Under the pieces are notes generated by a model that made no database searches, was not told the DNA's origin, and saw only the letters and a list, made by a program, of their open reading frames with translations. Source: Verrucomicrobiia bacterium (lineage in GTDB: Bacteria > Verrucomicrobiota > Verrucomicrobiia > Limisphaerales > UBA1319). Taken from it: a stretch of 64,000 nucleotides of DNA. The translations under genes and the position numbers were made by a program. Below, in pieces: positions 1 through 64,000 of the stretch; within the stretch, counting starts at the first letter, position 1, and each line of letters starts with the position of its first letter. Location of the stretch: contig OY760937.1 of the NCBI GenBank assembly GCA_963664225.1, forward strand, positions 5,536,001 to 5,600,000, given 5' to 3'.

Positions 1-1542
1 CCAGGCAGGGACTTTCGGGTCGATATTGTCGAACTGACCCAGAACTCGACGGAGTCCACTGAGAATTGGCGGAGGGCGATGGAGACAAGAATCCAGCAGG
101 TGGCGGCCCTGGAATTCGAAACCGCCCGGAAACTGCATGAGGAATGGTGGGCGACGTTCTGGAACCGAAGTTGGATCCAGGTTTCCGGCAGCCCGGAGGC
201 ATCGAAGGTTTCCCAGGGTTACTGCATCCAGCGCTGGATGATGGCGTGTTCCTCCCGTGGCGAGCAGCCGGCGAAGTTTAACGGCGGACTGTTTACAGTG
301 GGGCATGACATCACCGGCGATAAGGAATCCAATCCGGCGGATCATGACCCGGACTATCGTTTATGGGGCAATAGTTTTTGGAACCAGAACAATCGGCTTC
401 TATACTGGCCACTGATTGTCACAGGGGATTCCGATCTCATGAAGCCATGGTTTCAGATGTACGCGGGCGCTCTGCCGCTTGTGAAGGAGCGAACCCGGCT
501 TTATTACCAACATGACGGGGCGGCCTTCCCGGAAACCATGTATTTCTGGGGTCTTCCGAACCTTGGCGATTTTGGCTGGGACAATCCCACCAACCAGATT
601 CAGAGTCCCTGGATCCGGCACCATGTCCAGGGTGGTTTGGAGGTGATCGCCCAGGCCCTCGATGTTTACGAGTTCACGCAGGATGACGCGTTTGCGCGTC
701 AGGTGTTGTTGCCGATCTCCGAGGCGGTTGTGACGTATTACGATCAGCACTGGACACGCGATGCGAATGGGAAGATTCGGATGGCACCGATGCAGTCGTT
801 GGAGACGTATCAGGAAAACGCGGTGAATCCAACGCCGGACCTTGCGGGGTTGAAGTCGGTGTTGCCGAGGCTGCTGGCGCTTCCGGAGCCGTTGACGGCC
901 AGGGAACAGCGGGAGGTTTGGACCCGGGTGCTGCGGGATTTACCGCCCATTCCAACGGGCAAAACCGCCAAAGGGAAGGTGCCGCCGCAAGGCAAAGGCG
1001 ATGAGAACGGGGACACAATAATTTTGCCGGCAGAGCGGTATGGGAAAACCTGTAACGTGGAGAACCCTGAGCTTTACGTGGCGTTTCCGTATCATTTGTA
1101 TGGCGTTGGCAAGCCTGATTTGGAGCTGGCGAGGCGCACCTATGCCGCCCGCCTGTTCCCGCAGGATGCCTGCTGGGGACAGGATGGGACGCAGGCCGCC
1201 GTCCTGGGCATGGCTCTCGAGTCGCAAAAAATTGTGACGACTGAGTTTACGAAGTATGGGGATCAGCGGTTCCAGTGGTTTTGGAAATCCAGCAATGACT
1301 GGATTCCAGATCTGGACAATGGCGGCTCGGGCATGATTACGCTGCAGCAGATGTTGATGCAGTATGATGGGAAGCGCATTTTGCTTCTGCCCGCGTGGCC
1401 AACCAACTGGACCGCCGAGTTCAAGTTGCATGCCCCCTTTCAAACGACGGTGCGGGGGCATGTTGAAGGGGGAAGGATCAGCAACCTGATTGTGACGCCA
1501 AAAACGCGGGAGAAGGATGTGGAGATCATCAAGGGGAATTAA
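1..1542 (+). CDS. Glycoside hydrolase, GH95-like/DUF5703 six-hairpin glycosidase (5' truncated by window edge)
   Basis: Frame is open from base 1. Motifs KFNGGLFT, PDYRLWG..FWNQNNRLLYWP, AAFPETMYFWG, ENPELY..FPY and ILLLPAWPxxW..EFKLHAP resemble GH95-type C-terminal domains. Confidence 0.75.
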   Translation, partial: PGRDFRVDIVELTQNSTESTENWRRAMETRIQQVAALEFETARKLHEEWWATFWNRSWIQVSGSPEASKVSQGYCIQRWMMACSSRGEQPAKFNGGLFTVGHDITGDKESNPADHDPDYRLWGNSFWNQNNRLLYWPLIVTGDSDLMKPWFQMYAGALPLVKERTRLYYQHDGAAFPETMYFWGLPNLGDFGWDNPTNQIQSPWIRHHVQGGLEVIAQALDVYEFTQDDAFARQVLLPISEAVVTYYDQHWTRDANGKIRMAPMQSLETYQENAVNPTPDLAGLKSVLPRLLALPEPLTAREQREVWTRVLRDLPPIPTGKTAKGKVPPQGKGDENGDTIILPAERYGKTCNVENPELYVAFPYHLYGVGKPDLELARRTYAARLFPQDACWGQDGTQAAVLGMALESQKIVTTEFTKYGDQRFQWFWKSSNDWIPDLDNGGSGMITLQQMLMQYDGKRILLLPAWPTNWTAEFKLHAPFQTTVRGHVEGGRISNLIVTPKTREKDVEIIKGN

Positions 1543-1731
1543 ATGGCCGCCACGAACCGTTAAGTGGCGCAGGAGTGTCCTTGGACAAAAAAGCGAAGGG
1601 CCAAGGGCACAGGGCGGATGTGGGCCATAATGACTCAACCGCTGAATCTGATTGGGTGCAAGGAGATTAAGGCGGTAAGTGGAAATAATATGTGAAATTA
1701 GAAATAAACTTTGAACGACCGTTGAAGTAAC

Positions 1732-1760
1732 TTGCAAGGCAATCGATTGAGGGGTAGAAT
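1732..1760 (+). promoter_or_regulatory. Sigma70-type promoter for the giant-protein cluster
   Basis: TTGCAA (1732-37), 17 bp, TAGAAT (1755-60), preceded by an AT-rich tract. Confidence 0.6.
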
Positions 1761-1813
1761 CCCGCACAGTTTGTGAGGTCGTGGTGGATTATAAAGAAGC
1801 TGGGGATTTTTGC

Positions 1814-4800
1814 ATGAGTCATCAAACCTTATTCCTTTGTACCGCGCTTTTCGCAATGGCGACGCATGCCGCGCAACCGCCTTATGCCACGGACTTTGAG
1901 TCAGGCGTCGGAGCGGAATGGTCCCTGCCCAATGTCGATGCGAGCGAGATTGGATCTTTCAGCCGGTTTTCAGGGAGGTTCACCAATGACAAGCAGACGC
2001 TGACGTTGTCGAACATGACGGTGGGGGTTTCGTATTCGCTTTTCTTTGATTTTTACGCGATCGACACCTGGGATGGTTCTTATTCGGGCACGGGGGATTA
2101 TTTCAATGTGGGCGTGGATACGAACCAGGTTTTTCATTACACCTTCAGCAACTACAATGGGGATCCGCCGAGCAATCCTCAGAGTTATCCCGGGGTGCCG
2201 GATGTGGGACGGTACAATATGGGGTTTGCCGGGTATGTGGATGCGATTTACAGGAATATCGAGATCCCGTTTATCGCTTCGAACACGGTGGTACAAATCA
2301 GTTTTCAGGGGCAAAACCTGGAGGATATCAGCAACGAATCCTGGGGGATCGATAATGTCAGTGTGCGTCCCTCCTCGCAAACTCAAACGACCACGATTTC
2401 GTACACGACGCTGCCTCCGGATCATTCGACCAATGGGTTTGTGTTGGACGGTTTTGGCATTGGGGCGCTTCGCAATTTGCTTGGAACGACGGCGACCAAT
2501 GGGGCCAATTATTCTTTTCGCGAGGCCGGGGCGAATGGCGTGTTCGGGGATTCGGATGATGCCATCATTCCCCTGAACCTCAATTTTAATGGTTACAATA
2601 GCGTTAATTTCACGTTGACCAACGCGCCCTTGCAGCCGGGGAAATACCGGTTCGAGACGAAGGCGGGTCTGCTCGATACGAACAGTAATGCGGTGGCGGT
2701 GTTTGCGCGGGAGTTTGTGATCGCCAATCCGGTGGGAGGACAGATCGAAACTCCCAATAATGACTCGATTGCGACGGCGACCGCGCTGCCGATGGCTGAA
2801 AATCCAGCGGGATCGGGATTTTTCGCGGCGTTTGGCCTGGGATTGTTTTCGGCAAAGGGGGAGGCGGATTACTGGCGATTTGAAGGAGAGGCGCGGGACA
2901 AGTTGACCATTCGGCTGGAAGCCAACGCCAACGGAATTTATCCGCAACTTTATTTGCAGGACTCGACAGGGCAGACACTCAGTTCGGTGGGAGGGGATTA
3001 TTACGGGACAGCCCAGATTCAGAACTACGTCATCAGCAAGCCGGGGACGTATTTTGTGAAGGTGTGGAGCGACAATCAGACGGGGAAATACAAGTTGCGC
3101 GTGGATCAGTCGCGCGGTCCGCAATTGGAGCAGGAGGATAATAATGCGCAGAGCACGGCCAATGTGCTGGGGTTGACGTTCTCGACGGGGACTTACCAGG
3201 CGCGCATTGCGGGGGCGCTGACTGGAAACGATTCGGGCGCAGGGGATGTGTTTTCGCTGGGCACACTGAATGCGGGCAATTCCATCAGCGTAGCACTTGC
3301 CATGCCTGTGGGAGGTTCGCTGGTCACGAGTGCGGCCATTCTCTCGATTGAGGGAGCTGGCGCGGGGAATGGCGTTTCTCTGGCGACAAACACGGCTGGT
3401 TTTTTGAATTTCATCGTGGCTTCGAATGATTTGTATTATGTGCGGATTGCCACGGCCAATTCGAACTTGAATCTGAATGCGCAGTATTTGCTGAGTATCA
3501 CGGTGGTGGATGGGGTGCCGCCGGTGGTGGTTTCCACGAGCCTGCCGGATGGGGGACAGGCGACGACCAACCTGATCGACAAGATATCGGTTCTCTTTAG
3601 TGAAGACCTGGCGCAGTCCGTAAACAACATGGGTCAACGGTATTTGACTTACGGTGGACGGCGGTATGCGGTCACACCCCCGGCGTTGTCGTGGGAGGAT
3701 GCCGAGACTTACGCGCAGTCCATTGGAGGCCATTTGGTCACGATCAACAGTCCTCTGGAAAACGAGTGGATTCGAAGACAGTTCAGCTCGTATGGATCGG
3801 TGTGGATCGGATATACGGACAAGGCTGCGGAAGGCACCTGGGTGTGGGCTGATGGGAGTCCGACGAAGTACACGCATTGGAATTCCGGAGAGCCGAATAA
3901 TTCAGGAGGCAACGAGAATTATGGTGTCATGCTGACATCGGGGTTCTGGAACGATGTGAACGCAGCCACAACGGCCTATGGCGTGGTTGAGATTGGCACG
4001 GGGGGACTGGACACCGATGGGGACGGACTGGCCAACGCGATCGATCCGTTTCCCAACGATGCCCTCAATGGATTCGAATTGCGCGGGGCCGGGGCGGACG
4101 GTTTGTTTAAAACGGCTGACGATCGGGTTTATGCCCTTGTTGCTGATTCCTATTCCGGCGGATTGGCGGTCACCTTGCGGGTGACCGATGGTCCCTTGCT
4201 GCCGGGCAAATACCAATTCGTGCTGACGACTTCCATCAAGGACCGCGCTGGAAACAGCATGGCGGGAAATTATACCAACTCGTTTGTTGTCACGGCCCTT
4301 TCGGGTTATGTCACCTATAATGGGGCGGGGGATGTGACGCCGATCAGTGGCAGCGTAGCCGCGGCTCCGGATGGGTCGTTGGTCAATTATTCCGATGCTC
4401 CAACGGGCCGATATCCCCGGGGAATTGCCGCCGGACTGCTGGATGGGGGCACGAACCTGGATCTGGCGGTGGCCAATTACGGAAGCGGCGATGTGAGTAT
4501 TTTGCTCGGGGCGGGGGACGGGACGTTTTATCGGTCCACCAATTACGCCACGGGCAACGGAGCTGCCACAGTGACGATGGGAGATTTGAACAAGGACAAC
4601 CGGATGGATCTGGTTGTCGTGAATAACAGCGCGAATAATGTCACCGTTTTAATGGGCAATGGGGACGGGACATTTCAAAGTGGGACCAATTACGCGGTTG
4701 GATCGAGTCCGATCGGACTGGTTCTGCGCGATTTCAATGGGGACGGCAAATTGGATCTGGCGGTGGCCAATCAGTCCGCAAAGACGATCAGTGTTTTAAT

Positions 4801-7800
4801 GGGCAACGGGGATGGGACGTTCAAGACGGCGGTCAATTATGGCACGGGAAATCAGCCTTACTCGCTGGTGGCGGCGGATTTCAATGGGGACGGGAAAGTG
4901 GACCTGGCCGTGGCAAACTATGGGGAAAGCACGGTGAGCGTGCTCAACGGCAACGGGGATGGAACATTCAATGCGAAGGTGGATTATCCAACGGGCACAG
5001 GTCCGCGCGGCCTGGATGTTGGGGATCTAAATGGGGATGGGAAATTGGACCTTGTAACGGGCAACACGGATGCAGGCACCGTGAGCATTCTGGCCGGAAA
5101 TGGAGATGGAACGTTTGCGGCGAAGGCCGACTACGCATCCGGTGGGTCCGACGTTTATCAGATCCTTTTGGCGGACTTCAATGGCGACAATCGCCTGGAT
5201 GTGGTCGTGCCCGGTTTTGGCAACAGCAGGCTATGCATACTGCTGAATCGTGGGAATGGAACGTTGGAGTCGCCGATGACATATCCGGCAGGCAACAATG
5301 CGATATGGGCGGCGGCAGGCGATTTTAACGGAGACCAGCGCCTGGACCTGGCTGTGGTCAATTATTACGCGAGCACGGTGACCGTCCTCAATGGAGTTGG
5401 AGCCAAATTGCTGACGGAAGATCCGATTGGCAGCGGCATCCGCATCGGGGCCGGACGCGGGCAGTTGAAAAATCAGAGCGACGTGGATGTCTGGAATTTC
5501 ACGGCAAAAGCGGGCGATCTCGTGAGCGTGGCGGTGGAAGTTCCGGGCAATCCGGCTGCCAGCCAGCTTTATTACCGAATCTACAATGCGGCAGGGGATA
5601 CACTGACTGATTTTTATACCAGTTATAATGGCTGGGGCCAGTCCGCGCCTTACCGGTTTGCCGCCAGCGGAACGTATTGGATCGGAGTGCAGCGCTATTA
5701 TGATTACTTCAGTGAGTATCGGCTGCGTGTGACGCTGGCATCGCCACCGACCCAGATGGAGACCGAGGACAACAGCGACATCAGCCATGCCAACAAGCCT
5801 GCATTGGAGCTGGCCAGCGGGCATCTGACGGCGAGCGTCCTTGGATATTTCGGAGTTGGAGATGCGAATGGCGATTATTTCAATTTTGGCAATCTGGCCG
5901 CTGGCGCGACAATACAATTGACCATGAAACAGCCCTCCAGCAGCGGTCTGGCGGGTGTGTTGGGGATTTACGACGCGGGAGGCAACCTTGTGGCCAACGG
6001 CGCACCGGGGGCGACTCCGGTTTCCTACACCATTCCACCGGGGGGAGGTAGCAACTACTACGCGCGCGTAATGGGGGCGGGCATCTATGGGCTGCATGCC
6101 GCAAGCGGCAATTCGGCGCTGGTTTTCGATGGGAACGCCGACTTCGTAATGGTCACGAACGCGCCATCGCTGGACTTGAGCAATCAGTTTTCACTTGAGG
6201 CATGGGTTTACCCGCGAAACTTTGCGGGGCGTGACCGGGCTGTTATTTCCAAGGTGGGCGGCACCGGCGGCAACAATGGTTATCAATTGGTGTTCGGTCA
6301 GGACGGAAAGCTGTCCTTGCTTTTCAATGCATCGGGCGAAAGCTGGCCCGCCAACAGCGTGTCCACACCCCCGTTGGATATTTTGAATCGATGGACCCAT
6401 ATCGCGGCGACCTATGACAACGATACGATGCGCCTGTATGTCAATGGACAGCTAGCGGCGTCGAATACGATCGGCGCGAAGAGCGTGGTCAAGTCCCTGT
6501 CCAATCTGCGTATTGGTAATGACGACAACGCCTATGTCTTCTTCGACGGATTGATCGATGAAGTTCGGGTCTGGAACACGGCCCGGAGCGCGTCCGCGAT
6601 CCTTACGGGGATGAGTCAGAGTCTCACGGGAGCGGAGTCGGGGCTGGCGGGATACTGGCCTTTCAACGAGGGTTCCGGAGGTGTCGCCTCCGACTTGAGC
6701 CCCAATAAAAACTCGGGAATTCTGGGAAATGGGGTGGCCAGTCAACAACCGGCGTGGGTTGCCCTGCGCACAACCGATCAGCCCGCAGCGGGAATTTTTG
6801 CGCAGTACCTGATGGGGGTGGATATTGCGGACGCTGTGGCTCCGCTGATCACGTCGATTACCCTGCCTGCGGCCAATTCCACGAATCAGATCATGATCGA
6901 TCGATTCACGATCACCTTCAACAAGGACATGATGGCCAGCACAGTGACCAACAGCCTGAGTTACGATCTGCGTTCCGCCGGACCGGACGGCCTCTTCAAC
7001 ACGGGTGACGATGTGCTGTATCCGGTGATCAACCAAAACTATTCGAGCGGGCTTTCGTCGTCCTACCTGATCGGAGATGGTCCTCTACAGTCTGGAAGTT
7101 ACCGACTGACGGCAAAGACCGCGTTAAAAGACCGCTCGGGCAACGCGCTGGCAGCCGACTATAAACGGGATTTTGTCGTGGCCGGGGTGGCGGGTTTTAT
7201 TACGGAAAACCGTTCCAATGACACGCAAAATACCGCGACCTCTTTGAGCATTGCGCCCGGAAACTTGAACGACGGCTCTTTTTACCAAGGAGACAGCGTT
7301 GGGGTTGGCAGTCGTCCCTATTCCATTGTTTCGGGACGCTTCAACGGGGATAACCATTTGGATCTGGCCACAGCAAACAGCAGTGACGGCACCATCAGCA
7401 TACTGTTGGGAAGTGGATCGGGCACCTTTACCAATGCCACAAACATCAGTGTGGGAGGCAATCCTTACAATGTGGCGACGGGCGACTTCAACGGGGATGG
7501 AAAAGCGGACTTGAGTGTGACGAAGGACAGTCCCTATCAGGTGGTGATTCTCCTGGGCGCAGGCGACGGGACATTCCAGGCGTTCACGAATTATACGGTG
7601 GCCAACAGCCCGCGAGTGCAGGCGGTGGGAGATTTCAACAAAGATGGGAAGCTCGATATCGCGGTGGCCTGCCAGAGCGTCGATAAAGTGAGCGTTTTGT
7701 TGGGTAATGGAGATGGCACCTTTAAAACGAATGTGGACTATCCGGTGGGCAGCCAGCCGTATGGGATTGCGATGGGTGATTTCAACAAGGATGGAAAACT

Positions 7801-10800
7801 GGATCTGGTGGTGGGGGATTATAATGGCGACCAGGTCAGCGTGCTCATGGGGAAGGGGGATGGGACGTTTGATTCGGCAGTGAATTACCCCACTGGAGGG
7901 GGGCCGCGCGCGGTCGCCGTCGGCGACATGAACGGGGACGGAACTCTTGATATCGTCACCGCCAACAGTCAGGGAAATTCGCTCAGCATGCTTGAAGGAA
8001 AAGGGGACGGAACGTTTCTGGCCAAGCGGGATTTTGGGATGACCATTTATGACACCTATCAGGTGCTATTGACGGATCTCAATGGAGACGGGCGATCGGA
8101 TGTGGTGATTGCGGCTTATGGGGCCGGACGACTTGGAGTTTTGTTGAATCGCGGCAATTGGGCCTTTGAAAATTATGAGGATTATTCGATGCCCAGTGGC
8201 ATTGGAGTGGTGGCGGGCGATTTCAACGAAGACCTGCGGACCGACCTGGCGGTTGCGAGTTACAGCAACAACAAGGTCACCGTATTTTCCGGAAACAACA
8301 ATGAATTGCTGGCGGAGGATCCCGCAGGAAGCGGGATTCGGTCGAGTGCCGCGCGGGGCAATGTATCCGGCGTCAACGATGTGGATTATTGGAGTTTCAG
8401 CGCGAAATCGGGGGATATCCTGGCCCTGTCTGTCGAAACCCCCGGAAATCCAGCGGCGAGTCAGTTGTATTACACGGTCTATTATCCAAATGGCGCGGTC
8501 GTGTCTGAATTTGCAGCGGACAGCTACTATGGATGGGGCAATCTGTCCCCCGTGCGCCTGAATGTCAGCGGGACCTATACGGTGGGGGTCAGGCGGTATT
8601 ATGACTATGTGGGCGAGTATCGGATTCGAGTGACGCTGGCTCCGGACAAATACCAGATGGAGGTTGAGCCAAACAATGACATCGCGCATGCCAATGCGCC
8701 GACGCTGGTGCTGGCGAATGGACACCAGACGGCTAATGTCGTTGGTTCGATAGGCGAAGGAGACGGTTCGGGCGATTATTTCAGGCTGGGCAATCTTTCA
8801 GGGGGAACACTCATTCATTTGGGGTTGACGCAGCCAACGGTCAGCCCATTGCAGGACATCCTCACGATTTACGATACCAATGGGACGATCATCACCAACT
8901 CGGCCATTCGCGGGACGAGTCTGGACTTCACAATCCCCACAGGGGGTGACGGGGCCTATTACGCGAGAGTGCAGAGCGCAAACCCCGGGGCGGTGCAGTT
9001 TTCGGGCGGGAATGATTATGTCAACGTTGGCAACTGGAGTCCGGGAACGCAATGGACAGTCGAGGCCTGGGTGAAGCCAAACGCCGCACCCAGCGGGCGT
9101 CATGGGATTGCAGGCGGTTTCAACTCCTGCGCGGACTGGGGGATCGTGCTTCAGGACGGCCAGTTCGGAATTGCAACCAAGCCGCCGAGTGGTTGCAGCA
9201 TTACGATCCCATCGGGCGAAGCTGTGACCTTGAACCAATGGTATCATGTGGCCGCCACCTGCGATGGAACCAATGCGCAACTGTATGTGAACGGAGTCTT
9301 AAAGGCCACCGGGCCCGTTTCTGTGAACTATTCCGCCAATGGGAATGGGACATGGATTGGAAGCGAAGCGTGCTGCGGGAACGAAACGTTTTCGGGACTG
9401 ATCCAGGAAGTCAGCATTTGGGAGCGGCCGCTGTCAGGCGCGGAAATCACCAGTGGAATGAGCCATGCGCTGGCTGGAACTGAAACTGGATTGGCCGGGT
9501 ATTGGAAATTGAATGAGGGAGTGGGCACCGTGGCGCTGGATTCGAGCACGCGGAACAGAAACGGCACGCTGGTGAATGGGCCGGTGTGGGCGCGGTCGGA
9601 TCTGGCCGGATTCGCGAGCGCCGCCCTGCCCGGCACGGTGATTTTCGATCGCCTGTATGCGATCTACGCATTGAACATCGATTTGAGCGATTCACAGCCG
9701 CCATCGATTGTCGCGGTGAGCCTGCCGGATGAAGGCAGCACGAACACCACCATCGTGGACCGATTTACCATCAACTTTAACAAGGACATGATGGCAACGA
9801 CGGTCACGAACGCTGCGACTTACGAATTGCGTTCGTCGGGCGCCAACGGGATTTTCGACACGGCAGACGATGAGATTTACACGATCAGTTGCGATGGATA
9901 CACCTCGGGATTGACGGCGAGCTATCGAATCAGCGACGGACCGCTGCAGCCTGGATTTTATCGGTTCACCATCAAGACCGCGTTGCAGGATCGGACGGGC
10001 AATCCGCTTCCGCAGAACTACACGAGAAAATTCAAAGTAGAAGGGGTCGATGGCTTCATCCTGGAAACAAGGAACAACAATACCCTGGGACAGGCGACAT
10101 CGTTGAGTCGGGCGCGCACGGCCACTCCAGATGGCTCCTTTAGGCAGGCTGAAAACGTGAATGTGGAGAATAATCCACGATTTGCGGGCGTCGCCGATTT
10201 GAACGGAGATGGCAAGCTGGACATGGTGGTGGCGAATTCAGGAGCGGGGAATGTGAGCGTTCTTTTGGGTGTTGGGGATGGGACCTTCCAGCCCAGGACC
10301 AATTATGCCACGGGCAGCGGACCGACCGGCGTTGCGCTGGCGGATTACGACAAGGATGGGAAGATCGACGCGGTGGTCGCCAATTACAATGCCAACACGA
10401 TCACCCTGCTTCAGGGCAACGGGGACGGAAGTTTTCAAGCTATAACAAATATCACCACAGGAAATCATCCGCTGTATTTGATTTCCGGCGATTTCAACCG
10501 GGACGGCAAACCTGACTTTGGGGTGACGTGCAACGGTGAAAATAAAATCTACGTTTACATCGGCCACGGGGATGGAACCTTCGATGCGCCGTCGATTTAC
10601 AGCACGGGGACCAATCCTGAAATACTCGCTGCAGGGGATTTCAATGGCGACGGCAAGCCGGATTTGGCGGTTGGAAACTATCGCAGCGCCAATGTCAGCG
10701 TATTACTCGGGAATGGAGATGGCAGTTTTCAGGCGCCGGTGCAATTTGCAACGGGAGCAGGCCCTGCGGCGGTTGCGGTGGGGGATTTGCAGAACAAGGG

Positions 10801-13800
10801 AAAACTGGACCTGGTGGTGGCGAACTATGACGCAGGCACACTGAGCGTCCTGCGTGGCGATGGCGCGGGCAATTTCGGAACCAACACAGATTATTCAACA
10901 GGTGGCACCCAGCCGTATATCCTGACGCTGGCGGATATCAATGGAGACGGGTTTCTGGATGTCGTTGTGCCCAATTCGGGCAGCGGAAATGTGGCCGTGA
11001 TGCTGAATCTTGGTGACGGCACATTTGCGGCGCCAGTGACTTATACGACGGGTTACCGGCCATTCCAGGTTGTCGCAAAAGACTTCAATCAGGATGGTCG
11101 TCTGGATTTTGCGGCGGTTTGTTACGGAAACGCGTACGTCAGCCTGTATCTGGGCAACGATACGGAATATCTGGCGGAGGATCCGACAGGCAGCGGCATT
11201 CGCACCTCGGCAAGCCGGGGCCGGATGACGACATCAACGGATGCGGATTACTGGAGTTTTACGGGGAAGGCTGGAGACTGGCTGATAGTGGCGGTGGACA
11301 CCCCGGGAACTCCCGCAGGAAGCGCGTTGGATTTTCGCGTGGACGGCCCCAATGGAGCCAATGTCACGGATTTTCAAGGCGGGTATTATGGTTATGGCCA
11401 GTGCGCCCCGGTTCAATTGCCGTTCACCGGCACTTATACCATTCTGGTAAAGAAGTATTACGATTACCAGGGTGAGTACCGAATGCGGGTCACAACGGCG
11501 CCGTCCAGTTATCAACTCGAGCAGGAAGATAATAGCGCCATCAACCGCGCGAATACATTAAATCTTGCCGCCGCCAATCAGCATCGCGCTGCAAATGTGC
11601 TGGGATATATTGGAACGGGGGATGACAGCGGAGACTATTATTCGCTGGGCAATTTAGGCGCCGGAACCACGATTACGCTGAAGACACAACGACCGCTGAC
11701 CAGCGGATTGTGGCCCGCCATGGCCATTTATAAAACAGGTGGAACGCCTGTCACCAACAGCGTTGGTGGCATCACGAATCTCAGTTACACCATTCCCAGC
11801 GGAGGGGATGGGGCTTATTACATTGGTGTGGCCAAGTCCGATTTCGGTCCCCGTGCGGGTCTCAGGCTGGATGGTTCGCAGGCGGTTGGATATGGTTCCT
11901 GGCTTACGAATCAAGCGTTCTCGGTTTCCATGTGGATCAAGCCGGACGCCTCGCAGACCAGTTACGCCGACATCATGGACAACAACCATCGTGGTGGTGT
12001 GAACTGGGTTATTCAGCAGGATGGTGGAAACGTAAACTCGTATAGTTTTGGTGTGGCCGATGGAGGTTTGCCCCCCACGTTTTATATCACGCCCGGGAAC
12101 TGGCATCACCTGATGGTGAGCAGGGATGCCGCGCGGTTGGATCGCGTGTATCTGGATGGGCAGGTTGTAAGTTCGACGACCGGTACAGGCGATATCAATT
12201 ACGATGGCAATCAATTCCTGCGATCCGGGCGGTGGGGAGGCGGCGGAAGAAATTGGAATGGCGTCATCGACGAGGTGCATATCTGGGATCATGCCCTGAC
12301 GGCACTTGAACTGCAGAGGGACATCGGATACGCAACCGCCCCTGGCGATGCGGGGATCATTGGTTTTTGGAAATTCAACGAGGGCAGCGGAAGCGTGGTC
12401 AAGGATTACAGTGCGTTTGCCCGCGACGGCGCCATTGAAGGGACTCCTCAATGGGGTTCGTTTGCCGAGCAACCATACGATCCTCTGTTTGCGCAATACA
12501 TTCTCAAGGTGGATTTGTCAGACACATTGCCGCCCGTAATCACCTCCGTCAGTTTGCCGGATGAAGGCAGCACAAATTCCGCGATCCTTGACACCTTCAC
12601 AGTGGCCTTTTCCAAGGACATGCTCGCCTCGACCGTCACGGACCCAGGTTCCTATGAATTCCGCGGGGCCGGGGACGATGGGATTCTGGGGACTGGCGAC
12701 GATATACTCTACACCATCCAGTGCGACGGTTATGGCAGCGGGTTGTCCGCGGCGTATCACATAATGGATGGTCCATTGCAGCCGGGATTGAATCAGCTGA
12801 CGATTTCAACCGCCATGAAGGACCGTTCCGGGAATCCAATCGCGGCACCGTTTATCAGGACATTTGCGATCGGTTCCATCGGCGGATTCGCCTTTGAGAC
12901 CCGCAACAATAACACTGCTGCAACCGCAACCCCGATCACATTGATCGAGGATCCGACCGGATTCAAGTCGGGCGGCGGCCGGGGAAATCTCTCCAGCGCC
13001 TCGGATGTCGATTTTTGGAAATTCGATGGGCACACGAATGAATCCGTGGTTTTGAGCGTGGAGATTCCCGATCATCCCGGAGGCAGTCAATTACATTACC
13101 AGATCTTTGCCCCGAACGGCAACAATCTCGCTGATTTCACCAGCGACTATTATGGGTCTGGGTTGAGCAGTGTGCTGTTGCTGCCAACCAATGGTGTTTA
13201 TACCATCAGGGTGGAACATTATTATAATTATTTTTACGAGTATAGAATTCGACTGGGCGTGGCGGTTCCGCCGATGCAAATGGAAGCCGAAGGGAACGAC
13301 GATATCGCGCATGCCAATGCCATCGCCCTGGCGCCCGGAGGTCAGGGCCGATATGGGAGCATGGCTGGCTGCATCAGAACCAGCGGGGATTTGGATTATT
13401 ACAGCATTGCAGGAATCACGAATGGCTCGACGGTTTTCGTCAGCGTGCGCCTGCCATCCACCAGCCGGTTGTCGCCGGTGGTGAGTCTTTACGACAAGAA
13501 TAATCAATACCTTGCGGAAGCGCCAGGCGGGCGTCCCAACGATGGGGTGGCGCAGGTTCGCATCACACAGGACGGCGCCTATTATGCGGTTGTACGCGGA
13601 TCCGAAGGCGTGGGAGGAATCACCGAGCAATACGTGGTCGATTTCCAGGTGATCCCTTCGGGAAATGTGAATTTCCCCAATCTACAGGTCACGAGCCTCA
13701 TACCTCCAACGGGGCTCATCACGAGCGGGGGGTCGATCAGTTTCGGTTTCTCCGTGACCAATATTGGCAGCGTGGCCACACCCGCAGCCGCGTGGTCGGA

Positions 13801-16800
13801 TCGGGCGGTGCTTTCACAGAACATCATACTTGGTGACGAGGACGATATTTCGCTGGGCGTGTTTCCTCATGCCGGGGCATTGGCTCCCGGAGCGGGTTAT
13901 ACGGTGACGCGCACCGCACAAATCCCGGATGGAGTCAGCGGGCCGTATTATTTGATTGTGCAGACGGACGTTGGGAACGCGGTCAATGAATTCCTGTTTG
14001 AGGCGGATAACACAACGGTATCAGACCACACTTTCAACATCACACTGGCTGATTATGTCGATTTGAAAGTGGAGGATCTCAATGTGGCGGGGCCTGACAA
14101 TGCGGGCAGCTACACCATCACATGGAAGACCGCGAATCGCGGAAAGGCTGACTCGACGCAGAATTTCTATGAGCGGATACTGGTCAAGAACCTGACCTCA
14201 GGCGAGGTGCTGCTGGATCAGGAAGCCTTGACGACCAATGCGCTGCCCGTGAACAGCACGCTGGCACGCACGAATTCAGTGAAGACCTCGACGGCTGGAA
14301 ACTACCTTGTCAGAGTGACCACGGACTCGCGGAATAATATTTACGAATATGACGCCACCAGCCACGCGAACGCCGAGCGGAACAGCGTGGATGGTGCCTT
14401 CCAGATCACGCAAATCTACAATATCGCAGCGGGGGCGAATCCCGCAGGGGCGGGAACCATCACCGGCGCCGGGCAGTATGTCATCGGTTCCGTGGCCGAA
14501 TTGACCGCAATACCGGTCACGACGGATAAACCGTATTCCTTCCTGAACTGGACGGAGAACGGAACATTCCAAACCGCCAGCAATACATATCGGTTCAGCG
14601 TAACAAGGGACCGGCAGTTGACGGCGAATTTCGCGTTGCCGGTATTCCAGATCGCAGCCGTCAGCGTGCCTGCGGTCGGCGGGACGGTGACCGGAGCCGG
14701 GACGTACGCCTATGGAGTCACGAACACACTCAAGGCCATCGCCAACGATGGCTATCGGTTTACGAATTGGGTGGAAAACGGGTCTGCGATCAGCACCCAA
14801 ACCAGCCTGACATTTGGAGTGTACACCAACCGTGCGTTAATCGCGCGGTTTGTGGAGGCGAACGTGTTCCATGTGGTCACCACGGCCACGCTGCCGGCGG
14901 GAGTCGCGGCGGTGAGCGGCGCGGGCACCTACAACAACGGCCAGACGGTTTCGATTGTGGCGCCGGCCGCCGTAACGAATGGGCCGATGGCCTATACCTT
15001 CAAACGATTTACACAGAACGGGAATCCGTTCGGAAATGCGCCGTCGATTTCCAAGACGTTTTCAACGCTGGATTCGACGAACATCGCCATTGTCGCGGAA
15101 TACGATGGACGCAGCATTTTGCCGGTGGTGGTCAATGTTTCGGTGAATTACACCAATCCGGTTCCATTGACGACCAACTACGTGCTGACCTTCCAGTTCG
15201 ACCGGTCCATGCGAGGGACACCGGAACCCCAGATTGTGCTGACCAATGCGCAATCGGCGGTTCAACCCGTGGTCGCCAGCGGCGGCCAATGGAGCACGAC
15301 GGCTTCCAACAATGACACCTATTCCACGCCGCCCATTGTCTTGACGACCGGGATGGATGGCACGAACCAGGTTTGGATTTCCAAGGCGCAGGATTTATCA
15401 GGCCTGACGCTGGATCGAACGAACGTCTATGCCGCAATGGTGGATGCGACTCCTCCGGTCCAGCCGGTTTTCAGTCTCGTTTCCTCGAATGCCAGTTCCG
15501 TGGTGCTGGGCTGGTCCGGATATGCGGCTCCACAGGACCTGGCGGGATTCAGAGTTTATTTGGTGCAAACCAATTTCACGACATTGGCGGGTCTTTCCCC
15601 GATTACGGGACTGGCCCCAAGCGCGCGGAACTTCCAGGTTTCAAACCTCAGTCTCGACACCGATTATTATATTGCGGTCATCGCATCGGACATCGCCGGC
15701 AATAGCGCTGGCACTGTGACGCCGCTCAAGATCAAGCTGCCGACCACACTGCCTCCGAAAGTGACGATTGATGTGGCTGCCGTGGGTCCGAACTCGGCCC
15801 GCATTTCCTGGACTGGATATGACACCAGCGCCTTGTTTGGCTTCTCCGGATTCAGGCTCTACATGAAGGATTCACCGTTCGCGATTGTGAACGGAATGAC
15901 GCCCAGCGCGTCGTTCGATGCGCAAACGCGGCAAGCCCAAGTCGATGCCCTGGATCGATCGAAGAAATACTATTTTGCCGTGGTGGGTGTGAATGCAACG
16001 AACGGGTTTATTCCCGTGGTGACCACGCGGCAATGGTCGGATCCGTATGCGGGGAATATCGCCGCCAATCTGACCATCGGTGGAATCGATCAAACGGTGG
16101 ATATTTATCAAACCATGGTGGTGACCAACGGGGTGACATTGACGATCAACGCCGGAACAACACTTCGATTTGCGCCTGGATCGGGCATTGTCGTCGATCA
16201 GGGTTTGATCATGGCCCAGGGGACAGCCCTTGATCCCATTGTGTTGACCTCGTCTTCAGACACCAATGGCGGAAGCCCGGCCGCAGGGGATTGGGCCGGA
16301 TTGGTTGTCAGGGGCAACGCAGCCAATGCCTCCAAATTAACGCAGGTATGGGTCAAATACGGGCAGGGTTTGGTTTTGGACAATGCGACTCCGGTGGTCG
16401 ATGCCTTCTCGGCGGTTTACAATGCTCCGTCGGGACTTCGACTCACGAATGGGGCTGCGTTAACGACCAAAGATGCGTTGATCAGCTTGAACCAGGTTGG
16501 TGCGATGCAATCCGACACGTCGCGATTGATGGTTTGGAATTCGGTCATCAAGAACAACGCCACCAATGCCTGGGCTCGGGGAAGTCTTGGCCTTGTGGCC
16601 ACACAAAACTGGTGGGGCACGCCGCTGCAAGCGGACGTGGTGTCACGATTGACGGGAAATGTCGATGCGAGAGGGTTCCTGGAATCTGAACCGTTGCTGA
16701 CTCCCGCGGCGGGTATTGTGGGAGGATTGACGAGAGTGAGCAGCCAATCGTTGGAGCTGAAATTCGCATGTCGCACAGCGGAATCGATGCGGGCGAGTGA

Positions 16801-19800
16801 AGATTCGGCATTCAAAGGCACGTTTTTTGCGCCCTTTGCGTCACGACAGATCTTCCAGCTTTCTGACGGAGGAGGGCACAAGAGCATTTTTGTCCAATTT
16901 CGCAGCACAACAGGCGACACCAACACACCGCTATTATTGCAGGTGGAATATGTCACCTCCGGCCCGCAAATCATTAACTTCAACCTTGCCGAAGGCCAGG
17001 TCATCAGCCGACCGCTACTGGTTACCGGCATTGCGACAGCGGTGTTGGGAATCCAGAGCGTGGAATTCTACGCCGACAACGTTCTTGCCGACAGCGTCAC
17101 CACTGGAATTTATTCCCGGAGATGGGACATGCGAACGCTGAGTCCGGGAATTCATCGCGTCAAATTGCTGGCACGTGACAAAGGCGGAAGCATTGCGACG
17201 GAAGAGCGCAATGTGACGATCAATCCCACACCCGCACCCGCACCGTTCATCGTCACGCCCGCTAGCGACGGCATTCAGGCTCAAACCACTGTGTCCGTTG
17301 CGGGAACAGCGGAACCGAATATTGGATTGCGGCTGACAGACAATGGAACACTTTTGGCCACGTCCGTGGCGGATGCCACTGGTGGATTCAAGTTCGATAA
17401 TATGGTTTTGGTGGAAGGGGCCAATGAACTTGTCGTGATCGCATACGATGACATTGGAAGCAGTCGCTCCATCACCAGAAGAATCGTGCTGGATACGGGT
17501 GCGCCATCGGCCGTCGTTCTGGATGCGCCCATCTACGTTCCCAACTTCGGAGTCAACCTGAGCTGGAATTATGCAAAGGTGGGAGAAAGGCCTTCGAAAT
17601 TCCAGGTGTTCTGGGCGAAGACGCCGTTTATCTCCACAAATCAGGCCATAGGAAAGAGCCTGGTCCTCAGCCTAACAACCTATGCGGTGCAGGGATTGGC
17701 GGATGGGACTTATTACTTTGGGGTTTTGGGCTACGATGACGCTGGGAATCACAGCCCGATGTCGAGCCTGGTATCGCTTAAATACGATGCCACGGCACCG
17801 TCATTCAATATCAGTTACGACAAGTCGCCACCTGTTGGCGTTGGTCCGGTCCAGGTCACATTGACTGCAAGCGAGCCGCTCACTGGAACACCCGGCCTGA
17901 CACTGAAACCGGCGAATTCCACGCCCATATCGCTGAACCTGACCAATGTTTCGGCATCCAGCTATGTGACGGCGATCGTTATTTCCAATACGACGCTTTC
18001 AGGTCTTGCAATTTGGAATGTGAGCGGACAGGACGTTTCAGGAAATGTCTTTAACGGCGCACCGGCCGGACAACCGTTTAACATCGATGTGATCCAGCCA
18101 GTGGGATCCATCGCCACATTGCCGGCCAGTCCGGTTCAGACCCTTGTTCCGACCAACGTGAGTGTCAATCTGACCTTGAGCAAGCCGGCCAAGACCGGAA
18201 CGCCGCCGATCATCAAGTTCACTCCGCCAATCGGGGCCGAGGTGGGTGTCACCATGAGCGGAACGGGGACCAACTGGGTTGGATTGCTGCCATTGCAAAC
18301 CTCCATGGGTTCGGGTTTCGGACAATTCGCGATGACCGCCGTGGATGCGCTGGATAACACCGGCACCAATATCACCTCTGGCGCGGTGCTTGAAATCTAC
18401 AATACCGCGCTGCCATCGGCTCCTGAGACACCCACCAACTTTGTCGCCCGGACAATCGTCGGGGGACTGGTTCGATTGACATGGAATGCGGTGACGAACG
18501 CCGATATTTACCGGCTGTATCGAGAGCCGGGTTCCAACACGACCGCGCCCACGGCGCTGGTTGCGGACAATCTTTCGACCAACGGTCTGGATGATTTGCC
18601 GTCAGCCGACGGGCGTTACACCTACGCGGTGACGGCGTCGCGGCGTGGTTCCGAGAGCAACCCATCCAAGATCGTCGTTGGAGTGTCGGACAGGACTCCT
18701 CCCGGGGCTCCCACGAATGTGGCGGCGGAATTGGCCAGTTCAGGCGTGCAGATCAGTTGGCGGCCGCCTGCGGGTGAAAAGCCATTCAAATATCTGGTCT
18801 ATCGCAATGGGGTTCTGATTGGAAGCACCAGCACGGGGACCAACCTGGTCGATGCGCCGCCTCGAGGCGTGGCGAGCTATACCGTAAGTTCGGCGGATGT
18901 TACGGGCAACGAGAATTTGAGCACGCCGGCCACGATTGACATGCTGGTGGGGGCAGTGGAGCACCTGGCGGTTCTGGTCAATTCAGGCCAGGCGCCTGTG
19001 CTTTCCTGGACATCCAGCGACACGACGGCGATCGGTTTCAATGTCTATCGGAATGGGATCAAGCAAAATGCAAGCGCGCTGACGGTGGCCAGCTACACGG
19101 ACAATCTGCCGGTTGGCAACGATGCCATCGAATACGTGGTGCGGGCCGTTAATGCAAAGAGTGAAGAAAGCGCGCCGCGCGTGGTGAAGATCTATTCAGT
19201 GACGCTGGACTTGCTGGCGAATGCCGGTGGCGACACTGTCAGCAAGCCATTGGTGACCCGATATTTTGATAATTATCGGGTATCCGTGACGAATCTGACC
19301 GTCAACAACGTGTTTCCGCTGGAGACGGTGGAGTTGCGCCGTGTGGCTGGTGGTGGGGTCACAACGACACAAACCATTCCGGTCGGCCAGTCAGTGGCTT
19401 CCGGCAATTGGTATAATCGGGATGTGGTGTTTGCCAGTGCCACGACGGTCGATGCGCAATCCATGAGAATGCGCGTCATCCAATCGAGCGACCTGGGTGG
19501 CAGCTCGGTGATTTACCAGCGCACCTTCGATTTTGCCAGCGTGCTCGAACCGAGTCTCATGATGAGCCTTTCCGCGAGTCAACCGCCGCTGGCGGGCGGA
19601 CTGACGGATTTCGACGTGCGGCTGTATAACCGCGGCTATGCGGACATCAATGTGATTGTGGTGCGCGAAAACGGGGCGGCTCCCGGGGATGTTTATGTGG
19701 CGGTCAAGAATGCCCTGGGCCAGGAAGTGAGCCGAACGGCCTATCGTGGAACGCCCAAGGGGACCTTCTTCATGAACGATGGACGGGGTTATGTCCGGGT

Positions 19801-22408
19801 GACACCGGACGGATCCATCAACTTCACTGTGGCGGCAGTGCTGGTGCCCGAAGCACTCGGATCCAGCGCGAGCACCACATTCGAAGTGGCGGCCAGCCGC
19901 ATCTATTACCGGCTGGGCAATCCGGAAGTGCTGGAATCAGGTCCGATATCGGGCTCAATGTCATCGAGCCTGCGGCAGACAGATTATTTTGGAACGGCAT
20001 CGACGGATAAAACGGGTTATTCCAATGAGGATCCGATCGTCATTTCCGGGAAGGCCATTGTGCGATCCACGGGCCTGCCATTGGCGAATGCGCCTTTGAA
20101 GATTGGATTTGCAACCCGCGGGTTCAACTGGTTCAAGGAAACGACGACCGACAGTCAGGGCAACTACCAGTATTCCTATTCCACCATGCCTGGTTTTGGC
20201 GGCACCTTGATGTTGTGGGCCGCGCATCCGGATGTGTTCGACCAACTCAACCAGGCGCAAGTGTCCGTTTACAAGATGTATGCCACGCCATCCCGCGGGG
20301 AAATTCGGATGTCGAAGAACGACACGATGGATTTCAGCGTGAGCCTGGTCAATCCCGGGGACATTCCGTTAACTGGTTTTACGACCGAGTTTCATGCCTA
20401 TGTCGTGGATGGAACCAATTATAATGAAATAACGACGATCACCGGAACGAACCTTCTGGGAGCGGGATTCCAAGTGGAGCAGGGGAAGAACCAGACGGCG
20501 GGATTTCGATTGAAGGCGTCTCCAAACGCGCCTGACAAGGCAGTGATCGAGTTTGACGTTCGTTCCGAGCAAGGAGCGCTGGCGACGTTTGTGGGGAATG
20601 TGACCCTGTTGCCGGCCCTTCCGGTGCTTAACGTGGTCAATCCAGCCGTGGGCTATCTGGAGGTCAGTCTGGATCGCGGCAAGATATTGAGCCGACAGGT
20701 GACCGTTGTGAACGGCGGTCTCAAGGATCTCAAGGGGGTTACATTAGTGGCTCCGACCAATGTGACGTGGATGAACGTCAACCTGCCCGTGTCCGATGAC
20801 GGCACGATCCATCTGCCTGATATTGGGATTGGCCAATCGAACACCTTCAGTGTGGTGTTCACACCGCCGAGTGACACACCGCTCAATTATTACAACGACT
20901 TTATCGCGATTCGCGGGACCAATGCGCAGACGGAGTTTAAAGTGCGTTTGTATGCGCTGGTTACCTCCGATCAAAAGGGGTCGGTGCAATTCTTCGTGGA
21001 CAATAACCTTGGGCAGTCGGTATCGAATGCCACGGTGCGGTTGCGCAGCAGTTTGCTGCAATTGGAGCTGACACCATCGATTACAGACGGCAACGGCCTT
21101 GTGACGGTGGATGGGTTGCAGGAAGGCGATTGGTCGTGGCAGGTGAACGCGCCGGGGCACAGCAGCACGGTGGGGACCATCACGGTGGTGCCTTCGCAGA
21201 CCGTGCAGGTGCATACGCGGCTGGCCAAGAGCCTGGTGACGGTGACATTCAATGTGGTTCCAGTGCCCTACACGGACAAATACGAAATCAAGATCGAGCA
21301 AACGTTTGAAACCCATGTTCCGGTGGGTGTGCTCGTGGTCGATCCGCCTTTCAAGGATTTCAAGAAGATCGATTCCGGATTCGAGGCAAACTGGATTGTC
21401 ACCGTGCAAAACTACGGTTTGCTGGAGATGACCGATGTGACCATCGAGGGCGCGGAAACCGGGGGCGGCAAATTGACACCGCTCATCGAATTCATTCCGG
21501 TTCTTTTGCCGATGCAAAAAGTCGAAGTGCCTTTCACATTTGCCTATAACGCTTCGGCAGGAACCACGACCAACACGACCCAGTCATTGAAAAGACAGCG
21601 AATACCCGACTCGGACGATCTTGCCCAGTGCGTTGCGGGGATGATGCCTTTTGGCAGCCTTGCGGATCCCAATATCTTCAGGGGACTGGCTGCCATATTC
21701 CAGGCGAGAGAGAGGTGCATATCCGATCTGGATCCGCAGACCGCATTGGCGTCCGTGGGTATCATATTCGCCATAGGCCAGATCGCAGGCGCGATCGGCA
21801 GCGCCCAGGAATTCATCGTCGGGGCCATTGGGGGATTGATCAGTTGCATCATCGGCAATTTTCTTCCCTTACCCGACAGCGGCCCGTTCTCGTCATACCC
21901 GGGACCGCGATCAGACAACGCATTCCAGATTGGCAATTTGCAGTGCTTCGATGCGGACACACCGGTATTGATGTCGGATGGAACCTCAAGGCCGATTGCA
22001 TCCATCAAGGTGGGCGACCGGGTGAAGACCGGTTCCTACGCTGGAAATGTGGCCGAAGTGCGCGAAGTATTTACGCGCGACCAAACACCCGTGCGAAAGC
22101 TGACGATCAGCGATGGGCTGGAGCATGGAGTGGATCGGGAGATCATTACAACGGACGAACACCTGTTCTGGGTGGACGGGCGCGGATGGATGGCCGCATG
22201 CAATCTGAAAGGCGGGGATTACCTTGTGGATTCAAATAACGAGCGGATCAAGGTGCTGACCAATCACAAGCTGGACAAGGCGATACGCGTCCATTCGTTC
22301 CAGTTAAAAGGCGACAGCGCCTTTTATGCAAACGGGGTGCTTGTGCGCGATATGTGCGGTTTGGGTGGAGTGAAACAGGTCGCCGCAGGGAAGGGGGTGG
22401 CGCAATGA
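1814..22408 (+). CDS. Giant secreted multidomain adhesin-like protein (Ig/PPC/C-type lectin/FG-GAP x21/LamG x3/CARDB/FN3/beta-helix) with C-terminal Hint domain
   Basis: The ORF opens at GTG 1781; ATG 1814 gives a Sec signal (MSHQTLFLCTALFAMATHA|A). Three blocks of seven DxNxDGxxD repeats, LamG motifs (WTHIAATYD...LYVNG...IDEVRVW), CTL EPN/WND, CARDB (PNLQVT...NAVNE) and Hint C1 at 21944 (CFDADTPV...TTDEHLFWV...FYANGVLVRDMC). Confidence 0.92.
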   Translation: MSHQTLFLCTALFAMATHAAQPPYATDFESGVGAEWSLPNVDASEIGSFSRFSGRFTNDKQTLTLSNMTVGVSYSLFFDFYAIDTWDGSYSGTGDYFNVGVDTNQVFHYTFSNYNGDPPSNPQSYPGVPDVGRYNMGFAGYVDAIYRNIEIPFIASNTVVQISFQGQNLEDISNESWGIDNVSVRPSSQTQTTTISYTTLPPDHSTNGFVLDGFGIGALRNLLGTTATNGANYSFREAGANGVFGDSDDAIIPLNLNFNGYNSVNFTLTNAPLQPGKYRFETKAGLLDTNSNAVAVFAREFVIANPVGGQIETPNNDSIATATALPMAENPAGSGFFAAFGLGLFSAKGEADYWRFEGEARDKLTIRLEANANGIYPQLYLQDSTGQTLSSVGGDYYGTAQIQNYVISKPGTYFVKVWSDNQTGKYKLRVDQSRGPQLEQEDNNAQSTANVLGLTFSTGTYQARIAGALTGNDSGAGDVFSLGTLNAGNSISVALAMPVGGSLVTSAAILSIEGAGAGNGVSLATNTAGFLNFIVASNDLYYVRIATANSNLNLNAQYLLSITVVDGVPPVVVSTSLPDGGQATTNLIDKISVLFSEDLAQSVNNMGQRYLTYGGRRYAVTPPALSWEDAETYAQSIGGHLVTINSPLENEWIRRQFSSYGSVWIGYTDKAAEGTWVWADGSPTKYTHWNSGEPNNSGGNENYGVMLTSGFWNDVNAATTAYGVVEIGTGGLDTDGDGLANAIDPFPNDALNGFELRGAGADGLFKTADDRVYALVADSYSGGLAVTLRVTDGPLLPGKYQFVLTTSIKDRAGNSMAGNYTNSFVVTALSGYVTYNGAGDVTPISGSVAAAPDGSLVNYSDAPTGRYPRGIAAGLLDGGTNLDLAVANYGSGDVSILLGAGDGTFYRSTNYATGNGAATVTMGDLNKDNRMDLVVVNNSANNVTVLMGNGDGTFQSGTNYAVGSSPIGLVLRDFNGDGKLDLAVANQSAKTISVLMGNGDGTFKTAVNYGTGNQPYSLVAADFNGDGKVDLAVANYGESTVSVLNGNGDGTFNAKVDYPTGTGPRGLDVGDLNGDGKLDLVTGNTDAGTVSILAGNGDGTFAAKADYASGGSDVYQILLADFNGDNRLDVVVPGFGNSRLCILLNRGNGTLESPMTYPAGNNAIWAAAGDFNGDQRLDLAVVNYYASTVTVLNGVGAKLLTEDPIGSGIRIGAGRGQLKNQSDVDVWNFTAKAGDLVSVAVEVPGNPAASQLYYRIYNAAGDTLTDFYTSYNGWGQSAPYRFAASGTYWIGVQRYYDYFSEYRLRVTLASPPTQMETEDNSDISHANKPALELASGHLTASVLGYFGVGDANGDYFNFGNLAAGATIQLTMKQPSSSGLAGVLGIYDAGGNLVANGAPGATPVSYTIPPGGGSNYYARVMGAGIYGLHAASGNSALVFDGNADFVMVTNAPSLDLSNQFSLEAWVYPRNFAGRDRAVISKVGGTGGNNGYQLVFGQDGKLSLLFNASGESWPANSVSTPPLDILNRWTHIAATYDNDTMRLYVNGQLAASNTIGAKSVVKSLSNLRIGNDDNAYVFFDGLIDEVRVWNTARSASAILTGMSQSLTGAESGLAGYWPFNEGSGGVASDLSPNKNSGILGNGVASQQPAWVALRTTDQPAAGIFAQYLMGVDIADAVAPLITSITLPAANSTNQIMIDRFTITFNKDMMASTVTNSLSYDLRSAGPDGLFNTGDDVLYPVINQNYSSGLSSSYLIGDGPLQSGSYRLTAKTALKDRSGNALAADYKRDFVVAGVAGFITENRSNDTQNTATSLSIAPGNLNDGSFYQGDSVGVGSRPYSIVSGRFNGDNHLDLATANSSDGTISILLGSGSGTFTNATNISVGGNPYNVATGDFNGDGKADLSVTKDSPYQVVILLGAGDGTFQAFTNYTVANSPRVQAVGDFNKDGKLDIAVACQSVDKVSVLLGNGDGTFKTNVDYPVGSQPYGIAMGDFNKDGKLDLVVGDYNGDQVSVLMGKGDGTFDSAVNYPTGGGPRAVAVGDMNGDGTLDIVTANSQGNSLSMLEGKGDGTFLAKRDFGMTIYDTYQVLLTDLNGDGRSDVVIAAYGAGRLGVLLNRGNWAFENYEDYSMPSGIGVVAGDFNEDLRTDLAVASYSNNKVTVFSGNNNELLAEDPAGSGIRSSAARGNVSGVNDVDYWSFSAKSGDILALSVETPGNPAASQLYYTVYYPNGAVVSEFAADSYYGWGNLSPVRLNVSGTYTVGVRRYYDYVGEYRIRVTLAPDKYQMEVEPNNDIAHANAPTLVLANGHQTANVVGSIGEGDGSGDYFRLGNLSGGTLIHLGLTQPTVSPLQDILTIYDTNGTIITNSAIRGTSLDFTIPTGGDGAYYARVQSANPGAVQFSGGNDYVNVGNWSPGTQWTVEAWVKPNAAPSGRHGIAGGFNSCADWGIVLQDGQFGIATKPPSGCSITIPSGEAVTLNQWYHVAATCDGTNAQLYVNGVLKATGPVSVNYSANGNGTWIGSEACCGNETFSGLIQEVSIWERPLSGAEITSGMSHALAGTETGLAGYWKLNEGVGTVALDSSTRNRNGTLVNGPVWARSDLAGFASAALPGTVIFDRLYAIYALNIDLSDSQPPSIVAVSLPDEGSTNTTIVDRFTINFNKDMMATTVTNAATYELRSSGANGIFDTADDEIYTISCDGYTSGLTASYRISDGPLQPGFYRFTIKTALQDRTGNPLPQNYTRKFKVEGVDGFILETRNNNTLGQATSLSRARTATPDGSFRQAENVNVENNPRFAGVADLNGDGKLDMVVANSGAGNVSVLLGVGDGTFQPRTNYATGSGPTGVALADYDKDGKIDAVVANYNANTITLLQGNGDGSFQAITNITTGNHPLYLISGDFNRDGKPDFGVTCNGENKIYVYIGHGDGTFDAPSIYSTGTNPEILAAGDFNGDGKPDLAVGNYRSANVSVLLGNGDGSFQAPVQFATGAGPAAVAVGDLQNKGKLDLVVANYDAGTLSVLRGDGAGNFGTNTDYSTGGTQPYILTLADINGDGFLDVVVPNSGSGNVAVMLNLGDGTFAAPVTYTTGYRPFQVVAKDFNQDGRLDFAAVCYGNAYVSLYLGNDTEYLAEDPTGSGIRTSASRGRMTTSTDADYWSFTGKAGDWLIVAVDTPGTPAGSALDFRVDGPNGANVTDFQGGYYGYGQCAPVQLPFTGTYTILVKKYYDYQGEYRMRVTTAPSSYQLEQEDNSAINRANTLNLAAANQHRAANVLGYIGTGDDSGDYYSLGNLGAGTTITLKTQRPLTSGLWPAMAIYKTGGTPVTNSVGGITNLSYTIPSGGDGAYYIGVAKSDFGPRAGLRLDGSQAVGYGSWLTNQAFSVSMWIKPDASQTSYADIMDNNHRGGVNWVIQQDGGNVNSYSFGVADGGLPPTFYITPGNWHHLMVSRDAARLDRVYLDGQVVSSTTGTGDINYDGNQFLRSGRWGGGGRNWNGVIDEVHIWDHALTALELQRDIGYATAPGDAGIIGFWKFNEGSGSVVKDYSAFARDGAIEGTPQWGSFAEQPYDPLFAQYILKVDLSDTLPPVITSVSLPDEGSTNSAILDTFTVAFSKDMLASTVTDPGSYEFRGAGDDGILGTGDDILYTIQCDGYGSGLSAAYHIMDGPLQPGLNQLTISTAMKDRSGNPIAAPFIRTFAIGSIGGFAFETRNNNTAATATPITLIEDPTGFKSGGGRGNLSSASDVDFWKFDGHTNESVVLSVEIPDHPGGSQLHYQIFAPNGNNLADFTSDYYGSGLSSVLLLPTNGVYTIRVEHYYNYFYEYRIRLGVAVPPMQMEAEGNDDIAHANAIALAPGGQGRYGSMAGCIRTSGDLDYYSIAGITNGSTVFVSVRLPSTSRLSPVVSLYDKNNQYLAEAPGGRPNDGVAQVRITQDGAYYAVVRGSEGVGGITEQYVVDFQVIPSGNVNFPNLQVTSLIPPTGLITSGGSISFGFSVTNIGSVATPAAAWSDRAVLSQNIILGDEDDISLGVFPHAGALAPGAGYTVTRTAQIPDGVSGPYYLIVQTDVGNAVNEFLFEADNTTVSDHTFNITLADYVDLKVEDLNVAGPDNAGSYTITWKTANRGKADSTQNFYERILVKNLTSGEVLLDQEALTTNALPVNSTLARTNSVKTSTAGNYLVRVTTDSRNNIYEYDATSHANAERNSVDGAFQITQIYNIAAGANPAGAGTITGAGQYVIGSVAELTAIPVTTDKPYSFLNWTENGTFQTASNTYRFSVTRDRQLTANFALPVFQIAAVSVPAVGGTVTGAGTYAYGVTNTLKAIANDGYRFTNWVENGSAISTQTSLTFGVYTNRALIARFVEANVFHVVTTATLPAGVAAVSGAGTYNNGQTVSIVAPAAVTNGPMAYTFKRFTQNGNPFGNAPSISKTFSTLDSTNIAIVAEYDGRSILPVVVNVSVNYTNPVPLTTNYVLTFQFDRSMRGTPEPQIVLTNAQSAVQPVVASGGQWSTTASNNDTYSTPPIVLTTGMDGTNQVWISKAQDLSGLTLDRTNVYAAMVDATPPVQPVFSLVSSNASSVVLGWSGYAAPQDLAGFRVYLVQTNFTTLAGLSPITGLAPSARNFQVSNLSLDTDYYIAVIASDIAGNSAGTVTPLKIKLPTTLPPKVTIDVAAVGPNSARISWTGYDTSALFGFSGFRLYMKDSPFAIVNGMTPSASFDAQTRQAQVDALDRSKKYYFAVVGVNATNGFIPVVTTRQWSDPYAGNIAANLTIGGIDQTVDIYQTMVVTNGVTLTINAGTTLRFAPGSGIVVDQGLIMAQGTALDPIVLTSSSDTNGGSPAAGDWAGLVVRGNAANASKLTQVWVKYGQGLVLDNATPVVDAFSAVYNAPSGLRLTNGAALTTKDALISLNQVGAMQSDTSRLMVWNSVIKNNATNAWARGSLGLVATQNWWGTPLQADVVSRLTGNVDARGFLESEPLLTPAAGIVGGLTRVSSQSLELKFACRTAESMRASEDSAFKGTFFAPFASRQIFQLSDGGGHKSIFVQFRSTTGDTNTPLLLQVEYVTSGPQIINFNLAEGQVISRPLLVTGIATAVLGIQSVEFYADNVLADSVTTGIYSRRWDMRTLSPGIHRVKLLARDKGGSIATEERNVTINPTPAPAPFIVTPASDGIQAQTTVSVAGTAEPNIGLRLTDNGTLLATSVADATGGFKFDNMVLVEGANELVVIAYDDIGSSRSITRRIVLDTGAPSAVVLDAPIYVPNFGVNLSWNYAKVGERPSKFQVFWAKTPFISTNQAIGKSLVLSLTTYAVQGLADGTYYFGVLGYDDAGNHSPMSSLVSLKYDATAPSFNISYDKSPPVGVGPVQVTLTASEPLTGTPGLTLKPANSTPISLNLTNVSASSYVTAIVISNTTLSGLAIWNVSGQDVSGNVFNGAPAGQPFNIDVIQPVGSIATLPASPVQTLVPTNVSVNLTLSKPAKTGTPPIIKFTPPIGAEVGVTMSGTGTNWVGLLPLQTSMGSGFGQFAMTAVDALDNTGTNITSGAVLEIYNTALPSAPETPTNFVARTIVGGLVRLTWNAVTNADIYRLYREPGSNTTAPTALVADNLSTNGLDDLPSADGRYTYAVTASRRGSESNPSKIVVGVSDRTPPGAPTNVAAELASSGVQISWRPPAGEKPFKYLVYRNGVLIGSTSTGTNLVDAPPRGVASYTVSSADVTGNENLSTPATIDMLVGAVEHLAVLVNSGQAPVLSWTSSDTTAIGFNVYRNGIKQNASALTVASYTDNLPVGNDAIEYVVRAVNAKSEESAPRVVKIYSVTLDLLANAGGDTVSKPLVTRYFDNYRVSVTNLTVNNVFPLETVELRRVAGGGVTTTQTIPVGQSVASGNWYNRDVVFASATTVDAQSMRMRVIQSSDLGGSSVIYQRTFDFASVLEPSLMMSLSASQPPLAGGLTDFDVRLYNRGYADINVIVVRENGAAPGDVYVAVKNALGQEVSRTAYRGTPKGTFFMNDGRGYVRVTPDGSINFTVAAVLVPEALGSSASTTFEVAASRIYYRLGNPEVLESGPISGSMSSSLRQTDYFGTASTDKTGYSNEDPIVISGKAIVRSTGLPLANAPLKIGFATRGFNWFKETTTDSQGNYQYSYSTMPGFGGTLMLWAAHPDVFDQLNQAQVSVYKMYATPSRGEIRMSKNDTMDFSVSLVNPGDIPLTGFTTEFHAYVVDGTNYNEITTITGTNLLGAGFQVEQGKNQTAGFRLKASPNAPDKAVIEFDVRSEQGALATFVGNVTLLPALPVLNVVNPAVGYLEVSLDRGKILSRQVTVVNGGLKDLKGVTLVAPTNVTWMNVNLPVSDDGTIHLPDIGIGQSNTFSVVFTPPSDTPLNYYNDFIAIRGTNAQTEFKVRLYALVTSDQKGSVQFFVDNNLGQSVSNATVRLRSSLLQLELTPSITDGNGLVTVDGLQEGDWSWQVNAPGHSSTVGTITVVPSQTVQVHTRLAKSLVTVTFNVVPVPYTDKYEIKIEQTFETHVPVGVLVVDPPFKDFKKIDSGFEANWIVTVQNYGLLEMTDVTIEGAETGGGKLTPLIEFIPVLLPMQKVEVPFTFAYNASAGTTTNTTQSLKRQRIPDSDDLAQCVAGMMPFGSLADPNIFRGLAAIFQARERCISDLDPQTALASVGIIFAIGQIAGAIGSAQEFIVGAIGGLISCIIGNFLPLPDSGPFSSYPGPRSDNAFQIGNLQCFDADTPVLMSDGTSRPIASIKVGDRVKTGSYAGNVAEVREVFTRDQTPVRKLTISDGLEHGVDREIITTDEHLFWVDGRGWMAACNLKGGDYLVDSNNERIKVLTNHKLDKAIRVHSFQLKGDSAFYANGVLVRDMCGLGGVKQVAAGKGVAQ

Positions 22409-25400
22409 AAACGACTCCATCGATTTTAATTCGAAATCTCATGAAGCCCATTGAACGCATACTGAATGTTGCCCCTAAATGGATTGGCTCATGCGTTTGC
22501 GGTTTGTTTCTATACTGCGCCATGACTGCTTCGGCACAGCAGGAACAGCGCGGACTCTGCGCTCAGGTCAAGATCGTGATCCTTCAAGAATTGACGTTGG
22601 AGCGCATCGGTTTTGAGGCCACTCTTGAAGTGACCGATAATGACGGGAATGATCCGATCACAGACTTTTTCGCCGATCTCACGTTCGAGAATCCGGCGTT
22701 GTCCACGAATGGCGTGGCCAACGATGCCTCATCCCTGTTTTTCGTGCGCGCGCCGGAACTGCAGAATATTTCCGACGTGAATGGCGGGGGAGTGATCGGG
22801 CCCACAAAGAAGGCGGTGATACGCTGGTTCATCATTCCCAAGATCAAGGCTGGTGGAATCACCCCTGATGGAGTCCGTTATAAAGTGGGCGCCAAGCTCA
22901 GCGGGAAGTTTCAGGGAATACAATTGCCCAGCGATGTGTTGCAGGCCCTGCCGGACACGATTGTGGTCAGGCCCGAGCCGCAATTGGAAATCACCTATTT
23001 CCAACCGAGAGATGTGCAAGGTGACAATCCTTTCACGCCCGAGGTGGAAAGCCCGATTCCATTTTCCATCGGCGTGCTGGTAAAGAACTCAGGCTATGGC
23101 ATTGCGCACAAACTTAAAATCGCGTCGCAGCAGCCGCAAATTGTGGAAAACAAGCGGCATCTATTGTTGGTGGCGCAATTGCTTGGGTCGCGGGTTAATG
23201 ACGCGCCGCTCGATAATGCGAACCTGACCGTGGTGCTGGGCGATTTAAACCCGGGGGAGGCGCAGAAAGCCTCCTGGGACATGATCACATCGCTCTCGGG
23301 AGAGTTTACCGATTTCAAGGCTTCGTTCACCCATGCTTCGGACCTGGGTGGTGAGGAAACCTCGGTGATCAAATCGATCAACGCGTATTTCATCGCCCAT
23401 GAGGTTCTTAACGACATGCCGGGCCGCGATAAATTGCTCGATTTTCTCGCGGACACGGATCGTGACGAAAACATGATACCGGACGCGCTTTACGAAAGTG
23501 AGGGGAATGTCGAGCCCGTCAACTATCTGGCGAATACCACCATCGATGCGATATCGGGCACACCCGGTGCCTACAGGATCAGCCTGGATGCGGATCGTTC
23601 CGGCTGGTGCTATATGAGGTTGAACGATCCCGGGCAAAACCGGTTGAAAATCGAGAGCATCGTTCGTTCGGACGGCAAGGTGATCAACCCCCATAATATG
23701 TGGACCAATACCCGGTATGCCAAAGTGACCAATGCCCGGTCCGATTATCTCAACTTGTTCGATCTCGTTGATCTCAAAAAATACACTTATACCGTGCAGT
23801 ATGCTCCATCGAGCATCGATACGACACCGCCTGCGACCACTTTGCGGTTTGTCGGCACTTCCGCTTATTCCAACGGGAGATACTACATCACGCCCGATGC
23901 TCAAATGTACTTCACAGCGGAAGATCAAAGTCCGGTCAGTATTTATTACAGCCTGACAAACAGCGCGTTTATACCGGCGTATCCATTTGTGCTGCGCACG
24001 CCGGGAGAATACGCGCTCAAGTATTACGGGCAGGATGCCAGTGGGAATCGGGAGGCAACCAATTCCACCGTGCTTGTGGTTGGGAACGCGGGTCCGACTT
24101 TATTAAGCTTCCTTGGCGCGACGCAGGCGGTGATTACCTCCGGAGACGCGTTGTCCGTTCGCCCGAATTCCGCCGACATTCGTTACCGCGCGGGATTCAG
24201 CCCCGTGCCGGTGGATGCCTATCTGGATATTTTCCAGGGAGTCATGGGCTGGCCTGTGGTTTCAGGGGTGCCATCGTCGCCCACTGCCGCCACTCTTGCG
24301 CATTTGGTCATCCGCGGCGACTGGGTGGATTTTTACAAATACAGTCTGGATGGCGGCGCGTGGAGCGCTGAAAAGCCGGTGGCGCAAATATTGCATTTGC
24401 TCAATCTGTCCGCAGCCCAGCATAGCGTGAAGGTGCTGGGACGCTCCGCATACGGAGACTATGGCGCGGAAACCAATGCGGTGGCGGTTCAATGGACCGT
24501 TGATCCAGCGGCTCCGCCGACCCAGATCACGGGCACGCCGGCCACCCCAACGAGCGATCTTTTTGCGACGCTCAAAGTTGCAGGCACGGGAGTTAATTTG
24601 TACCGGTGGACATTGAGCAACGGCTATTATCGCGCGCCCGCCGGTGTGGCTGTTCCTCTTTCGATCACGAATCTGGGAGCGGGACCACAAAACATTTCTG
24701 TCATCGGCCTGTACTCAGGCGCGTGGCAGCCAACGAATAATCCAACAACGGCTGCCTGGACGGTGGATCCGGCTTACGGCTCCGATTATTCATCCAAGAC
24801 GCTTGTGCGCAGTGTGACCAATCGGAATGTTGGATTCCTGCCGCAGAGTTTTGCCTGGGATGGCCGGAACGAGCAGGGGACGATCATGCCTCCCGGGTGG
24901 TACACCGTGCGGCTGACACTCAAGGATCAGGTGGGGCGGTCCACCTACGCGACCAAGCTGGTGCAACTGGGCGAATTCGCCGGGTCTTTCAATGCGCTCG
25001 CCGCCGCCAGTCGAGGACCTGAGAATCCGAATGCGCGCGGACGTTGGGCCGTCTGGCAGGATCAAAGCTCGGGCAATTCGCAAATCTATGCGCAGGATTT
25101 GCTGATACCCGGCAATGCCCCGTTCGGTTTGACGACCAGCACTCGCAGCCAGGAGAAGCCAAGAACAGATGGCCGCTTTGTGGTCTGGCAGTCCCGGCAA
25201 ATCAATGGCGGGTGGGACATATGGATTCGCGATCTATTGTCGGGCGGCCAGGCCTCAGCACTGACCTCGACAACCGATGTCGATGAAACCAATCCAACGG
25301 TCGATTGGCCCTGGGTCGTTTATCAGTCCAAGTCGTCCCTGGACGCCAAGGCGCCGCAACAGTTGAAGGCGGTGAACCTGGTAACAGGGGTCACTCAATC

Positions 25401-26436
25401 GGTTTCAGACAGCACGCAGGATGAACTGGATCCGGACGTGCAGGCGGGCCGGGTGGTCTGGCAGGATTCCCGGGATGTGGGAGCCGGGGAGATCTACTTT
25501 AAGAACCTTGAGAGCGGCGAACTGAGGCGTTTGACGACTAATGCCTTTGGCCAGTATCATCCCGCCATCCACGGCAACGAGGTCGTGTGGCAGGATAATC
25601 GCAACGGCCAGGTGGACATTTACGCGTTCGACTTGCTTCGGGACACGGAGGTGCGGATCACGCAAACCGCCGAAAACGAGACCCGGCCGTTCATCGATGG
25701 GCCGTGGTGCGTTTGCGAGGAGGATTCCCTGGGCGTCTCGGTGGCCAATATACGGCTCATCCATCTGCCTACGCGACAAATCGTGCCGATCACGCGCACG
25801 ATGACCACCAAGTCGCGTCCGGCATTGGCCGCCAGTCACGTGGTGTGGCAGGATAGCGCCGGTGGGCAGAATACGATCATGTCCGCGGAGTTGCCGTCGT
25901 TGCAGCCCGTGTTCCAGAATCAGAATATCGTGGCGGTGACCGAGGCGCTGGCTGCCAATCAGCATGATGCCAGAACTTTGCTGTCGCGATGGAATGCGCA
26001 GGCCGGTGTGACGGAAGTGACGCGAGTCGCTTCGTTGACGCCCACGGTTACTTTTGAGACGGCTCGATGGAACAAAGGACAATTCAGCGGAACCAATTTC
26101 GTGCTGGCCGGCGGTTCGTTTTTGTGGGTGAAGTTCGATACGAATCAAGTCATCGACCTGGGGGTCAATGGCCGGGGCTTTGCCGATCTGAGCGCGGGTG
26201 TCAATGCCATCAGCTACACCGCGTTTCCCAATGATTATTCCGCGTATCAAATGGTGCGGCAGTTGGGTGTGGACAAGGTCAATGCGATCCGAATTCTCGA
26301 ATCGGAATCGGGTCGCTGGCTGGTGGCCGAAGTGCGAAACAGCCGGTTGATTGGTGATGATTTTCCGATCCCGCGCGCGGCGGTGGTCTTTGTGGATATG
26401 GATTCGGCAGTGACGCAGTGGCGGCCGGAACCCTGA
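22405..26436 (+). CDS. Large secreted partner protein: conserved N-terminal domain, Ig-like repeats, FlgD-Ig-like domain, Methanosarcina-type surface beta-propeller repeats, tandem C-terminal repeat
   Basis: ATG 22405 overlaps the upstream stop (ATGA) after a G-rich SD-like tract. Signal peptide ends TASA|QQ. Motifs LCAQVKIVILQELTLERIGFEATL, FAWDGRNEQGTIMPPGWYTVRL and repeated VVWQDxRxGxxDIY. Confidence 0.85.
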   Translation: MKTTPSILIRNLMKPIERILNVAPKWIGSCVCGLFLYCAMTASAQQEQRGLCAQVKIVILQELTLERIGFEATLEVTDNDGNDPITDFFADLTFENPALSTNGVANDASSLFFVRAPELQNISDVNGGGVIGPTKKAVIRWFIIPKIKAGGITPDGVRYKVGAKLSGKFQGIQLPSDVLQALPDTIVVRPEPQLEITYFQPRDVQGDNPFTPEVESPIPFSIGVLVKNSGYGIAHKLKIASQQPQIVENKRHLLLVAQLLGSRVNDAPLDNANLTVVLGDLNPGEAQKASWDMITSLSGEFTDFKASFTHASDLGGEETSVIKSINAYFIAHEVLNDMPGRDKLLDFLADTDRDENMIPDALYESEGNVEPVNYLANTTIDAISGTPGAYRISLDADRSGWCYMRLNDPGQNRLKIESIVRSDGKVINPHNMWTNTRYAKVTNARSDYLNLFDLVDLKKYTYTVQYAPSSIDTTPPATTLRFVGTSAYSNGRYYITPDAQMYFTAEDQSPVSIYYSLTNSAFIPAYPFVLRTPGEYALKYYGQDASGNREATNSTVLVVGNAGPTLLSFLGATQAVITSGDALSVRPNSADIRYRAGFSPVPVDAYLDIFQGVMGWPVVSGVPSSPTAATLAHLVIRGDWVDFYKYSLDGGAWSAEKPVAQILHLLNLSAAQHSVKVLGRSAYGDYGAETNAVAVQWTVDPAAPPTQITGTPATPTSDLFATLKVAGTGVNLYRWTLSNGYYRAPAGVAVPLSITNLGAGPQNISVIGLYSGAWQPTNNPTTAAWTVDPAYGSDYSSKTLVRSVTNRNVGFLPQSFAWDGRNEQGTIMPPGWYTVRLTLKDQVGRSTYATKLVQLGEFAGSFNALAAASRGPENPNARGRWAVWQDQSSGNSQIYAQDLLIPGNAPFGLTTSTRSQEKPRTDGRFVVWQSRQINGGWDIWIRDLLSGGQASALTSTTDVDETNPTVDWPWVVYQSKSSLDAKAPQQLKAVNLVTGVTQSVSDSTQDELDPDVQAGRVVWQDSRDVGAGEIYFKNLESGELRRLTTNAFGQYHPAIHGNEVVWQDNRNGQVDIYAFDLLRDTEVRITQTAENETRPFIDGPWCVCEEDSLGVSVANIRLIHLPTRQIVPITRTMTTKSRPALAASHVVWQDSAGGQNTIMSAELPSLQPVFQNQNIVAVTEALAANQHDARTLLSRWNAQAGVTEVTRVASLTPTVTFETARWNKGQFSGTNFVLAGGSFLWVKFDTNQVIDLGVNGRGFADLSAGVNAISYTAFPNDYSAYQMVRQLGVDKVNAIRILESESGRWLVAEVRNSRLIGDDFPIPRAAVVFVDMDSAVTQWRPEP

Positions 26437-26473
26437 ACGCGATCGAAAAATATTTGAGAGGAAACAATTTGAA

Positions 26474-27295
26474 ATGAAAAAGATCATCAATTACGCAGGC
26501 CTGCCAGCCGTCGCTGCCGTCTGGCTGCTGGCGGGCGTCTGCCAGGGCCATGGCGCAACGGTCGCGGATTTGCAGAAGCGCCTGGCGGAGGGCAAGCCCG
26601 TGACGATCATCGATGTGCGGCCCAACGAACTGTATCGCAATGGGCATATCGAGGGCGCGATCAACATTCCGGCGAATCTGTTGTCTGCGAAAAAGCTTCC
26701 CGCGCTGGGACAGGTCATCGTTTGCGCGGAAGGACTGGGTCGGGACAAAGTGGAGGAGTCGGTGAACTGTCTCAATGGAAAAACCGGGATTCAGGCGGAG
26801 GCGCTGGATGGCGGTTTTGCCGCATGGGAAACAGCGCAGGGCGGCAATACCCGGCCCATGGGATTGCAGCCGGAAAGCCTGGTCCACATCACGTACGATC
26901 AACTCAAGACAACGAAATTGACTGATGTTGTTCTGGTGGATCTGCGGCGGAACAGTCCCGCCACGCGTCAAAGCGTGAACAGCGCGACCAATGTTTCTGA
27001 AGCCGCGTTGACGGATCTCAGCAAAGAGTTTCCGGGGGCGGTGATTTCGCCATCCCCATTCAGTCTGGCAGGCGCAAAACAATCCAGTGCCAACCGGCGC
27101 GAATCCGCACCCTTATTGGTGCTCATAGACACCGGCAACGGAATCGCTGAAGAGACGGCGCGCAGCTTGCAGGCCAATGGCTACCGGAGGGTTGTGATTC
27201 TGGCAGGCGGTGAGCAGGCGCTGGCACGCCAGGGACAACCCGGATTGCAACGCATGGGATTGGGATCGGTGATGACGAGTGGCGCGGATCATTAA
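26474..27295 (+). CDS. Secreted tandem rhodanese-domain protein
   Basis: Signal peptide. Domain 1: IIDVRP..YRNGHIEGAINIP...VIVCAEGLGR...LDGGFAAW (Cys present). Domain 2: VLVDLR...LVLIDTGNG...LAGG (Asp at the catalytic position). Confidence 0.85.
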   Translation: MKKIINYAGLPAVAAVWLLAGVCQGHGATVADLQKRLAEGKPVTIIDVRPNELYRNGHIEGAINIPANLLSAKKLPALGQVIVCAEGLGRDKVEESVNCLNGKTGIQAEALDGGFAAWETAQGGNTRPMGLQPESLVHITYDQLKTTKLTDVVLVDLRRNSPATRQSVNSATNVSEAALTDLSKEFPGAVISPSPFSLAGAKQSSANRRESAPLLVLIDTGNGIAEETARSLQANGYRRVVILAGGEQALARQGQPGLQRMGLGSVMTSGADH

Positions 27296-27309
27296 AAAGG
27301 ACCATAGCG

Positions 27310-28728
27310 ATGATAAAACGAAAATGGGGTTTTTCATACGGGAATGGGGCATTAAGAGTTCTTGCCTTATCCCTACTCCTGAATCTTGCCGGCATGATTG
27401 GCGCGGCGGGGGCGGTGTCGATATCCGGCGTTCAGGCTGTGAATGTCAGATCCGCCGGATTTGCCCTGGTGTGGTCCGTGGCGGGCGCTTCTGATCCAGT
27501 GGTGTCTATTTTTGCCGATCCGCAGGGCAAGACCAACCTGGCTGGGATTGTTGGGATCGAATGGTTCCCCTTGAATGGTGGGAATACCATCGGGGATAGC
27601 GTGTATGAAAAGCGACAGACTCAAACCGCCACACGCGTGGAAACCAAAAAGGTGGGACTGGTCATGGCGCAAATATCAGGCTGCAAGCCGGCGACGCAGT
27701 ACTATTATCGCGTGGGCGCGAAGGTTAACGGCGTGATCGCGGCACAATGGCCGGATTCTGGAGATTTGCCTGCGATTACGACCGCAGAATCCAACGGTTT
27801 TATCATCGACTCCAAACAACTTCTGCTGACCATTCCCGGTGTGCGCACATATGGGCGCATCATGACGTTGTCCACCACGAACGCAGCATATCCGCTGGCG
27901 GCGGTGGTAGGGGATGGAGCGGACACCAACCAGGTTTACTTCAATCTGTCCGAGCTGCTGTCAAAAGACGGGAAGACGAATTATGCAGGATCGCTGGACG
28001 AGCGGTTGCTGGTTGAAATGCTGGGACCCTCGCTTGGACAGGCCACGCAAAGTTTCTACCTGGGATATTCCTCCAATTTTGTGGTGGGAACAGCGGAGGA
28101 GCGCCTCTTTGTTTTGGACTCCCTGTCCCTGACTTTAAGTGAAAATATTTTGTATGCAGGCAGCAATGGGTTTCTGGGCATCTATTTGAAGTGCAATGCC
28201 GCGATCACCAATGTCACGGTGGATCTGGATCTGCCGTTGAGCCGGTTCACCAATATCAATGTTGTGCCGCTTGCGGTTCAGGGCGGACAGGCCACACTGG
28301 AGGGGAATCGAACGCTGCATCTGAATTTGCGGGTGGATTCGCATCAAACTTACTCCCAGCCGACCCTGGTGGCCCGACTGGCCTATCAGACCGTGCTGGA
28401 TCAGATTTCGGCCATTGTGCCTGTCACCATTACCGGCATGACCTCGACAAGGCCCGATGGATTGCCGCTGGCCGCAGTTACCGGGTTTGGGAGTCGGATC
28501 ATCATTGTCGCAAAACAGCCCATACTTGAGGCGATGCGAGGGGCAGAGACTCCGAGGTCACTTATCGTTTACGGACGCGAAGGGGCGCAGTATCGCATTC
28601 AGAGTTCAACAGCGCCGGAATTAAAGAATTGGCCCGATTACATGAGCGTGACCCTGACCAATATCGCGCATCGTCTTGACGGTTTGACTCCCACCAACTT
28701 GAATCGTTTCTATCGTGCTCAACAGTAA
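27310..28728 (+). CDS. Secreted protein with FN3-like N-terminus, cohesin/Ig-like middle and C-terminal YRIQSS...W...RFYRA motif
   Basis: Signal peptide; ISGCKPATQYYYRVG FN3-type motif; C-terminus GAQYRIQSSTAPELKNW...NRFYRAQQ. Confidence 0.65.
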   Translation: MIKRKWGFSYGNGALRVLALSLLLNLAGMIGAAGAVSISGVQAVNVRSAGFALVWSVAGASDPVVSIFADPQGKTNLAGIVGIEWFPLNGGNTIGDSVYEKRQTQTATRVETKKVGLVMAQISGCKPATQYYYRVGAKVNGVIAAQWPDSGDLPAITTAESNGFIIDSKQLLLTIPGVRTYGRIMTLSTTNAAYPLAAVVGDGADTNQVYFNLSELLSKDGKTNYAGSLDERLLVEMLGPSLGQATQSFYLGYSSNFVVGTAEERLFVLDSLSLTLSENILYAGSNGFLGIYLKCNAAITNVTVDLDLPLSRFTNINVVPLAVQGGQATLEGNRTLHLNLRVDSHQTYSQPTLVARLAYQTVLDQISAIVPVTITGMTSTRPDGLPLAAVTGFGSRIIIVAKQPILEAMRGAETPRSLIVYGREGAQYRIQSSTAPELKNWPDYMSVTLTNIAHRLDGLTPTNLNRFYRAQQ

Positions 28729-28796
28729 TCGGGCTTGATTTTGGGCGCAGCCCGTGCGAAAGCTGCCGGTCAGCAGAAATGCGGTGGAACCGGCTG

Positions 28797-29861
28797 ATGA
28801 TAAGAAACATAATATTCGATTGGTCAGGCACACTGGTGGATGACCTGCCAGCCGTCTGGGAGGCGACTAACGAGGTGTTTCGTCGCGCGGGGGTTGCGGA
28901 ATTGACGCTCGATCAATTTCGGGCGGAATTCAGCCTTCCATTCACTCATTTTTATCAGCGGTTTGTTCCCAACACCTCGCCGGAACAGATCGAACTTTGG
29001 TTTCATGAGCGATTTCAGAATGTCACTCATCGCGTGCAGCCATTGGCCCATGCCCGCGAATTCCTTGAACACTGCCGGGAACAAAAACTGCGGTGCTTCA
29101 TCCTGACGAGTGTTAATAAGAAGTATTTTCCTGGACAGGCTGAAGCCACGGGGCTGGCAGGATATTTTGAGGGGGTTTACTCCGGGGTATTGGACAAGCG
29201 CGAACAAATCCGCATCCTTATGGATTCGCGCAAACTGGCAGAATCAGAGACGCTCTTTGTGGGGGACATGCAGCACGATATCGAAGCCGCCCGGAGCGGG
29301 GGGGTGCATTCCTGCGCGGTATTGACGGGTTACAACCGTTTGGAACAGCTTCGGCAGAGCGAACCTGACGTGATTGTCGAGCACCTGCGAGAATTATGGG
29401 AGATGCTTGAACGAAATAAAATGGAATGGCATCCATCCACCAATGGGAGCAACGGTGGTCATCCGATTGTGACGGTAGGCGCGCTCATCATGAATCATTC
29501 CAAGGAGGCCTTGCTGGTTCGAACCCAAAAATGGTCGGGGTTGTGGGGGATTCCAGGCGGAAAAGTGAAGACGGGCGAGACACTGGAAGCAGCGCTGCGG
29601 CGGGAAATCAAGGAAGAGACAAACCTGGATATTGACGATATCCGTTGGACGCTGGTGCAGGATTGCATCCATTCCCCGGAGTTTTATCGGGACGCCCATT
29701 TCGTGTTGATGAATTACACATGCCGCTGCCGTGAAGTTGCTGATGTGGTTCTTAATGACGAGGCGCAGGAATATCGCTGGCTGCCATTGAGTGAAGCCAG
29801 GAAGCTTCCGTTAAACCGGCCGACGCAGATTCTCCTGGACCATGTCCAATCTAAACAGTGA
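28797..29861 (+). CDS. HAD-family phosphatase fused to Nudix hydrolase
   Basis: HAD motif I variant IIFDWSGTLVD, motif II ILTS, motif IV FVGDMQHD; Nudix box GGKVKTGETLEAALRREIKEETNL. Confidence 0.9.
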   Translation: MIRNIIFDWSGTLVDDLPAVWEATNEVFRRAGVAELTLDQFRAEFSLPFTHFYQRFVPNTSPEQIELWFHERFQNVTHRVQPLAHAREFLEHCREQKLRCFILTSVNKKYFPGQAEATGLAGYFEGVYSGVLDKREQIRILMDSRKLAESETLFVGDMQHDIEAARSGGVHSCAVLTGYNRLEQLRQSEPDVIVEHLRELWEMLERNKMEWHPSTNGSNGGHPIVTVGALIMNHSKEALLVRTQKWSGLWGIPGGKVKTGETLEAALRREIKEETNLDIDDIRWTLVQDCIHSPEFYRDAHFVLMNYTCRCREVADVVLNDEAQEYRWLPLSEARKLPLNRPTQILLDHVQSKQ

Positions 29862-30220
29862 AGAAGAACATGGACAAAATCACCATTCGCAATCTGGAAT
29901 TGTATTACCACGTCGGTGTTCCTGATGCGGAGCGATCGCAGGCCCAACGATTGCTGATCACCCTGGAAATGGAAGGCGATTTTTCCGAGGCGGCAAAAAC
30001 GGATGACCTTTCCAAAACGGTCGATTACTACAAAGTGGCGCAACGCTTGATTCACTTCGGCGATGGCCGGAGCTGGAAACTTATTGAAAAACTGGCCGCA
30101 GACATCATCGAAATGCTGTTTGCGGAGTTTGCGGCCGATGCCTTCGCAATCGAAATCAAGAAAATGGTTATTCCTGAGACGGAATACGTTTCCTTCTCCA
30201 TGAGTCGAAGCCGCGAATGA
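29858..30220 (+). CDS. folB: Dihydroneopterin aldolase
   Basis: MDKITIRNL..HVGVPDAER..Q, TVDY, KLIEKLA, IEIKK. GTG start overlaps the upstream stop; alternative ATG at 29870. Confidence 0.9.
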   Translation: MKKNMDKITIRNLELYYHVGVPDAERSQAQRLLITLEMEGDFSEAAKTDDLSKTVDYYKVAQRLIHFGDGRSWKLIEKLAADIIEMLFAEFAADAFAIEIKKMVIPETEYVSFSMSRSRE

Positions 30221-31764
30221 CCGCATTTGATCCAGCCTGGATTGAAGGGGTCGGCGATAACCTTGAAAAACGGTGTCTTGTTCAAAAGGGCGCCCGCATG
30301 GTTGTTGCGGTATCGGGCGGTCTGGACTCGATGGTTTTGTTGCGTGTTCTCCATTCCATGGCGGCTCGCAACCAGTGGGAGCTCATGGTGGCCCATTTCA
30401 ACCACCAACTGCGGGGTCGGGCCAGCGATGCCGATGAAAGACTGGTGGCCAAAGTTGCTTCGGAACTGAAACTGCCGATGGTTTGCGGGCGAGGGGACGT
30501 GGCTGAATTGCAAAAGAAACTCGGAATTTCCCTTGAGATGGCCGCCAGGAAATTGCGGCATGAATTTCTGGCGAAAGCAGCGATTGAGTTTTCGAGCGGA
30601 TTCGAGAGTGCGCTGCCGGGAAAAGGAAGGGGTGGTCGTCAGAAGATGAAGTCCTGCACGAAACCTTCGGTGGAGGCGCTGCGTCCCACGGTTGCGCTTG
30701 CGCATCATGCCGATGACCAATCGGAATTGTTTTTTTTGCGTCTTTTTCGCGGAGCGGGTGGAGAGGGGATTGCGGGCATGCGGTGGTGCAATGACTCGCC
30801 CGCCAATCCGGAGGTGCGACTGATCCGGCCCCTGCTCAACCAACCCAAATCGGCATTGCTGGATTATGCTCGGCACGAGGGAATTGCTTATCGCGAGGAT
30901 GCTTCGAATAAGAAGACGGATATTTTGCGAAATCGTATCCGACATCGCCTATTGCCGATGCTGCGGAGCGAATTCCAGACTGATCTGGACGGCAAGATAT
31001 CGCGACTGATGGAAACGGTGGGAGCAGAGGCTGAATTTGCAAAATGCGAAGCCCGGAAGTGGTTGGCAATGAAGAAACCGGTGCGATTTGAAAAATTGCC
31101 GGCCGCGTTGCAGCGTCAGATCATCCGTCTTCAATTGCGGTCTTCAGGCTTTGAACCTGACTTTGAAGCGGTGGAGTATTTGCGGATCCATCCAGATCAA
31201 TCGATGAGTCTTGCGCGGGATTTGAATGCTCTTCGTAACGAGGAGGGACGAATCGCAGTAAGCTCTCCTAAGTTTTTGGATTTTCGTCCCGAGCAAACGC
31301 GATTGGATTTTAGTGATGGTGCCGGTCAAACGCAAATCGAAGGATTAAAGATTGAATGGGAGATTTTAAGTGGGACGGCTCTGGGGCGATTAAAAAGAGA
31401 ACTTCAAATTGGAACTGGAACGAATCGAGGGAACGTTTCCGAGAAATCTCGCAAGACCAACAAAGCGTTGGCTGGTTGCGAATATTTTGACGCGGACGCC
31501 ATTGGAAATTCGGCCGCACTCCGGCATTGGCAGGCGGGGGATCGGTTTCAACCGATTGGAATGGCACATTCTGCAAAGATTCAGGATCTTTTGACCAATC
31601 TGAAGGTACCCGCTGCAAAACGACGGTCGATATTTGTGGCAGAAGCTGAAAACCAAAGATTGTTTTGGGTGCAGGGATTGCGGATCTCTGAAGAATTCAA
31701 GATCCGGCAGCAGACGGGACGGTGTTTGCGTTGGGCCTGGAAAGCCATGGATGGTTTTATTTGA
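30217..31764 (+). CDS. tilS: tRNA(Ile)-lysidine synthetase
   Basis: VAVSGGLDS PP-loop, AHFNHQLRG, EMAARKLR, AHHADDQSE, EDASN..RNRIR, C-terminal RHWQAGDRF. Confidence 0.95.
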   Translation: MTAFDPAWIEGVGDNLEKRCLVQKGARMVVAVSGGLDSMVLLRVLHSMAARNQWELMVAHFNHQLRGRASDADERLVAKVASELKLPMVCGRGDVAELQKKLGISLEMAARKLRHEFLAKAAIEFSSGFESALPGKGRGGRQKMKSCTKPSVEALRPTVALAHHADDQSELFFLRLFRGAGGEGIAGMRWCNDSPANPEVRLIRPLLNQPKSALLDYARHEGIAYREDASNKKTDILRNRIRHRLLPMLRSEFQTDLDGKISRLMETVGAEAEFAKCEARKWLAMKKPVRFEKLPAALQRQIIRLQLRSSGFEPDFEAVEYLRIHPDQSMSLARDLNALRNEEGRIAVSSPKFLDFRPEQTRLDFSDGAGQTQIEGLKIEWEILSGTALGRLKRELQIGTGTNRGNVSEKSRKTNKALAGCEYFDADAIGNSAALRHWQAGDRFQPIGMAHSAKIQDLLTNLKVPAAKRRSIFVAEAENQRLFWVQGLRISEEFKIRQQTGRCLRWAWKAMDGFI

Positions 31765-31795
31765 CATATTTTTGTCATGAATAACACTCGGACGC
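31761..31795 (+). promoter_or_regulatory. Candidate promoter giving a leaderless mRNA
   Basis: TTGACA (31761-66), 16 bp, AACACT (31783-88), 7 nt, ATG 31796. Confidence 0.4.
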
Positions 31796-32782
31796 ATGAA
31801 CCACCGTTTGAATCGTCGTGAATTTCTTTCCGGCACTGCGCTGGCCTCTGCGGGTGTCGCCATTTCCTGTCAAACCAGCCCTGTTCTCGCAGCCGAGGCT
31901 CAATCCACTCCAACAACCAAGGTTGTGTTTGGATCGAAGGGGACCATGCCGACGGGAAAGATTGGCAGCCTGACCGTAAGCAGGTTGATTTCCGGAGGCA
32001 ATCTGATCAGTGGCTGGGCGCATTCCCGCGACCTCCATTATGTGCCGTCCCTGATGCGTGCCTATAACACGGATGATAAGATTCTCGACACGCTCCAGTT
32101 GCTGGAGGAGCAGGGCGTCAACACCATCATCGCGGATCCACGCAAGAACGTCATGAACGTCTTCAGCCGTTATTGGAAGGAGCGAGGCGGCAAGATTCAG
32201 TGGATCGCCGAGGGGCACCCTGACATCGACGACTGGAAGACCAATATGAAGCAGTCGATCGATTTTGGCGCGGTGGCCGTTTACATCCAGGGCGTGAAGT
32301 CCGATTATTTTTTGAAGGAAAGGCATGGCGAACTTCTGGGCAAATGTGTCGATTTCATCAAGGCGCAAGGGGTTCCGGGCGGCATTGGGGCGCACAAATT
32401 GGAGGTCATCATGGAGTCGGAGAAGAACAATTATGGCGCCGATTTCTACGTAAAGACCCTCCACCATACGAAGTATTGGTCCACCCGGCGACCTGATCAG
32501 ACACAGGATGTGGTGGATAACTCGGCCGACAATTACTGGGATTTCGATCCAGAGAAGACGATTGCCTTCATGCAGACGGTAAAGAAGCCGTGGATCGCCT
32601 TCAAGGTGCTGGCGGCTGGGGCGATACAGCCAAGTTCGGGCTTTCCGTTTGCGTTTGAAAACGGGGCAGACTTCATTTGCGTGGGCATGTTCGATTTCCA
32701 GGTGGAAAAGAACGCGAAGCTGGCCCGTGCGGTATTCCAAAAGACGCAGGATCAAACTCGCAAACGGGGTTGGATGGCATAG
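31796..32782 (+). CDS. Tat-exported uncharacterised protein, aldo/keto-reductase-like TIM barrel
   Basis: Twin-arginine signal LNRREFL; MPTGKIGSLTVSRLISGGN and KPWIAFKVLAAG resemble AKR-fold termini. Confidence 0.65.
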   Translation: MNHRLNRREFLSGTALASAGVAISCQTSPVLAAEAQSTPTTKVVFGSKGTMPTGKIGSLTVSRLISGGNLISGWAHSRDLHYVPSLMRAYNTDDKILDTLQLLEEQGVNTIIADPRKNVMNVFSRYWKERGGKIQWIAEGHPDIDDWKTNMKQSIDFGAVAVYIQGVKSDYFLKERHGELLGKCVDFIKAQGVPGGIGAHKLEVIMESEKNNYGADFYVKTLHHTKYWSTRRPDQTQDVVDNSADNYWDFDPEKTIAFMQTVKKPWIAFKVLAAGAIQPSSGFPFAFENGADFICVGMFDFQVEKNAKLARAVFQKTQDQTRKRGWMA

Positions 32783-33110
32783 AGATGCAGAGATGCGCGG
32801 GTGCATGACAAGATTCCGCGATGAAATAACAAGAACTCCTAATAAATCCCCTGATACGGTTTCCACAGGGCATCATCCGTTGTCGAGGAGAGCCCCGGGA
32901 AGCTCCCCGCAGCCAACGGTGAATAACTGTGCCGCCGCCAAAAAAACGAGTGGTGAAAAAGATTTGCCGTTGGGGTATAAAAAGCCTGGCGGGCATCGCG
33001 CCAGAGGTTGGCCAATGAACAAATTAAACGATGAATACCACACCATACTCTGGGTTGGCCCATTTACGCTTAGGTTGGTTCAATACAACTGATTCCACCA
33101 TAATTGAGCC

Positions 33111-33602
33111 ATGAGCTTCCAACGGCTTTTTCAAGCAAGAATCTCGTTGCTATCGGTCGCATGCTTTTTGATCGGCTGCACGTCTATCACATATGGGCTT
33201 ACGCGGTGGCTCGTTACTAAGCACATCATCGAAGATCAAGTAGTGCAAATAAAGAACTACGTTGAAAGCGAGAATATTGAAATCGTAAGCGTCAAATTTT
33301 CTGGGGATCGCAATGTTCTGTCCAAATCACCCAAACCGACTTCTGATATTTTGAGCCGAATCACTCGACCGGGATACCCCGATTACTGGCGTCCGGGTGC
33401 CTTGATGATGGGCGCTATTGGTGCCTTTTTCATATCTTACGGATGCTATTCGGCAGTTCGGGCTTATGGTGAAATCTCTAAATCCGGTCGTGAGAATTTG
33501 CACTTCGCGTTGACCGCTTTGATACTCAGCGGGATTGTGTTTACATTGGTCGCCTTGGTGATTAGCCGTGCTTGGCTCTCAGCTATTGAATCTGCATTCT
33601 AA
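33111..33602 (+). CDS. Hypothetical membrane protein (about 3 TM)
   Basis: 163-aa ORF with three hydrophobic stretches in a visibly AT-richer segment; no recognisable family. Confidence 0.5.
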   Translation: MSFQRLFQARISLLSVACFLIGCTSITYGLTRWLVTKHIIEDQVVQIKNYVESENIEIVSVKFSGDRNVLSKSPKPTSDILSRITRPGYPDYWRPGALMMGAIGAFFISYGCYSAVRAYGEISKSGRENLHFALTALILSGIVFTLVALVISRAWLSAIESAF

Positions 33603-33807
33603 AAGTGCTTAGGAAAGGGTTTCCGGAATTCTGAATGGCTGTCAAAGTTCGTTTAAATTGTCCCCATTGGATCATTTGGACTCTCTTTTCACCGTATCCG
33701 TCAGGCGAAGAGGCAACAGGCAATGACCGGGCTGAAGCGGTTAAATGGGGGGCATGAACCACAGAACTGCTTGCTCAAACCGATTTCCAAGTCACACAAC
33801 GGTTTTA

Positions 33808-33980
33808 GCTCTCCCCGCTCGTGCCTCGCTGGGCGAGCAGGTGGAGCGCGTGTTTCGCAAGTTTTTGGCAATTGGACGCATGAAGGCTGAAGAGATCGCG
33901 GATGGCGTGCCGGGGACTGCCAAGCCCATGTGCTTCCATGCCGTTTTAAGGCCTTTTTCGGCTTTCTGAAGGATTTGGCC
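33808..33980 (+). repeat. Degenerate REP-like repeat, copy 1 (upstream of ftsH)
   Basis: CTCTCCCCGCTCGTGCC and CCCATGTGCTTCCATGCCGTTTTAAGGCCTTTTTCGGC blocks recur at 36159-36300. Confidence 0.65.
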
Positions 33981-34015
33981 GAGCGCCACGAGTCAGGCAA
34001 AAAGTCATATCTGGG

Positions 34016-34044
34016 TTGCAGTCCATCATGGCGCGTGTTAGCTT
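34016..34044 (+). promoter_or_regulatory. Candidate sigma70 promoter of ftsH
   Basis: TTGCAG, 17 bp, TAGCTT with a TGn extended -10. Confidence 0.45.
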
Positions 34045-34062
34045 CGCTCAAATTCTATTAAG

Positions 34063-36072
34063 ATGTCAGACGATAATAAAAACGAATTACGGAGCGAAAA
34101 ACGTAATAGCGATGGGAAAATACCGCCTCGTGGGTGGATTTTGCTTATCGCGGCGCTGGGTTTGATCCCGTTAATGATGATTTTACGGGATCACGCGGAA
34201 AGCCGTCAAAAGCCCATCAGCCACCAGGAGTTTGTAAATCTCGTCAAGAACGGCCAGGTCACTGAAGGCATCATCAATTACAATCCGCAGTCGCCTGACC
34301 TGAAGGAGATCACCGGCAAGTATCATCCGTCCAAGACGACGGAGGATGTCGCGCCATTCAAGCTCAAGACCTTTCTGACGCCGGAATTGACGGATCAGCT
34401 CCTGAACACAGGCAAATTTCGCACTGCAGAACCGAACACATTGCTGATTGGTTTTCTCTACACAGTTGCGCCGATTGTGCTTGTGGCGGTCATTATTTAT
34501 TTCTTTCTGATCCGGCAGATTCGCAGTGCCGGGAAGGGAGCGTTGAGCTTTGGAAAGAGCAAGGCGCGCCTGATGAGCAAGGACAAGAACAAGCTGACAT
34601 TCAAAGACGTGGCCGGGGTGGAGGAAGCCAAGGATGAAGTGTCTGAACTGGTTGAATTTTTGAAGGATCCGAAGAAGTTTCAAAAGCTAGGCGGGCGCAT
34701 CCCCAAAGGCATATTGATGATTGGGCCGCCGGGAACGGGCAAAACGTTGCTGGCAAGAGCCATTGCCGGAGAGGCGGATGCCTCATTCTTCAGCATCAGC
34801 GGTTCGGATTTCGTGGAAATGTTCGTGGGTGTGGGCGCCAGCCGCGTGCGCGACATGTTTGAGCAGGCTCGCCGAAGCACGCCATGCCTGGTGTTCATTG
34901 ATGAAATCGATGCTGTGGGTCGGAGTCGTGGACACGGCCTGGGTGGTGGCAATGACGAACGCGAGCAGACGCTGAATGCCTTGCTGGTGGAAATGGACGG
35001 TTTCGATACGCAGGAAGGAATCATTATCATTGCTGCGACCAATCGGCCGGACGTTCTCGATCCCGCCTTGCTGCGGCCGGGACGTTTCGATCGTCAGATT
35101 ATTGTTAATTTGCCCGATGTTCGCGGACGCGAAGCGATTCTCAAGGTACATGCGAAAAAGGTGAAGCTCGATCCGGCATCGGATCTGTCGGTTATCGCGA
35201 GGGCCACGCCCGGGTATTCGGGGGCGGAACTAGCTAATTTGCTCAATGAAGCCGCATTGCAGGCGGCCCGACAAAACAAGAAGGCCATTGGAATGGTTGA
35301 GCTGGAGGAAGCCCGCATCAAAGTGCGCTGGGGCCGGGAGCGGCGCAGTCTTGCCATGACCGATGAGGACAAGAAGCGCACGGCATGGCATGAGGCTGGG
35401 CACGCCCTGGTCAACGTATTGCTCAAGCACACCAGTCCATTGCACAAGGTGACGATCATACCCCGCGGGCAGTCCCTGGGGTCCACCATGTCGCTCCCCA
35501 AGGAGGAGATGTGGAATCGGCAGCGCAAAGAAATGCTCGATATGATCGCGATGGGCATGGCGGGACGCATCGCCGAGGAAGTTTTTTCCAACGATATTTC
35601 CACGGGCGCCAGCGGGGATATTCAAATGTCCACGCAATTGGCGCGAGCGATGGTCTGCCATTACGGAATGAGTGAGAAGCTGGGGATGGTCCAATATGGA
35701 GAAGACAGCGAGTTTGTGTTCCTGGGCCGTGAGATGGTGCGATCCAAGGAATACAGCGAGAGCACATCGGAAATGATCGACTTCGAAGTGAAGCGATTGA
35801 TTGATGAAGGCTATGCCCGGGCGAAGAAGCTCATTGAAGACAATCGAGACAAATTGGAATTGGTCGCTCAAGCCCTTCTGGAATATGAAACTTTGGATGG
35901 GAGCCAGGTTGAGGACATCGTGAAGACTGGCAAATTCACGCCTCCTCCCGTTCCCCCTGTGATCGATCCGCCATCGGGTGCGCTTGCCGCAACTCCTTTG
36001 GGGGATGCAACGAAGCCTGCAAAACCGAAGATCGATCCAGGATTGGCTGCGCCAGAGCCTGCCGCAGTTTGA
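34063..36072 (+). CDS. ftsH: ATP-dependent zinc metalloprotease FtsH
   Basis: Two TM segments, Walker [39 protein letters not shown] zinc motif. Confidence 0.98.
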
Positions 36073-36143
36073 AATTACGGCGATCGAGAGAGCTGGGTGC
36101 ATGACAAAATTCTTCGGCAAGGAAGCAAGGCCTATAAAATGAG

Positions 36144-36300
36144 CCCCTCTCTCCGGCTCTCTCCCCGCTCGTGCCAATTCAGGTTTTGGGGCGAGAGAGA
36201 AGAATTGCACGTTCAATTCTTTGGGCCGACTGTGTTAATTCGTCCTATGTGCTTTCATGGCGTTTTGGAGCCTTTTTCGGCATGCTGGAGAAATTTGTCC
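36144..36300 (+). repeat. Degenerate REP-like repeat, copy 2 (downstream of ftsH)
   Basis: CCCCTCTCTCCGGCTCTCTCCCCGCTCGTGCC...GGGGCGAGAGAG and CCTATGTGCTTTCATGGCGTTTTGGAGCCTTTTTCGGC. Confidence 0.65.
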
Positions 36301-36540
36301 TGCCACCTGAGGGAGTTGATGGATCTGTGGCGTTTCAGGGCCGCATTGTGTTGAGCGCATAGGAACCTGAGTGGACCATTTGTCTTGAGGATAACCCGTT
36401 TTTTTTGAATTTCAGCCGCAATGGGTGTGGTTTGGTGTGGTTTTTCTTGCCTGCGATTTGGAATCGGGCATATTTGACGCAGGTTGAGATGGTTGTCGTC
36501 TCATCCTTGAAAGACCGGCAAGTGCCAGGTCTGACGGTTT

Positions 36541-36617
36541 GCGCGAGTAGCTCAATTGGATAGAGTGACGGCCTCCGAAGCCGCAGGTTGTGGGTTCAAT
36601 TCCCGCCTCGCGCACCA
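36541..36617 (+). tRNA. tRNA-Arg(CCG)
   Basis: GCGCGAG acceptor stem pairs with CTCGCGC; D-arm AGCTCAATTGGATAGAG; anticodon loop CT-CCG-AA; GGTTCAATTCC T-arm; encoded CCA. Confidence 0.95.
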
Positions 36618-36808
36618 CTTCTTTTGATGAATTCCGGGACGGCCATGGCCGGGGCGTCATTCTCCAACACTACCGTGCCCCAACCTTTGAGGGTGGCCCG
36701 CTACAACCCAACGCCGTCGCGAATCCCTGCACGGAGGCATTATCTTAAAGAAAAGATGGTTTTTGGAATAAGCGAGGCCAAAAAGTGACAAAATGATTGT
36801 GTAGCTAC

Positions 36809-36842
36809 TTGACAGAATGAGTTTTGCTTTTAGTTTGGGCCG
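36809..36842 (+). promoter_or_regulatory. Candidate promoter giving a leaderless mRNA
   Basis: TTGACA (36809-14), 16 bp, TAGTTT (36831-36), 6 nt, ATG 36843. Confidence 0.5.
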
Positions 36843-37130
36843 ATGGCAAAACTGCCTCACAAGAATAATAAAAGCGGACGGTCCATGCTTTTGGGTATAG
36901 GTTTGGACACTGATGGGCATAAACGGGTTACAACCGGACCTAATTTTTTGCTGGCTGGCGGCACCAAGGAAACGCATGAGGTGATGACCGAGAAGGTCAT
37001 CAAGATTAATGAGAAGCTTACAGCTCGCGGAAAAACGCTCGAAACGATAGGCCATACGGAATTTGAAGATATTGCCCATGATGTCGGCTTGCGACGTCCC
37101 GAAGCGACGGGGCCTGATGCCAATAGGTAA
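36843..37130 (+). CDS. Small hypothetical protein
   Basis: 95 aa, globular-looking (LLGIGLDTDGHKRVTTGPNFLLAGGTKETHE), with a promoter immediately upstream. Confidence 0.7.
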   Translation: MAKLPHKNNKSGRSMLLGIGLDTDGHKRVTTGPNFLLAGGTKETHEVMTEKVIKINEKLTARGKTLETIGHTEFEDIAHDVGLRRPEATGPDANR

Positions 37131-37155
37131 GAACTGGTAAGAATTGGTAAGAGTT
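37126..37155 (+). repeat. 3 x 10-bp tandem repeat GGTAAGA(A/G)(C/T)T
   Basis: GGTAAGAACT GGTAAGAATT GGTAAGAGTT read directly. Confidence 0.85.
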
Positions 37156-37238
37156 GCCTGCGTGGCGGGTCCTCTGGCGACACCCGTGTGGGGTTTTCGG
37201 AGTTGGAATTTGGGATTGCGGTTGTTTGGGATTGAATT

Positions 37239-37619
37239 ATGACGGGATCGATTGGACATACACTCCAGTTTTTGGCGGTTTTTCTGGTCATCGCGGTTTC
37301 GTTTCCCCTGATCCCGATATTGCTGGCGCGGATTTGGGCCAACCTGTTTTCCCCGGGGAAACCCAGTTCCCGAAAGAATGCCATCTATGAGTGCGGGTTG
37401 GAATCCAAAGGGGATGCCTGGATTCAATATCAATCGCAGTATTATGTGTACGCGATTTTATTTCTGGTCTTCGATGTGGAATCCATTTTTCTGATACCTT
37501 TTGGGGTCGCTTTTCTGGAGCTTCCGGCCGGTGCGGTCGTCGCAATGCTCGTTTTTGTGCTATTATTGTTCGAGGGTCTTGCCTGGGCCTGGATGAAGGG
37601 TGTGTTGAACTGGAAGTAA
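37239..37619 (+). CDS. nuoA: NADH-quinone oxidoreductase subunit A
   Basis: YECG, YYVYAILFLVFDVE, WMKGVLNW. Confidence 0.95.
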   Translation: MTGSIGHTLQFLAVFLVIAVSFPLIPILLARIWANLFSPGKPSSRKNAIYECGLESKGDAWIQYQSQYYVYAILFLVFDVESIFLIPFGVAFLELPAGAVVAMLVFVLLLFEGLAWAWMKGVLNWK

Positions 37620-37625
37620 GTCATT

Positions 37626-38240
37626 ATGGACGAACGCTTGCGAAGCGAGCTCAGTCGGCAGGGGATCATAACGATTAAGATGGAGACCCTGTATAATTGG
37701 GGTCGAAAGAACTCCCTCTGGCCGCTTGGATTCGGACTGGCCTGTTGCGCAATTGAGATGATTGCGGCATCGATGGCGCGGTTTGATTTGTCGCGATTTG
37801 GCGCGGAGGTGTTCCGCCCGTCCCCGAGGCAGGCGGATTTAATGATCGTGGCCGGGACGGTGACCAAGAAAATGGCGCCGCAGGTAGTGCGACTTTATAA
37901 TCAAATGCCCGAGCCGAAATACGTGATTGCGATGGGCGCGTGCGCGATTTCAGGGGGGCCATTCAAGCAGGGTTACAATGTCCTCAAGGGAATAGACCGG
38001 TACATACCCGTGGATGTGCATATACCGGGATGCCCGCCCAAACCGGAAGCCGTCATACAGGGTTTGATGCTTTTGCAGGAGATGATCGACGGACAGAAAT
38101 TGACCGGACCGGACCGTCCGCGTTTTTTGAAGAAAAGCGAACCTTCTGATTATGATGTGCCGGTCGAGGGAGCGCATGATCTTGTGCCGCCGTACAATGC
38201 GGCGGTGTGGCGTCCGCCTAAAATTACGATTGATGAATAA
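37626..38240 (+). CDS. nuoB: NADH-quinone oxidoreductase subunit B
   Basis: [32 protein letters not shown]. Confidence 0.97.
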
Positions 38241-38878
38241 TGGAGTCACTCGAACAAATCAAAGCGCGGGTTGAACAGGCGGTTCCGGGAGCCCTATTGG
38301 AGATCCTTCCCAACGGCAGTCCTGGAAATCCTGCGTCAATGCGGGCGGATGCGGAGCATGCATTGGCCGTGGCGCGTTTTTTGAGGGATGATGGACAATT
38401 GCGATTGGATTATGCCTCGAACGTGACGGGTGTCGATTGGCCGGACAAAGTTGTGCAGCAAACCGTGAAGGTGCTGAAGAGTGTGGATGGGGTGGAAAAG
38501 GAATTTGACTCCAAGGTGGAGACGCGGCAACCGGGTTTTTTGGAGGCGGTTTATCACCTTTACTCGATGGAACTCAAGCACGGCCCGCTTGTTTTGAGGA
38601 TGCGCACGGTCAATCGAGGGGATCAGACGCATCTGCCTTCGCTGACACCGCTGTATCGCAGCGCGGATTTTCAGGAGCGGGAGATTTACGATTTGTATGG
38701 GATTATTTTTGATGGGCATCCGGATTTGCGACGGTTACTGATGTGGGAAGGATTTGAGGATTTCCCCATGCGCAAGGACTACGTGGAGCCGGACGATTAC
38801 GAGTTTGAGCCCACAGCGCACAACCAGGTGTTGGAAAAGGCTAGAAAACATTATCCACCGAAGGCCTCCAATGGCTGA
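38240..38878 (+). CDS. nuoC: NADH-quinone oxidoreductase subunit C
   Basis: [22 protein letters not shown]...PMRKDY. Confidence 0.95.
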
Positions 38879-40082
38879 TATTGGAATAGAGAACGCGGGC
38901 GGGATTCTGGACTCAGGCGAGGGCATGGGTGTAGGCGTTGGCGTGGGCTATCGGCTTTTTCCAAAGGAATCGGCTGAGGACGAGGGGCGTTTCCTGGAGG
39001 TATCGATGGGGCCGCAGCATCCTTCAACGCATGGCGTTTTCCGAATGGATGTTCTTCTGGACGGGGAAACCGTGGTGCGGCTTAAACCGGTCTTCGGCTA
39101 TCTGCATCGCAACCATGAAAAGATCGCGGAAGGCACAAGCTATCTGGGCTCGATGCCGTACACGGACCGGCTCGATTATTTCAATTCGATGACGAATAAT
39201 TGGGCTTACGCGCTTGCGGTGGAGAAACTGGCGGGGATCAGCGTGCCGGAGCGTGCCGAATACATCCGGGTGATCACCGCGGAATTGTCGCGATTGCAGA
39301 ACCACGCCACGCTCATGGGTTTTCTGCTGCAGGACCTTGGCGCGATGGGGACGCCTTTGATGTATGCTTTTCGCGAACGGGAAAAAATCTTGGATTTATT
39401 CGAGGCGGTGAGCGGTTCCCGGATGATGTGCAATTACATGCGTTTCGGGGGATGCCGGGTGGATTTGCCCTCGGGATGGCTGGAGGAGACCGCGCGGCTG
39501 GTCGAAGAGTTCCCGGAGTTTTTGGATGAATTCGAAGCGTTGCTGGTGGAAAACGAAATCATCATGGCGCGGTTGCAGGGTGTGGGGGTGCTGTCGCGGG
39601 AATTAGCCGTCAATGCGGGGATCTCAGGGCCGATGTTGCGTGCCAGCGGTGTGAATTATGACATCCGCAAGGTGGATCATTATGGGATTTATGATCGCTT
39701 TGAATTCCGGGTGCCTTTGGGCGCGCATGGCGACTGCTACGACCGTTTCATGATGCGGTCGCTGGAAATGCGCGAATCGATCAAAATACTCCAACAGGCG
39801 CTGAAGCAAATTCCACAAGGGCCGGTGATCGATCCGAAGGTGAAGATTCGCAATTTCAAACCCAAGCCAGGAGAAGCGTATGGGCGAATTGAAGGACCCA
39901 AGGGCGAGCTTGGTTTTTACCTGATCAGCGATGGATCGGTCAGTCCATACCGGTATCGTGTGCGCCCGCCGAGCCTGATCAATTTAACGGTGCTGGAGGA
40001 TCTTTGCATCGGACGCAAGGTGGCGGACGTCATTGTGATTTTGGGCAGTGTGGATATTGTCCTCGGGGAGGTGGACCGCTGA
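38871..40082 (+). CDS. nuoD: NADH-quinone oxidoreductase subunit D
   Basis: [28 protein letters not shown]-terminal DIVLGEVDR; no NiFe CxxC motifs. Confidence 0.95.
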
Positions 40083-40093
40083 GGCGGTGAGGT

Positions 40094-40657
40094 ATGTTCG
40101 GCAAAGGCATCATCAAGGGATTCATTGAAACGGCGCGCAATTTTGTGGGCAGCTACCACGATCCCGCGCGGATGGTGACCATGCAGTATCCAGAGGAGAA
40201 GCGGGCGCTTCCGGAGAACAGCCGCAATTTTCCATTTTTGGTTTTCGACGGGGACGATCCGATCAAAGGTCTGCGTTGCGTGTCGTGCAAAATATGTGAA
40301 AAAGAGTGTCCACCCCAGTGCATTTATATTGTCAACGAAAGAGATGAAAGAGGCAAACCGCTCAAGCATCCGAAGATATTCGATATCGACATCTCGGTGT
40401 GCATGAGCTGTCAGATATGCGTGGAGGTGTGTCCGTTCGATTCGATTAAAATGGATCAGGCCTACGAATTGAGCGCCACAGAGCGTTTTAAAAAACTCAT
40501 ACTGGATAAAAAGGCCCTTTCAAAATCCAACGAGTATTACCATCAGATCCATCCGACAGAGGCTGATGCGGTGGATGCCATATTGGAAGCGGAACGCAAA
40601 CAGCATGAGGCGAAGAAAAGTGCCGCGCCGTCCGCAACCACACCTCCCAAACCATGA
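40094..40657 (+). CDS. nuoI: NADH-quinone oxidoreductase subunit I
   Basis: TMQYPEE; two 4Fe-4S motifs CVSCKICEKECP and CMSCQICVEVCP. Confidence 0.93.
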   Translation: MFGKGIIKGFIETARNFVGSYHDPARMVTMQYPEEKRALPENSRNFPFLVFDGDDPIKGLRCVSCKICEKECPPQCIYIVNERDERGKPLKHPKIFDIDISVCMSCQICVEVCPFDSIKMDQAYELSATERFKKLILDKKALSKSNEYYHQIHPTEADAVDAILEAERKQHEAKKSAAPSATTPPKP

Positions 40658-41871
40658 CGAACTCAGGACTGACGGCGATTTTTCTTTGGGCGGGCCTGGA
40701 ACAGGGATTGGGAAAACTGTTGGACAGCGGCTTGAACCTGTTGCCGCCGGCCTGGCGCTCCTGGGCGTTGATCGTGGTTTTAGTGAGCGTGCTGCTCGGA
40801 GTATTTGCGTCGCTTTTTGCGTTGAGCACCTTGCTGGAGAGGAAAGGCCTAGGACGCATGCAAAACCGGCTTGGGCCCAATCGCGTGGGACCGTATGGGC
40901 TGTTTCAACCTGTGGCCGATGGCATCAAAATGCTGACCAAGGAAGACATTGTGCCAACGGGTGCGGACGGTGTGGTGCATTTCCTGGCTCCGATCGTTTT
41001 ATTTGCGCCGCTGACGCTGGCGTTTGCTGTTCTGCCTTATGGCAGGCATTGGGTGCCGCTGAACCTGGATGCGGGGCTGCTCTTCTTTTTCGCAGCGGGC
41101 TCCGCGTCTGAACTGGCGGCGTTCATGGCCGGGTGGTCCAGCCGGAATAAATATTCGCTGCTCGGGGGCATGCGAGCCATTGCCCAGATGATCAGTTTTG
41201 AGATGCCCTTGGTGGTGGCCTCGTTGTCAGTGGTGATGATTTCGGGAACGATGTCCCTTTCCGCCATTGTGGAACGGCAAGAGGCCTGGCTGTGGATTTT
41301 CCCAAAGTGGAATGTTTTCACGCCATGGGGTCTGGCTGGATTTGCATTGTTTATTGTCGCGGCCATGGCAGAGACGAATCGCTCCCCGTTCGATCTGCCT
41401 GAAGGCGAATCGGAGATCATTGGCGGGTTCATGACTGAATACTCGGGCTTCAAATACGCGGTGTTTTTCATGGGTGAGTATTTTGGAATGTTCGCGGTGA
41501 GCGGATTGGCGGTGACGCTATTTTTGGGGGGATGGAATGCACCGCTGTCGTTCCTGCCGGCGTCGTTTATCTGGTTCTTCGCGAAATTGATGGCGCTGGT
41601 GCTGGTGTTCATCTGGGTGCGAGGAACGTTGCCGCGCGTGCGTGCGGATCAGTTGATGAACCTGGCGTGGAAATATTTGTTTCCCATGTCCTTGTTAAAT
41701 TTGGTTGCGGCGGCACTATGGCATTACACAGCAATATGGCAGATGCCGGGTGGGTTGGTGTTACGCTGGATTGTGTGCTTTGCGGCCATCGCGGTTCCCT
41801 GCATGGGTCTGGCGCGAGCCATGATGAGCCGCCATCAATGGGCACCACGGGTGTATCAATTTGGAGACTGA
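40654..41871 (+). CDS. nuoH: NADH-quinone oxidoreductase subunit H
   Basis: ERKGLGRMQNRLGPNRVG, ADGIKMLTKE, AETNRSPFDLPEGESE, TEYSG, LPRVRADQ. Confidence 0.96.
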   Translation: MTNSGLTAIFLWAGLEQGLGKLLDSGLNLLPPAWRSWALIVVLVSVLLGVFASLFALSTLLERKGLGRMQNRLGPNRVGPYGLFQPVADGIKMLTKEDIVPTGADGVVHFLAPIVLFAPLTLAFAVLPYGRHWVPLNLDAGLLFFFAAGSASELAAFMAGWSSRNKYSLLGGMRAIAQMISFEMPLVVASLSVVMISGTMSLSAIVERQEAWLWIFPKWNVFTPWGLAGFALFIVAAMAETNRSPFDLPEGESEIIGGFMTEYSGFKYAVFFMGEYFGMFAVSGLAVTLFLGGWNAPLSFLPASFIWFFAKLMALVLVFIWVRGTLPRVRADQLMNLAWKYLFPMSLLNLVAAALWHYTAIWQMPGGLVLRWIVCFAAIAVPCMGLARAMMSRHQWAPRVYQFGD

Positions 41872-42362
41872 TGCAAATCGCTTATTACATATTGGGAGTA
41901 TTGGTGATTGTGGGCGCCATTGCGGCGGTTTCGCTGCGAAAACCCATTCATTGCGCGCTGAGCCTGGCAGTTTCGCTGGCGGCGGTGGCGGGACATTTTG
42001 TTCTGCTCGGGGCGGAGTTTGTGGGGTTTGCGCAAATCCTGGTTTATGTTGGCGCGGTCGCGGTTCTCATGGTTTTTGTGATTTTATTGACCCGCGAGAA
42101 CACGCCGGGGGAGGGATTGGGCGTCGGACGGTGGATGATTGGCGCGGGAATCGCGGCGGGGGTGTTCGGCGTTCTGGCGGCATGCGCACTGGCATCCAAG
42201 ACGGTTTGGAACCCGGGGGTTCAACCCGAGGCGACTGCGCGAAGAATCGGCGAGCAGTTGATGAGCACCTATGTGTTGCCGATGGAAGCGCTGGGATTGT
42301 TGCTGACGGTTGCGGCGATTGGGGCGGTGGTGGTGGCAATGCAGGACAAAAAGCGAATATGA
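41871..42362 (+). CDS. nuoJ: NADH-quinone oxidoreductase subunit J
   Basis: AEFVGFAQILVYVGAVAVL; ATG 41871 overlaps the nuoH stop. Confidence 0.92.
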   Translation: MQIAYYILGVLVIVGAIAAVSLRKPIHCALSLAVSLAAVAGHFVLLGAEFVGFAQILVYVGAVAVLMVFVILLTRENTPGEGLGVGRWMIGAGIAAGVFGVLAACALASKTVWNPGVQPEATARRIGEQLMSTYVLPMEALGLLLTVAAIGAVVVAMQDKKRI

Positions 42363-42670
42363 TTTCGATCACGCATTATATAATTTTGTCGTCGGCGCTT
42401 TTTTGCGTCGGGCTGGCTGGCGTATTGAGTCGGCGCAATGCGATTGTGGTGTTGATCGGAATCGAACTGATGCTCAACGCAGGGAATCTGAACTTCATTG
42501 CATTCTGGCGGTTTGGGCCCAATCCCCAGCCATTGGCCGGGGTGATGTTTGCCATTTTTTCCATCGCCATTGCGGCGGCGGAAGCAGCGGTGGGACTGGC
42601 GCTGATCATGGCCATGTACCGCCATTTCAAGACAACGAATCTGGATAAATTAAGCTCATTGAAGGGATGA
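42359..42670 (+). CDS. nuoK: NADH-quinone oxidoreductase subunit K
   Basis: RRNAIVVLIGIELMLNA, AAAEAAVGLA; ATGA overlap. Confidence 0.95.
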   Translation: MISITHYIILSSALFCVGLAGVLSRRNAIVVLIGIELMLNAGNLNFIAFWRFGPNPQPLAGVMFAIFSIAIAAAEAAVGLALIMAMYRHFKTTNLDKLSSLKG

Positions 42671-42677
42671 AGGCTCG

Positions 42678-44780
42678 ATGAGGTGGATTGTTCACAACCT
42701 GTGGTTGATACCCGCCATACCGCTGGCGGCTGCAGCGCTCATATCTGTCACGCGCAAGGAGCGCAAGCAGATGGCGATTGCTTGGTCCATAGGGGCCATG
42801 GCGCTCAGCCTGCTGCTCTCCGTGGCGGCGTTTGTGCAGACCCTCGGAGACACCGGGCATGGCGGGGTGTTTCGCGAGGTATTCAATTTTCGATGGTTCG
42901 AATTTGGAACCACCGGCGTATCGCTGGGGTGGGTGCTGGATCCTTTGACCGCATCCATGGTGGTCATGGTGTCATTCGTCAGCCTGCTGATCTTTATCTA
43001 TAGCGCGGGCTACATGGCGCATGATGAAAACATCACGCGATTCTTTGGTTTCCTATCGTTGTTTGGCGCGGCGATGCTTGGATTGGTGATCGCGAACAGC
43101 CTGCTGTTGCTTTTCATGTGCTGGGAACTGGTGGGGCTTGCATCCTATCTGTTGATTGGATTCTGGTTCCATAAGCCCAGCGCGGCCGCAGCAGCCAAAA
43201 AAGCGTTCATTACCACGCGCATTGGAGATATCGCTTTTTTCGTTGGAATACTTTGGTTGTATGCGGGTTCCGGCACGCTGCTTTTTTACGATCAAGGCAA
43301 CGGATGTCTGGAGCAATCCGCACTTGAAAGGCTGATTGTTCAAACCACGTTTGAAGGAATGGCCGTTTCCACGGCGATCGGACTATTGATCTTTTGTGGG
43401 GCGGCGGGCAAGTCCGGTCAGGTGCCGCTGCATGTGTGGCTGCCGGATGCCATGGAAGGCCCCACACCGGTGAGCGCCCTGATCCATGCGGCAACGATGG
43501 TGGCCGCCGGTGTGTTTTTGGTGGCCCGGGTGTATCCATTGCTGGAAGTGGATCTGGGCAATGGAATCGGGCAGGGGGCCGCGTTATCCGTCATCGCCTG
43601 GGTGGGGGCGGTCACGGCGGTTTTTGCGGCACTCATCGCGGTGGCCCAAACCGATATCAAACGCATTCTGGCCTATTCGACGGTTTCACAACTGGGTTAC
43701 ATGATGCTGGCGCTGGGAGTGGGCGGTTACGTGGCCGGGGTATTTCATTTGCTCACGCATGCTTTTTTCAAGGCGTTGTTGTTCCTTGGCGCGGGCTCGG
43801 TGATTCATGGTTGCCACGAAGAACAGGACATACGCCAAATGGGCGGGCTGCGTCGGTTAATGCCGGTCACATTTGCGACCTACGCCATCGGCATGATGGC
43901 CCTGGCGGGCATACCGGTGTTCTTCTCGGGGTTCTGGTCGAAGGACGAAATTCTGCATTCGGCTTATGAATGGCCCCTGTCGCATGGACCGTTTCTGCTG
44001 GGATTGGCTGGGGCTTTTCTGACTGCCTTCTACATGACGAGGCAGATGAGCTTTGTGTTTTTCGGGGAATATCGTGGCGAGAGCGCAGCCGGGAGCGCTC
44101 ATGGAGCGGCAGCACACGCAAAAGGAGGGCATGGAAAGACGAGCCACATCCATGAAAGTCCACCGGTCATGACGGTGCCATTGCGCATACTGGCGGTGGG
44201 TGCGGTTTTACTGGGAGTGATTGGAACGCCTGCATGGCCCTGGTTTCATGGCTATTTGACGGGGCATTACGCCGCATTTGAATTTGGCCGGCTTTTCGAG
44301 GGAACCACGCTTTTAATCATGGGTTTATCGACAGTTGCGGTGGGCTTTGGAATCCTGCTGGGCTGGCGACTCTACGGACGGAAACCGTCGAAAAAGGCGA
44401 ATGACCTGGATGCGCTTGAAAAAGTGAATGCAGACGGGTTTGCATTACTGCGGGAAAAGTTCCGCGTGGATGAGATTTATGATGCCACGGTTGTGGCGGG
44501 GAATTTGGGTTTGTCGCGTTTTTGTCAATGGCTGGATGAGAGTGTTGCGACTGGCGCCGTTCGCATTGCCTCAATGTCTGTGCTGGCGCTTTCATGGTTG
44601 AACCGAAGCATTGATGAACTTTTGATTAATGGAGGATTCGATCAGGGTTGCAAAGAAGTTCGTCGAACAGCGGGTGGTGTTTCGCAATGGCAGGGCGGCC
44701 AAGTTCAAAAATACCTTTGGGTTTTGGCGCTGTCGGCAGCGGTGGTTGTGATTGCGATCGCATGGGGAGGTGGCCGATGA
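42678..44780 (+). CDS. nuoL: NADH-quinone oxidoreductase subunit L with extended lateral helix
   Basis: WELVGLASYLLIGFW, GKSGQVPLHVWLPDAMEGPTPVSALIHAATMV, HAFFKALLFL, FWSKD. Confidence 0.96.
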   Translation: MRWIVHNLWLIPAIPLAAAALISVTRKERKQMAIAWSIGAMALSLLLSVAAFVQTLGDTGHGGVFREVFNFRWFEFGTTGVSLGWVLDPLTASMVVMVSFVSLLIFIYSAGYMAHDENITRFFGFLSLFGAAMLGLVIANSLLLLFMCWELVGLASYLLIGFWFHKPSAAAAAKKAFITTRIGDIAFFVGILWLYAGSGTLLFYDQGNGCLEQSALERLIVQTTFEGMAVSTAIGLLIFCGAAGKSGQVPLHVWLPDAMEGPTPVSALIHAATMVAAGVFLVARVYPLLEVDLGNGIGQGAALSVIAWVGAVTAVFAALIAVAQTDIKRILAYSTVSQLGYMMLALGVGGYVAGVFHLLTHAFFKALLFLGAGSVIHGCHEEQDIRQMGGLRRLMPVTFATYAIGMMALAGIPVFFSGFWSKDEILHSAYEWPLSHGPFLLGLAGAFLTAFYMTRQMSFVFFGEYRGESAAGSAHGAAAHAKGGHGKTSHIHESPPVMTVPLRILAVGAVLLGVIGTPAWPWFHGYLTGHYAAFEFGRLFEGTTLLIMGLSTVAVGFGILLGWRLYGRKPSKKANDLDALEKVNADGFALLREKFRVDEIYDATVVAGNLGLSRFCQWLDESVATGAVRIASMSVLALSWLNRSIDELLINGGFDQGCKEVRRTAGGVSQWQGGQVQKYLWVLALSAAVVVIAIAWGGGR

Positions 44781-46327
44781 ACGGAATTTCTCCCCTGACC
44801 CTCATCACATTGACGCCCGTGTTGGGTGCGTTGGCTGTCACACTCATCCCCAATCGTTTCAAGCAACACGCGCGGTGTGTCAGCCTGGGTTTTGCGATAT
44901 TTGCCTTGGTGCAGGCGCTGTTTTTATGGGCCCACTATGTGCCGCGTGGCGGGATGCAGTTCGAGGAAACGCATCGTTGGATACCGTTACTGGGAGTCGA
45001 ATATCATGCAGGGATAGACGGCCTCGGTTTGACAATGGTTCTCTTGACGGCCTTGCTGATTCCATTTGCCCTACTTGCTGTCTGGCGTCGCGAAATGCCT
45101 CGGGGTTATCATTCCCTGTTTTTATTACTTCAAGCGGGGGTGTTTGGGGTGTTTACCGCGCTTAACTTTTTCCACTGGTTTATCTATTGGGAAATGAGCC
45201 TCATACCGGCCTTTTTTCTCATCAGATTATGGGGAGGGACCCGGCGCGGTTTTGCGGCCACGCAGTTCTTCATTTACACACTGGCAGGAAGCGTGGCGAT
45301 GCTGCTGGCATTCCAGGTCATTTACCTCGGCACAGGGATTTTCGATTTTATTCAACTGGCTGAATTGGGACGGTCCGGGGAATTGCCCGGCAAACTCGCA
45401 AGCGGTCTGGGGTGGGCTGCTGGTTCGGCAGACACCGCGGCGCTCATGGTCTTCTGGGGGGTGTTCCTGGGTCTGGCCGTGAAGGTTCCGCTGATGCCGT
45501 TTCATATCTGGCTGCCTGCGGCCTATGCTGAAGCACCCACGGGAGTGTCCATGGTGCTCACGGGATTAATGTCCAAGATGGGGGTGTACGGTTTTCTGAG
45601 GATATTGTTGCCCATATTCCCGCAGCAAATGCGCGGGGCGCTGGATTTGCTGATGCTAATGGCCATCGTTACGATTCTGTTTTCGGCGTGGTCCGCATTT
45701 GTGCAGAAGGATTTGAAGCGCATGATTGCGTATTCCTCCATGAATCATCTGGGCTATTGCCTGCTGGGCACATTTGCCACCTTGAGGTTGACTGGTGCGA
45801 ATTCCGGCACGGCGAACGACCAGGCCGCAGCCCTGGACGGTGTGATTTTACAAATGTTCAACCATGGCCTGAGCGCGTCGGCCTTGTTTTGTTTTGTGGG
45901 CTGGATGGAGGATCGAAGCGGCGGATTGCGGGGGCTGAACGATTTCGGGGGCCTGCGGAAACCGGCGCCCGTTTTTTGCGGGCTGATGGGGATTGCGGTG
46001 TTTTCTTCCCTTGGCTTGCCCGGATTAAACGGTTTTGTTGGCGAATTCCTGATTTTCAAGGGAGCGTTTGCACTTACGGGTTGGCAGGCGGGCCTGTCCG
46101 CAGTGGGCCTGCTTCTGACAGCGATATTTTTACTGAATGTTTTGCAGCGGGTATTTCATGGCCCGGTTAATACGCGCTGGATCGCATTTCCCGATCTGAC
46201 GCGGATGGAACGATTCACGATGGCGCCCATCATTATTTTGATGTTCGCCGTGGGATTATATCCGCAAATATTACTAAGGTTCATCAACCCAAGTGTCCTG
46301 GAAATGGTCCTGAACATTCCAAAATAA
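44777..46327 (+). CDS. nuoM: NADH-quinone oxidoreductase subunit M (copy 1)
   Basis: GIDGL, WEMSLIP, AVKVPLMPFHIWLP, KMGVYG, AYSSMNHLG, LPGLNGFVGE. Confidence 0.92.
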   Translation: MNGISPLTLITLTPVLGALAVTLIPNRFKQHARCVSLGFAIFALVQALFLWAHYVPRGGMQFEETHRWIPLLGVEYHAGIDGLGLTMVLLTALLIPFALLAVWRREMPRGYHSLFLLLQAGVFGVFTALNFFHWFIYWEMSLIPAFFLIRLWGGTRRGFAATQFFIYTLAGSVAMLLAFQVIYLGTGIFDFIQLAELGRSGELPGKLASGLGWAAGSADTAALMVFWGVFLGLAVKVPLMPFHIWLPAAYAEAPTGVSMVLTGLMSKMGVYGFLRILLPIFPQQMRGALDLLMLMAIVTILFSAWSAFVQKDLKRMIAYSSMNHLGYCLLGTFATLRLTGANSGTANDQAAALDGVILQMFNHGLSASALFCFVGWMEDRSGGLRGLNDFGGLRKPAPVFCGLMGIAVFSSLGLPGLNGFVGEFLIFKGAFALTGWQAGLSAVGLLLTAIFLLNVLQRVFHGPVNTRWIAFPDLTRMERFTMAPIIILMFAVGLYPQILLRFINPSVLEMVLNIPK

Positions 46328-46331
46328 CTGC

Positions 46332-47822
46332 ATGCTGGCCTGGACCATATATAGTTCGTTTATAGGCGCGGGACTTTTAATGGTCCTCGATCCGGCGCGC
46401 AAACAAGCGGCAAGATTCCTTGCCCTCGCGACCGCCCTGGTGGGGTTTGGCATCGCGCTTGCGGGGTGTTTCCAATACCAGCCTTCAGGGAGCGTGCAAA
46501 CGATCAGCAACATTTCCTGGGTATCGTCACTGGGCCTGCGTTACCTGCTGGCGGCGGACGGGATCAGTCTGACCCTGGTGCTGCTCACCGGTCTGGCGGC
46601 GGTGGCGGGAGTTCTTTTTTCATGGAATATCGAATACCGGGTGAAGGAGTTTTTTGCATTCTACCTGGCGCTCATTGGCGGCGTTTATGGGGTGTTCCTG
46701 AGTTTCGACCTGTTTCTGCTGTTTGTGTTTTACGAAATCGCGATCATCCCGAAATATTTTCTGATCGCGATCTGGGGTTCCACGCGCAAGGAATACGGGG
46801 CCATGAAACTGGCGCTGTATTCGTTTGTGGGAAGCGCCATGGTGCTGGTGGGTCTCCTGGCCGCCTATGTGAAAAGCGGAGCGCACACGATGAACCTTGT
46901 GGAACTGGCCGCCTTTCCGTTTCCTGAATCCTTTCAGATATGGGTGTTCCCATTGATTTTTATCGGCTTTGGGGTGCTTGCGGGTCTCTGGCCGCTGCAC
47001 ACCTGGGCGCCGACCGGCCATGTGGCGGCTCCGACGGGTGCGTCGATGCTGCTGGCTGGAGTTGTCATGAAACTAGGAGCGTATGGCGCATTGCGAGTGG
47101 GAATGACGCTGTTCCCCCTGGGAGCGCAGGCGTGGCAGTATCCCATGGCGACACTCGCGGTGATTGGAATTGTGTATGGGGCCACGGTGGCGCTGGTTCA
47201 GAAAGACTTCAAATTCGTGATTGGCTATTCATCGGTCAGCCACATGGGGTTTGTGCTGCTGGGCCTGATGACGCTCAATGCGACGGGCATAGGCGGCGCG
47301 GTACTTCAGATGTTTTCGCATGGGGTGATTGCGGGGCTGCTGTTTGCCGTGGTGGGCCGGATGGTTTATGATCGGAGCCATACGCGCGATCTGGATGTTT
47401 TGCAGGGAATGGATTTGGGGCGCGTGCTGCCGTTTGCATCGGTCACCTTTGTGCTCGCGGGGGCGGCATCGATGGGAATCCCGGGATTCAGCGGTTTCGT
47501 GGCGGAACTCCAGGTGCTGATTGGGGCGTGGCGCGCGTTTCCCGTAATGGCCATCCTGGGTGGGTTGGGTGTGCTGTTTGGTGTGGCGTTTACCTTGCGC
47601 GCCATCCAAAAATCCTTTTTCGGTGAACACGCCAGCACTGAATCCGGAGGGAAGAAGGAACATGAATTACCGCCAATCACGCTGCCTGAAAAGGCCGGCG
47701 CGGTGATTCTCCTTGGGGCCACGATTGTGATCGGACTGTTTCCCAATCTCCTGCTGAACATCATCATGCCAAGCATTAATGCGCCGTGGATGCAGGGGTT
47801 GCTGAAGGGAGGGCGGCCATGA
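46332..47822 (+). CDS. nuoM: NADH-quinone oxidoreductase subunit M (copy 2, divergent)
   Basis: ADGIS, FYEIAIIPKY, WPLHTWAP, KLGAYG, YSSVSHMG, QMFSHG, IPGFSGFVAE. Confidence 0.9.
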   Translation: MLAWTIYSSFIGAGLLMVLDPARKQAARFLALATALVGFGIALAGCFQYQPSGSVQTISNISWVSSLGLRYLLAADGISLTLVLLTGLAAVAGVLFSWNIEYRVKEFFAFYLALIGGVYGVFLSFDLFLLFVFYEIAIIPKYFLIAIWGSTRKEYGAMKLALYSFVGSAMVLVGLLAAYVKSGAHTMNLVELAAFPFPESFQIWVFPLIFIGFGVLAGLWPLHTWAPTGHVAAPTGASMLLAGVVMKLGAYGALRVGMTLFPLGAQAWQYPMATLAVIGIVYGATVALVQKDFKFVIGYSSVSHMGFVLLGLMTLNATGIGGAVLQMFSHGVIAGLLFAVVGRMVYDRSHTRDLDVLQGMDLGRVLPFASVTFVLAGAASMGIPGFSGFVAELQVLIGAWRAFPVMAILGGLGVLFGVAFTLRAIQKSFFGEHASTESGGKKEHELPPITLPEKAGAVILLGATIVIGLFPNLLLNIIMPSINAPWMQGLLKGGRP

Positions 47823-49315
47823 ATTATTGGAACCTCTTTTTGCTTACCCTTCCCGAGGCGATCGTGGCATTGACGGCTTTGGCGGTGTTGTTCGTGGATT
47901 TGCAGTGCAGAAGCGCATGGACATTGGACCGAAGGCGCATTGTGGGATCGATGCTCGCCAGCATGGGTTGCCTTGCAGCCGTGCTGAGCCTGTTTTGTTT
48001 TCCACAAGCCGGTGAATGGGCGAATGGCGTCTGGGTGGTGGGAACCCTGAGCCAGTTGATCAAGGGATTCATTCTGGTCCTGTCCCTGATCACCGCCTTG
48101 ATGGTATTGGAAACGGATTTGGAATTTACGCCGCATGTTGGCGAGTATTACGCCTTGCTGCTGCTGGCCACACTGGGGTTCATGTGCATGGTGAGCACGC
48201 GGGAAATCCTGATGATTTTCGTGTCGCTCGAATTGTCGAGTCTATCGCTGTATCTGCTGACCGCTTTCGCCAAAAGATCACCCGCCTCGACCGAAGCCTC
48301 GATCAAATATTTCTTTTTTGGCGGGGTATCCGCGGCGTTCATGCTCTTTGGATTAAGCCTGGTTTATGGACTGACCGGAGAAACCCAACTGGCGAACATT
48401 GCCTTGAAGTTAAAGTCCACGGGCATGGATCCGCTATTGATTGTGGCCCTGGTGATGATTGTCATCGGGCTTGGATTTAAAATTGCGTCGGCCCCGTTTC
48501 ACTGGTGGGCGCCGGATGTCTATGAAGCTGGCCCGGTTTGCACGTCGGCGCTGGTTGCGTCGGGATCCAAGGTTGCAGGATTTGGGTTATTGGTCACGGT
48601 CATGATTGCAGGTTTTTCCGGCCTGGGTGGGAGCGGGGATTGGCACGGTTTCAAAACAGGATGGGTTCCGCTGGTCGCCGGGTTATCGCTGGCATCGATT
48701 ATTTTGGGGAACCTGGCAGCGATTGTTCAAACCAGCGTGAGGCGCCTGCTGGCCTATTCTGCGATTGCGCACGGCGGTTATGCGCTGGTTGGATTACTTC
48801 CAGGCAGTGGAATGGGCGTTTCTTCAGTGGTTTATTATGCGCTCACCTATGCGCTGACCGTTCTGGGCGCGTTCATCGTGGTGGCCGTGGTTTCAGGCAA
48901 GACGGAGCGTGGCGATGCGATGGGAGCTTTTGCCGGACTGAGTCGGCGCGCGCCACTGGTGTCCCTGTGCATGATGGTTTTCATGCTTTCATTGGCGGGA
49001 ATTCCACCATTGGCGGGATTCTTCGGGAAATTTTATTTGTTCGCATCCGCATTGAAAGGCAGTTCCGGAAACCTGGGATTGCTGTGGCTTGTGATATTTG
49101 CCATCGCGATGAGCGCGGTCTCCCTTTATTACTATTTGTTGGTGCTAAAGCAAATCTATGTGGTTGAGGGCGATCCGAAGTCCATCGTGGTCAGCGTTGC
49201 GCCAACGACGCAATTGATGCTGCTGGTGCTGGCGCTAGCTGTTGTGATTCTGGGAGTTGCGCCTGACCTTGTGCTGAATCCATTGACGAAAGCTGTTTCA
49301 GCGAGTTTGTTCTGA
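47819..49315 (+). CDS. nuoN: NADH-quinone oxidoreductase subunit N
   Basis: SLELSSLSLY, EASIKYF, GFKIASAPFHWWAPDVYE, LAYSAIAH, SLAGIPPLAGFFGKF. Confidence 0.95.
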   Translation: MNYWNLFLLTLPEAIVALTALAVLFVDLQCRSAWTLDRRRIVGSMLASMGCLAAVLSLFCFPQAGEWANGVWVVGTLSQLIKGFILVLSLITALMVLETDLEFTPHVGEYYALLLLATLGFMCMVSTREILMIFVSLELSSLSLYLLTAFAKRSPASTEASIKYFFFGGVSAAFMLFGLSLVYGLTGETQLANIALKLKSTGMDPLLIVALVMIVIGLGFKIASAPFHWWAPDVYEAGPVCTSALVASGSKVAGFGLLVTVMIAGFSGLGGSGDWHGFKTGWVPLVAGLSLASIILGNLAAIVQTSVRRLLAYSAIAHGGYALVGLLPGSGMGVSSVVYYALTYALTVLGAFIVVAVVSGKTERGDAMGAFAGLSRRAPLVSLCMMVFMLSLAGIPPLAGFFGKFYLFASALKGSSGNLGLLWLVIFAIAMSAVSLYYYLLVLKQIYVVEGDPKSIVVSVAPTTQLMLLVLALAVVILGVAPDLVLNPLTKAVSASLF

Positions 49316-49342
49316 TTGCCTCACGAAGGATTGAGACAGAAA

Positions 49343-49418
49343 TGGTGGGTTGGCGGGGACTCGAACCCCGGACCAATGCCTTAAAAGGGCACTGCTCTAC
49401 CGACTGAGCTACCAACCC
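49343..49418 (-). tRNA. tRNA-Lys(TTT)
   Basis: Reverse complement GGGTTGGTAGCTCAGTCGGTAGAGCAGTGCC-CT-TTT-AA-GGCATTGGTCCGGGGTTCGAGTCCCCGCCAACCCACCA, 76 nt. Confidence 0.96.
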
Positions 49419-49689
49419 ACGACAGCCATGAACATTGAGACGATGCAAAACGGCTTCGCCAGTCCAAATGCGGGGCGAAAATTAACGGACGCCCGCCAGA
49501 GTTTCAAGATAATTTCTCGGCCTTATCCAAGTCAAGCGTGACGGAACGATATTTGCGGGCGGTTTTTCGCCGAAAGGAACAGCTTCAGAGCGCGCGGTTC
49601 CCCGGGATAAATTTAGGCAAAAGTCCTATGCTCAAATCGGCAAAATGCCGATTGCCCCAAGGTTGACCCCGCATTATTTTGGTTAAGCT

Positions 49690-50030
49690 TGTGAGAGCTA
49701 CCATCGATTCCTCATAAGGCAGATGAGGAAGGAAGCGTCCGTCTTCCAGCGTGTCAAAGCTGGTTTTGGCGGTAGTGGGGAACAGAAGATTAAAATGATG
49801 GCGCTGAAGATGGTTGCTGAAGCAGAAGCCACTACCGCCCAGATGTGGGCGTGAGGGATTCGTGTAGGAATAAGAATAATTGATGGTTCATAACGAAGGT
49901 TTTGACGCCCAGGAGGTGCAAGCTGAAGACAGGTGACGGGTTTATCGAAACACTGGTTTTATTTGGCCCAGTGACGATAAACCCTGGGAAATGAGGAACG
50001 GCGGCTGTATTCATTGCAGCCGCCGTTTTA
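49690..50030 (+). ncRNA. Candidate structured non-coding RNA or leader (unclassified)
   Basis: Consecutive inverted repeats: 49708-15/49723-30, 49746-50/49759-63, 49768-78/49829-39, 49846-52/49905-11, 49938-47/49975-84, then a terminator hairpin. Confidence 0.5.
49997..50030 (+). terminator. Rho-independent terminator-like hairpin
   Basis: AACGGCGGCTGTA-ttcat-TGCAGCCGCCGTT followed by TTATAT. Confidence 0.65.
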
Positions 50031-50091
50031 TATGCGCGATTTTCTGGAGTTTTTTCTTCATCCGACCGCAATTCTTTTGCATGCTCGCGGC

Positions 50092-50943
50092 ATGGAAGTC
50101 CTGAAAGTTGAGGAGATTCAACGAGCCGTTCGTGAGGCGTTGACAGAAGATATTGGCACCGGGGATGTTACGACATTGTCCACCGTGCCGATGGAGGCGG
50201 TGAATCAAGCGATGATGGTGGCGCGGGCGCCACTGGTCGTTGCTGGCATTGGTTTTGCGGAGGCCGCGTTTCACGAATTGGATCCAACGGCCAGGATCGA
50301 ACGATTCGTTGCGGATGGCGCACATTTGGACGCGGGGCAGCCGATTCTAAGGGTTCAGGGGAAAACGCATGGGTTGCTTTCCGCCGAGCGCGTGGCGCTG
50401 AATTTCGTTCAAAGGCTTTCCGGGGTGGCGACCGCGACCGCGCGTTATGTCGAATTGGTCAAAGGAACAAAGGCACGGATTCTGGACACGCGCAAGACGA
50501 CGCCCGGTTGGAGGCGGTTTGAAAAGTATGCGGTGCTTTGCGGTGGCGGTCAAAATCACAGGATCGGGCTTTATGACATGGTTTTGATCAAGGACAACCA
50601 TCTGGCGGCGCTGGTGGGAACAAAGCCCAATCCAGTGGCGGCGGCGGTGGCTCGAGCGCGGGCCCAATATCCGGAGCTCAAGGTGGAGGTGGAGGCGGAT
50701 ACGCTGGAGCAGGTGAGGCAGGCTGTTGAAGCGGGCGCGGATATCATCCTGTTGGATAATATGACGCTGGAGAATTTGAGGGCGGCGGTTCAAATGGTTG
50801 GAGGGCGGGCCAAGACGGAGGCCAGCGGGGGTGTCAATGCGAGCACTTGCCGAAGCATTGCGGAAACCGGGGTGGATTATATCTCCGTGGGCGCCATCAC
50901 CCATTCGGCTGCTGCGGTGGATGTGGCATTGGATTTTGAGTAA
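50092..50943 (+). CDS. nadC: Quinolinate phosphoribosyltransferase (carboxylating)
   Basis: EDIGTGDVTT, ERVALN, DTRKTTPG, HRIGLYDMVLIKDNH, ILLDNM, EASGG, ISVGAITHS. Confidence 0.97.
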   Translation: MEVLKVEEIQRAVREALTEDIGTGDVTTLSTVPMEAVNQAMMVARAPLVVAGIGFAEAAFHELDPTARIERFVADGAHLDAGQPILRVQGKTHGLLSAERVALNFVQRLSGVATATARYVELVKGTKARILDTRKTTPGWRRFEKYAVLCGGGQNHRIGLYDMVLIKDNHLAALVGTKPNPVAAAVARARAQYPELKVEVEADTLEQVRQAVEAGADIILLDNMTLENLRAAVQMVGGRAKTEASGGVNASTCRSIAETGVDYISVGAITHSAAAVDVALDFE

Positions 50944-50946
50944 ATA

Positions 50947-51924
50947 ATGAGGGAAGACGCGCAAATTCTGGCCGCATTGCGAGCCGCCAGTCCTGGACTG
51001 GCTTCAGGCTCCGATCTGGCTCATCAACTGGGCATCAGCCGTGCGGCGGTCTGGGCCCGCATTGAGGCGCTCAGGGGGTTGGGTTACGAAATCTCCGCTT
51101 CTCCGCACCGGGGTTACCGGCTGGTGAGCGTGCCGGACGTGCTGCACGCCGACGATCTTTTATCGCGGCTGGGAGGTCGGCAGATTGTCGGACGGGATAT
51201 TCAGGTTTTCAAGGAAACGACCTCCACGAACGATGTGGTCGAAAGGCTTGCGCTGGATGGGGTGCCGGAGGGGGTGGTGGTCTTTGCCGAGACGCAAACC
51301 AAGGGGCGTGGAAGATTGGGCCGGAAATGGATTTCCACCAAGGGCCGTGGGTTGTTGTTTTCGGTGCTGTTGCGGCCTGATGTTGCGCCGCAAGCGGTGA
51401 CGCAGGTGATGGTTGCCGCGGGCACGGCGGTGGCGCGGGCGATTCGCAAAAGCACCGGGCTGAATCCCCAGATCAAGTGGCCCAACGATATTTTGATTGG
51501 CTCGAAAAAAGTGGCCGGGATTCTTACGGAATTACATGCCGAATTGGATCACGTGCAGTATGTATGCCTGGGCATTGGCGTGGATGTGAATCAGGAGGCC
51601 GGGGATTTTCCGCCTGAATTACGCCGCATCGCAACCTCGTTAAAGATGGAGTCCGGCCAGGCGCAAAAGCGGTCGGATCTGGCGATTGGCATTTTACAGG
51701 AATTAGATGCGGACTACGGGCGCATTCTCGCGGGGCAATTTGCGGCGGTGGCGGATGAGTGGGAGAGCCAATGCGCGACATTGGGGTGCCGGGTGCGGAT
51801 TGCGCAGGGAGACCGGATCATTGAAGGGCAGGCGGAGTCGCTGGATAATGAAGGGGGACTGCTTGTGCGCACGCAGCACGGGCGTTTGGAGCGAATCATC
51901 AGCGGGGATGTGACCCTGGGTTAA
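50947..51924 (+). CDS. birA: Bifunctional biotin-protein ligase/HTH regulator
   Basis: N-terminal HTH SGSDLAHQLGISRAAVW, STND, QTKGRGRLGRKW, KWPND, KKVAGIL. Confidence 0.96.
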   Translation: MREDAQILAALRAASPGLASGSDLAHQLGISRAAVWARIEALRGLGYEISASPHRGYRLVSVPDVLHADDLLSRLGGRQIVGRDIQVFKETTSTNDVVERLALDGVPEGVVVFAETQTKGRGRLGRKWISTKGRGLLFSVLLRPDVAPQAVTQVMVAAGTAVARAIRKSTGLNPQIKWPNDILIGSKKVAGILTELHAELDHVQYVCLGIGVDVNQEAGDFPPELRRIATSLKMESGQAQKRSDLAIGILQELDADYGRILAGQFAAVADEWESQCATLGCRVRIAQGDRIIEGQAESLDNEGGLLVRTQHGRLERIISGDVTLG

Positions 51925-51948
51925 CGGCTGCGTGCCTCCGATTTATTC

Positions 51949-52764
51949 ATGGAAATCATATTGTTGATCGATATCGGTAACACGCATTCCCATATTGGAT
52001 TGGGGCATTCCGGGCGTGTTCATAAATTATCACAATTTCCCACAGCCGCATGGAAAACCGGGAAGGCGCTGGCTTTCCTGGAGCGTTGCATTGGAAAATC
52101 CACGCTTCGTGGAGCCGCGTTTTGCAGTGTCGTGCCCGGGGCGACGTTGCTTGCCAGGCGCTGTATCCGCAGCCGGTGGAAGATTGATCCGCTGGAGCTG
52201 AACAGCGAGACCATTCTGGATTTGGGCATCGATTATCCCAATCCCAAGACCATCGGGCCGGACCGTCTGGCCAACGCGCTGGCGGCCAAGAATCATTACG
52301 GCGCGCCTGTGGTGGTGGTGGATTTTGGAACGGCGGTGACGTTCGATGTGGTCAATGGCCATGGCGACTATGCGGGAGGAATCATTGCGCCGGGACTTTC
52401 GGCGATGACGAGCTATCTGCATGAAAAAACCGCGTTATTGCCGGCGATCCGCATTCGGGAGCCGCAACGGGTGGTGGGAAAAAGCACGGAACAGGCGATG
52501 CTCTCGGGTGCGGTGATTGGATATCGGGGGTTGATCCGGGAATTGATCGTGGAGTTGAAAAAGGAATTGGGAATCAAGCGGCTGCCTGTGGTTGCCACCG
52601 GAGGGTACGCCGAGTTGATCGCGTCGAAATTTGCACTGATTTCGCATGTGGATCCCCAACTGACGCTGGAAGGATTGCGGTTGCTATGGATGCGCAGAAA
52701 TGCTGACAAGCCTTCAGGCGCCAAGGTCAAACGATTGGGCGCAAGACGGAATCCAGGTGGATGA
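51949..52764 (+). CDS. coaX: Type III pantothenate kinase
   Basis: LIDIGNT, GPDR, VVDFGTAVTFD, GGIIAPG, ATGG, LTLEGL. Confidence 0.96.
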   Translation: MEIILLIDIGNTHSHIGLGHSGRVHKLSQFPTAAWKTGKALAFLERCIGKSTLRGAAFCSVVPGATLLARRCIRSRWKIDPLELNSETILDLGIDYPNPKTIGPDRLANALAAKNHYGAPVVVVDFGTAVTFDVVNGHGDYAGGIIAPGLSAMTSYLHEKTALLPAIRIREPQRVVGKSTEQAMLSGAVIGYRGLIRELIVELKKELGIKRLPVVATGGYAELIASKFALISHVDPQLTLEGLRLLWMRRNADKPSGAKVKRLGARRNPGG

Positions 52765-52916
52765 CGGCGGGGAAGGGAAAATATTGCAATGTTGCCCCGC
52801 CCCATGTGCTTGAGAGACAGAGAAATGCGGGCAAATAGTGAAAAGGTATAATTTGCCCACTTTACGCGCCTTTAGGATTGATCCCTTTAGACCCCCTCAT
52901 GATTTTATTGAGGCAG

Positions 52917-55900
52917 TCAGGTTCCGCTTGGACTGTCGGCGGCACTGGACAACGGTTGCTTTCTGATTTCTGCGGCAGCCAAGGCCGGTTTGCTTTTGAA
53001 AACTTTTCGCACAACCACATAGAACACTGGCACCAGAAAAATCGCCAGCACGGTGGCTGTAATCATGCCGCCAATAACGCCAGTGCCGATGGCGTTCTGG
53101 CCAGCTGAACCGGCGCCCCACGCGACGGCCAACGGCGTGACGCCGAGGATGAAGGCAAACGAGGTCATCAGAATCGGACGCAACCGCAGATGCACGGCTT
53201 CGAGCGTGGCTTCGATCAGGCCCAATCCCCGTTCCTGCGCGTCTTTGGCGAACTCCACGATCAAGATGGCGTTCTTGGTTGAGAGGCCGATGATGGTGAG
53301 GAAGCCGACTTTGAAATAGACGTCGTTCTCCAGCCCGCGGAACCAGGTAGCGGCCAGCGCGCCGACAATACCCAGGGGGACGACCAGCAACACGGCCGTC
53401 GGAATGGACCAGCTTTCGTAAAGCGCCGCGAGACACAGAAACACTATGATCAGCGAGAGCGCATAGAGCAGGGGCGCTTGCGAACCGGAGAGCCGTTCCT
53501 CGTAGGACTGGCCGGTCCATTCGTAACCGATGCCGACGGGCAGCTTCGTGGCTATTTTTTCCATTGCCGTCATCGCATCGGTGGAACTCCGGCCCGGCGC
53601 GGGCGTGCCGACGATTTCGACGGAGGGAAAACCATTGTAGCGCTGCAGGCTCGGCGAGCCGTAAGTCCACTTCAAAGTGGTGACTGCGGAAAGCGCCACC
53701 ATCGTGCCCGCGCTGTTGCGAACATAGATCTTGCCGATGTCTTCGGGCTTCATACGGAAGGGCGCGTCCATCTGGACAAGGACGCGCTGGATGCGGCTGC
53801 CGTTGACGAAATTGTTCACGTAAGCAGAGCCGAAGCTGGTGGACAACGCGTTGTTCAGGTCGCCCAGGCTGACGCCCAGCGCGCTGGCTTTTTCCTGGTC
53901 CACTTCAATCCTGAGCTGTGGTTCGTCCTCCATGCCTTGAGCGCGCACGCCTAAGACGCGAGGGTCGGCGGCGGCTAACTGGAGCAACTGATTGCGCGCG
54001 GCCATGAGTTTTTCGTGGCCGAGACCGCCGACGTCTTTCAGTTGCAAATCAAACCCTGACTGCATGCTCAGTTCGGTGATGGCGGCGGGCACGAGTGCGA
54101 AAATCATCGCGTCTTTGATCGCCCCGAACGACTGATTCGCGCGGGTCGCCACGCTCTGCACCGAGTGCTTTTGGCCGGAACGCCGGCTCCAATCCTTGAG
54201 CCGGACGAATGCCGCCGCCGCATTCTGACCGTTGCCTCCGAAGCTGAAACCGACCACCGACATGAAACTCTCCACTTCCGGTTGTTGCCGGTAATAGGCT
54301 TCGACTTGTTCCAGCACGGCGATGCTGCGTTCCGCTGTCGCCCCGACGGGCAATTGAATACTTGTCATCAAAAAGCCCTGGTCTTCCTCGGGCAAAAATG
54401 ACGACGGCAACCGGAAATACATCACCACCATGACGCCGACGATGACGGCGTAGACCATGAAACTGCGACCGGGCCGCTTGATGCATTTCGCAACCCAGCC
54501 TTGATACCTGGTTGTGCTCGCGGCAAATCCGCGGTTGAACCAGCCGAAGAAACCGCGCTTCTCGTGTTTGTGGCCCTGCTGGACCGGCTTGAGCAACACG
54601 GCGCATAACGCCGGCGTCAGCGACATCGCGAGGAACACCGAGAACATCATCGCCGAGACGAGCGACAAAGAGAACTGCCGGTAAATCGTGCCGACCGAGC
54701 CGCCAAAGAATGCCATCGGAATGAACACGGCGGTCAACACCAGCGTGATGCCGATGAGCGCGCCGGTGATTTGATCCATGGCCTTGCGCGTGGCTTCGCG
54801 GGGCGGCAAACCCTCGTCGTGCATGAGGCGCTCGACGTTTTCAATGACGACGATGGCATCGTCCACGAGGATGCCGATGGCCAGAACCAGGCCGAACAGC
54901 GTGAGCACGTTGATGGAAAAACCGAACGCATACATGCAGGCGAACGAACCCAGCAGCGCCACCGGAATCACGATGGTCGGAATCAGCGTTGCGCGGAAAT
55001 TTTGCAGGAACAGATACATCACGAGGAACACCAGCACAATGGCTTCGAGCAACGTCTTGATCACCTCCTCAATCGAGATGGTGATGAACGGCGAGGTATC
55101 CATCGGATACGTCACCTGAATGCCCGCCGGGAAAAACGTCGAGAGCTGGGCCATCTTTTCTTTCACCGCAGTGATTGTCGAGAGTGCGTTGGCCGACGGC
55201 GAGAGCTTGATGGCAATGCCTGAGGCCGGATGGCCATCGGCCCGCGCTTGCATCATGTAGCTTTGACCGCCGAATTCCACGCGCGCCACGTCGCTGAGCA
55301 ACACGCGCGCGCCGTCCGTCCCGACGCGCAGGAGGATGTTGTCGAATTCCGCCAGTGTGCGCAGGGTGGATTGAGCGCGGAGCGTGACGTTGAATTGCTG
55401 GCCGGGAACGGCGGGCAGACTGCCCAGTTGGCCGACGGAGATATCACTGTTCTGCGCCGAGATGGCCGCGGTCACATCGCTCGTGGTCAGGCCAAAGCTA
55501 TTGAGCTTGTTGGGGTCGAGCCACACGCGCATGGCGTATTCCGAGCCGAACATGCTGGCCTCGCCCACGCCGGGAACGCGTCGGAGCGAATCCAAAACGC
55601 TGGCTGAAACGAAATTGCCGATGGCGAATTGATCCATGCTGCCGTTGGTCGAGGAAAGGCTGATGATCAACGTGAAATTACGCGTCGCCTTGGCGACCGT
55701 GACGCCCTGTTGCTGCACGGTCTGGGGCAGGCTGGGCGTGGCGAGTTGCACCTTGTTCTGGACCTGCACCTGCGCGGTGTCGGAATCTGTGCCTGGCTCG
55801 AAATAAAGGGTGATCTGCGACTGCCCGCTGGCACTGCTGCTGGCGGACATGTATTGGAGGTTGTCAATGCCGGTCATCTGCTGTTCGAGCAGCGTCGTCA

Positions 55901-56081
55901 CGGTGTTCTGGACGGTTTCGGCCGAAGCACCCGCGAATGTGGCGGAAACGGAAATGGACGGGGGCGCGACGTTCGGATACTGCGCGACGGGCAGCTTGGT
56001 GACGGCGAGAACGCCTGCCATCATGATGAGCAGGGAAATCACCCACGCGAATACCGGACGATCGATGAAGAATCTGGCCAT
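52917..56081 (-). CDS. HAE1-family RND efflux permease (AcrB/MexB-like)
   Basis: MARFFIDRPVFAWV, AIGILVDDAIVVIENVER, KNAILIVEFA, RLRPILMTS. Confidence 0.96.
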   Translation of the reverse strand: MARFFIDRPVFAWVISLLIMMAGVLAVTKLPVAQYPNVAPPSISVSATFAGASAETVQNTVTTLLEQQMTGIDNLQYMSASSSASGQSQITLYFEPGTDSDTAQVQVQNKVQLATPSLPQTVQQQGVTVAKATRNFTLIISLSSTNGSMDQFAIGNFVSASVLDSLRRVPGVGEASMFGSEYAMRVWLDPNKLNSFGLTTSDVTAAISAQNSDISVGQLGSLPAVPGQQFNVTLRAQSTLRTLAEFDNILLRVGTDGARVLLSDVARVEFGGQSYMMQARADGHPASGIAIKLSPSANALSTITAVKEKMAQLSTFFPAGIQVTYPMDTSPFITISIEEVIKTLLEAIVLVFLVMYLFLQNFRATLIPTIVIPVALLGSFACMYAFGFSINVLTLFGLVLAIGILVDDAIVVIENVERLMHDEGLPPREATRKAMDQITGALIGITLVLTAVFIPMAFFGGSVGTIYRQFSLSLVSAMMFSVFLAMSLTPALCAVLLKPVQQGHKHEKRGFFGWFNRGFAASTTRYQGWVAKCIKRPGRSFMVYAVIVGVMVVMYFRLPSSFLPEEDQGFLMTSIQLPVGATAERSIAVLEQVEAYYRQQPEVESFMSVVGFSFGGNGQNAAAAFVRLKDWSRRSGQKHSVQSVATRANQSFGAIKDAMIFALVPAAITELSMQSGFDLQLKDVGGLGHEKLMAARNQLLQLAAADPRVLGVRAQGMEDEPQLRIEVDQEKASALGVSLGDLNNALSTSFGSAYVNNFVNGSRIQRVLVQMDAPFRMKPEDIGKIYVRNSAGTMVALSAVTTLKWTYGSPSLQRYNGFPSVEIVGTPAPGRSSTDAMTAMEKIATKLPVGIGYEWTGQSYEERLSGSQAPLLYALSLIIVFLCLAALYESWSIPTAVLLVVPLGIVGALAATWFRGLENDVYFKVGFLTIIGLSTKNAILIVEFAKDAQERGLGLIEATLEAVHLRLRPILMTSFAFILGVTPLAVAWGAGSAGQNAIGTGVIGGMITATVLAIFLVPVFYVVVRKVFKSKPALAAAEIRKQPLSSAADSPSGT

Positions 56082-56092
56082 ACGAATTCAGT

Positions 56093-57376
56093 TTACGGGT
56101 TGGCGGTTGCCGCCGATGACTTCATGGGCGTATTAGTATTGCTGGTGTGAAATGGAACGGGGACCACCGTCGCGCCGGCACGCACCTTCTGAAGCCCTTC
56201 AACAATGACCCGGTCACCCGCCTTGAGGCCGCTGCTGACGATCCATTTGTCGCCCGACGCCGAGCCAGTTTGAATCAAACGCTGCTCGACCTGATTCTGC
56301 GCGTTCACCACCAGCACGCTGGCCTGGCCGTTGGCCTCGCGCGCGACACCGCGCTGTGGCACGGTGATGGCTTGATCTTCAACCGCCACTTCAACCTGTC
56401 CGCGGACGAACATGCCCTGCAGCAGAATTGTTTCGGGATTGGGAAATTCGCCGCGCAGCGTGACCGAGCCGGTGTTTTCATCCACTGATACGCCGGAAAA
56501 AACCAGCCTACCCTTCTCGGCGTAGGTCGTGCCGTCCTCCAGCAACAACACGATCTTGACTTCTTTTTGGGAAACGCCCTGAAGTTTTCCCAATTCAAGC
56601 GAACGGCGCAGTTTCAACATTTCCGCACTGGACTGGGTGAAGTCCACGTAGATCGGATCAAGCTGGCGAATGACGGCCATCTTGGTGGCCTCGCTGGCGC
56701 TTGCCAGCGCGCCTTCCGTAATCAGCGCCTTGCCGATGCGCCCGGAAATCGGCGCACTTACCTTGGAGTAGCCCAGATTCAATGCCGCCGTTTCCAGCGC
56801 GGCTTTTGCGGCCATCACATCCGCCTCGCTTTGCAGCGCGCTGGCCCGGGCGTCTTCGTATGCCTGCTGGCTGACGCCGTTGACTTTTACGAGCGACTCG
56901 TTGCGTATGGCTTTGGCCTTGGCTTGTGTCTGTGTCGCCTCGGCCTTCGCCAAGCTGGCCCTGGCACTGTCATAACTGGCCTGCAGCGGGGCGGGATCAA
57001 TTTCAAACAGCACCTGATTGGCCGTCACGTCCGCTCCTTCCTCGAACAGCCTCTTCAGAAGAATGCCTGTGGCACGCGCCCGCACTTCAGCTACGCGCAT
57101 GGCGTTGACACGTCCGGGCAACACCACAGTCACTGCCGCCTTTTCCGAGGCAATCGTTACCACGCCAACTTCCGTCGGCGGCATTGCGCCGCCCATCGGT
57201 CCGCCTGCTCCCGGCGGTCCACCCGCACCCATCGGTCCGCCCGGGCCGCCAGCGTTTGAGCCAGGCCCGCAACCGGTGACAGCAGCCAAGGCCAGAAAAA
57301 GGAGCGGCATTGCGCCGAATTGATGGACCTTGAATGTCAGGCGCATGTTTTTAACGACGTAAGTGAGTAACTTCAT
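56093..57376 (-). CDS. RND periplasmic adaptor (AcrA/MexA-like)
   Basis: Lipobox-like AVTGC, AEVRARATG, APISGRIG, DPIYVDF, GLKAGDRVIVEG; start codon uncertain. Confidence 0.93.
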   Translation of the reverse strand: MKLLTYVVKNMRLTFKVHQFGAMPLLFLALAAVTGCGPGSNAGGPGGPMGAGGPPGAGGPMGGAMPPTEVGVVTIASEKAAVTVVLPGRVNAMRVAEVRARATGILLKRLFEEGADVTANQVLFEIDPAPLQASYDSARASLAKAEATQTQAKAKAIRNESLVKVNGVSQQAYEDARASALQSEADVMAAKAALETAALNLGYSKVSAPISGRIGKALITEGALASASEATKMAVIRQLDPIYVDFTQSSAEMLKLRRSLELGKLQGVSQKEVKIVLLLEDGTTYAEKGRLVFSGVSVDENTGSVTLRGEFPNPETILLQGMFVRGQVEVAVEDQAITVPQRGVAREANGQASVLVVNAQNQVEQRLIQTGSASGDKWIVSSGLKAGDRVIVEGLQKVRAGATVVPVPFHTSNTNTPMKSSAATANP

Positions 57377-57389
57377 AATTCTTCAACGG

Positions 57390-58757
57390 CTATTTCCAGC
57401 CACCACCCAGCGCTTTGTAGAGCGAGATCTGGCTGTTGAGTTGATGAAAGCGGGCCAGCAACAAGTCCTGCTGGGCGTTGTAAAGGTCCTGTTGCGATAA
57501 GAGCACGTTCAAATAGGTGTCTTCGCCCTGCCGATAGCGGAGATTGGCCAGTTCAAAGCGGCGCTGTTGGGCGGTCACTAAAAGTGATTCTTCCCCGATT
57601 TGTTGGGTGTAACTGCGGCTGGCCACCAAAGCATCGGCCACTTCCCTAAAGGCGGTTTCGATGGCCTTCATGTAGTTTTGCACTTCGATGCGCCTGCCGA
57701 CTTTGGCGGAATCCAGTGAAGCCAGATTCTGACCGCCGGTAAATATGGGTAAGGTGACTTGCGGCGAAAAACTCCAGACACCCGTCCCGCCGCCAAACAG
57801 CTTTTCAAATTCCGCGCTGGTCGATCCGACCGAGGCAGTCATCGCAATGGTGGGGAAGAAAGCTGCCCGCGCCGCGCCAATATTGGCATTGGCCGCCTTC
57901 AAAGTGTGTTCCGCCGCCAGAATATCCGGGCGTTGTTGCAGCAATTCCGATGGCAGTCCAGCGGGTATCTCCGCCAACAGGTTGATGTCGTTGAATGGCC
58001 TCGATGGCGGCAGATTGGCCGGCATCGGCTGGCCGATCAGCAACACCAGATAGTTTTCCGCCTGTTCCCGTGCGCGTTCGAAAGTGAGCAGATTGATTTT
58101 CGCGGTTTGCACCTGGCCTTCCGCTGTGCGCAAATCCAATTCGCCGGTTGCCCCGGCGTCAAACGTGGCTTTGTTGAGGGCATAGGAATCCCGCACCGTC
58201 TGTAAAGTTTGTTTCGCCAGCGCAATCTGTTCCTCTGCCTGCCGCAACGTGAAATATACCGCGGCCACTTCGGCGACCAATGACACTTGGGCGCCACGCC
58301 TGCCCTCGACCGTGGCAAAGTATTGTTCCAACGCCCGGCGATTCAGGCTGCGCACCCGGCCAAACAAATCCACTTCATACGCCGTTGAGCCGAGACTGGC
58401 ACTCCATAGATCAGCAGTTTCGCCATTGGCATGGGCCTTCTGATAACCGCCGCCGGCGTTCACTGTGGGAAGAGAAGTCGAACGAGTGATCCGGTATTGC
58501 GCCTGGCTTTGCTCCACATTGAGCACCGCCACCTGAAAATCACAATTGTTGGTTAGCGCCAGATCAATCAACCGCTTCAGACGCTCGTCGGCAATGTAAT
58601 TTGTCCAGGACAGCGTCGCAACCGCGCTGGCATTGGTTGCGTTCATGCCGGGATATTGCGCCGCAACCGGTGCAGCCGGGCGTTCATACTTCGGAATCAT
58701 GGCGCAGCCGGATAGCAGGAGCGCGCCGAAAAAACAAAATGACAGAATCTTTGCCAT
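57390..58757 (-). CDS. Outer membrane efflux lipoprotein (OprM/NodT family)
   Basis: LLSGC lipobox, PKYERP, YEVDLFGRVR, ELLQQRPDILAAE, LYKALGGGW. Confidence 0.95.
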   Translation of the reverse strand: MAKILSFCFFGALLLSGCAMIPKYERPAAPVAAQYPGMNATNASAVATLSWTNYIADERLKRLIDLALTNNCDFQVAVLNVEQSQAQYRITRSTSLPTVNAGGGYQKAHANGETADLWSASLGSTAYEVDLFGRVRSLNRRALEQYFATVEGRRGAQVSLVAEVAAVYFTLRQAEEQIALAKQTLQTVRDSYALNKATFDAGATGELDLRTAEGQVQTAKINLLTFERAREQAENYLVLLIGQPMPANLPPSRPFNDINLLAEIPAGLPSELLQQRPDILAAEHTLKAANANIGAARAAFFPTIAMTASVGSTSAEFEKLFGGGTGVWSFSPQVTLPIFTGGQNLASLDSAKVGRRIEVQNYMKAIETAFREVADALVASRSYTQQIGEESLLVTAQQRRFELANLRYRQGEDTYLNVLLSQQDLYNAQQDLLLARFHQLNSQISLYKALGGGWK

Positions 58758-58762
58758 ATCAT

Positions 58763-59455
58763 TCAGCGTTTGGGCAGTTTTGGGGGAAACGGCAATCTCG
58801 GCCTTTCCGAAGCCGGAACCGCCGGCTGGCTTATCAAACCGGCTGAAACATAGCCGATCATTTCGCGCAGCACCGCCTCGCGCGATTTTGCATTATTCAT
58901 TCCCGGCATTTCGCTCGCATGGATGGAAAACATCAGCAACGCGCCCATCGCGAACATTTCGCGCAGTTGGAGCAAATCCTCCGGGATATCCGGCCGCGCG
59001 CGTTTGAGCGCCGCGATAAACACTTTGACGCCGGGCAAAAGCTCCTTTTCGATGGCCGCATGAATGAACGGCGGTGGCATCAATAAGTTCCGGGCCAGAA
59101 ATTTTTGAAATGTGGGATGTTCCAGCCCCGACTCGAAAGGCGGACGGAGCATGCACTCGACAATTTTCTCCACGGAAACAGGCTTGCCGCCCGCTTGCGT
59201 TTCCGCGTCCCCAAGCAGCCGCAGCCGTTCGGCGTTGACCGGCCGGAAGCCGCGCATGAAGATCTCAATGTAAAGCGCCTCTTTCGAGCCAAAGTGGTAA
59301 GTGGCCGCGCCCAAATTCACTTTGGCCTCATCCGCGAGCATCCGCATCCCGACGCCATCGTAGCCCTTCTCGCCAAACAAGCGCACCGCCGTGTCCAGCA
59401 GGCGGGTGACGGTCGCCCGATCCTCCGCCGACTTGTTTTGTATTTTAGCCATCAC
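58763..59455 (-). CDS. TetR/AcrR-family transcriptional regulator
   Basis: RLLDTAVRLFGEKGY..VGMRMLA...VNLGAATYHFGSKEALY HTH; start GTG 59455 or ATG 59452. Confidence 0.93.
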   Translation of the reverse strand: MMAKIQNKSAEDRATVTRLLDTAVRLFGEKGYDGVGMRMLADEAKVNLGAATYHFGSKEALYIEIFMRGFRPVNAERLRLLGDAETQAGGKPVSVEKIVECMLRPPFESGLEHPTFQKFLARNLLMPPPFIHAAIEKELLPGVKVFIAALKRARPDIPEDLLQLREMFAMGALLMFSIHASEMPGMNNAKSREAVLREMIGYVSAGLISQPAVPASERPRLPFPPKLPKR

Positions 59456-59462
59456 GGACAAA

Positions 59463-59490
59463 ATAATACAAACGTATGAAACATTGTCAA
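59463..59490 (-). promoter_or_regulatory. Promoter of the efflux operon with an overlapping imperfect palindrome (candidate TetR operator)
   Basis: Minus strand TTGACA, 16 bp, TATTAT; TTCATACGTTTGTA (59467-80) is 10/14 palindromic. Confidence 0.6.
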
Positions 59491-59720
59491 GCCCCACCGT
59501 AGTTGCGTCGGTCAACCCAGGCCATGCGCATGCGCGAACTGGGGCTCGGAATTCATGTTCTTAATCCAGAGCGGCACGTCCGAACACACGAAGATGATGA
59601 ACTGCGTGGAACGCGACCGTTTATCATGATCAACTCTTTGCATTTGACTGCATCCACCAAACTTTGCCTGGCATTTTCCGAAATATGCTAAGTACGCGAA
59701 AAAGGGGGGAGAAGTCTTAA

Positions 59721-59792
59721 TGCCGTCCCGCTGGGGCTTGGAATTGGTCGGGGGTGGCGTTTGCTATAAATATGTCACCCAGCTGGGGCTGG
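59721..59792. repeat. REP-like remnant
   Basis: CCCGCTGGGGCT and CCCAGCTGGGGCT near-copies, the second preceded by GCTATAAATATGTCA. Confidence 0.35.
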
Positions 59793-59873
59793 GAAGAAAT
59801 GGAGATACCACCACTCCGAACGATTGGACAAACTCTTGTCGTCGGGGACGGGTTTGGATAAGGTGGGCTGAGA

Positions 59874-60932
59874 ATGAAGAGAGTCTGTATTTTTGCGGTT
59901 TTGTGCTGGCTGGCCTGGCCGGTCCTGGCGGCGGAGCGCGCTTTTGATTTTTCGACTGCGACGCCGAACGAGGCGCCCAAGGGGTTTCGCAGTTTGATTG
60001 CGGGGGAGGGAAATTTGGGGGATTGGCGGGTTTTATTCGAGGAAGTGCCTTCGCTGATGCCGTCGGTCACGGGGCAGGCGCCCAAGACGGCCAAGAAAGG
60101 GGTGCTGGCGCAGTTATCCAAGGACGGAACCGACGAGCATTTTCCATTGCTGGTTTTCGATGAAGAGGCGTACGGCGATTTCACGTTCAGCGCGCGATTC
60201 AAGACGGTGGACGGCGAAAAGGAACAGATGGCCGGTCTGGCGTTTCGCATTCAGGACGAGAAGAATTTTTACGTTGTGCGGGCCAGCGCCCTGGGGAATA
60301 CGTTCAAGTTTTATAAAGTGGTCAACGGCCAGCGGAGCGCGCCCATTGGACCGGAAGTCGAGGTGTCGAAGAATGTCTGGCACGAGATCAGCGTGGAATG
60401 CAAAGGAAACCGCATTCGCTGCCAGTTCGACGGCAAGGAGTTGTTTCCGGTTTTGACCGATTATTCGTTCAGTGCCGGCAAGATTGGATTCTGGACGAAG
60501 TCGGATTCGGTCAGTTATTTTTGTGACGCGCGATTGACTTACACCCCCCGGGAATCGCTCGCGAAGGTTCTGATTCGGGATCAGATGAAAAAATATCCAC
60601 GGCTGGTTGGCTTGAAAATCTTTGCGGTCAGGGGAACCAATACAATGCCTTTGATTGTGGCGAGCGACAAGGCGACGGAACTGGGAGTGGCGGGCGGCAC
60701 GGTGGAGAGCAGCGTCATATCCAGCAATCAAATCTATTATGGAAAGATCAAAGGGGATGCGGTGGTGACCTACCCCTTGCATGACCGGAATGGCGATGCG
60801 GTGGCGGCGGTGCGCGTGGTGATGCAATCCTTCAAGGGCCAGACGGAGGAGAATGCGATCACGCGGGCGATGCCGGTGGTCAAGGACATGGAATGGCGTG
60901 TGCGGTCGAAGGCGGAACTGATTGAGGATTGA
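59874..60932 (+). CDS. Secreted DUF1080/ConA-like domain fused to a Cache/PDC-like C-terminal domain
   Basis: Signal peptide (VLA|AE); YGDFTFSARFK, MAGLAFR, WHEISVECKGNRI, GKIGFWTK; C-terminal IVAS..ELG...VTYPLHDRNGDAVAAVRV. Confidence 0.7.
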   Translation: MKRVCIFAVLCWLAWPVLAAERAFDFSTATPNEAPKGFRSLIAGEGNLGDWRVLFEEVPSLMPSVTGQAPKTAKKGVLAQLSKDGTDEHFPLLVFDEEAYGDFTFSARFKTVDGEKEQMAGLAFRIQDEKNFYVVRASALGNTFKFYKVVNGQRSAPIGPEVEVSKNVWHEISVECKGNRIRCQFDGKELFPVLTDYSFSAGKIGFWTKSDSVSYFCDARLTYTPRESLAKVLIRDQMKKYPRLVGLKIFAVRGTNTMPLIVASDKATELGVAGGTVESSVISSNQIYYGKIKGDAVVTYPLHDRNGDAVAAVRVVMQSFKGQTEENAITRAMPVVKDMEWRVRSKAELIED

Positions 60933-60996
60933 GGCTCCCGCTCGCGTCGGCGTGGGGTGGCACATCGGAAAATCGGGACGGTCCAGGCATTGAATC

Positions 60997-63267
60997 ATGA
61001 TTGCAAGAGTCCGACTCGATCTGGGTGTTTCAAAGGAATTCGATTACCTGATTCCTGCCGAATGGGAGGACAAGGTTGAGGCCGGGTGTCGGGTCAAGGT
61101 GCCGTTTGGAGGACGACAGGTTCTAGGCTGCGTGATTTCATTGGAGACGACCTCTCCGCACGCGAATCTGCGCCCCCTGCTCAAACTCATTGGCGGGCAA
61201 TCGCTGGTCACTCCAGAAGTACTGAATCTGGCGCGTTGGATTTCCACGTACTACTGCTGTCCGCTGGAGGTGGCTTTAAAAAGCGTGCTGCCGGAGGCGG
61301 TCCGCAAAGAAAAACAAGGGTGGAAAGAACAGCTCTCCGTTCGCGCGCACACGCCACAGGGTGAAATGCCGGAGTTGACAAGTCGGCAAAGCGACATCTG
61401 GAAGGTCATCAGCGCCTGGGGCGAAATGCCGTTGCAGGAATTACTGAAGGTGGCGGAAACAACGGCGGATACGGTTCGGAAACTCGAAGACAAGGGATTG
61501 GTCACGATCGGCTTGAAGGTGCATGAGCGGGATCCTTACGGGCGCGAGCAAATTCTGGCCTCGAAACCGTTGCCACTGAATACGGACCAGGCGCGCGCTT
61601 TGGAGGCGATCATGGCAGCGATGAACGCACCGCTGCCGGTGGCGTCCAAGGAGGTTTCCGGGGCGCAATCCGCTGCGGATCCTGTTTTGTCGCGAACGTT
61701 TTTGCTGCATGGAGTCACCGGGAGCGGAAAGACGGAGGTGTATTTGCAGGCCATTGCGCACGCTTTGGAACGCGGGCAGGGGGCCATTGTTCTGGTGCCG
61801 GAAATATCGCTGACTCCTCAGACGGTGGAGCGCTTCAAGGCCCGTTTTTGCGCGGGGCAATTGCAGACATTAGTCGCGGTCCTGCACAGCCATTTATCAT
61901 CGGGCGAGCGTCATGATGAGTGGCATAAAATCCGACAGGGCAGGGCGCGGATTGTCATTGGGGCGCGGTCCGCGGTGTTTGCCCCGGTGGAACGGTTGGG
62001 CCTGATCATCGTGGATGAGGAGCATGAATATTCCTACAAACAGGAGGAGGCGCCCCGGTATCATGCCCGCGATGTGGCGGTGGTGAGGGGTCAGAGGGAG
62101 GGTGCGGTGGTGGTGCTGGGCACCGCGACGCCATCGATGGAGAGTTATTACAACGCGCGCAAGGGAAAATACACGCTGCTGGAAATGCCGATCCGGGCGG
62201 ATGACAAGAAAATGCCGGTGGTGCGCGTGGTGGACATGCGGCAGGAATCGCGAAAACAAAAGGGGCCGCCCGTGTTTTCATTAAAACTCAAAGAGGCGAT
62301 CACACAGCGACTCGAGAGACACGAGCAGACCATGCTGTTTTTGAATCGCCGTGGATATTCGACGGCTCTGCAGTGCCCCAAATGCGGTTATGTGGCCGGG
62401 TGCCCGAATTGCAGCGTGTCACTGACCTACCACCGTCAGGCGGGCAAACTCTGCTGTCATATTTGCGGTTTCGAAGAGCAGGCGCCCACGGTTTGTCCGG
62501 AGCCGAACTGCAAAAATCCTGCGATCCGATATTCCGGTTTGGGCACTGAGAAGGTGGAAGATGTGCTGTCCAAACTTTTTCCCGGGGCGCGCGTGCGCAG
62601 GATGGACTCGGACACCCTGAAACGGAAGGATGATTTCCGGCGCATACTCAGCGAATTTCGCGTTGGCAAGATCGACATTTTACTTGGAACGCAAATGATT
62701 GCCAAGGGGCTGCATTTTCCCAACGTCACGCTGGTGGGGATTATTTATGCGGACTTGAGTTTGCACATGCCGGATTTTCGCGCGGGGGAGCGCACGTTCC
62801 AACTGCTCACCCAGGTGGCGGGGCGCGCCGGGCGGGGGGACGTTGAAGGCGAGGTGGTGGTGCAGGCCTTCACGCCATTTCATCCGGCGATCCAATTTGC
62901 CCGGGGACATGACTATGTGGGTTTCTACGAACAGGAAATCGAGTTTCGTGAGCAACTCAAGTATCCCCCGGCAAGCCGCATTGCGCTGCTGACGCTGAAA
63001 GGACGCAACGAGGAGAAACTGGAATTCTCGGCGAATTACCTGCGGAAAGAGCTGGAGAAATCATGCCAGAAAATCACCGATCTGGTGATCGCCGGGCCCT
63101 CTCCGGCCCCGTTATTGCGGGCGGAGACGTTTTACCGGCACCAGATCATGCTCCGCACGCGGCAGATGAGTCTGCTGGGTCGGCAATTGTCGGGACTGAT
63201 CGCGGGTCTCAAACTGCCGGAGGACGTGAGCCTGAGCGTCGATGTCGATCCTGTGGATTTAATGTAA
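60997..63267 (+). CDS. priA: Primosomal protein N'
   Basis: GVTGSGKTEVY, VPEISLTPQ, DEEHE, SYKQ..PRYHARD, CxxC zinc clusters, GTQMIAKGLHFP, QVAGRAGR. Confidence 0.98.
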   Translation: MIARVRLDLGVSKEFDYLIPAEWEDKVEAGCRVKVPFGGRQVLGCVISLETTSPHANLRPLLKLIGGQSLVTPEVLNLARWISTYYCCPLEVALKSVLPEAVRKEKQGWKEQLSVRAHTPQGEMPELTSRQSDIWKVISAWGEMPLQELLKVAETTADTVRKLEDKGLVTIGLKVHERDPYGREQILASKPLPLNTDQARALEAIMAAMNAPLPVASKEVSGAQSAADPVLSRTFLLHGVTGSGKTEVYLQAIAHALERGQGAIVLVPEISLTPQTVERFKARFCAGQLQTLVAVLHSHLSSGERHDEWHKIRQGRARIVIGARSAVFAPVERLGLIIVDEEHEYSYKQEEAPRYHARDVAVVRGQREGAVVVLGTATPSMESYYNARKGKYTLLEMPIRADDKKMPVVRVVDMRQESRKQKGPPVFSLKLKEAITQRLERHEQTMLFLNRRGYSTALQCPKCGYVAGCPNCSVSLTYHRQAGKLCCHICGFEEQAPTVCPEPNCKNPAIRYSGLGTEKVEDVLSKLFPGARVRRMDSDTLKRKDDFRRILSEFRVGKIDILLGTQMIAKGLHFPNVTLVGIIYADLSLHMPDFRAGERTFQLLTQVAGRAGRGDVEGEVVVQAFTPFHPAIQFARGHDYVGFYEQEIEFREQLKYPPASRIALLTLKGRNEEKLEFSANYLRKELEKSCQKITDLVIAGPSPAPLLRAETFYRHQIMLRTRQMSLLGRQLSGLIAGLKLPEDVSLSVDVDPVDLM

Positions 63268-63430
63268 AGGCCTGATGCGGGGCGCAGAACATATTTCCTC
63301 AGGAACAAAGACGGAGTTTTACATGGATAAATAGGATGGACAGGATGGGGAAAAGAAACGAGGTGCGGGTGAAATTGGTGAGCACATTGTAGTTTGGAAT
63401 GGGAAAAGAGTGCCTCGCTAAATTGGATTA

Positions 63431-64000
63431 TTACGGGGCGGTTCCGCTGCAACGCTGAACAGCCGCAGCCGCTTTTGTTGCGGCTTCGGATTGGTTCAAG
63501 GATTGCCACAAATGCAGACTTGCCTGCCAATGCTCCAGCGCCCTGGAAGTATTGCCCGCAGATTCGATCAGGGCCGCGCAGGATTCATGCGCTCTTGCGA
63601 GATCCGCTTGTTCCGCGGTGACGGGTTTGTTGAGTTTCTTGAGGCAATCGATCAGCGAATCCAGAGCGCGGCATTGTTCGAAAGGTTTGTGCGCCAGGGC
63701 AAAATTCGCAGAGGCCCGCCTTAAGAGTTTTTCGGCGGAATTCAGGTCGTTGCCTTGTTTCAGAAAAGTTTCTCCCTGACCTTCCAGGCAGCGCGCAATG
63801 CCGTTCATTTCACCCAGAGTCTCGTATGTATTTAAGGCCTTTCCCCAGGCTTGAAAAGAGGCGGTCCAGTTGGATTGGGCCAGGAACAGCCGGGCAATAT
63901 TTTCAGCCACGGCGGCCTGACCGGTCTGGTGTTGGATTGTCGCGAACGCCAGATCGGCGCGTTGAAGGGCATTGGAGGCGTGGGTGAAATCACCTTGTTG
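63431..64000 (-). CDS. Tetratricopeptide-repeat-like protein (5' truncated by window edge)
   Basis: Frame is open to the window end; helical Ala/Leu repeats (AWGKALNTYETLGE..GIARCLEGQG; ALEHWQASLHLWQSL). Confidence 0.65.
   Translation of the reverse strand, partial: QQGDFTHASNALQRADLAFATIQHQTGQAAVAENIARLFLAQSNWTASFQAWGKALNTYETLGEMNGIARCLEGQGETFLKQGNDLNSAEKLLRRASANFALAHKPFEQCRALDSLIDCLKKLNKPVTAEQADLARAHESCAALIESAGNTSRALEHWQASLHLWQSLNQSEAATKAAAAVQRCSGTAP

Follow-up and report, generated by a model that had tools for sequence, protein, structure and literature searches.

Hedgehog proteins carry, at the C-terminus of a secreted chain, a Hint domain that has Cys1 and the block-B His, lacks a terminal Asn and has a second Cys near its end; a sterol-recognition or adduct-recognition region lies behind it. 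In pili, chains are joined by donor-strand complementation. Polymorphic toxins exported through Sec and type II secretion systems combine RHS repeats with a pre-toxin HINT domain, according to the covered text of Zhang et al. 2012 (PMC3482391), and giant proteins of Omnitrophota lie beside type II secretion loci (bioRxiv 10.1101/2023.11.21.568195). We set against these systems a four-gene cluster in a 64,000-nucleotide stretch of DNA from a Verrucomicrobiia bacterium (contig OY760937.1), the whole of which we call the window:

1814-22408, + strand: gene 1, giant, probably secreted protein of 6,864 aa
22405-26436, + strand: gene 2, the partner, 1,343 aa
26474-27295, + strand: gene 3, 273 aa
27310-28728, + strand: gene 4, 472 aa
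1732-1760, + strand: sigma-70-like match TTGCAA-17-TAGAAT, 9/12, at chance level

The four open reading frames share a strand, genes 1 and 2 overlap by ATGA at 22405-08 and the remaining gaps are 37 and 14 bp, as an earlier sequence-only reading had described. The good promoter that it also described does not hold up, being a single 9/12 match where shuffles give 0.6 +/- 0.7, and the 50-bp gap 3' of gene 4 contains nothing resembling a terminator. A contig of public run X3 is identical throughout 14000-30000 and may itself be the source of this DNA. Judged by eye and from homologues, all four proteins likely carry signal peptides. A Pfam scan of the neighbors agrees that no secretion genes adjoin the cluster; an RND efflux operon lies ~24 kb away. 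The giant itself has no RTX motif (0 matches) and no autotransporter or PEP-CTERM family by Pfam and NCBIfam, again as first read; with the same scans and a motif search, no C-terminal barrel, RTX repeat, T9SS C-terminal domain or PEP-CTERM met threshold, and Por_Secre_tail matches were sub-threshold and internal only (aa 361-428).

The giant begins with a likely signal peptide and a C-type lectin domain, continues through three FG-GAP clusters, three LamG domains, Big_5/PPC, CARDB, InlB-B repeats and an fn3/Ig stalk, and ends in a core, an insert and a Hint domain. Its repeat units are placed from Pfam and motif positions only, because a self-BLAST for long repeats gave no rows; Pfam and NCBIfam scans found neither RHS nor FilH repeats. 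The C-terminal modules are:

20981-21553, + strand: core module (aa 6390-6580), a CarboxypepD/CnaB-like sandwich, a clasp hairpin and a second sandwich
21230-21325, + strand: clasp hairpin (aa 6473-6504), predicted to pair antiparallel with the N-terminal strands of the partner
21554-21943, + strand: variable insert (aa 6581-6710) with 3 Cys, two hydrophobic segments and a Gly/Pro-rich linker
21944-22357, + strand: Hint domain (Cys6711 to Cys6848) with Cys1, block-B TDEH and the end VRDMC

With polymorphic toxins, as far as the covered part of PMC3482391 describes them, the giant has in common a signal peptide, a long repeat stalk and a C-terminal PT-HINT domain. It differs from them in having no RHS repeats, no toxin after the Hint domain (a 16-aa tail follows) and Asp in place of Asn. 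There is no immunity gene directly 3' of the giant, where the conserved, secreted 1,343-aa partner follows, and the covered text of PMC3482391 makes no mention of rhodanese, CARDB or Calx. The system likely shares an origin with RHS-Hint toxin carriers while itself having neither RHS nor toxin. As PVC-group attachment proteins linked to T2SS-like genes, the Omnitrophota giants offer a further likeness, but their domains are different and the main text of that paper mentions neither rhodanese nor FG-GAP. The earlier judgment that this is not a described system stands, in that no description was found in a search of mostly openly accessible main texts.

In our comparison of relatives, a wide family emerges with three architectures (fused, split with RHS toxins, and split with a bare Hint domain), the last being that of the cluster. 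All four genes occur in order at 14 of the 15 loci with a visible Hint-ended giant, a co-occurrence of linked genes of one clade (11 rows, support 99) and not of independent cases; at the remaining locus, L003, genes 1-3 are present and gene 4 was not found in the 6.6 kb behind them. Homologs of gene 3 and of the N-terminal part of gene 4 are confined to 6 of 61 relatives, the same six for both and those with a close (57–100%) partner. The core is present in 24 and the partner's CAxV region in 25 of the 61 relatives, and in 19 and 22, respectively, of 401 genomes, in adjacent places, and the core is found with CAxV in nearly all genomes. Core, insert and CAxV are fused in one open reading frame at 28 loci, 10 of which end with a match to the C-terminal part of gene 4, with its cohesin/C-terminal domains, and P0007 and P0016 have tandem core-insert-CAxV repeats. 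Other relatives place RHS toxins after the core, with an HN-type Hint domain, a C-terminal extension and a small downstream gene. In a partner tree from a quick search, Hint-type and RHS-type sequences group apart from the fused ones, the 20-row group including a long-branch row, L029. The sequence-only reading had missed this wide family, RHS toxin carriers included.

The giant's core and the partner's CAxV are two halves of one module. The relevant parts of gene 2 are:

22537-23856, + strand: CAxV region (aa 45-484), three all-beta domains
22549-22644, + strand: N-terminal hairpin of CAxV, predicted to form the other side of the clasp

Complex prediction for core and CAxV gave an ipSAE of 0.87 (best of three controls, 0.00), a score that expresses model confidence for the halves of a split module, built on our own alignments, and that leaves the insert unplaced; the ipSAE mark is reached by 116 of 157 solved pairs and by 2 of 215 mismatched pairs. 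Runs agreed in at least 75% of contacts, with partner pLDDT at least 83. The predicted joint is a strand complementation between aa 6473-6504 of the giant and aa 49-80 of the partner together with the partner's second domain, so the giant is predicted to hook into a second protein through shared strands. Conservation across clades is highest in these interface segments (38–39% versus 22–26%), and the clasp hairpin is the most conserved part of the core (39% versus 22–23%). The model of giant C-terminus and partner N-terminus that the earlier reading had called for thus passes its controls, and its idea of a multi-subunit surface assembly draws support from co-occurrence, from the fusion of genes 1, 2 and part of 4, and from the complex model; the gene-neighborhood check that it proposed likewise found the four genes together in other genomes.

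Joining by inserted beta-strands, as modeled, recalls pilus donor-strand complementation, but CAxV has no sequence match and no close fold match to pilins. Fold searches with CAxV returned generic Ig-like matches only (best Z 8.3, TM at most 0.23); it has no Pfam relative and no PDB sequence match at E 1, and the clasp hairpin of gene 1 has no PDB sequence relative either. Atlas matches of CAxV are hypothetical clusters, with DUF11 at 0.82–0.83 as a lead only. Fold comparisons of cluster models with the CLIPPER/isopeptide domain 9ifr gave weak likeness only (Z 6.5 and 9.9), and an RHS-type CAxV query drew no match in a metagenome scan. Apart from CAxV, the partner has a long likely signal peptide, a FlgD-like Ig domain, a beta-propeller (TIGR04275) and a C-terminal domain pair; these C-terminal domains were considered as a genome-wide tag and rejected, being single copy in the genome.

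Gene 4 consists of an FN3-like domain with a helical insert, a second beta domain, a cohesin fold and a C-terminal 'FYR' domain:

28108-28515, + strand: cohesin-fold domain of gene 4 (model residues 232-367; Z 16.4, rmsd 2.1 and 129 aligned residues against 6kgc_A)
28510-28719, + strand: FYR domain of gene 4, ~70 aa, C-terminal

The cohesin fold is shared with cohesin scaffoldins; a Pfam scan lists no dockerin family for genes 1-3. The FYR domain is C-terminal in 79 of 95 matched open reading frames of the same genome, is lacking in genes 1-3 and terminates most fused relatives from the same order; we infer that it is likely an export or anchor tag, and a literature search for it found no description. 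No Hint-type locus that we read is flanked by dedicated secretion genes, but the genome encodes a type II secretion operon (gspE-F-G...D) elsewhere, and one related locus adjoins a type II secretion cluster. The export route, first called unknown, thereby becomes less so.

Gene 3 is a secreted tandem rhodanese-fold protein (PF00581, 62.1 bits against a cut-off of 22.2, in two stretches). It has the fold of the sulfurtransferases GlpE and PspE but, unlike them, carries a signal peptide, is tied to the four-gene cluster and lacks the catalytic Cys. The catalytic position, after the Tyr of the active-site strand, is Ala, Gly or Asp in 9 of 9 family members; Cys84 falls on the Tyr position (Cys there in 2/9), and in the profile aligned to 3nhv a Gly sits on the Cys of 3nhv. 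The sulfurtransferase reading therefore fails. Gene 3 probably serves in assembly as a non-catalytic factor. Of the maturation chemistry first proposed, only the Hint thioester remains plausible, Cys1 and the block-B His being conserved.

The giant's Hint domain passes the Pfam PT-HINT cut-off, as expected from the earlier reading (36.7 bits against 27.7). It resembles the Hint domain of Hedgehog/Hog proteins in its C-terminal place, Cys1, block-B His, absent Asn and second conserved Cys near the end, but it has no sterol-recognition region, and Pfam Hint PF01079 stays below its cut-off (20 bits against 29.7; PDB Hedgehog E 0.91). The best PDB match is the BIL domain 2lwy (E 1.5e-06). With BIL domains and class 1 inteins it shares Cys1, Thr B7 and His B10, on the motif definition in the part of PMC4031507 covered, where Cys1 and block-B T/SxxH are residues of the N-terminal step; it differs in ending R-D-M-C, without a His-Asn end and without a C-extein to splice. 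At this end, VRDMC, Asp replaces Asn, Met stands at +1 and Cys at +2, a Cys that is invariant in the Hint clade. Homologs have tails of 13–39 aa, short and unconserved, and their terminal residue (n = 49) is Asp in 40, Glu in 4, Gln in 4, His in 1 and Asn in none; two RHS-type Hint domains end in HN followed by a long extension. The residues of the N-terminal step are kept at 30–48% identity across classes and phyla, in 15/15 and 35/35 sequences. Lacking a terminal Asn and a toxin behind it, the domain likely cuts at its own N-terminus only, and so likely cuts itself off the giant. Because its penultimate residue is Arg (His in 37/49) and a Ser stands at about F4, activity of this particular copy is not assured.

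Taken together, the cluster is probably the split form of a giant made as one chain in many relatives, with a strand clasp, a tag on gene 4, a non-catalytic gene 3 and a self-cutting Hint domain. Each protein would cross the inner membrane by Sec, likely on the strength of signal peptides recognized by eye, after which aa 6473-6504 of the giant would pair with aa 49-80 and the second domain of the partner. Partner and gene 4 may associate through modules that occur in split loci only, the C-terminal domains of the one and the N-terminal domains of the other, as their co-occurrence suggests; the complex would thereby acquire the C-terminal domain present in cis in fused relatives, and the type II system from elsewhere in the genome would likely export it. 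At Gln6710-Cys6711 the Hint domain would form a thioester. Since it has neither a terminal Asn nor cargo, self-release would be the one course left to it, in the simplest case by hydrolysis, and the giant would then end in the variable hydrophobic insert; up to that point the invariant +2 Cys may keep Cys1 tied up in a disulfide. Glycans or surfaces are the likely targets of the lectin/LamG/FG-GAP arm.

One alternative is that, once the clasp has formed, Cys52 of the partner or a nearby amine captures the Hint thioester, in a covalent join of giant and partner that rebuilds the fused topology core-insert-CAxV. In fused relatives the insert leads without a break into that Cys motif, a Gly-rich linker lies ahead of Hint Cys1, and Cys52 is near-invariant (at least 90% conserved) and seems unpaired in the fused forms, where the insert Cys count is even in 20/23 and CAxV has no further Cys in 17/23. 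Transglutaminase neighbors occur at 6 of 9 RHS/signal-peptide-type loci and 0 of 16 Hint-type loci, as though each type had its own source of acyl-transfer chemistry, although this contrast sets one clade against another. Yet Cys52 persists in fused and RHS types too, where ligation is needless, the odd Cys count of Hint-type inserts (35/49) fits a plain inter-chain disulfide equally well, and the complex model does not place the insert near Cys52. The mature partner N-terminus is Gln-rich and Cys52 internal, so no amide could form without trimming. We regard this ligation as unlikely. We are similarly doubtful of a two-gene ligation system in which clasp and Asn-less Hint weld the giant onto the conserved partner Cys after export and so restore the chain encoded by a single gene in relatives, the same clasp being the undescribed docking joint of a large class of RHS toxin carriers and of uncharacterized animal and algal proteins.

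Alternatively, the Hint domain could be a catalytically silent, folded relic of an RHS-Hint toxin ancestor, and the cluster an ordinary multi-gene adhesin. Loss of the terminal Asn in 49/49, loss of the penultimate His here and two invariant Cys that could form a permanent periplasmic disulfide would fit; retention of Cys1 and block-B T/SxxH in all sequences despite the divergence given above, with the role that the covered part of PMC4031507 assigns to them, argues against it and makes it quite improbable. About as improbable is a cryptic contact toxin, in which Hint cleavage would unmask the insert as a membrane-active helical hairpin that gene 3 or 4 chaperones or neutralizes: the insert does occupy the RHS-toxin slot of the sister clade, is variable (20–49% identity among homologs, one near-copy at 80%) and has two hydrophobic segments here, but N-terminal cleavage would leave it attached to a 6,500-aa arm, no small gene resembling an immunity gene comes next, the loci read contain no orphan cassettes, its hydrophobicity is uneven (maximum 19-residue window 0.75–1.98) and it matches no family (Pfam; Atlas best 0.75).

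Nor, across the family, is the idea of the insert as a membrane anchor supported. The same slot holds a Cys-rich insert in fused relatives, to which the Hint-type inserts show no clear likeness (best E 0.04), and an RHS toxin in others; a frameshifted HExxH region occurs there in one of the fused relatives, a point in favor of the toxin reading.

For the split giant that we prefer, the predicted clasp provides core-CAxV with a testable function in two small fragments (~190 and 440 aa), and it could account for the way in which toxins, and arms of several thousand residues, are held on the cell. As a clade without Asn or cargo and with an invariant +2 Cys, these Hint domains offer a small, well-defined setting in which to test Hedgehog-like chemistry in bacteria; should they ligate, they could become a protein-engineering tool. 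With at least 79 proteins of one genome bearing it, the FYR domain suggests that the group uses a sorting signal not yet described. Core-CAxV itself is an unannotated module of about 2,400 clusters at 50% identity, spread over several bacterial phyla and present in a hemichordate, a shrimp and a green alga.

The four-gene cluster is a real, conserved split surface complex, apparently new to the literature, and belongs, as a toxin-free variant, to a broad family that also contains carriers of RHS toxins. Re-reading the sequence bore out four ORFs, an ATGA overlap between the first two and gaps of 37 and 14 bp; the 'one good promoter' of the sequence-only reading proved to be a match count at chance level. 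Gene 1 (1814–22408) encodes a 6,864-aa giant with C-type lectin, three LamG, Big_5, PPC, CARDB, InlB-B, fn3, Ig and CarboxypepD-like domains, 18 FG-GAP_3 stretches in three clusters and a C-terminal PT-HINT domain. Its partner, gene 2 (22405–26436), matches only FlgD-like Ig and beta-propeller families, gene 3 (26474–27295) is a tandem rhodanese, and gene 4 (27310–28728) matches no family above the cut-off. Signal peptides were assigned by eye, and the proteins would be exported by Sec. Our best reading, held with moderate confidence, is a split form of a giant surface protein that is joined by a clasp, carries a self-cleaving Hint and may function in adhesion.

A Hint giant is visible in 15 loci, and in 14 of them neighborhood analysis placed all four genes in order (own genome; relatives' genomes G401, G415, G422, G428, G386, G137, G252 and G231; loci L004 and L162–L165); all belong to a single clade and hence are not independent. 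L162 is a near-copy (97%), and in L004 an S8 peptidase sits between genes 3 and 4. The exception, L003, has no gene 4 within 6.6 kb behind gene 3; in G404, genes 2–4 are visible and the contig begins inside gene 2. A gene 3 profile (E 1e-20) and the N-terminal part of gene 4 (E 1e-5) matched the same 6 of 61 relatives, own genome included, and none of the 19 genomes whose sole match to the gene 2 N-terminal region is of the distant kind. Close relatives L001–L003 carry a Verrucomicrobiota label; among proteins, similar Hint giants are labeled Deferrisomatales, Dadabacteria and Thermodesulfobacteriota, and close partners Ca. Magnetoglobus and Marinicellulosiphila. We found no description of the cluster in the portions of the literature searched, including parts of PMC3482391, PMC4031507 and bioRxiv 10.1101/2023.11.21.568195; supplements may list such architectures. 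Gene 4 adjoins an S8 peptidase (three loci) or trypsin-like gene (one) in four Hint-type loci (L004:13390-16107, L039:9018-10718, L043:8060-9520, L041:9257-10177), with FGE-sulfatase-domain genes next in two.

Two segments, which we named core (gene 1 residues 6390–6580) and CAxV (gene 2 residues 45–484), recur far more widely. At the level of 50% clusters, CAxV relatives number 2,396, and CAxV and core occur in 25 and 24 of 61 genomes and in 22 and 19 of 401; genomes with just one are fragmented assemblies, several matches lying at contig ends. In the fused form, core, insert and CAxV share one ORF (28 loci among those examined, plus two broken by an N-gap or frameshifts), with inserts of 215–498 aa and 10–16 Cys in 27 of 28 and of 96 aa without Cys in the other. 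Ten fused ORFs end in a match to the gene 4 C terminus, and tails are lineage-typical: FYR in this order, T9SS-like in L166 (by eye) and Calx-beta in Nostoc. In the RHS form (G337, G289, G395, G139, G200, Eleftheria L088, Methylomonas L089), core precedes RHS, sometimes with Hint-HN and a C-terminal extension, and CAxV lies on a separate signal-peptide gene. The Hint-only form, including our cluster, is a third architecture. Among 161 proteins from CAxV searches, CAxV was N-terminal in 148 and internal in 13, 11 of these after a core. Eukaryotic proteins (P0007, P0016, P0160) carry three core–insert–CAxV units plus a C-terminal hydrophobic helix (the hemichordate Saccoglossus), two (the shrimp Halocaridina) or one (the green alga Edaphochlamys). 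In a quick phylogeny built on 57 CAxV rows, Hint (11), RHS/signal-peptide (8) and fused (37) groups had support of 99, 99 and 98, four rows (L066, L071, L075, L082) being called fused by assumption; Hint, RHS and the long row L029 form a set (98), and because the tree is unrooted it gives no direction among architectures.

Several loci vary these themes. A 9,429-aa protein (L188–L189, G200:C21) reads core–RHS–CAxV–stalk–core, with CAxV at the place expected for an RHS toxin tip; at L180:3300-4700 (G438), the core–CAxV slot is occupied by sequence that is frameshifted and contains an HExxH motif. Fused paralogues with differing inserts occur several per genome, up to 4–5 (G163, G364, G277, G409, G458). 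A second large ORF in our genome (C1:5241377-5254288) encodes 4,304 aa rich in CarboxypepD-like repeats, with no match to the clasp hairpin.

Complex prediction, also proposed in the sequence-only reading, supports core–CAxV binding. A 321-aa core-plus-insert chain (61 rows) modeled with CAxV (440 aa, 57 rows) gave an ipSAE of 0.87, versus 0.00 for the best of three controls; runs shared at least 75% of contacts, with partner pLDDT of at least 83. Of 157 solved pairs 116 attain this mark, as do 2 of 215 mismatched ones, figures that apply only approximately to alignments built here. The predicted geometry is strand complementation: chain-1 residues 84–115 run antiparallel to partner residues 5–36 (101–107 with 19–13; 90–94 with 30–26) and also contact 253–267. 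The insert lies outside the confident interface. Split-gene halves often score well through likeness to solved structures; CAxV has no PDB sequence match, those of core are confined to residues 6–88, and fold searches gave only generic Ig-like matches. Conservation among non-Hint rows peaks in the interface segments (core, 39% versus 22–23%; CAxV, 38–39% versus 25–26%). Conserved gene order, fused relatives and this model together uphold the multi-subunit surface assembly proposed earlier.

The Hint would cleave itself. PMC4031507 assigns the N-terminal step to Cys1 acting with Thr B7/His B10, and the C-terminal step to Asn. Cys1 and T/SxxH are kept in 15/15 locus sequences and 35/37 further proteins (two of the 37 lack a Hint and look truncated), and the terminal residue in 49 distinct sequences is D (40), E (4), Q (4) or H (1), never N, while the penultimate residue is H in 37 and R in 7. 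From these motifs, N-terminal self-cleavage is likely the conserved reaction. A silent Hint cap would fit the missing Asn but not the kept Cys1, and we judge it quite improbable. Somewhat better placed, though still unlikely, is ligation, in which partner Cys52 captures the Hint thioester and joins giant to partner. Insert Cys counts are odd in 35/49 Hint-type and even in 20/23 fused sequences (5/28 rows left out, motif missing), with no further CAxV Cys in 17/23 fused rows; this parity leaves two candidate roles for Cys52, in a disulfide or as the acceptor of an acyl group. Least probable is a cryptic contact toxin with the insert, which occupies the slot of RHS-toxin in relatives, as payload. 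Identity to our copy is 20–49% for the insert (two inserts wrongly bounded at 188 and 199 aa) and 30–48% for the Hint. A Cys lies two residues past the Hint terminal position in all sequences, and tails behind it span 13–39 aa.

The sulfurtransferase role once proposed for gene 3 fails at the rhodanese catalytic position, which is A, G or D in 9/9 family members; Cys84 lies one residue before it, at a Tyr position. A rhodanese-like gene and a transglutaminase adjoin 6/9 RHS/signal-peptide loci (five calls from Pfam or record annotation, G200 from a profile), and the RHS-type rhodanese profile ranks gene 3 first in our genome (E 3.7e-14; next, 7.9e-08). No rhodanese stands beside fused loci (3 kb or more of downstream sequence was available for 22/28, and of 16 stretches read upstream one lay inside a paralogue), where the sole transglutaminase match, upstream of G429 (741 aa), looks unrelated; 16 Hint-type loci have no transglutaminase. 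Because the dead rhodanese tracks the split architecture, we read gene 3 as a likely assembly factor. RHS-type rhodaneses (L049, L051, L052, L058, L088, L089) end in a C-G-x-C-like motif, which Hint-type ones lack, and three have an N-terminal DUF1573 domain.

The gene 4 model (pLDDT 84) comprises FN3-like, beta and predicted cohesin (Z 16.4) folds and a final small domain, and gene 4 may bind the partner. The small domain is:
28510–28719, FYR/FFR-ending domain of ~70 aa at the gene 4 C terminus (by profile)
A profile from 28 relatives matched 95 of 20,219 ORFs in our genome, 79 at the C terminus, with gene 4 best and no match in genes 1–3; its bearers include at least 79 large, secreted-looking proteins. 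The domain has no Pfam or NCBIfam name, and no paper on it was found in the literature searched. It is a candidate lineage-specific sorting signal, perhaps an export or anchor tag, and export of the complex may be of type II; our genome has a gspE-F-G...D operon (C1:3.029-3.041 Mb), and a type II secretion cluster follows the RHS-type locus L088. That Eleftheria plasmid run (L088:2730-35663) holds an Ig protein with core, RHS, an ankyrin gene, a CAxV protein, the full secretion cluster with a cohesin-bearing secretin, and rhodanese-like and transglutaminase genes.

Beyond gene 4 the window holds, 50 bp on and without a terminator-like site between, a HAD-NUDIX fusion, folB and tilS (28779–31764); a cluster resembling NADH dehydrogenase that includes four antiporter-type subunits (37239–49315), NuoEFG not being seen among 31 ORFs scanned; and, on the minus strand, TetR with an RND efflux operon (52917–59515).

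Follow-up and report, generated by a model that had tools for sequence, protein, structure and literature searches.

The window, a stretch of 64,000 nucleotides from a Verrucomicrobiia bacterium, carries on its forward strand a conserved cassette of four genes, the first of which (1781..22408) encodes a giant secreted repeat protein of 6875 aa when read from the GTG at 1781, with an alternative ATG at 1814 that gives a signal-peptide-like start. The giant protein contains FG-GAP, LamG, Big_5, C-type lectin, PPC, CARDB, fn3, and InlB-B-like domains, and 22 of its 6875 residues are Cys, six of these lying within the last 260 aa. The second gene (22405..26436), referred to here as the partner, has an ATG that overlaps the TGA of the giant ORF (ATGA) and encodes a secreted protein of 1343 aa, in which a signal peptide is followed by tandem Ig-like sandwiches, a beta-propeller, and finally a C-terminal domain. 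The third gene (26474..27295) specifies an exported tandem rhodanese-like protein of 273 aa, in which the rhodanese-like catalytic Cys is kept in the window copy and replaced by Tyr in most orthologues, and the fourth (27310..28728) an exported protein of 472 aa, whose C-terminal ~200 aa make up the module with which the one-piece paralogues discussed below end at their C-terminus.

The giant ORF's C-terminal end is confirmed as a genuine Hint domain, far above chance: it matches PT-HINT (PF07591, Pfam) with 39.7 bits (E 7.3e-10) against a cut-off of 27.7 bits, and is the sole PT-HINT match in the 5.78-Mb genome. Supported by PT-HINT, the structural model, Foldseek, and hmmsearch against the PDB, the domain runs from Cys1 to an Asp at the position of the intein Asn (21944..22351). 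All of the residues that the first-pass annotation had read from the letters alone are present in the translation, namely Cys6722 (TGC, 21944-21946; context LQ/CFDADTPV), the block-B TTDEH (T-x-x-H, 22151-22162, the Thr codon being 22151-22153 and the His codon 22160-22162), the ending FYANGVLV-R-D-M-C (R from 22346, D from 22349, M from 22352, and C at 22355-22357; a Gly comes next), and exactly 16 residues between this last Cys and the TGA at 22406-22408; the profile match bears out its assignment to the Hint fold. An AlphaFold model of the C-terminal 282-aa piece, for which a 50-row alignment served as input, places the Hint at residues 130-265 with pLDDT ~97 (~94-98 over most of its length), and Foldseek, with 72 matches at E<=0.001, groups this model with BIL domains, inteins, and the Hedgehog Hint. 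Upstream of the Hint lie a helical, Cys-containing region (21611..21862), modeled with pLDDT 50-70 as four helices at residues 18-28, 37-50, 59-78, and 83-101 and across the family typically holding three Cys and variable in hydropathy, and a flexible Pro/Gly/Ser-rich linker (21863..21943; pLDDT <50 at residues 110-123). The last linker residue, at position -1, is Gln6721 here and Gly or Ala in most relatives (G 46 and A 21 of 95 members).

Of the 150 best cluster representatives, 116 show this layout. In all 95 members whose sequence extends that far, a hydrophobic residue comes directly after Cys1; the block-B Thr is present in 105 of 109, and the block-B His, H201, is invariant in the 50-row alignment together with W204, W210, V262, and C266; the last of these is the second Cys, Cys6859 (Hint residue 138), which lies in the Met-Cys-Gly at 22352..22360, two residues past the residue at the Asn position. 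At the level of sequence, the giant ORF thus closes with 154 codons for a Hint of the PT-HINT / A-type BIL lineage with intact catalytic residues. The terminal Asn is lost and there is no cargo. Among 104 motif-matched proteins, the Asn position is occupied by D in 62, Q in 18, E in 15, H in 8, and N in 1, the penultimate (His) position by H in 59 (57%), R in 18, Q in 18, E in 4, Y in 4, and F in 1, and Gly directly follows the second Cys in 94. Of the R-D-x-C signature whose conservation had been in question, the D-x-C-G portion, more exactly D/Q/E/H-x-C-G, is therefore conserved in the family, and the Arg is a minority residue. A quick tree places 109 Hints in one group (SH-aLRT 96), in which x-Cys is universal (109/109) and a terminal Asn absent (0/109), the lone Asn-bearing motif-matched protein falling outside. 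The asparagine-less Hint of the giant is thus no degenerate copy: the Asn has been lost family-wide, contrary to the case in which every homologue would carry HN, and the earlier view of it as non-canonical stands.

The tail that follows the Hint (22361..22405) is disordered in the model (pLDDT <50), and among 115 proteins it is variable in sequence and 2-60 aa long (median 18), in keeping with the earlier statement that no toxin or functional C-extein is present. Its conserved-looking end is the Shine-Dalgarno of the partner gene together with the NTGA overlap, and is no protein signal: a Shine-Dalgarno-like AAGGGGGTGG (22391..22400) lies within the final codons of the giant's reading frame, most of 31 loci have a GGAGG(T)-like word at equal spacing, and the NTGA start overlap keeps the frame at 24 of 30 loci, as it does in the window. 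The Shine-Dalgarno accounts for the bias towards E/G-V/G that the tails show at positions -4 and -3, and no protein-level conservation beyond the overlapping ribosome-binding site was found in the tails of the 115 proteins. The pairing of the partner with the family Hint is obligatory and translationally coupled, the partner lying directly downstream of the family Hint ORF at all 30 genome loci and at all 58 metagenome loci where 400 nt or more of DNA follow, as opposed to none of 8 loci with an HN-type Hint and one of 12 with an unclassified Hint, that one (L105) ending family-like. Across 41 related genomes, full-length orthologues of the partner and the fourth gene were found only in the five with the family Hint, plus one whose contig begins just downstream.

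In related genomes, a single ORF holds both the partner N-terminal module and the fourth-gene C-terminal module in 11 places. Two of the loci retrieved had enough sequence to look further: there this ORF also carries, upstream, a counterpart of the beta-sandwich found just before the giant's pre-Hint region (tblastn 1e-16 and 2e-10; 98% probability with hhalign), and it stops directly after the fourth-gene-like module. These Hint-less paralogues thus unite in one ORF the last beta-sandwich of the giant with modules of the partner and the fourth gene, so that the Hint marks a split point, and sequence comparison places it where related proteins continue unbroken into partner sequence. Family and paralogues share no detectable similarity in the Cys-rich stretch that separates the beta-sandwich from the junction (hhalign probability about 1% or less), so that it is the flanking modules that establish collinearity. 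The coupled partner gene and the one-piece paralogues, both absent from the first-pass annotation, are the context that bears most on the identity of the acyl acceptor.

Two known systems offer precedents. The top PDB match of the Hint is BIL2 of Tetrahymena BUBL1 (E 7.6e-14 by sequence with hmmsearch, 7e-12 by fold with Foldseek), hmmsearch aligning the family LVhD-l onto LAH(N143A)-M of BIL2, for which one account reports conjugation of the N-extein to other proteins via an isopeptide bond (PMC8616854). The earlier notion that the N-terminal thioester is all that Hedgehog Hints use has been superseded: as described in PMC12054796, the acyl group passes to a second conserved Cys, C143, forming a branched thioester, which is then resolved by an external nucleophile; Cys6859 suits this role, and we propose it as the counterpart of both the intein C+1 and C143. 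In the mechanism we envisage, Cys6722, aided by the block-B Thr and His, would attack the carbonyl of Gln6721 in an N-S acyl shift, leaving a thioester at the C-terminus of the giant protein, a step that we consider likely; for the subsequent relay of the acyl group to Cys6859 we see about even chances. Without an Asn to cyclise, the acyl intermediate would wait for an outside nucleophile, which the partner, made in step with the giant, could supply, so that two separately exported polypeptides would be covalently joined, the Hint and tail discarded, and the continuous chain of the Hint-less paralogues restored.

Such a transfer of the Cys1 thioester to the partner, perhaps by way of the second Cys as in Hedgehog, is the reading we favor, though only tentatively. 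The conserved N-terminal catalytic set, the lost Asn with the second Cys kept, and the lack of cargo all speak for it, as do the obligatory partner, the split point, the Hedgehog and BIL2 precedents, and the conserved partner N-terminus. The predicted mature form of the latter begins QQEQRGLC (22537-22560), is disordered in the model, and contains the sole invariant Cys (C52); across 20-23 orthologues, its Q1, G6, and C8 never vary. Against the transfer, the Gln predicted at the partner N-terminus is of a kind prone to cyclisation, which would leave the alpha-amine blocked, and the Cys is residue 8 rather than residue 1, so that native chemical ligation in its textbook form is not applicable; the modest conservation of the penultimate His, the dissimilar junction region, and a single locus (L097) among the 60 family-type metagenome loci, where no stop intervenes and the giant's frame runs on into the signal peptide of the partner, also count against it. 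Its main rival, plain hydrolytic self-removal of the Hint, seems to us only slightly less probable; a periplasmic thioester could simply hydrolyse. Partner protein and water are both live options as acceptor, and the Hint may accordingly unite two secreted proteins or merely cut itself off; attachment to a lipid or glycan, as suggested earlier, is without support here. A further point against transfer to the partner is that the partner's G-x-C-A-(K/Q)-V motif also occurs internally in the one-piece paralogues, so that the invariant Cys is not ligation-specific and may instead have a structural part, such as in a disulfide; a Lys four residues past this Cys is common, though not invariant.

The giant secreted-looking repeat protein of the window (6875 aa, 1781..22408, + strand) is built from FG-GAP_3 (16 stretches), LamG, Big_5, C-type lectin, PPC, CARDB, fn3 and InlB-B-like domains, and it closes with a Hint domain. 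The reading of this end in the first-pass annotation agrees with the sequence: Cys1 of the Hint is Cys6722, in the context LQ-CFDADTPV (TGC at 21944-21946, + strand), the block-B motif is TTDEH (22151-22162, + strand), the last Hint strand, FYANGVLV, runs into R-D-M-C-G, and 16 residues lie between the late Cys of this motif (Cys6859, Hint residue 138) and the stop codon (TGA, 22406-22408). That Hint profiles should recognize the domain held for Pfam PT-HINT (PF07591), which scores 39.7-40.6 bits against a cut-off of 27.7 and finds in the giant's C-terminus its one match in the 5.78-Mb single-contig genome, but not for the two other profiles named at the time, Hedgehog Hint (PF01079; 23.4-24.2 bits against 29.7) and Hint_2, the profile of the B-type BILs (PF13403; 13.3 against 28.4), so that the giant's Hint is not placed among the B-type BILs. 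Hom_end_hint and Vint are likewise under cut-off in the Pfam profile search, as is NCBIfam intein_Nterm on the giant (15.2 against 24.5). Modeled from a 50-row alignment of family members, the last 282 aa show four moderately confident helices, then a disordered linker, then the Hint, with pLDDT of ~94-98 over most of residues 130-265, and finally a tail that is also disordered. In Foldseek, the Hint model matches best with the Tetrahymena BUBL1 BIL2 (E 7e-12), the BIL of Clostridium thermocellum, and two inteins, gp41-1 and DnaB; the Hedgehog Hint ranks about 29-30, with 1AT0 and 6TYY significant. The helices ahead of the Hint were considered as a membrane anchor and set aside: hydropathy in the window copy reaches ~1.9-2.0 (Kyte-Doolittle, 19 residues), but the maximum among relatives runs from 0.4 to 2.9, the equivalent stretch is charged in the orthologue of the related genome G022, and there is no consistent transmembrane segment.

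Searched by phmmer against 1.84 billion cluster representatives, the giant's last 282 aa match 4811 proteins at E<=1e-3, of which 261 reach E<=1e-10. A motif search recovered the giant's C-terminal layout in 116 of the best 150 matches (104 under a stricter pattern), and among these best 150 at least 33 layout-sharing proteins are 3,000-7,200 aa long. Whether the R-D-x-C ending of the window copy is a conserved feature had been left to such a comparison, and the answer differs by position within the 104 stricter matches: the place of the penultimate His is held by H in 59, R in only 18, Q in 18, E in 4, Y in 4, and F in 1, and the place of the intein Asn by D in 62, Q in 18, E in 15, H in 8, and N in 1, after which come a variable residue (L 46, R 18, others), the retained Cys and, in 94 of the 104, Gly. 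The domain opens with Cys and a hydrophobic residue in all 95 members whose sequence extends that far, preceded at -1 by Gly in 46 and Ala in 21 of these 95; Gly-Cys-Phe is the most frequent junction in the family. The block-B Thr is kept in 105 of 109 family Hints, and no row of the 50-row alignment departs from the block-B His or the late Cys; 44 of its members match PT-HINT at E<=0.01, as against 24 for PF01079 and 14 for Hint_2. In a profile search of the PDB, the family's LVhD-l aligns on LAH(N143A)-M of BIL2, which puts the family Asp in the place of the Asn and the Cys at +2.

The suspicion that homologues might all carry His-Asn, leaving the window copy as a mere degenerate, did not hold: Asn stands at its position in 1 of the 104 motif matches and in none of 109 Hints that fall into one group (SH-aLRT 96) in a quick IQ-TREE analysis of 178 Hint domains from the best 150 proteins, a grouping partly dependent on the motif itself since the motif columns were included in the alignment. 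All 109 carry the x-Cys, one of them ending H-Q-K-C, and the median end branch within the group is 0.66. Taken on sequence, the Asn-less Hint is a family and not a degenerate copy. Its tree neighbors are Hints ending in HN, HN-C, and HN-x-C, and because the last are among the nearest, the +2 Cys seems older than the loss of Asn. Such HN-x-C Hints (e.g., VHN-A-C-G) occur with C-terminal extensions of 74-391 aa at seven metagenome loci (L102, L107, L111, L112, L114, L118, and L121), and the protein hits P0125, P0126, P0135, and P0151 are likewise canonical HN Hints with x-Cys after; the partner gene described below follows in 0 of the 7 metagenome loci.

From the end of the Hint to the C-terminus, family members have 2-60 residues (median 18, 115 proteins). 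The last four of these look conserved, with E/G at -4, V/G at -3, and K/R/P/Q at -1 in 99 of 115, and a C-terminal sorting signal was considered and rejected, the apparent residue bias being that of a Shine-Dalgarno word and a stop/start overlap. In the DNA of the tail end, a Shine-Dalgarno word of GGAGG(T) type stands 7-9 nt ahead of the start codon of the next gene, which overlaps the giant's stop as NTGA; this start lies in the partner's frame in 24 of 30 genome loci as well as in the window, the other six having partner starts from 19 nt before to 11 nt after the giant's stop, and 56 of 59 family ORFs from metagenomes end in NTGA. Since ribosome-binding site and overlap make up the bias, no protein-level information is seen in the tail. 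The earlier statement that neither toxin nor C-extein follows the Hint is upheld across the family, whose tails are short, variable, and disordered in the model, and the Hint would have no cargo to release or splice on. At one metagenome locus (L097, Hint 3001-3417), unique in this among 60 family loci, the stop between Hint tail and partner is absent, and the frame reads on into QQQFQGVC by way of a basic stretch and the signal peptide of the partner; the cause may be a misassembly or a genuine fusion, and cleavage by signal peptidase would still give the same mature partner.

The gene next to the giant (22405..26436, + strand) encodes the partner, a protein of 1343 aa with a signal peptide. 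With the cleavage site placed by eye, the predicted mature N-terminus reads Q-Q-x-x-x-G-x-C, of which Q1, G6, and C8 are invariant in 20-23 orthologues; C8 is the sole invariant Cys of the protein and lies in a stretch that is disordered in the model. The N-terminal 456 mature residues are modeled as tandem Ig-like sandwiches (pLDDT 77.6), and their structural matches, at low TM-scores, are the strings of Ig-like sandwiches in integrin legs, ribophorin, PrgB, and antigen I/II, with no enzyme fold among them. A beta-propeller repeat, seven-bladed-looking (TIGR04275, 113 bits), and a C-terminal domain complete the partner. Prediction of a complex between the N-terminal 456 aa and the giant's 282-aa C-terminal module gave ipSAE values of 0.11 and 0.16, against a mark of 0.32.

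The pairing of the two genes is strict. The partner directly follows the Hint ORF in 4 of 4 loci from related genomes and in all 30 genome-collection loci that extend that far, nearly all of them labeled Verrucomicrobiota (among them Pedosphaera, Opitutales, Puniceicoccaceae, and Verrucomicrobiales) and one Pontiellaceae; in metagenomes it follows the family-type Hint in 58 of 58 loci whose downstream DNA extends to at least 400 nt, as compared with 0 of 8 HN-type loci and 1 of 12 unclassified ones (L105, with a family-like end). The third gene, for an exported tandem rhodanese-like protein (26474..27295, + strand), is conserved in 26 of 26 loci reaching past the partner, and an exported 472-aa protein (27310..28728) in 22 of these 26. 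Sulfur or thiocarboxylate chemistry through the rhodanese-like gene was considered and discarded: the active-site Cys of the first domain is present in 5 of 27 copies (Tyr in 21, Phe in 1), so such chemistry is not conserved in the cassette, and the protein looks, from its residues, like a pseudo-enzyme. The second domain of the window copy carries Asp in place of the active-site Cys. The family Hint occurs in 5 of 41 genomes of the same order, and full-length partner and 472-aa orthologues occur in the same five, on the same contigs; both are also present in one 75%-complete genome, on a contig that starts just downstream of the expected giant gene. As for a polymorphic-toxin locus, no toxin domain was found, and the downstream partner, rhodanese-like, and 472-aa genes are conserved, not polymorphic. 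The flanks in the window are ordinary-looking, with a GH95-like glycosidase fragment upstream (79..1542) and a HAD-NUDIX fusion, TilS, and FtsH downstream (28779..36072). Four cassette loci (L016, L017, L023, and L036) come from MAGs labeled Bifidobacteriaceae, Bifidobacterium, Saccharimonadales, and Akkermansia muciniphila, respectively; at least the first three labels look like binning or labeling errors because the gene content is verrucomicrobial.

A clue to what the cassette might build comes from Hint-less ORFs of the related genomes, in which a single chain holds both the partner-N module (roughly residues 44-480) and the 472-aa protein's C-terminal ~200 aa. There are 11 such places, named here by genome and contig (G024:C6, G036:C19, G009:C56, G033:C7, G039:C3, G021:C239, G005:C98, G022:C6, G025:C89, G009:C1, and G009:C12), and G022 holds both a one-piece paralogue and a split Hint cassette. 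Three of these loci were fetched (L043-L045). In L045 the contig ends soon after the partner-like module, and the beta-sandwich and C-terminal module are both absent. The other two ORFs share one order of elements: a beta-sandwich whose homologue in the giant stands just ahead of the pre-Hint region (tblastn 1e-16 and 2e-10; hhalign 98% probability), about 215 aa rich in Cys, Gly, and Pro, a G-x-C-A-K-V motif opening the partner-like module, about 720-760 aa of other sequence, and the module resembling the 472-aa protein, with the stop codon 0 or 1 residue past it in both. The family's pre-Hint 120 aa show no detectable similarity to the Cys-rich inter-module regions of the three paralogues (hhalign probability at most about 1%), so that the flanking modules carry the case for collinearity. 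From this order, the window cassette is read as a split version of the one-piece paralogue, with the Hint sitting at the first break.

Among characterized systems, the PT-HINT and A-type BIL domains share with the giant's Hint the best-scoring Pfam family, the Hint fold with Cys1 and TxxH, and a large secreted bacterial host protein, and the C. thermocellum BIL 2LWY is among the top matches by both fold and sequence. A-type BILs, according to PMC7765530 (summarizing Amitai 2003 and Dassa 2004), have a highly conserved His-Asn end and are cleaved at either end, whereas the family is without this end (Arg-Asp in the window copy), has no toxin or other domain after the Hint, conserves a +2 Cys and Gly, and is strictly paired with the partner gene. 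By profile, the Asn-less Hint appears to belong to the PT-HINT/A-type BIL lineage while failing two of its defining features, the His-Asn end and the downstream cargo. The Hog domain of Hedgehog is similar in its placement, closing a secreted protein at the C-terminus, in the Gly-Cys-Phe junction common in the family, in TxxH, in the absence of a terminal Asn and, according to PMC12054796, in a second conserved Cys near the Hint end (C143 in Hedgehog, residue 138 here); unlike it, the family has no sterol-recognition region, a PF01079 score below cut-off, the Cys one residue further, and a bacterial host. The closest solved relative, BIL2 of Tetrahymena thermophila BUBL1 (6Y75 and 6TMM; E 7.6e-14 by sequence and 7e-12 by fold), is reported in PMC8616854 to transfer its N-extein in trans onto other proteins as an isopeptide, but it keeps His-Asn (N143A is the crystallized mutant), is eukaryotic and cytosolic, and lies between ubiquitin-like domains. 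Bacterial C-terminal Hint-like proteins from Myxococcus, Photorhabdus, Serratia, and Yersinia (Burglin 2008, PMC2362128; Dassa and Pietrokovski), which are reported to be divergent from BIL domains, are similar by description, being secreted and having a divergent C-terminal Hint and conserved Cys residues upstream. No published description of the Asn-less family or of its gene pairing was found in the openly accessible literature on Hint/BIL domains, giant proteins, Verrucomicrobia, Planctomycetes, Pedosphaera, and Lentisphaerae. Class 1 and split inteins, finally, have the same fold and first catalytic step, and here too two gene products could become one chain; the family differs in having neither the Asn nor a +1 nucleophile (Asp-Met-Cys, nucleophile at +2). 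The partner has no C-terminal intein fragment, the whole Hint is on one polypeptide, the host is not a conserved housekeeping enzyme, and a conserved C-extein is absent from the giant's chain, the possible trans acceptor being a putative one. Judged by such primary-structure features, the Asn-less Hint is neither an intein nor, despite its similar catalytic layout and position, a Hog domain.

In active Hints, an N-S acyl shift is driven by Cys1 together with block B, and in inteins the acyl group then passes to C+1. In Hedgehog the conserved C143 receives it ahead of the attack by cholesterol, and in the ER a disulfide can form between C1 and C143, as stated in PMC12054796. In the giant, Cys6722 would probably convert the C-terminus of the protein into a thioester; Cys6859 would then take the acyl group as a branched thioester, a relay for which the chances seem about even and in which the late Cys is assigned a catalytic role by analogy with Hedgehog C143; and, with no Asn present, an outside nucleophile would resolve the intermediate. 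The partner is a conceivable, if less than probable, acceptor, preferred because the Hint is located at the split point of the paralogue chain, translation is coupled, and the partner is obligatory. We tentatively propose a form of protein welding, in which the thioester of the Asn-less Hint would ligate the ~6,700-aa exported protein covalently to the separately exported 1,300-aa protein's N-terminal region, building in the envelope a chain of >8,000 aa that the paralogues make as one polypeptide. Against ligation count the presence of the partner's Cys motif in the one-piece paralogues also, the position of its Cys, which is not N-terminal, and the N-terminal Gln, which may cyclize.

The alternative of plain autoproteolysis, in which the Hint makes the thioester, water resolves it, and the domain is a self-removing cap, we hold to be possible but doubtful; the cap might, for example, keep the Cys-rich C-terminal region inactive until export, after which non-covalent or disulfide assembly with the partner would follow. 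It would use the same conserved N-terminal machinery, and autoproteolysis is what PMC7765530 generally ascribes to PT-HINT and BIL-A domains. The Cys residues before the Hint, usually three and thus odd in number, together with the partner's single invariant Cys would suit an intermolecular disulfide rather than ligation, and the recurrence of the Cys motif in the one-piece paralogues fits as well. Yet self-removal would not account for the retention of a discarded domain across >100 diverged lineages, for the loss of Asn alongside a retained second Cys, or for the location of the Hint exactly where the paralogues continue.

A Hedgehog-style transfer to a non-protein acceptor, such as a membrane lipid amine, peptidoglycan, or a glycan, which would anchor the giant's C-terminus to the envelope as the first-pass annotation had supposed, is unlikely. 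The layout of Cys1, TxxH, and second Cys with no Asn is that of Hedgehog, and the prevailing Gly-Cys-Phe junction is in keeping with it; however, Hedgehog needs its sterol-recognition region and the family has no conserved post-Hint region to recruit a small molecule, the rhodanese-like gene is without its catalytic Cys in 22 of 27 copies, and the cassette has no conserved gene related to lipids or the wall. We give as little credence to a catalytically dead relic, a pretoxin Hint that has lost its toxin and persists as a folded cap or as spacer DNA for the partner's ribosome-binding site, even though PT-HINT is the best Pfam match, the tree places HN, HN-C, and HN-x-C Hints closest outside the family, those of the last type in metagenomes bear long C-terminal extensions, and Arg replaces the penultimate His in the window copy. 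A dead domain would hardly be expected to conserve Cys1, the block-B Thr and His, and the second Cys through a family with 261 hits at E<=1e-10 that forms one group of such long internal divergence, and neither an immunity-like gene nor a toxin cassette is conserved downstream. Splicing in cis or trans, with Asp, Gln, or Glu at the Asn position cleaving the C-terminal junction and the tail being ligated on or freed as a peptide, is very improbable, since although inteins ending in Asp or Gln were reportedly found by Amitai et al. in 2004 still to splice and D and Q make up 80 of the 104 residues at this position, Glu and His (23 of 104) are unable to cyclize in the usual way, the nucleophile is at +2 instead of +1, and the tail, whose length and sequence vary and bear the imprint of the overlapping ribosome-binding site, would yield no conserved product either way.

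Known Hint domains serve in splicing (inteins), toxin release (PT-HINT), and cholesterol attachment (Hedgehog). To these is added a large, mostly verrucomicrobial family with a Hedgehog-like layout of Cys1, TxxH, and second Cys that closes giant surface proteins. Were the proposed welding true, Hedgehog cholesteroylation and BUBL conjugation would have a bacterial counterpart in which the acceptor is a protein. Should the thioester pass to the partner, two separately secreted proteins would be joined by intein-type chemistry in what would be the first natural bacterial case, and a ligation tool needing no C-terminal intein fragment would be at hand. Even with self-cutting alone, a two-cysteine, Asn-less Hint design exists in bacteria, which bears on the origin of the Hedgehog processing domain.

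Two observations concern the wider Hint fold. A tandem-Hint family, separate from the Asn-less one, has 2-5 canonical Hints, each ending VHNKGG(G) before the Cys-Phe/Leu start of the next, followed by a stretch rich in Gly and Ser, a hydrophobic segment, and a C-terminal domain of ~300 aa that is conserved; it includes proteins from two related genomes (loci L008 and L009, from G002 and G034) and the hits P0012, P0064, P0065, and P0142. Within the Asn-less family, the Pfam AXH module (Ataxin-1/HBP1) matches 20 of the 50 aligned members, and the family profile reaches E ~1e-4 against Ataxin-1 AXH chains (4J2J, 2M41, and 1OA8) over the first ~80 Hint residues, which suggests a link between the N-terminal half of the Hint and AXH at the level of sequence.
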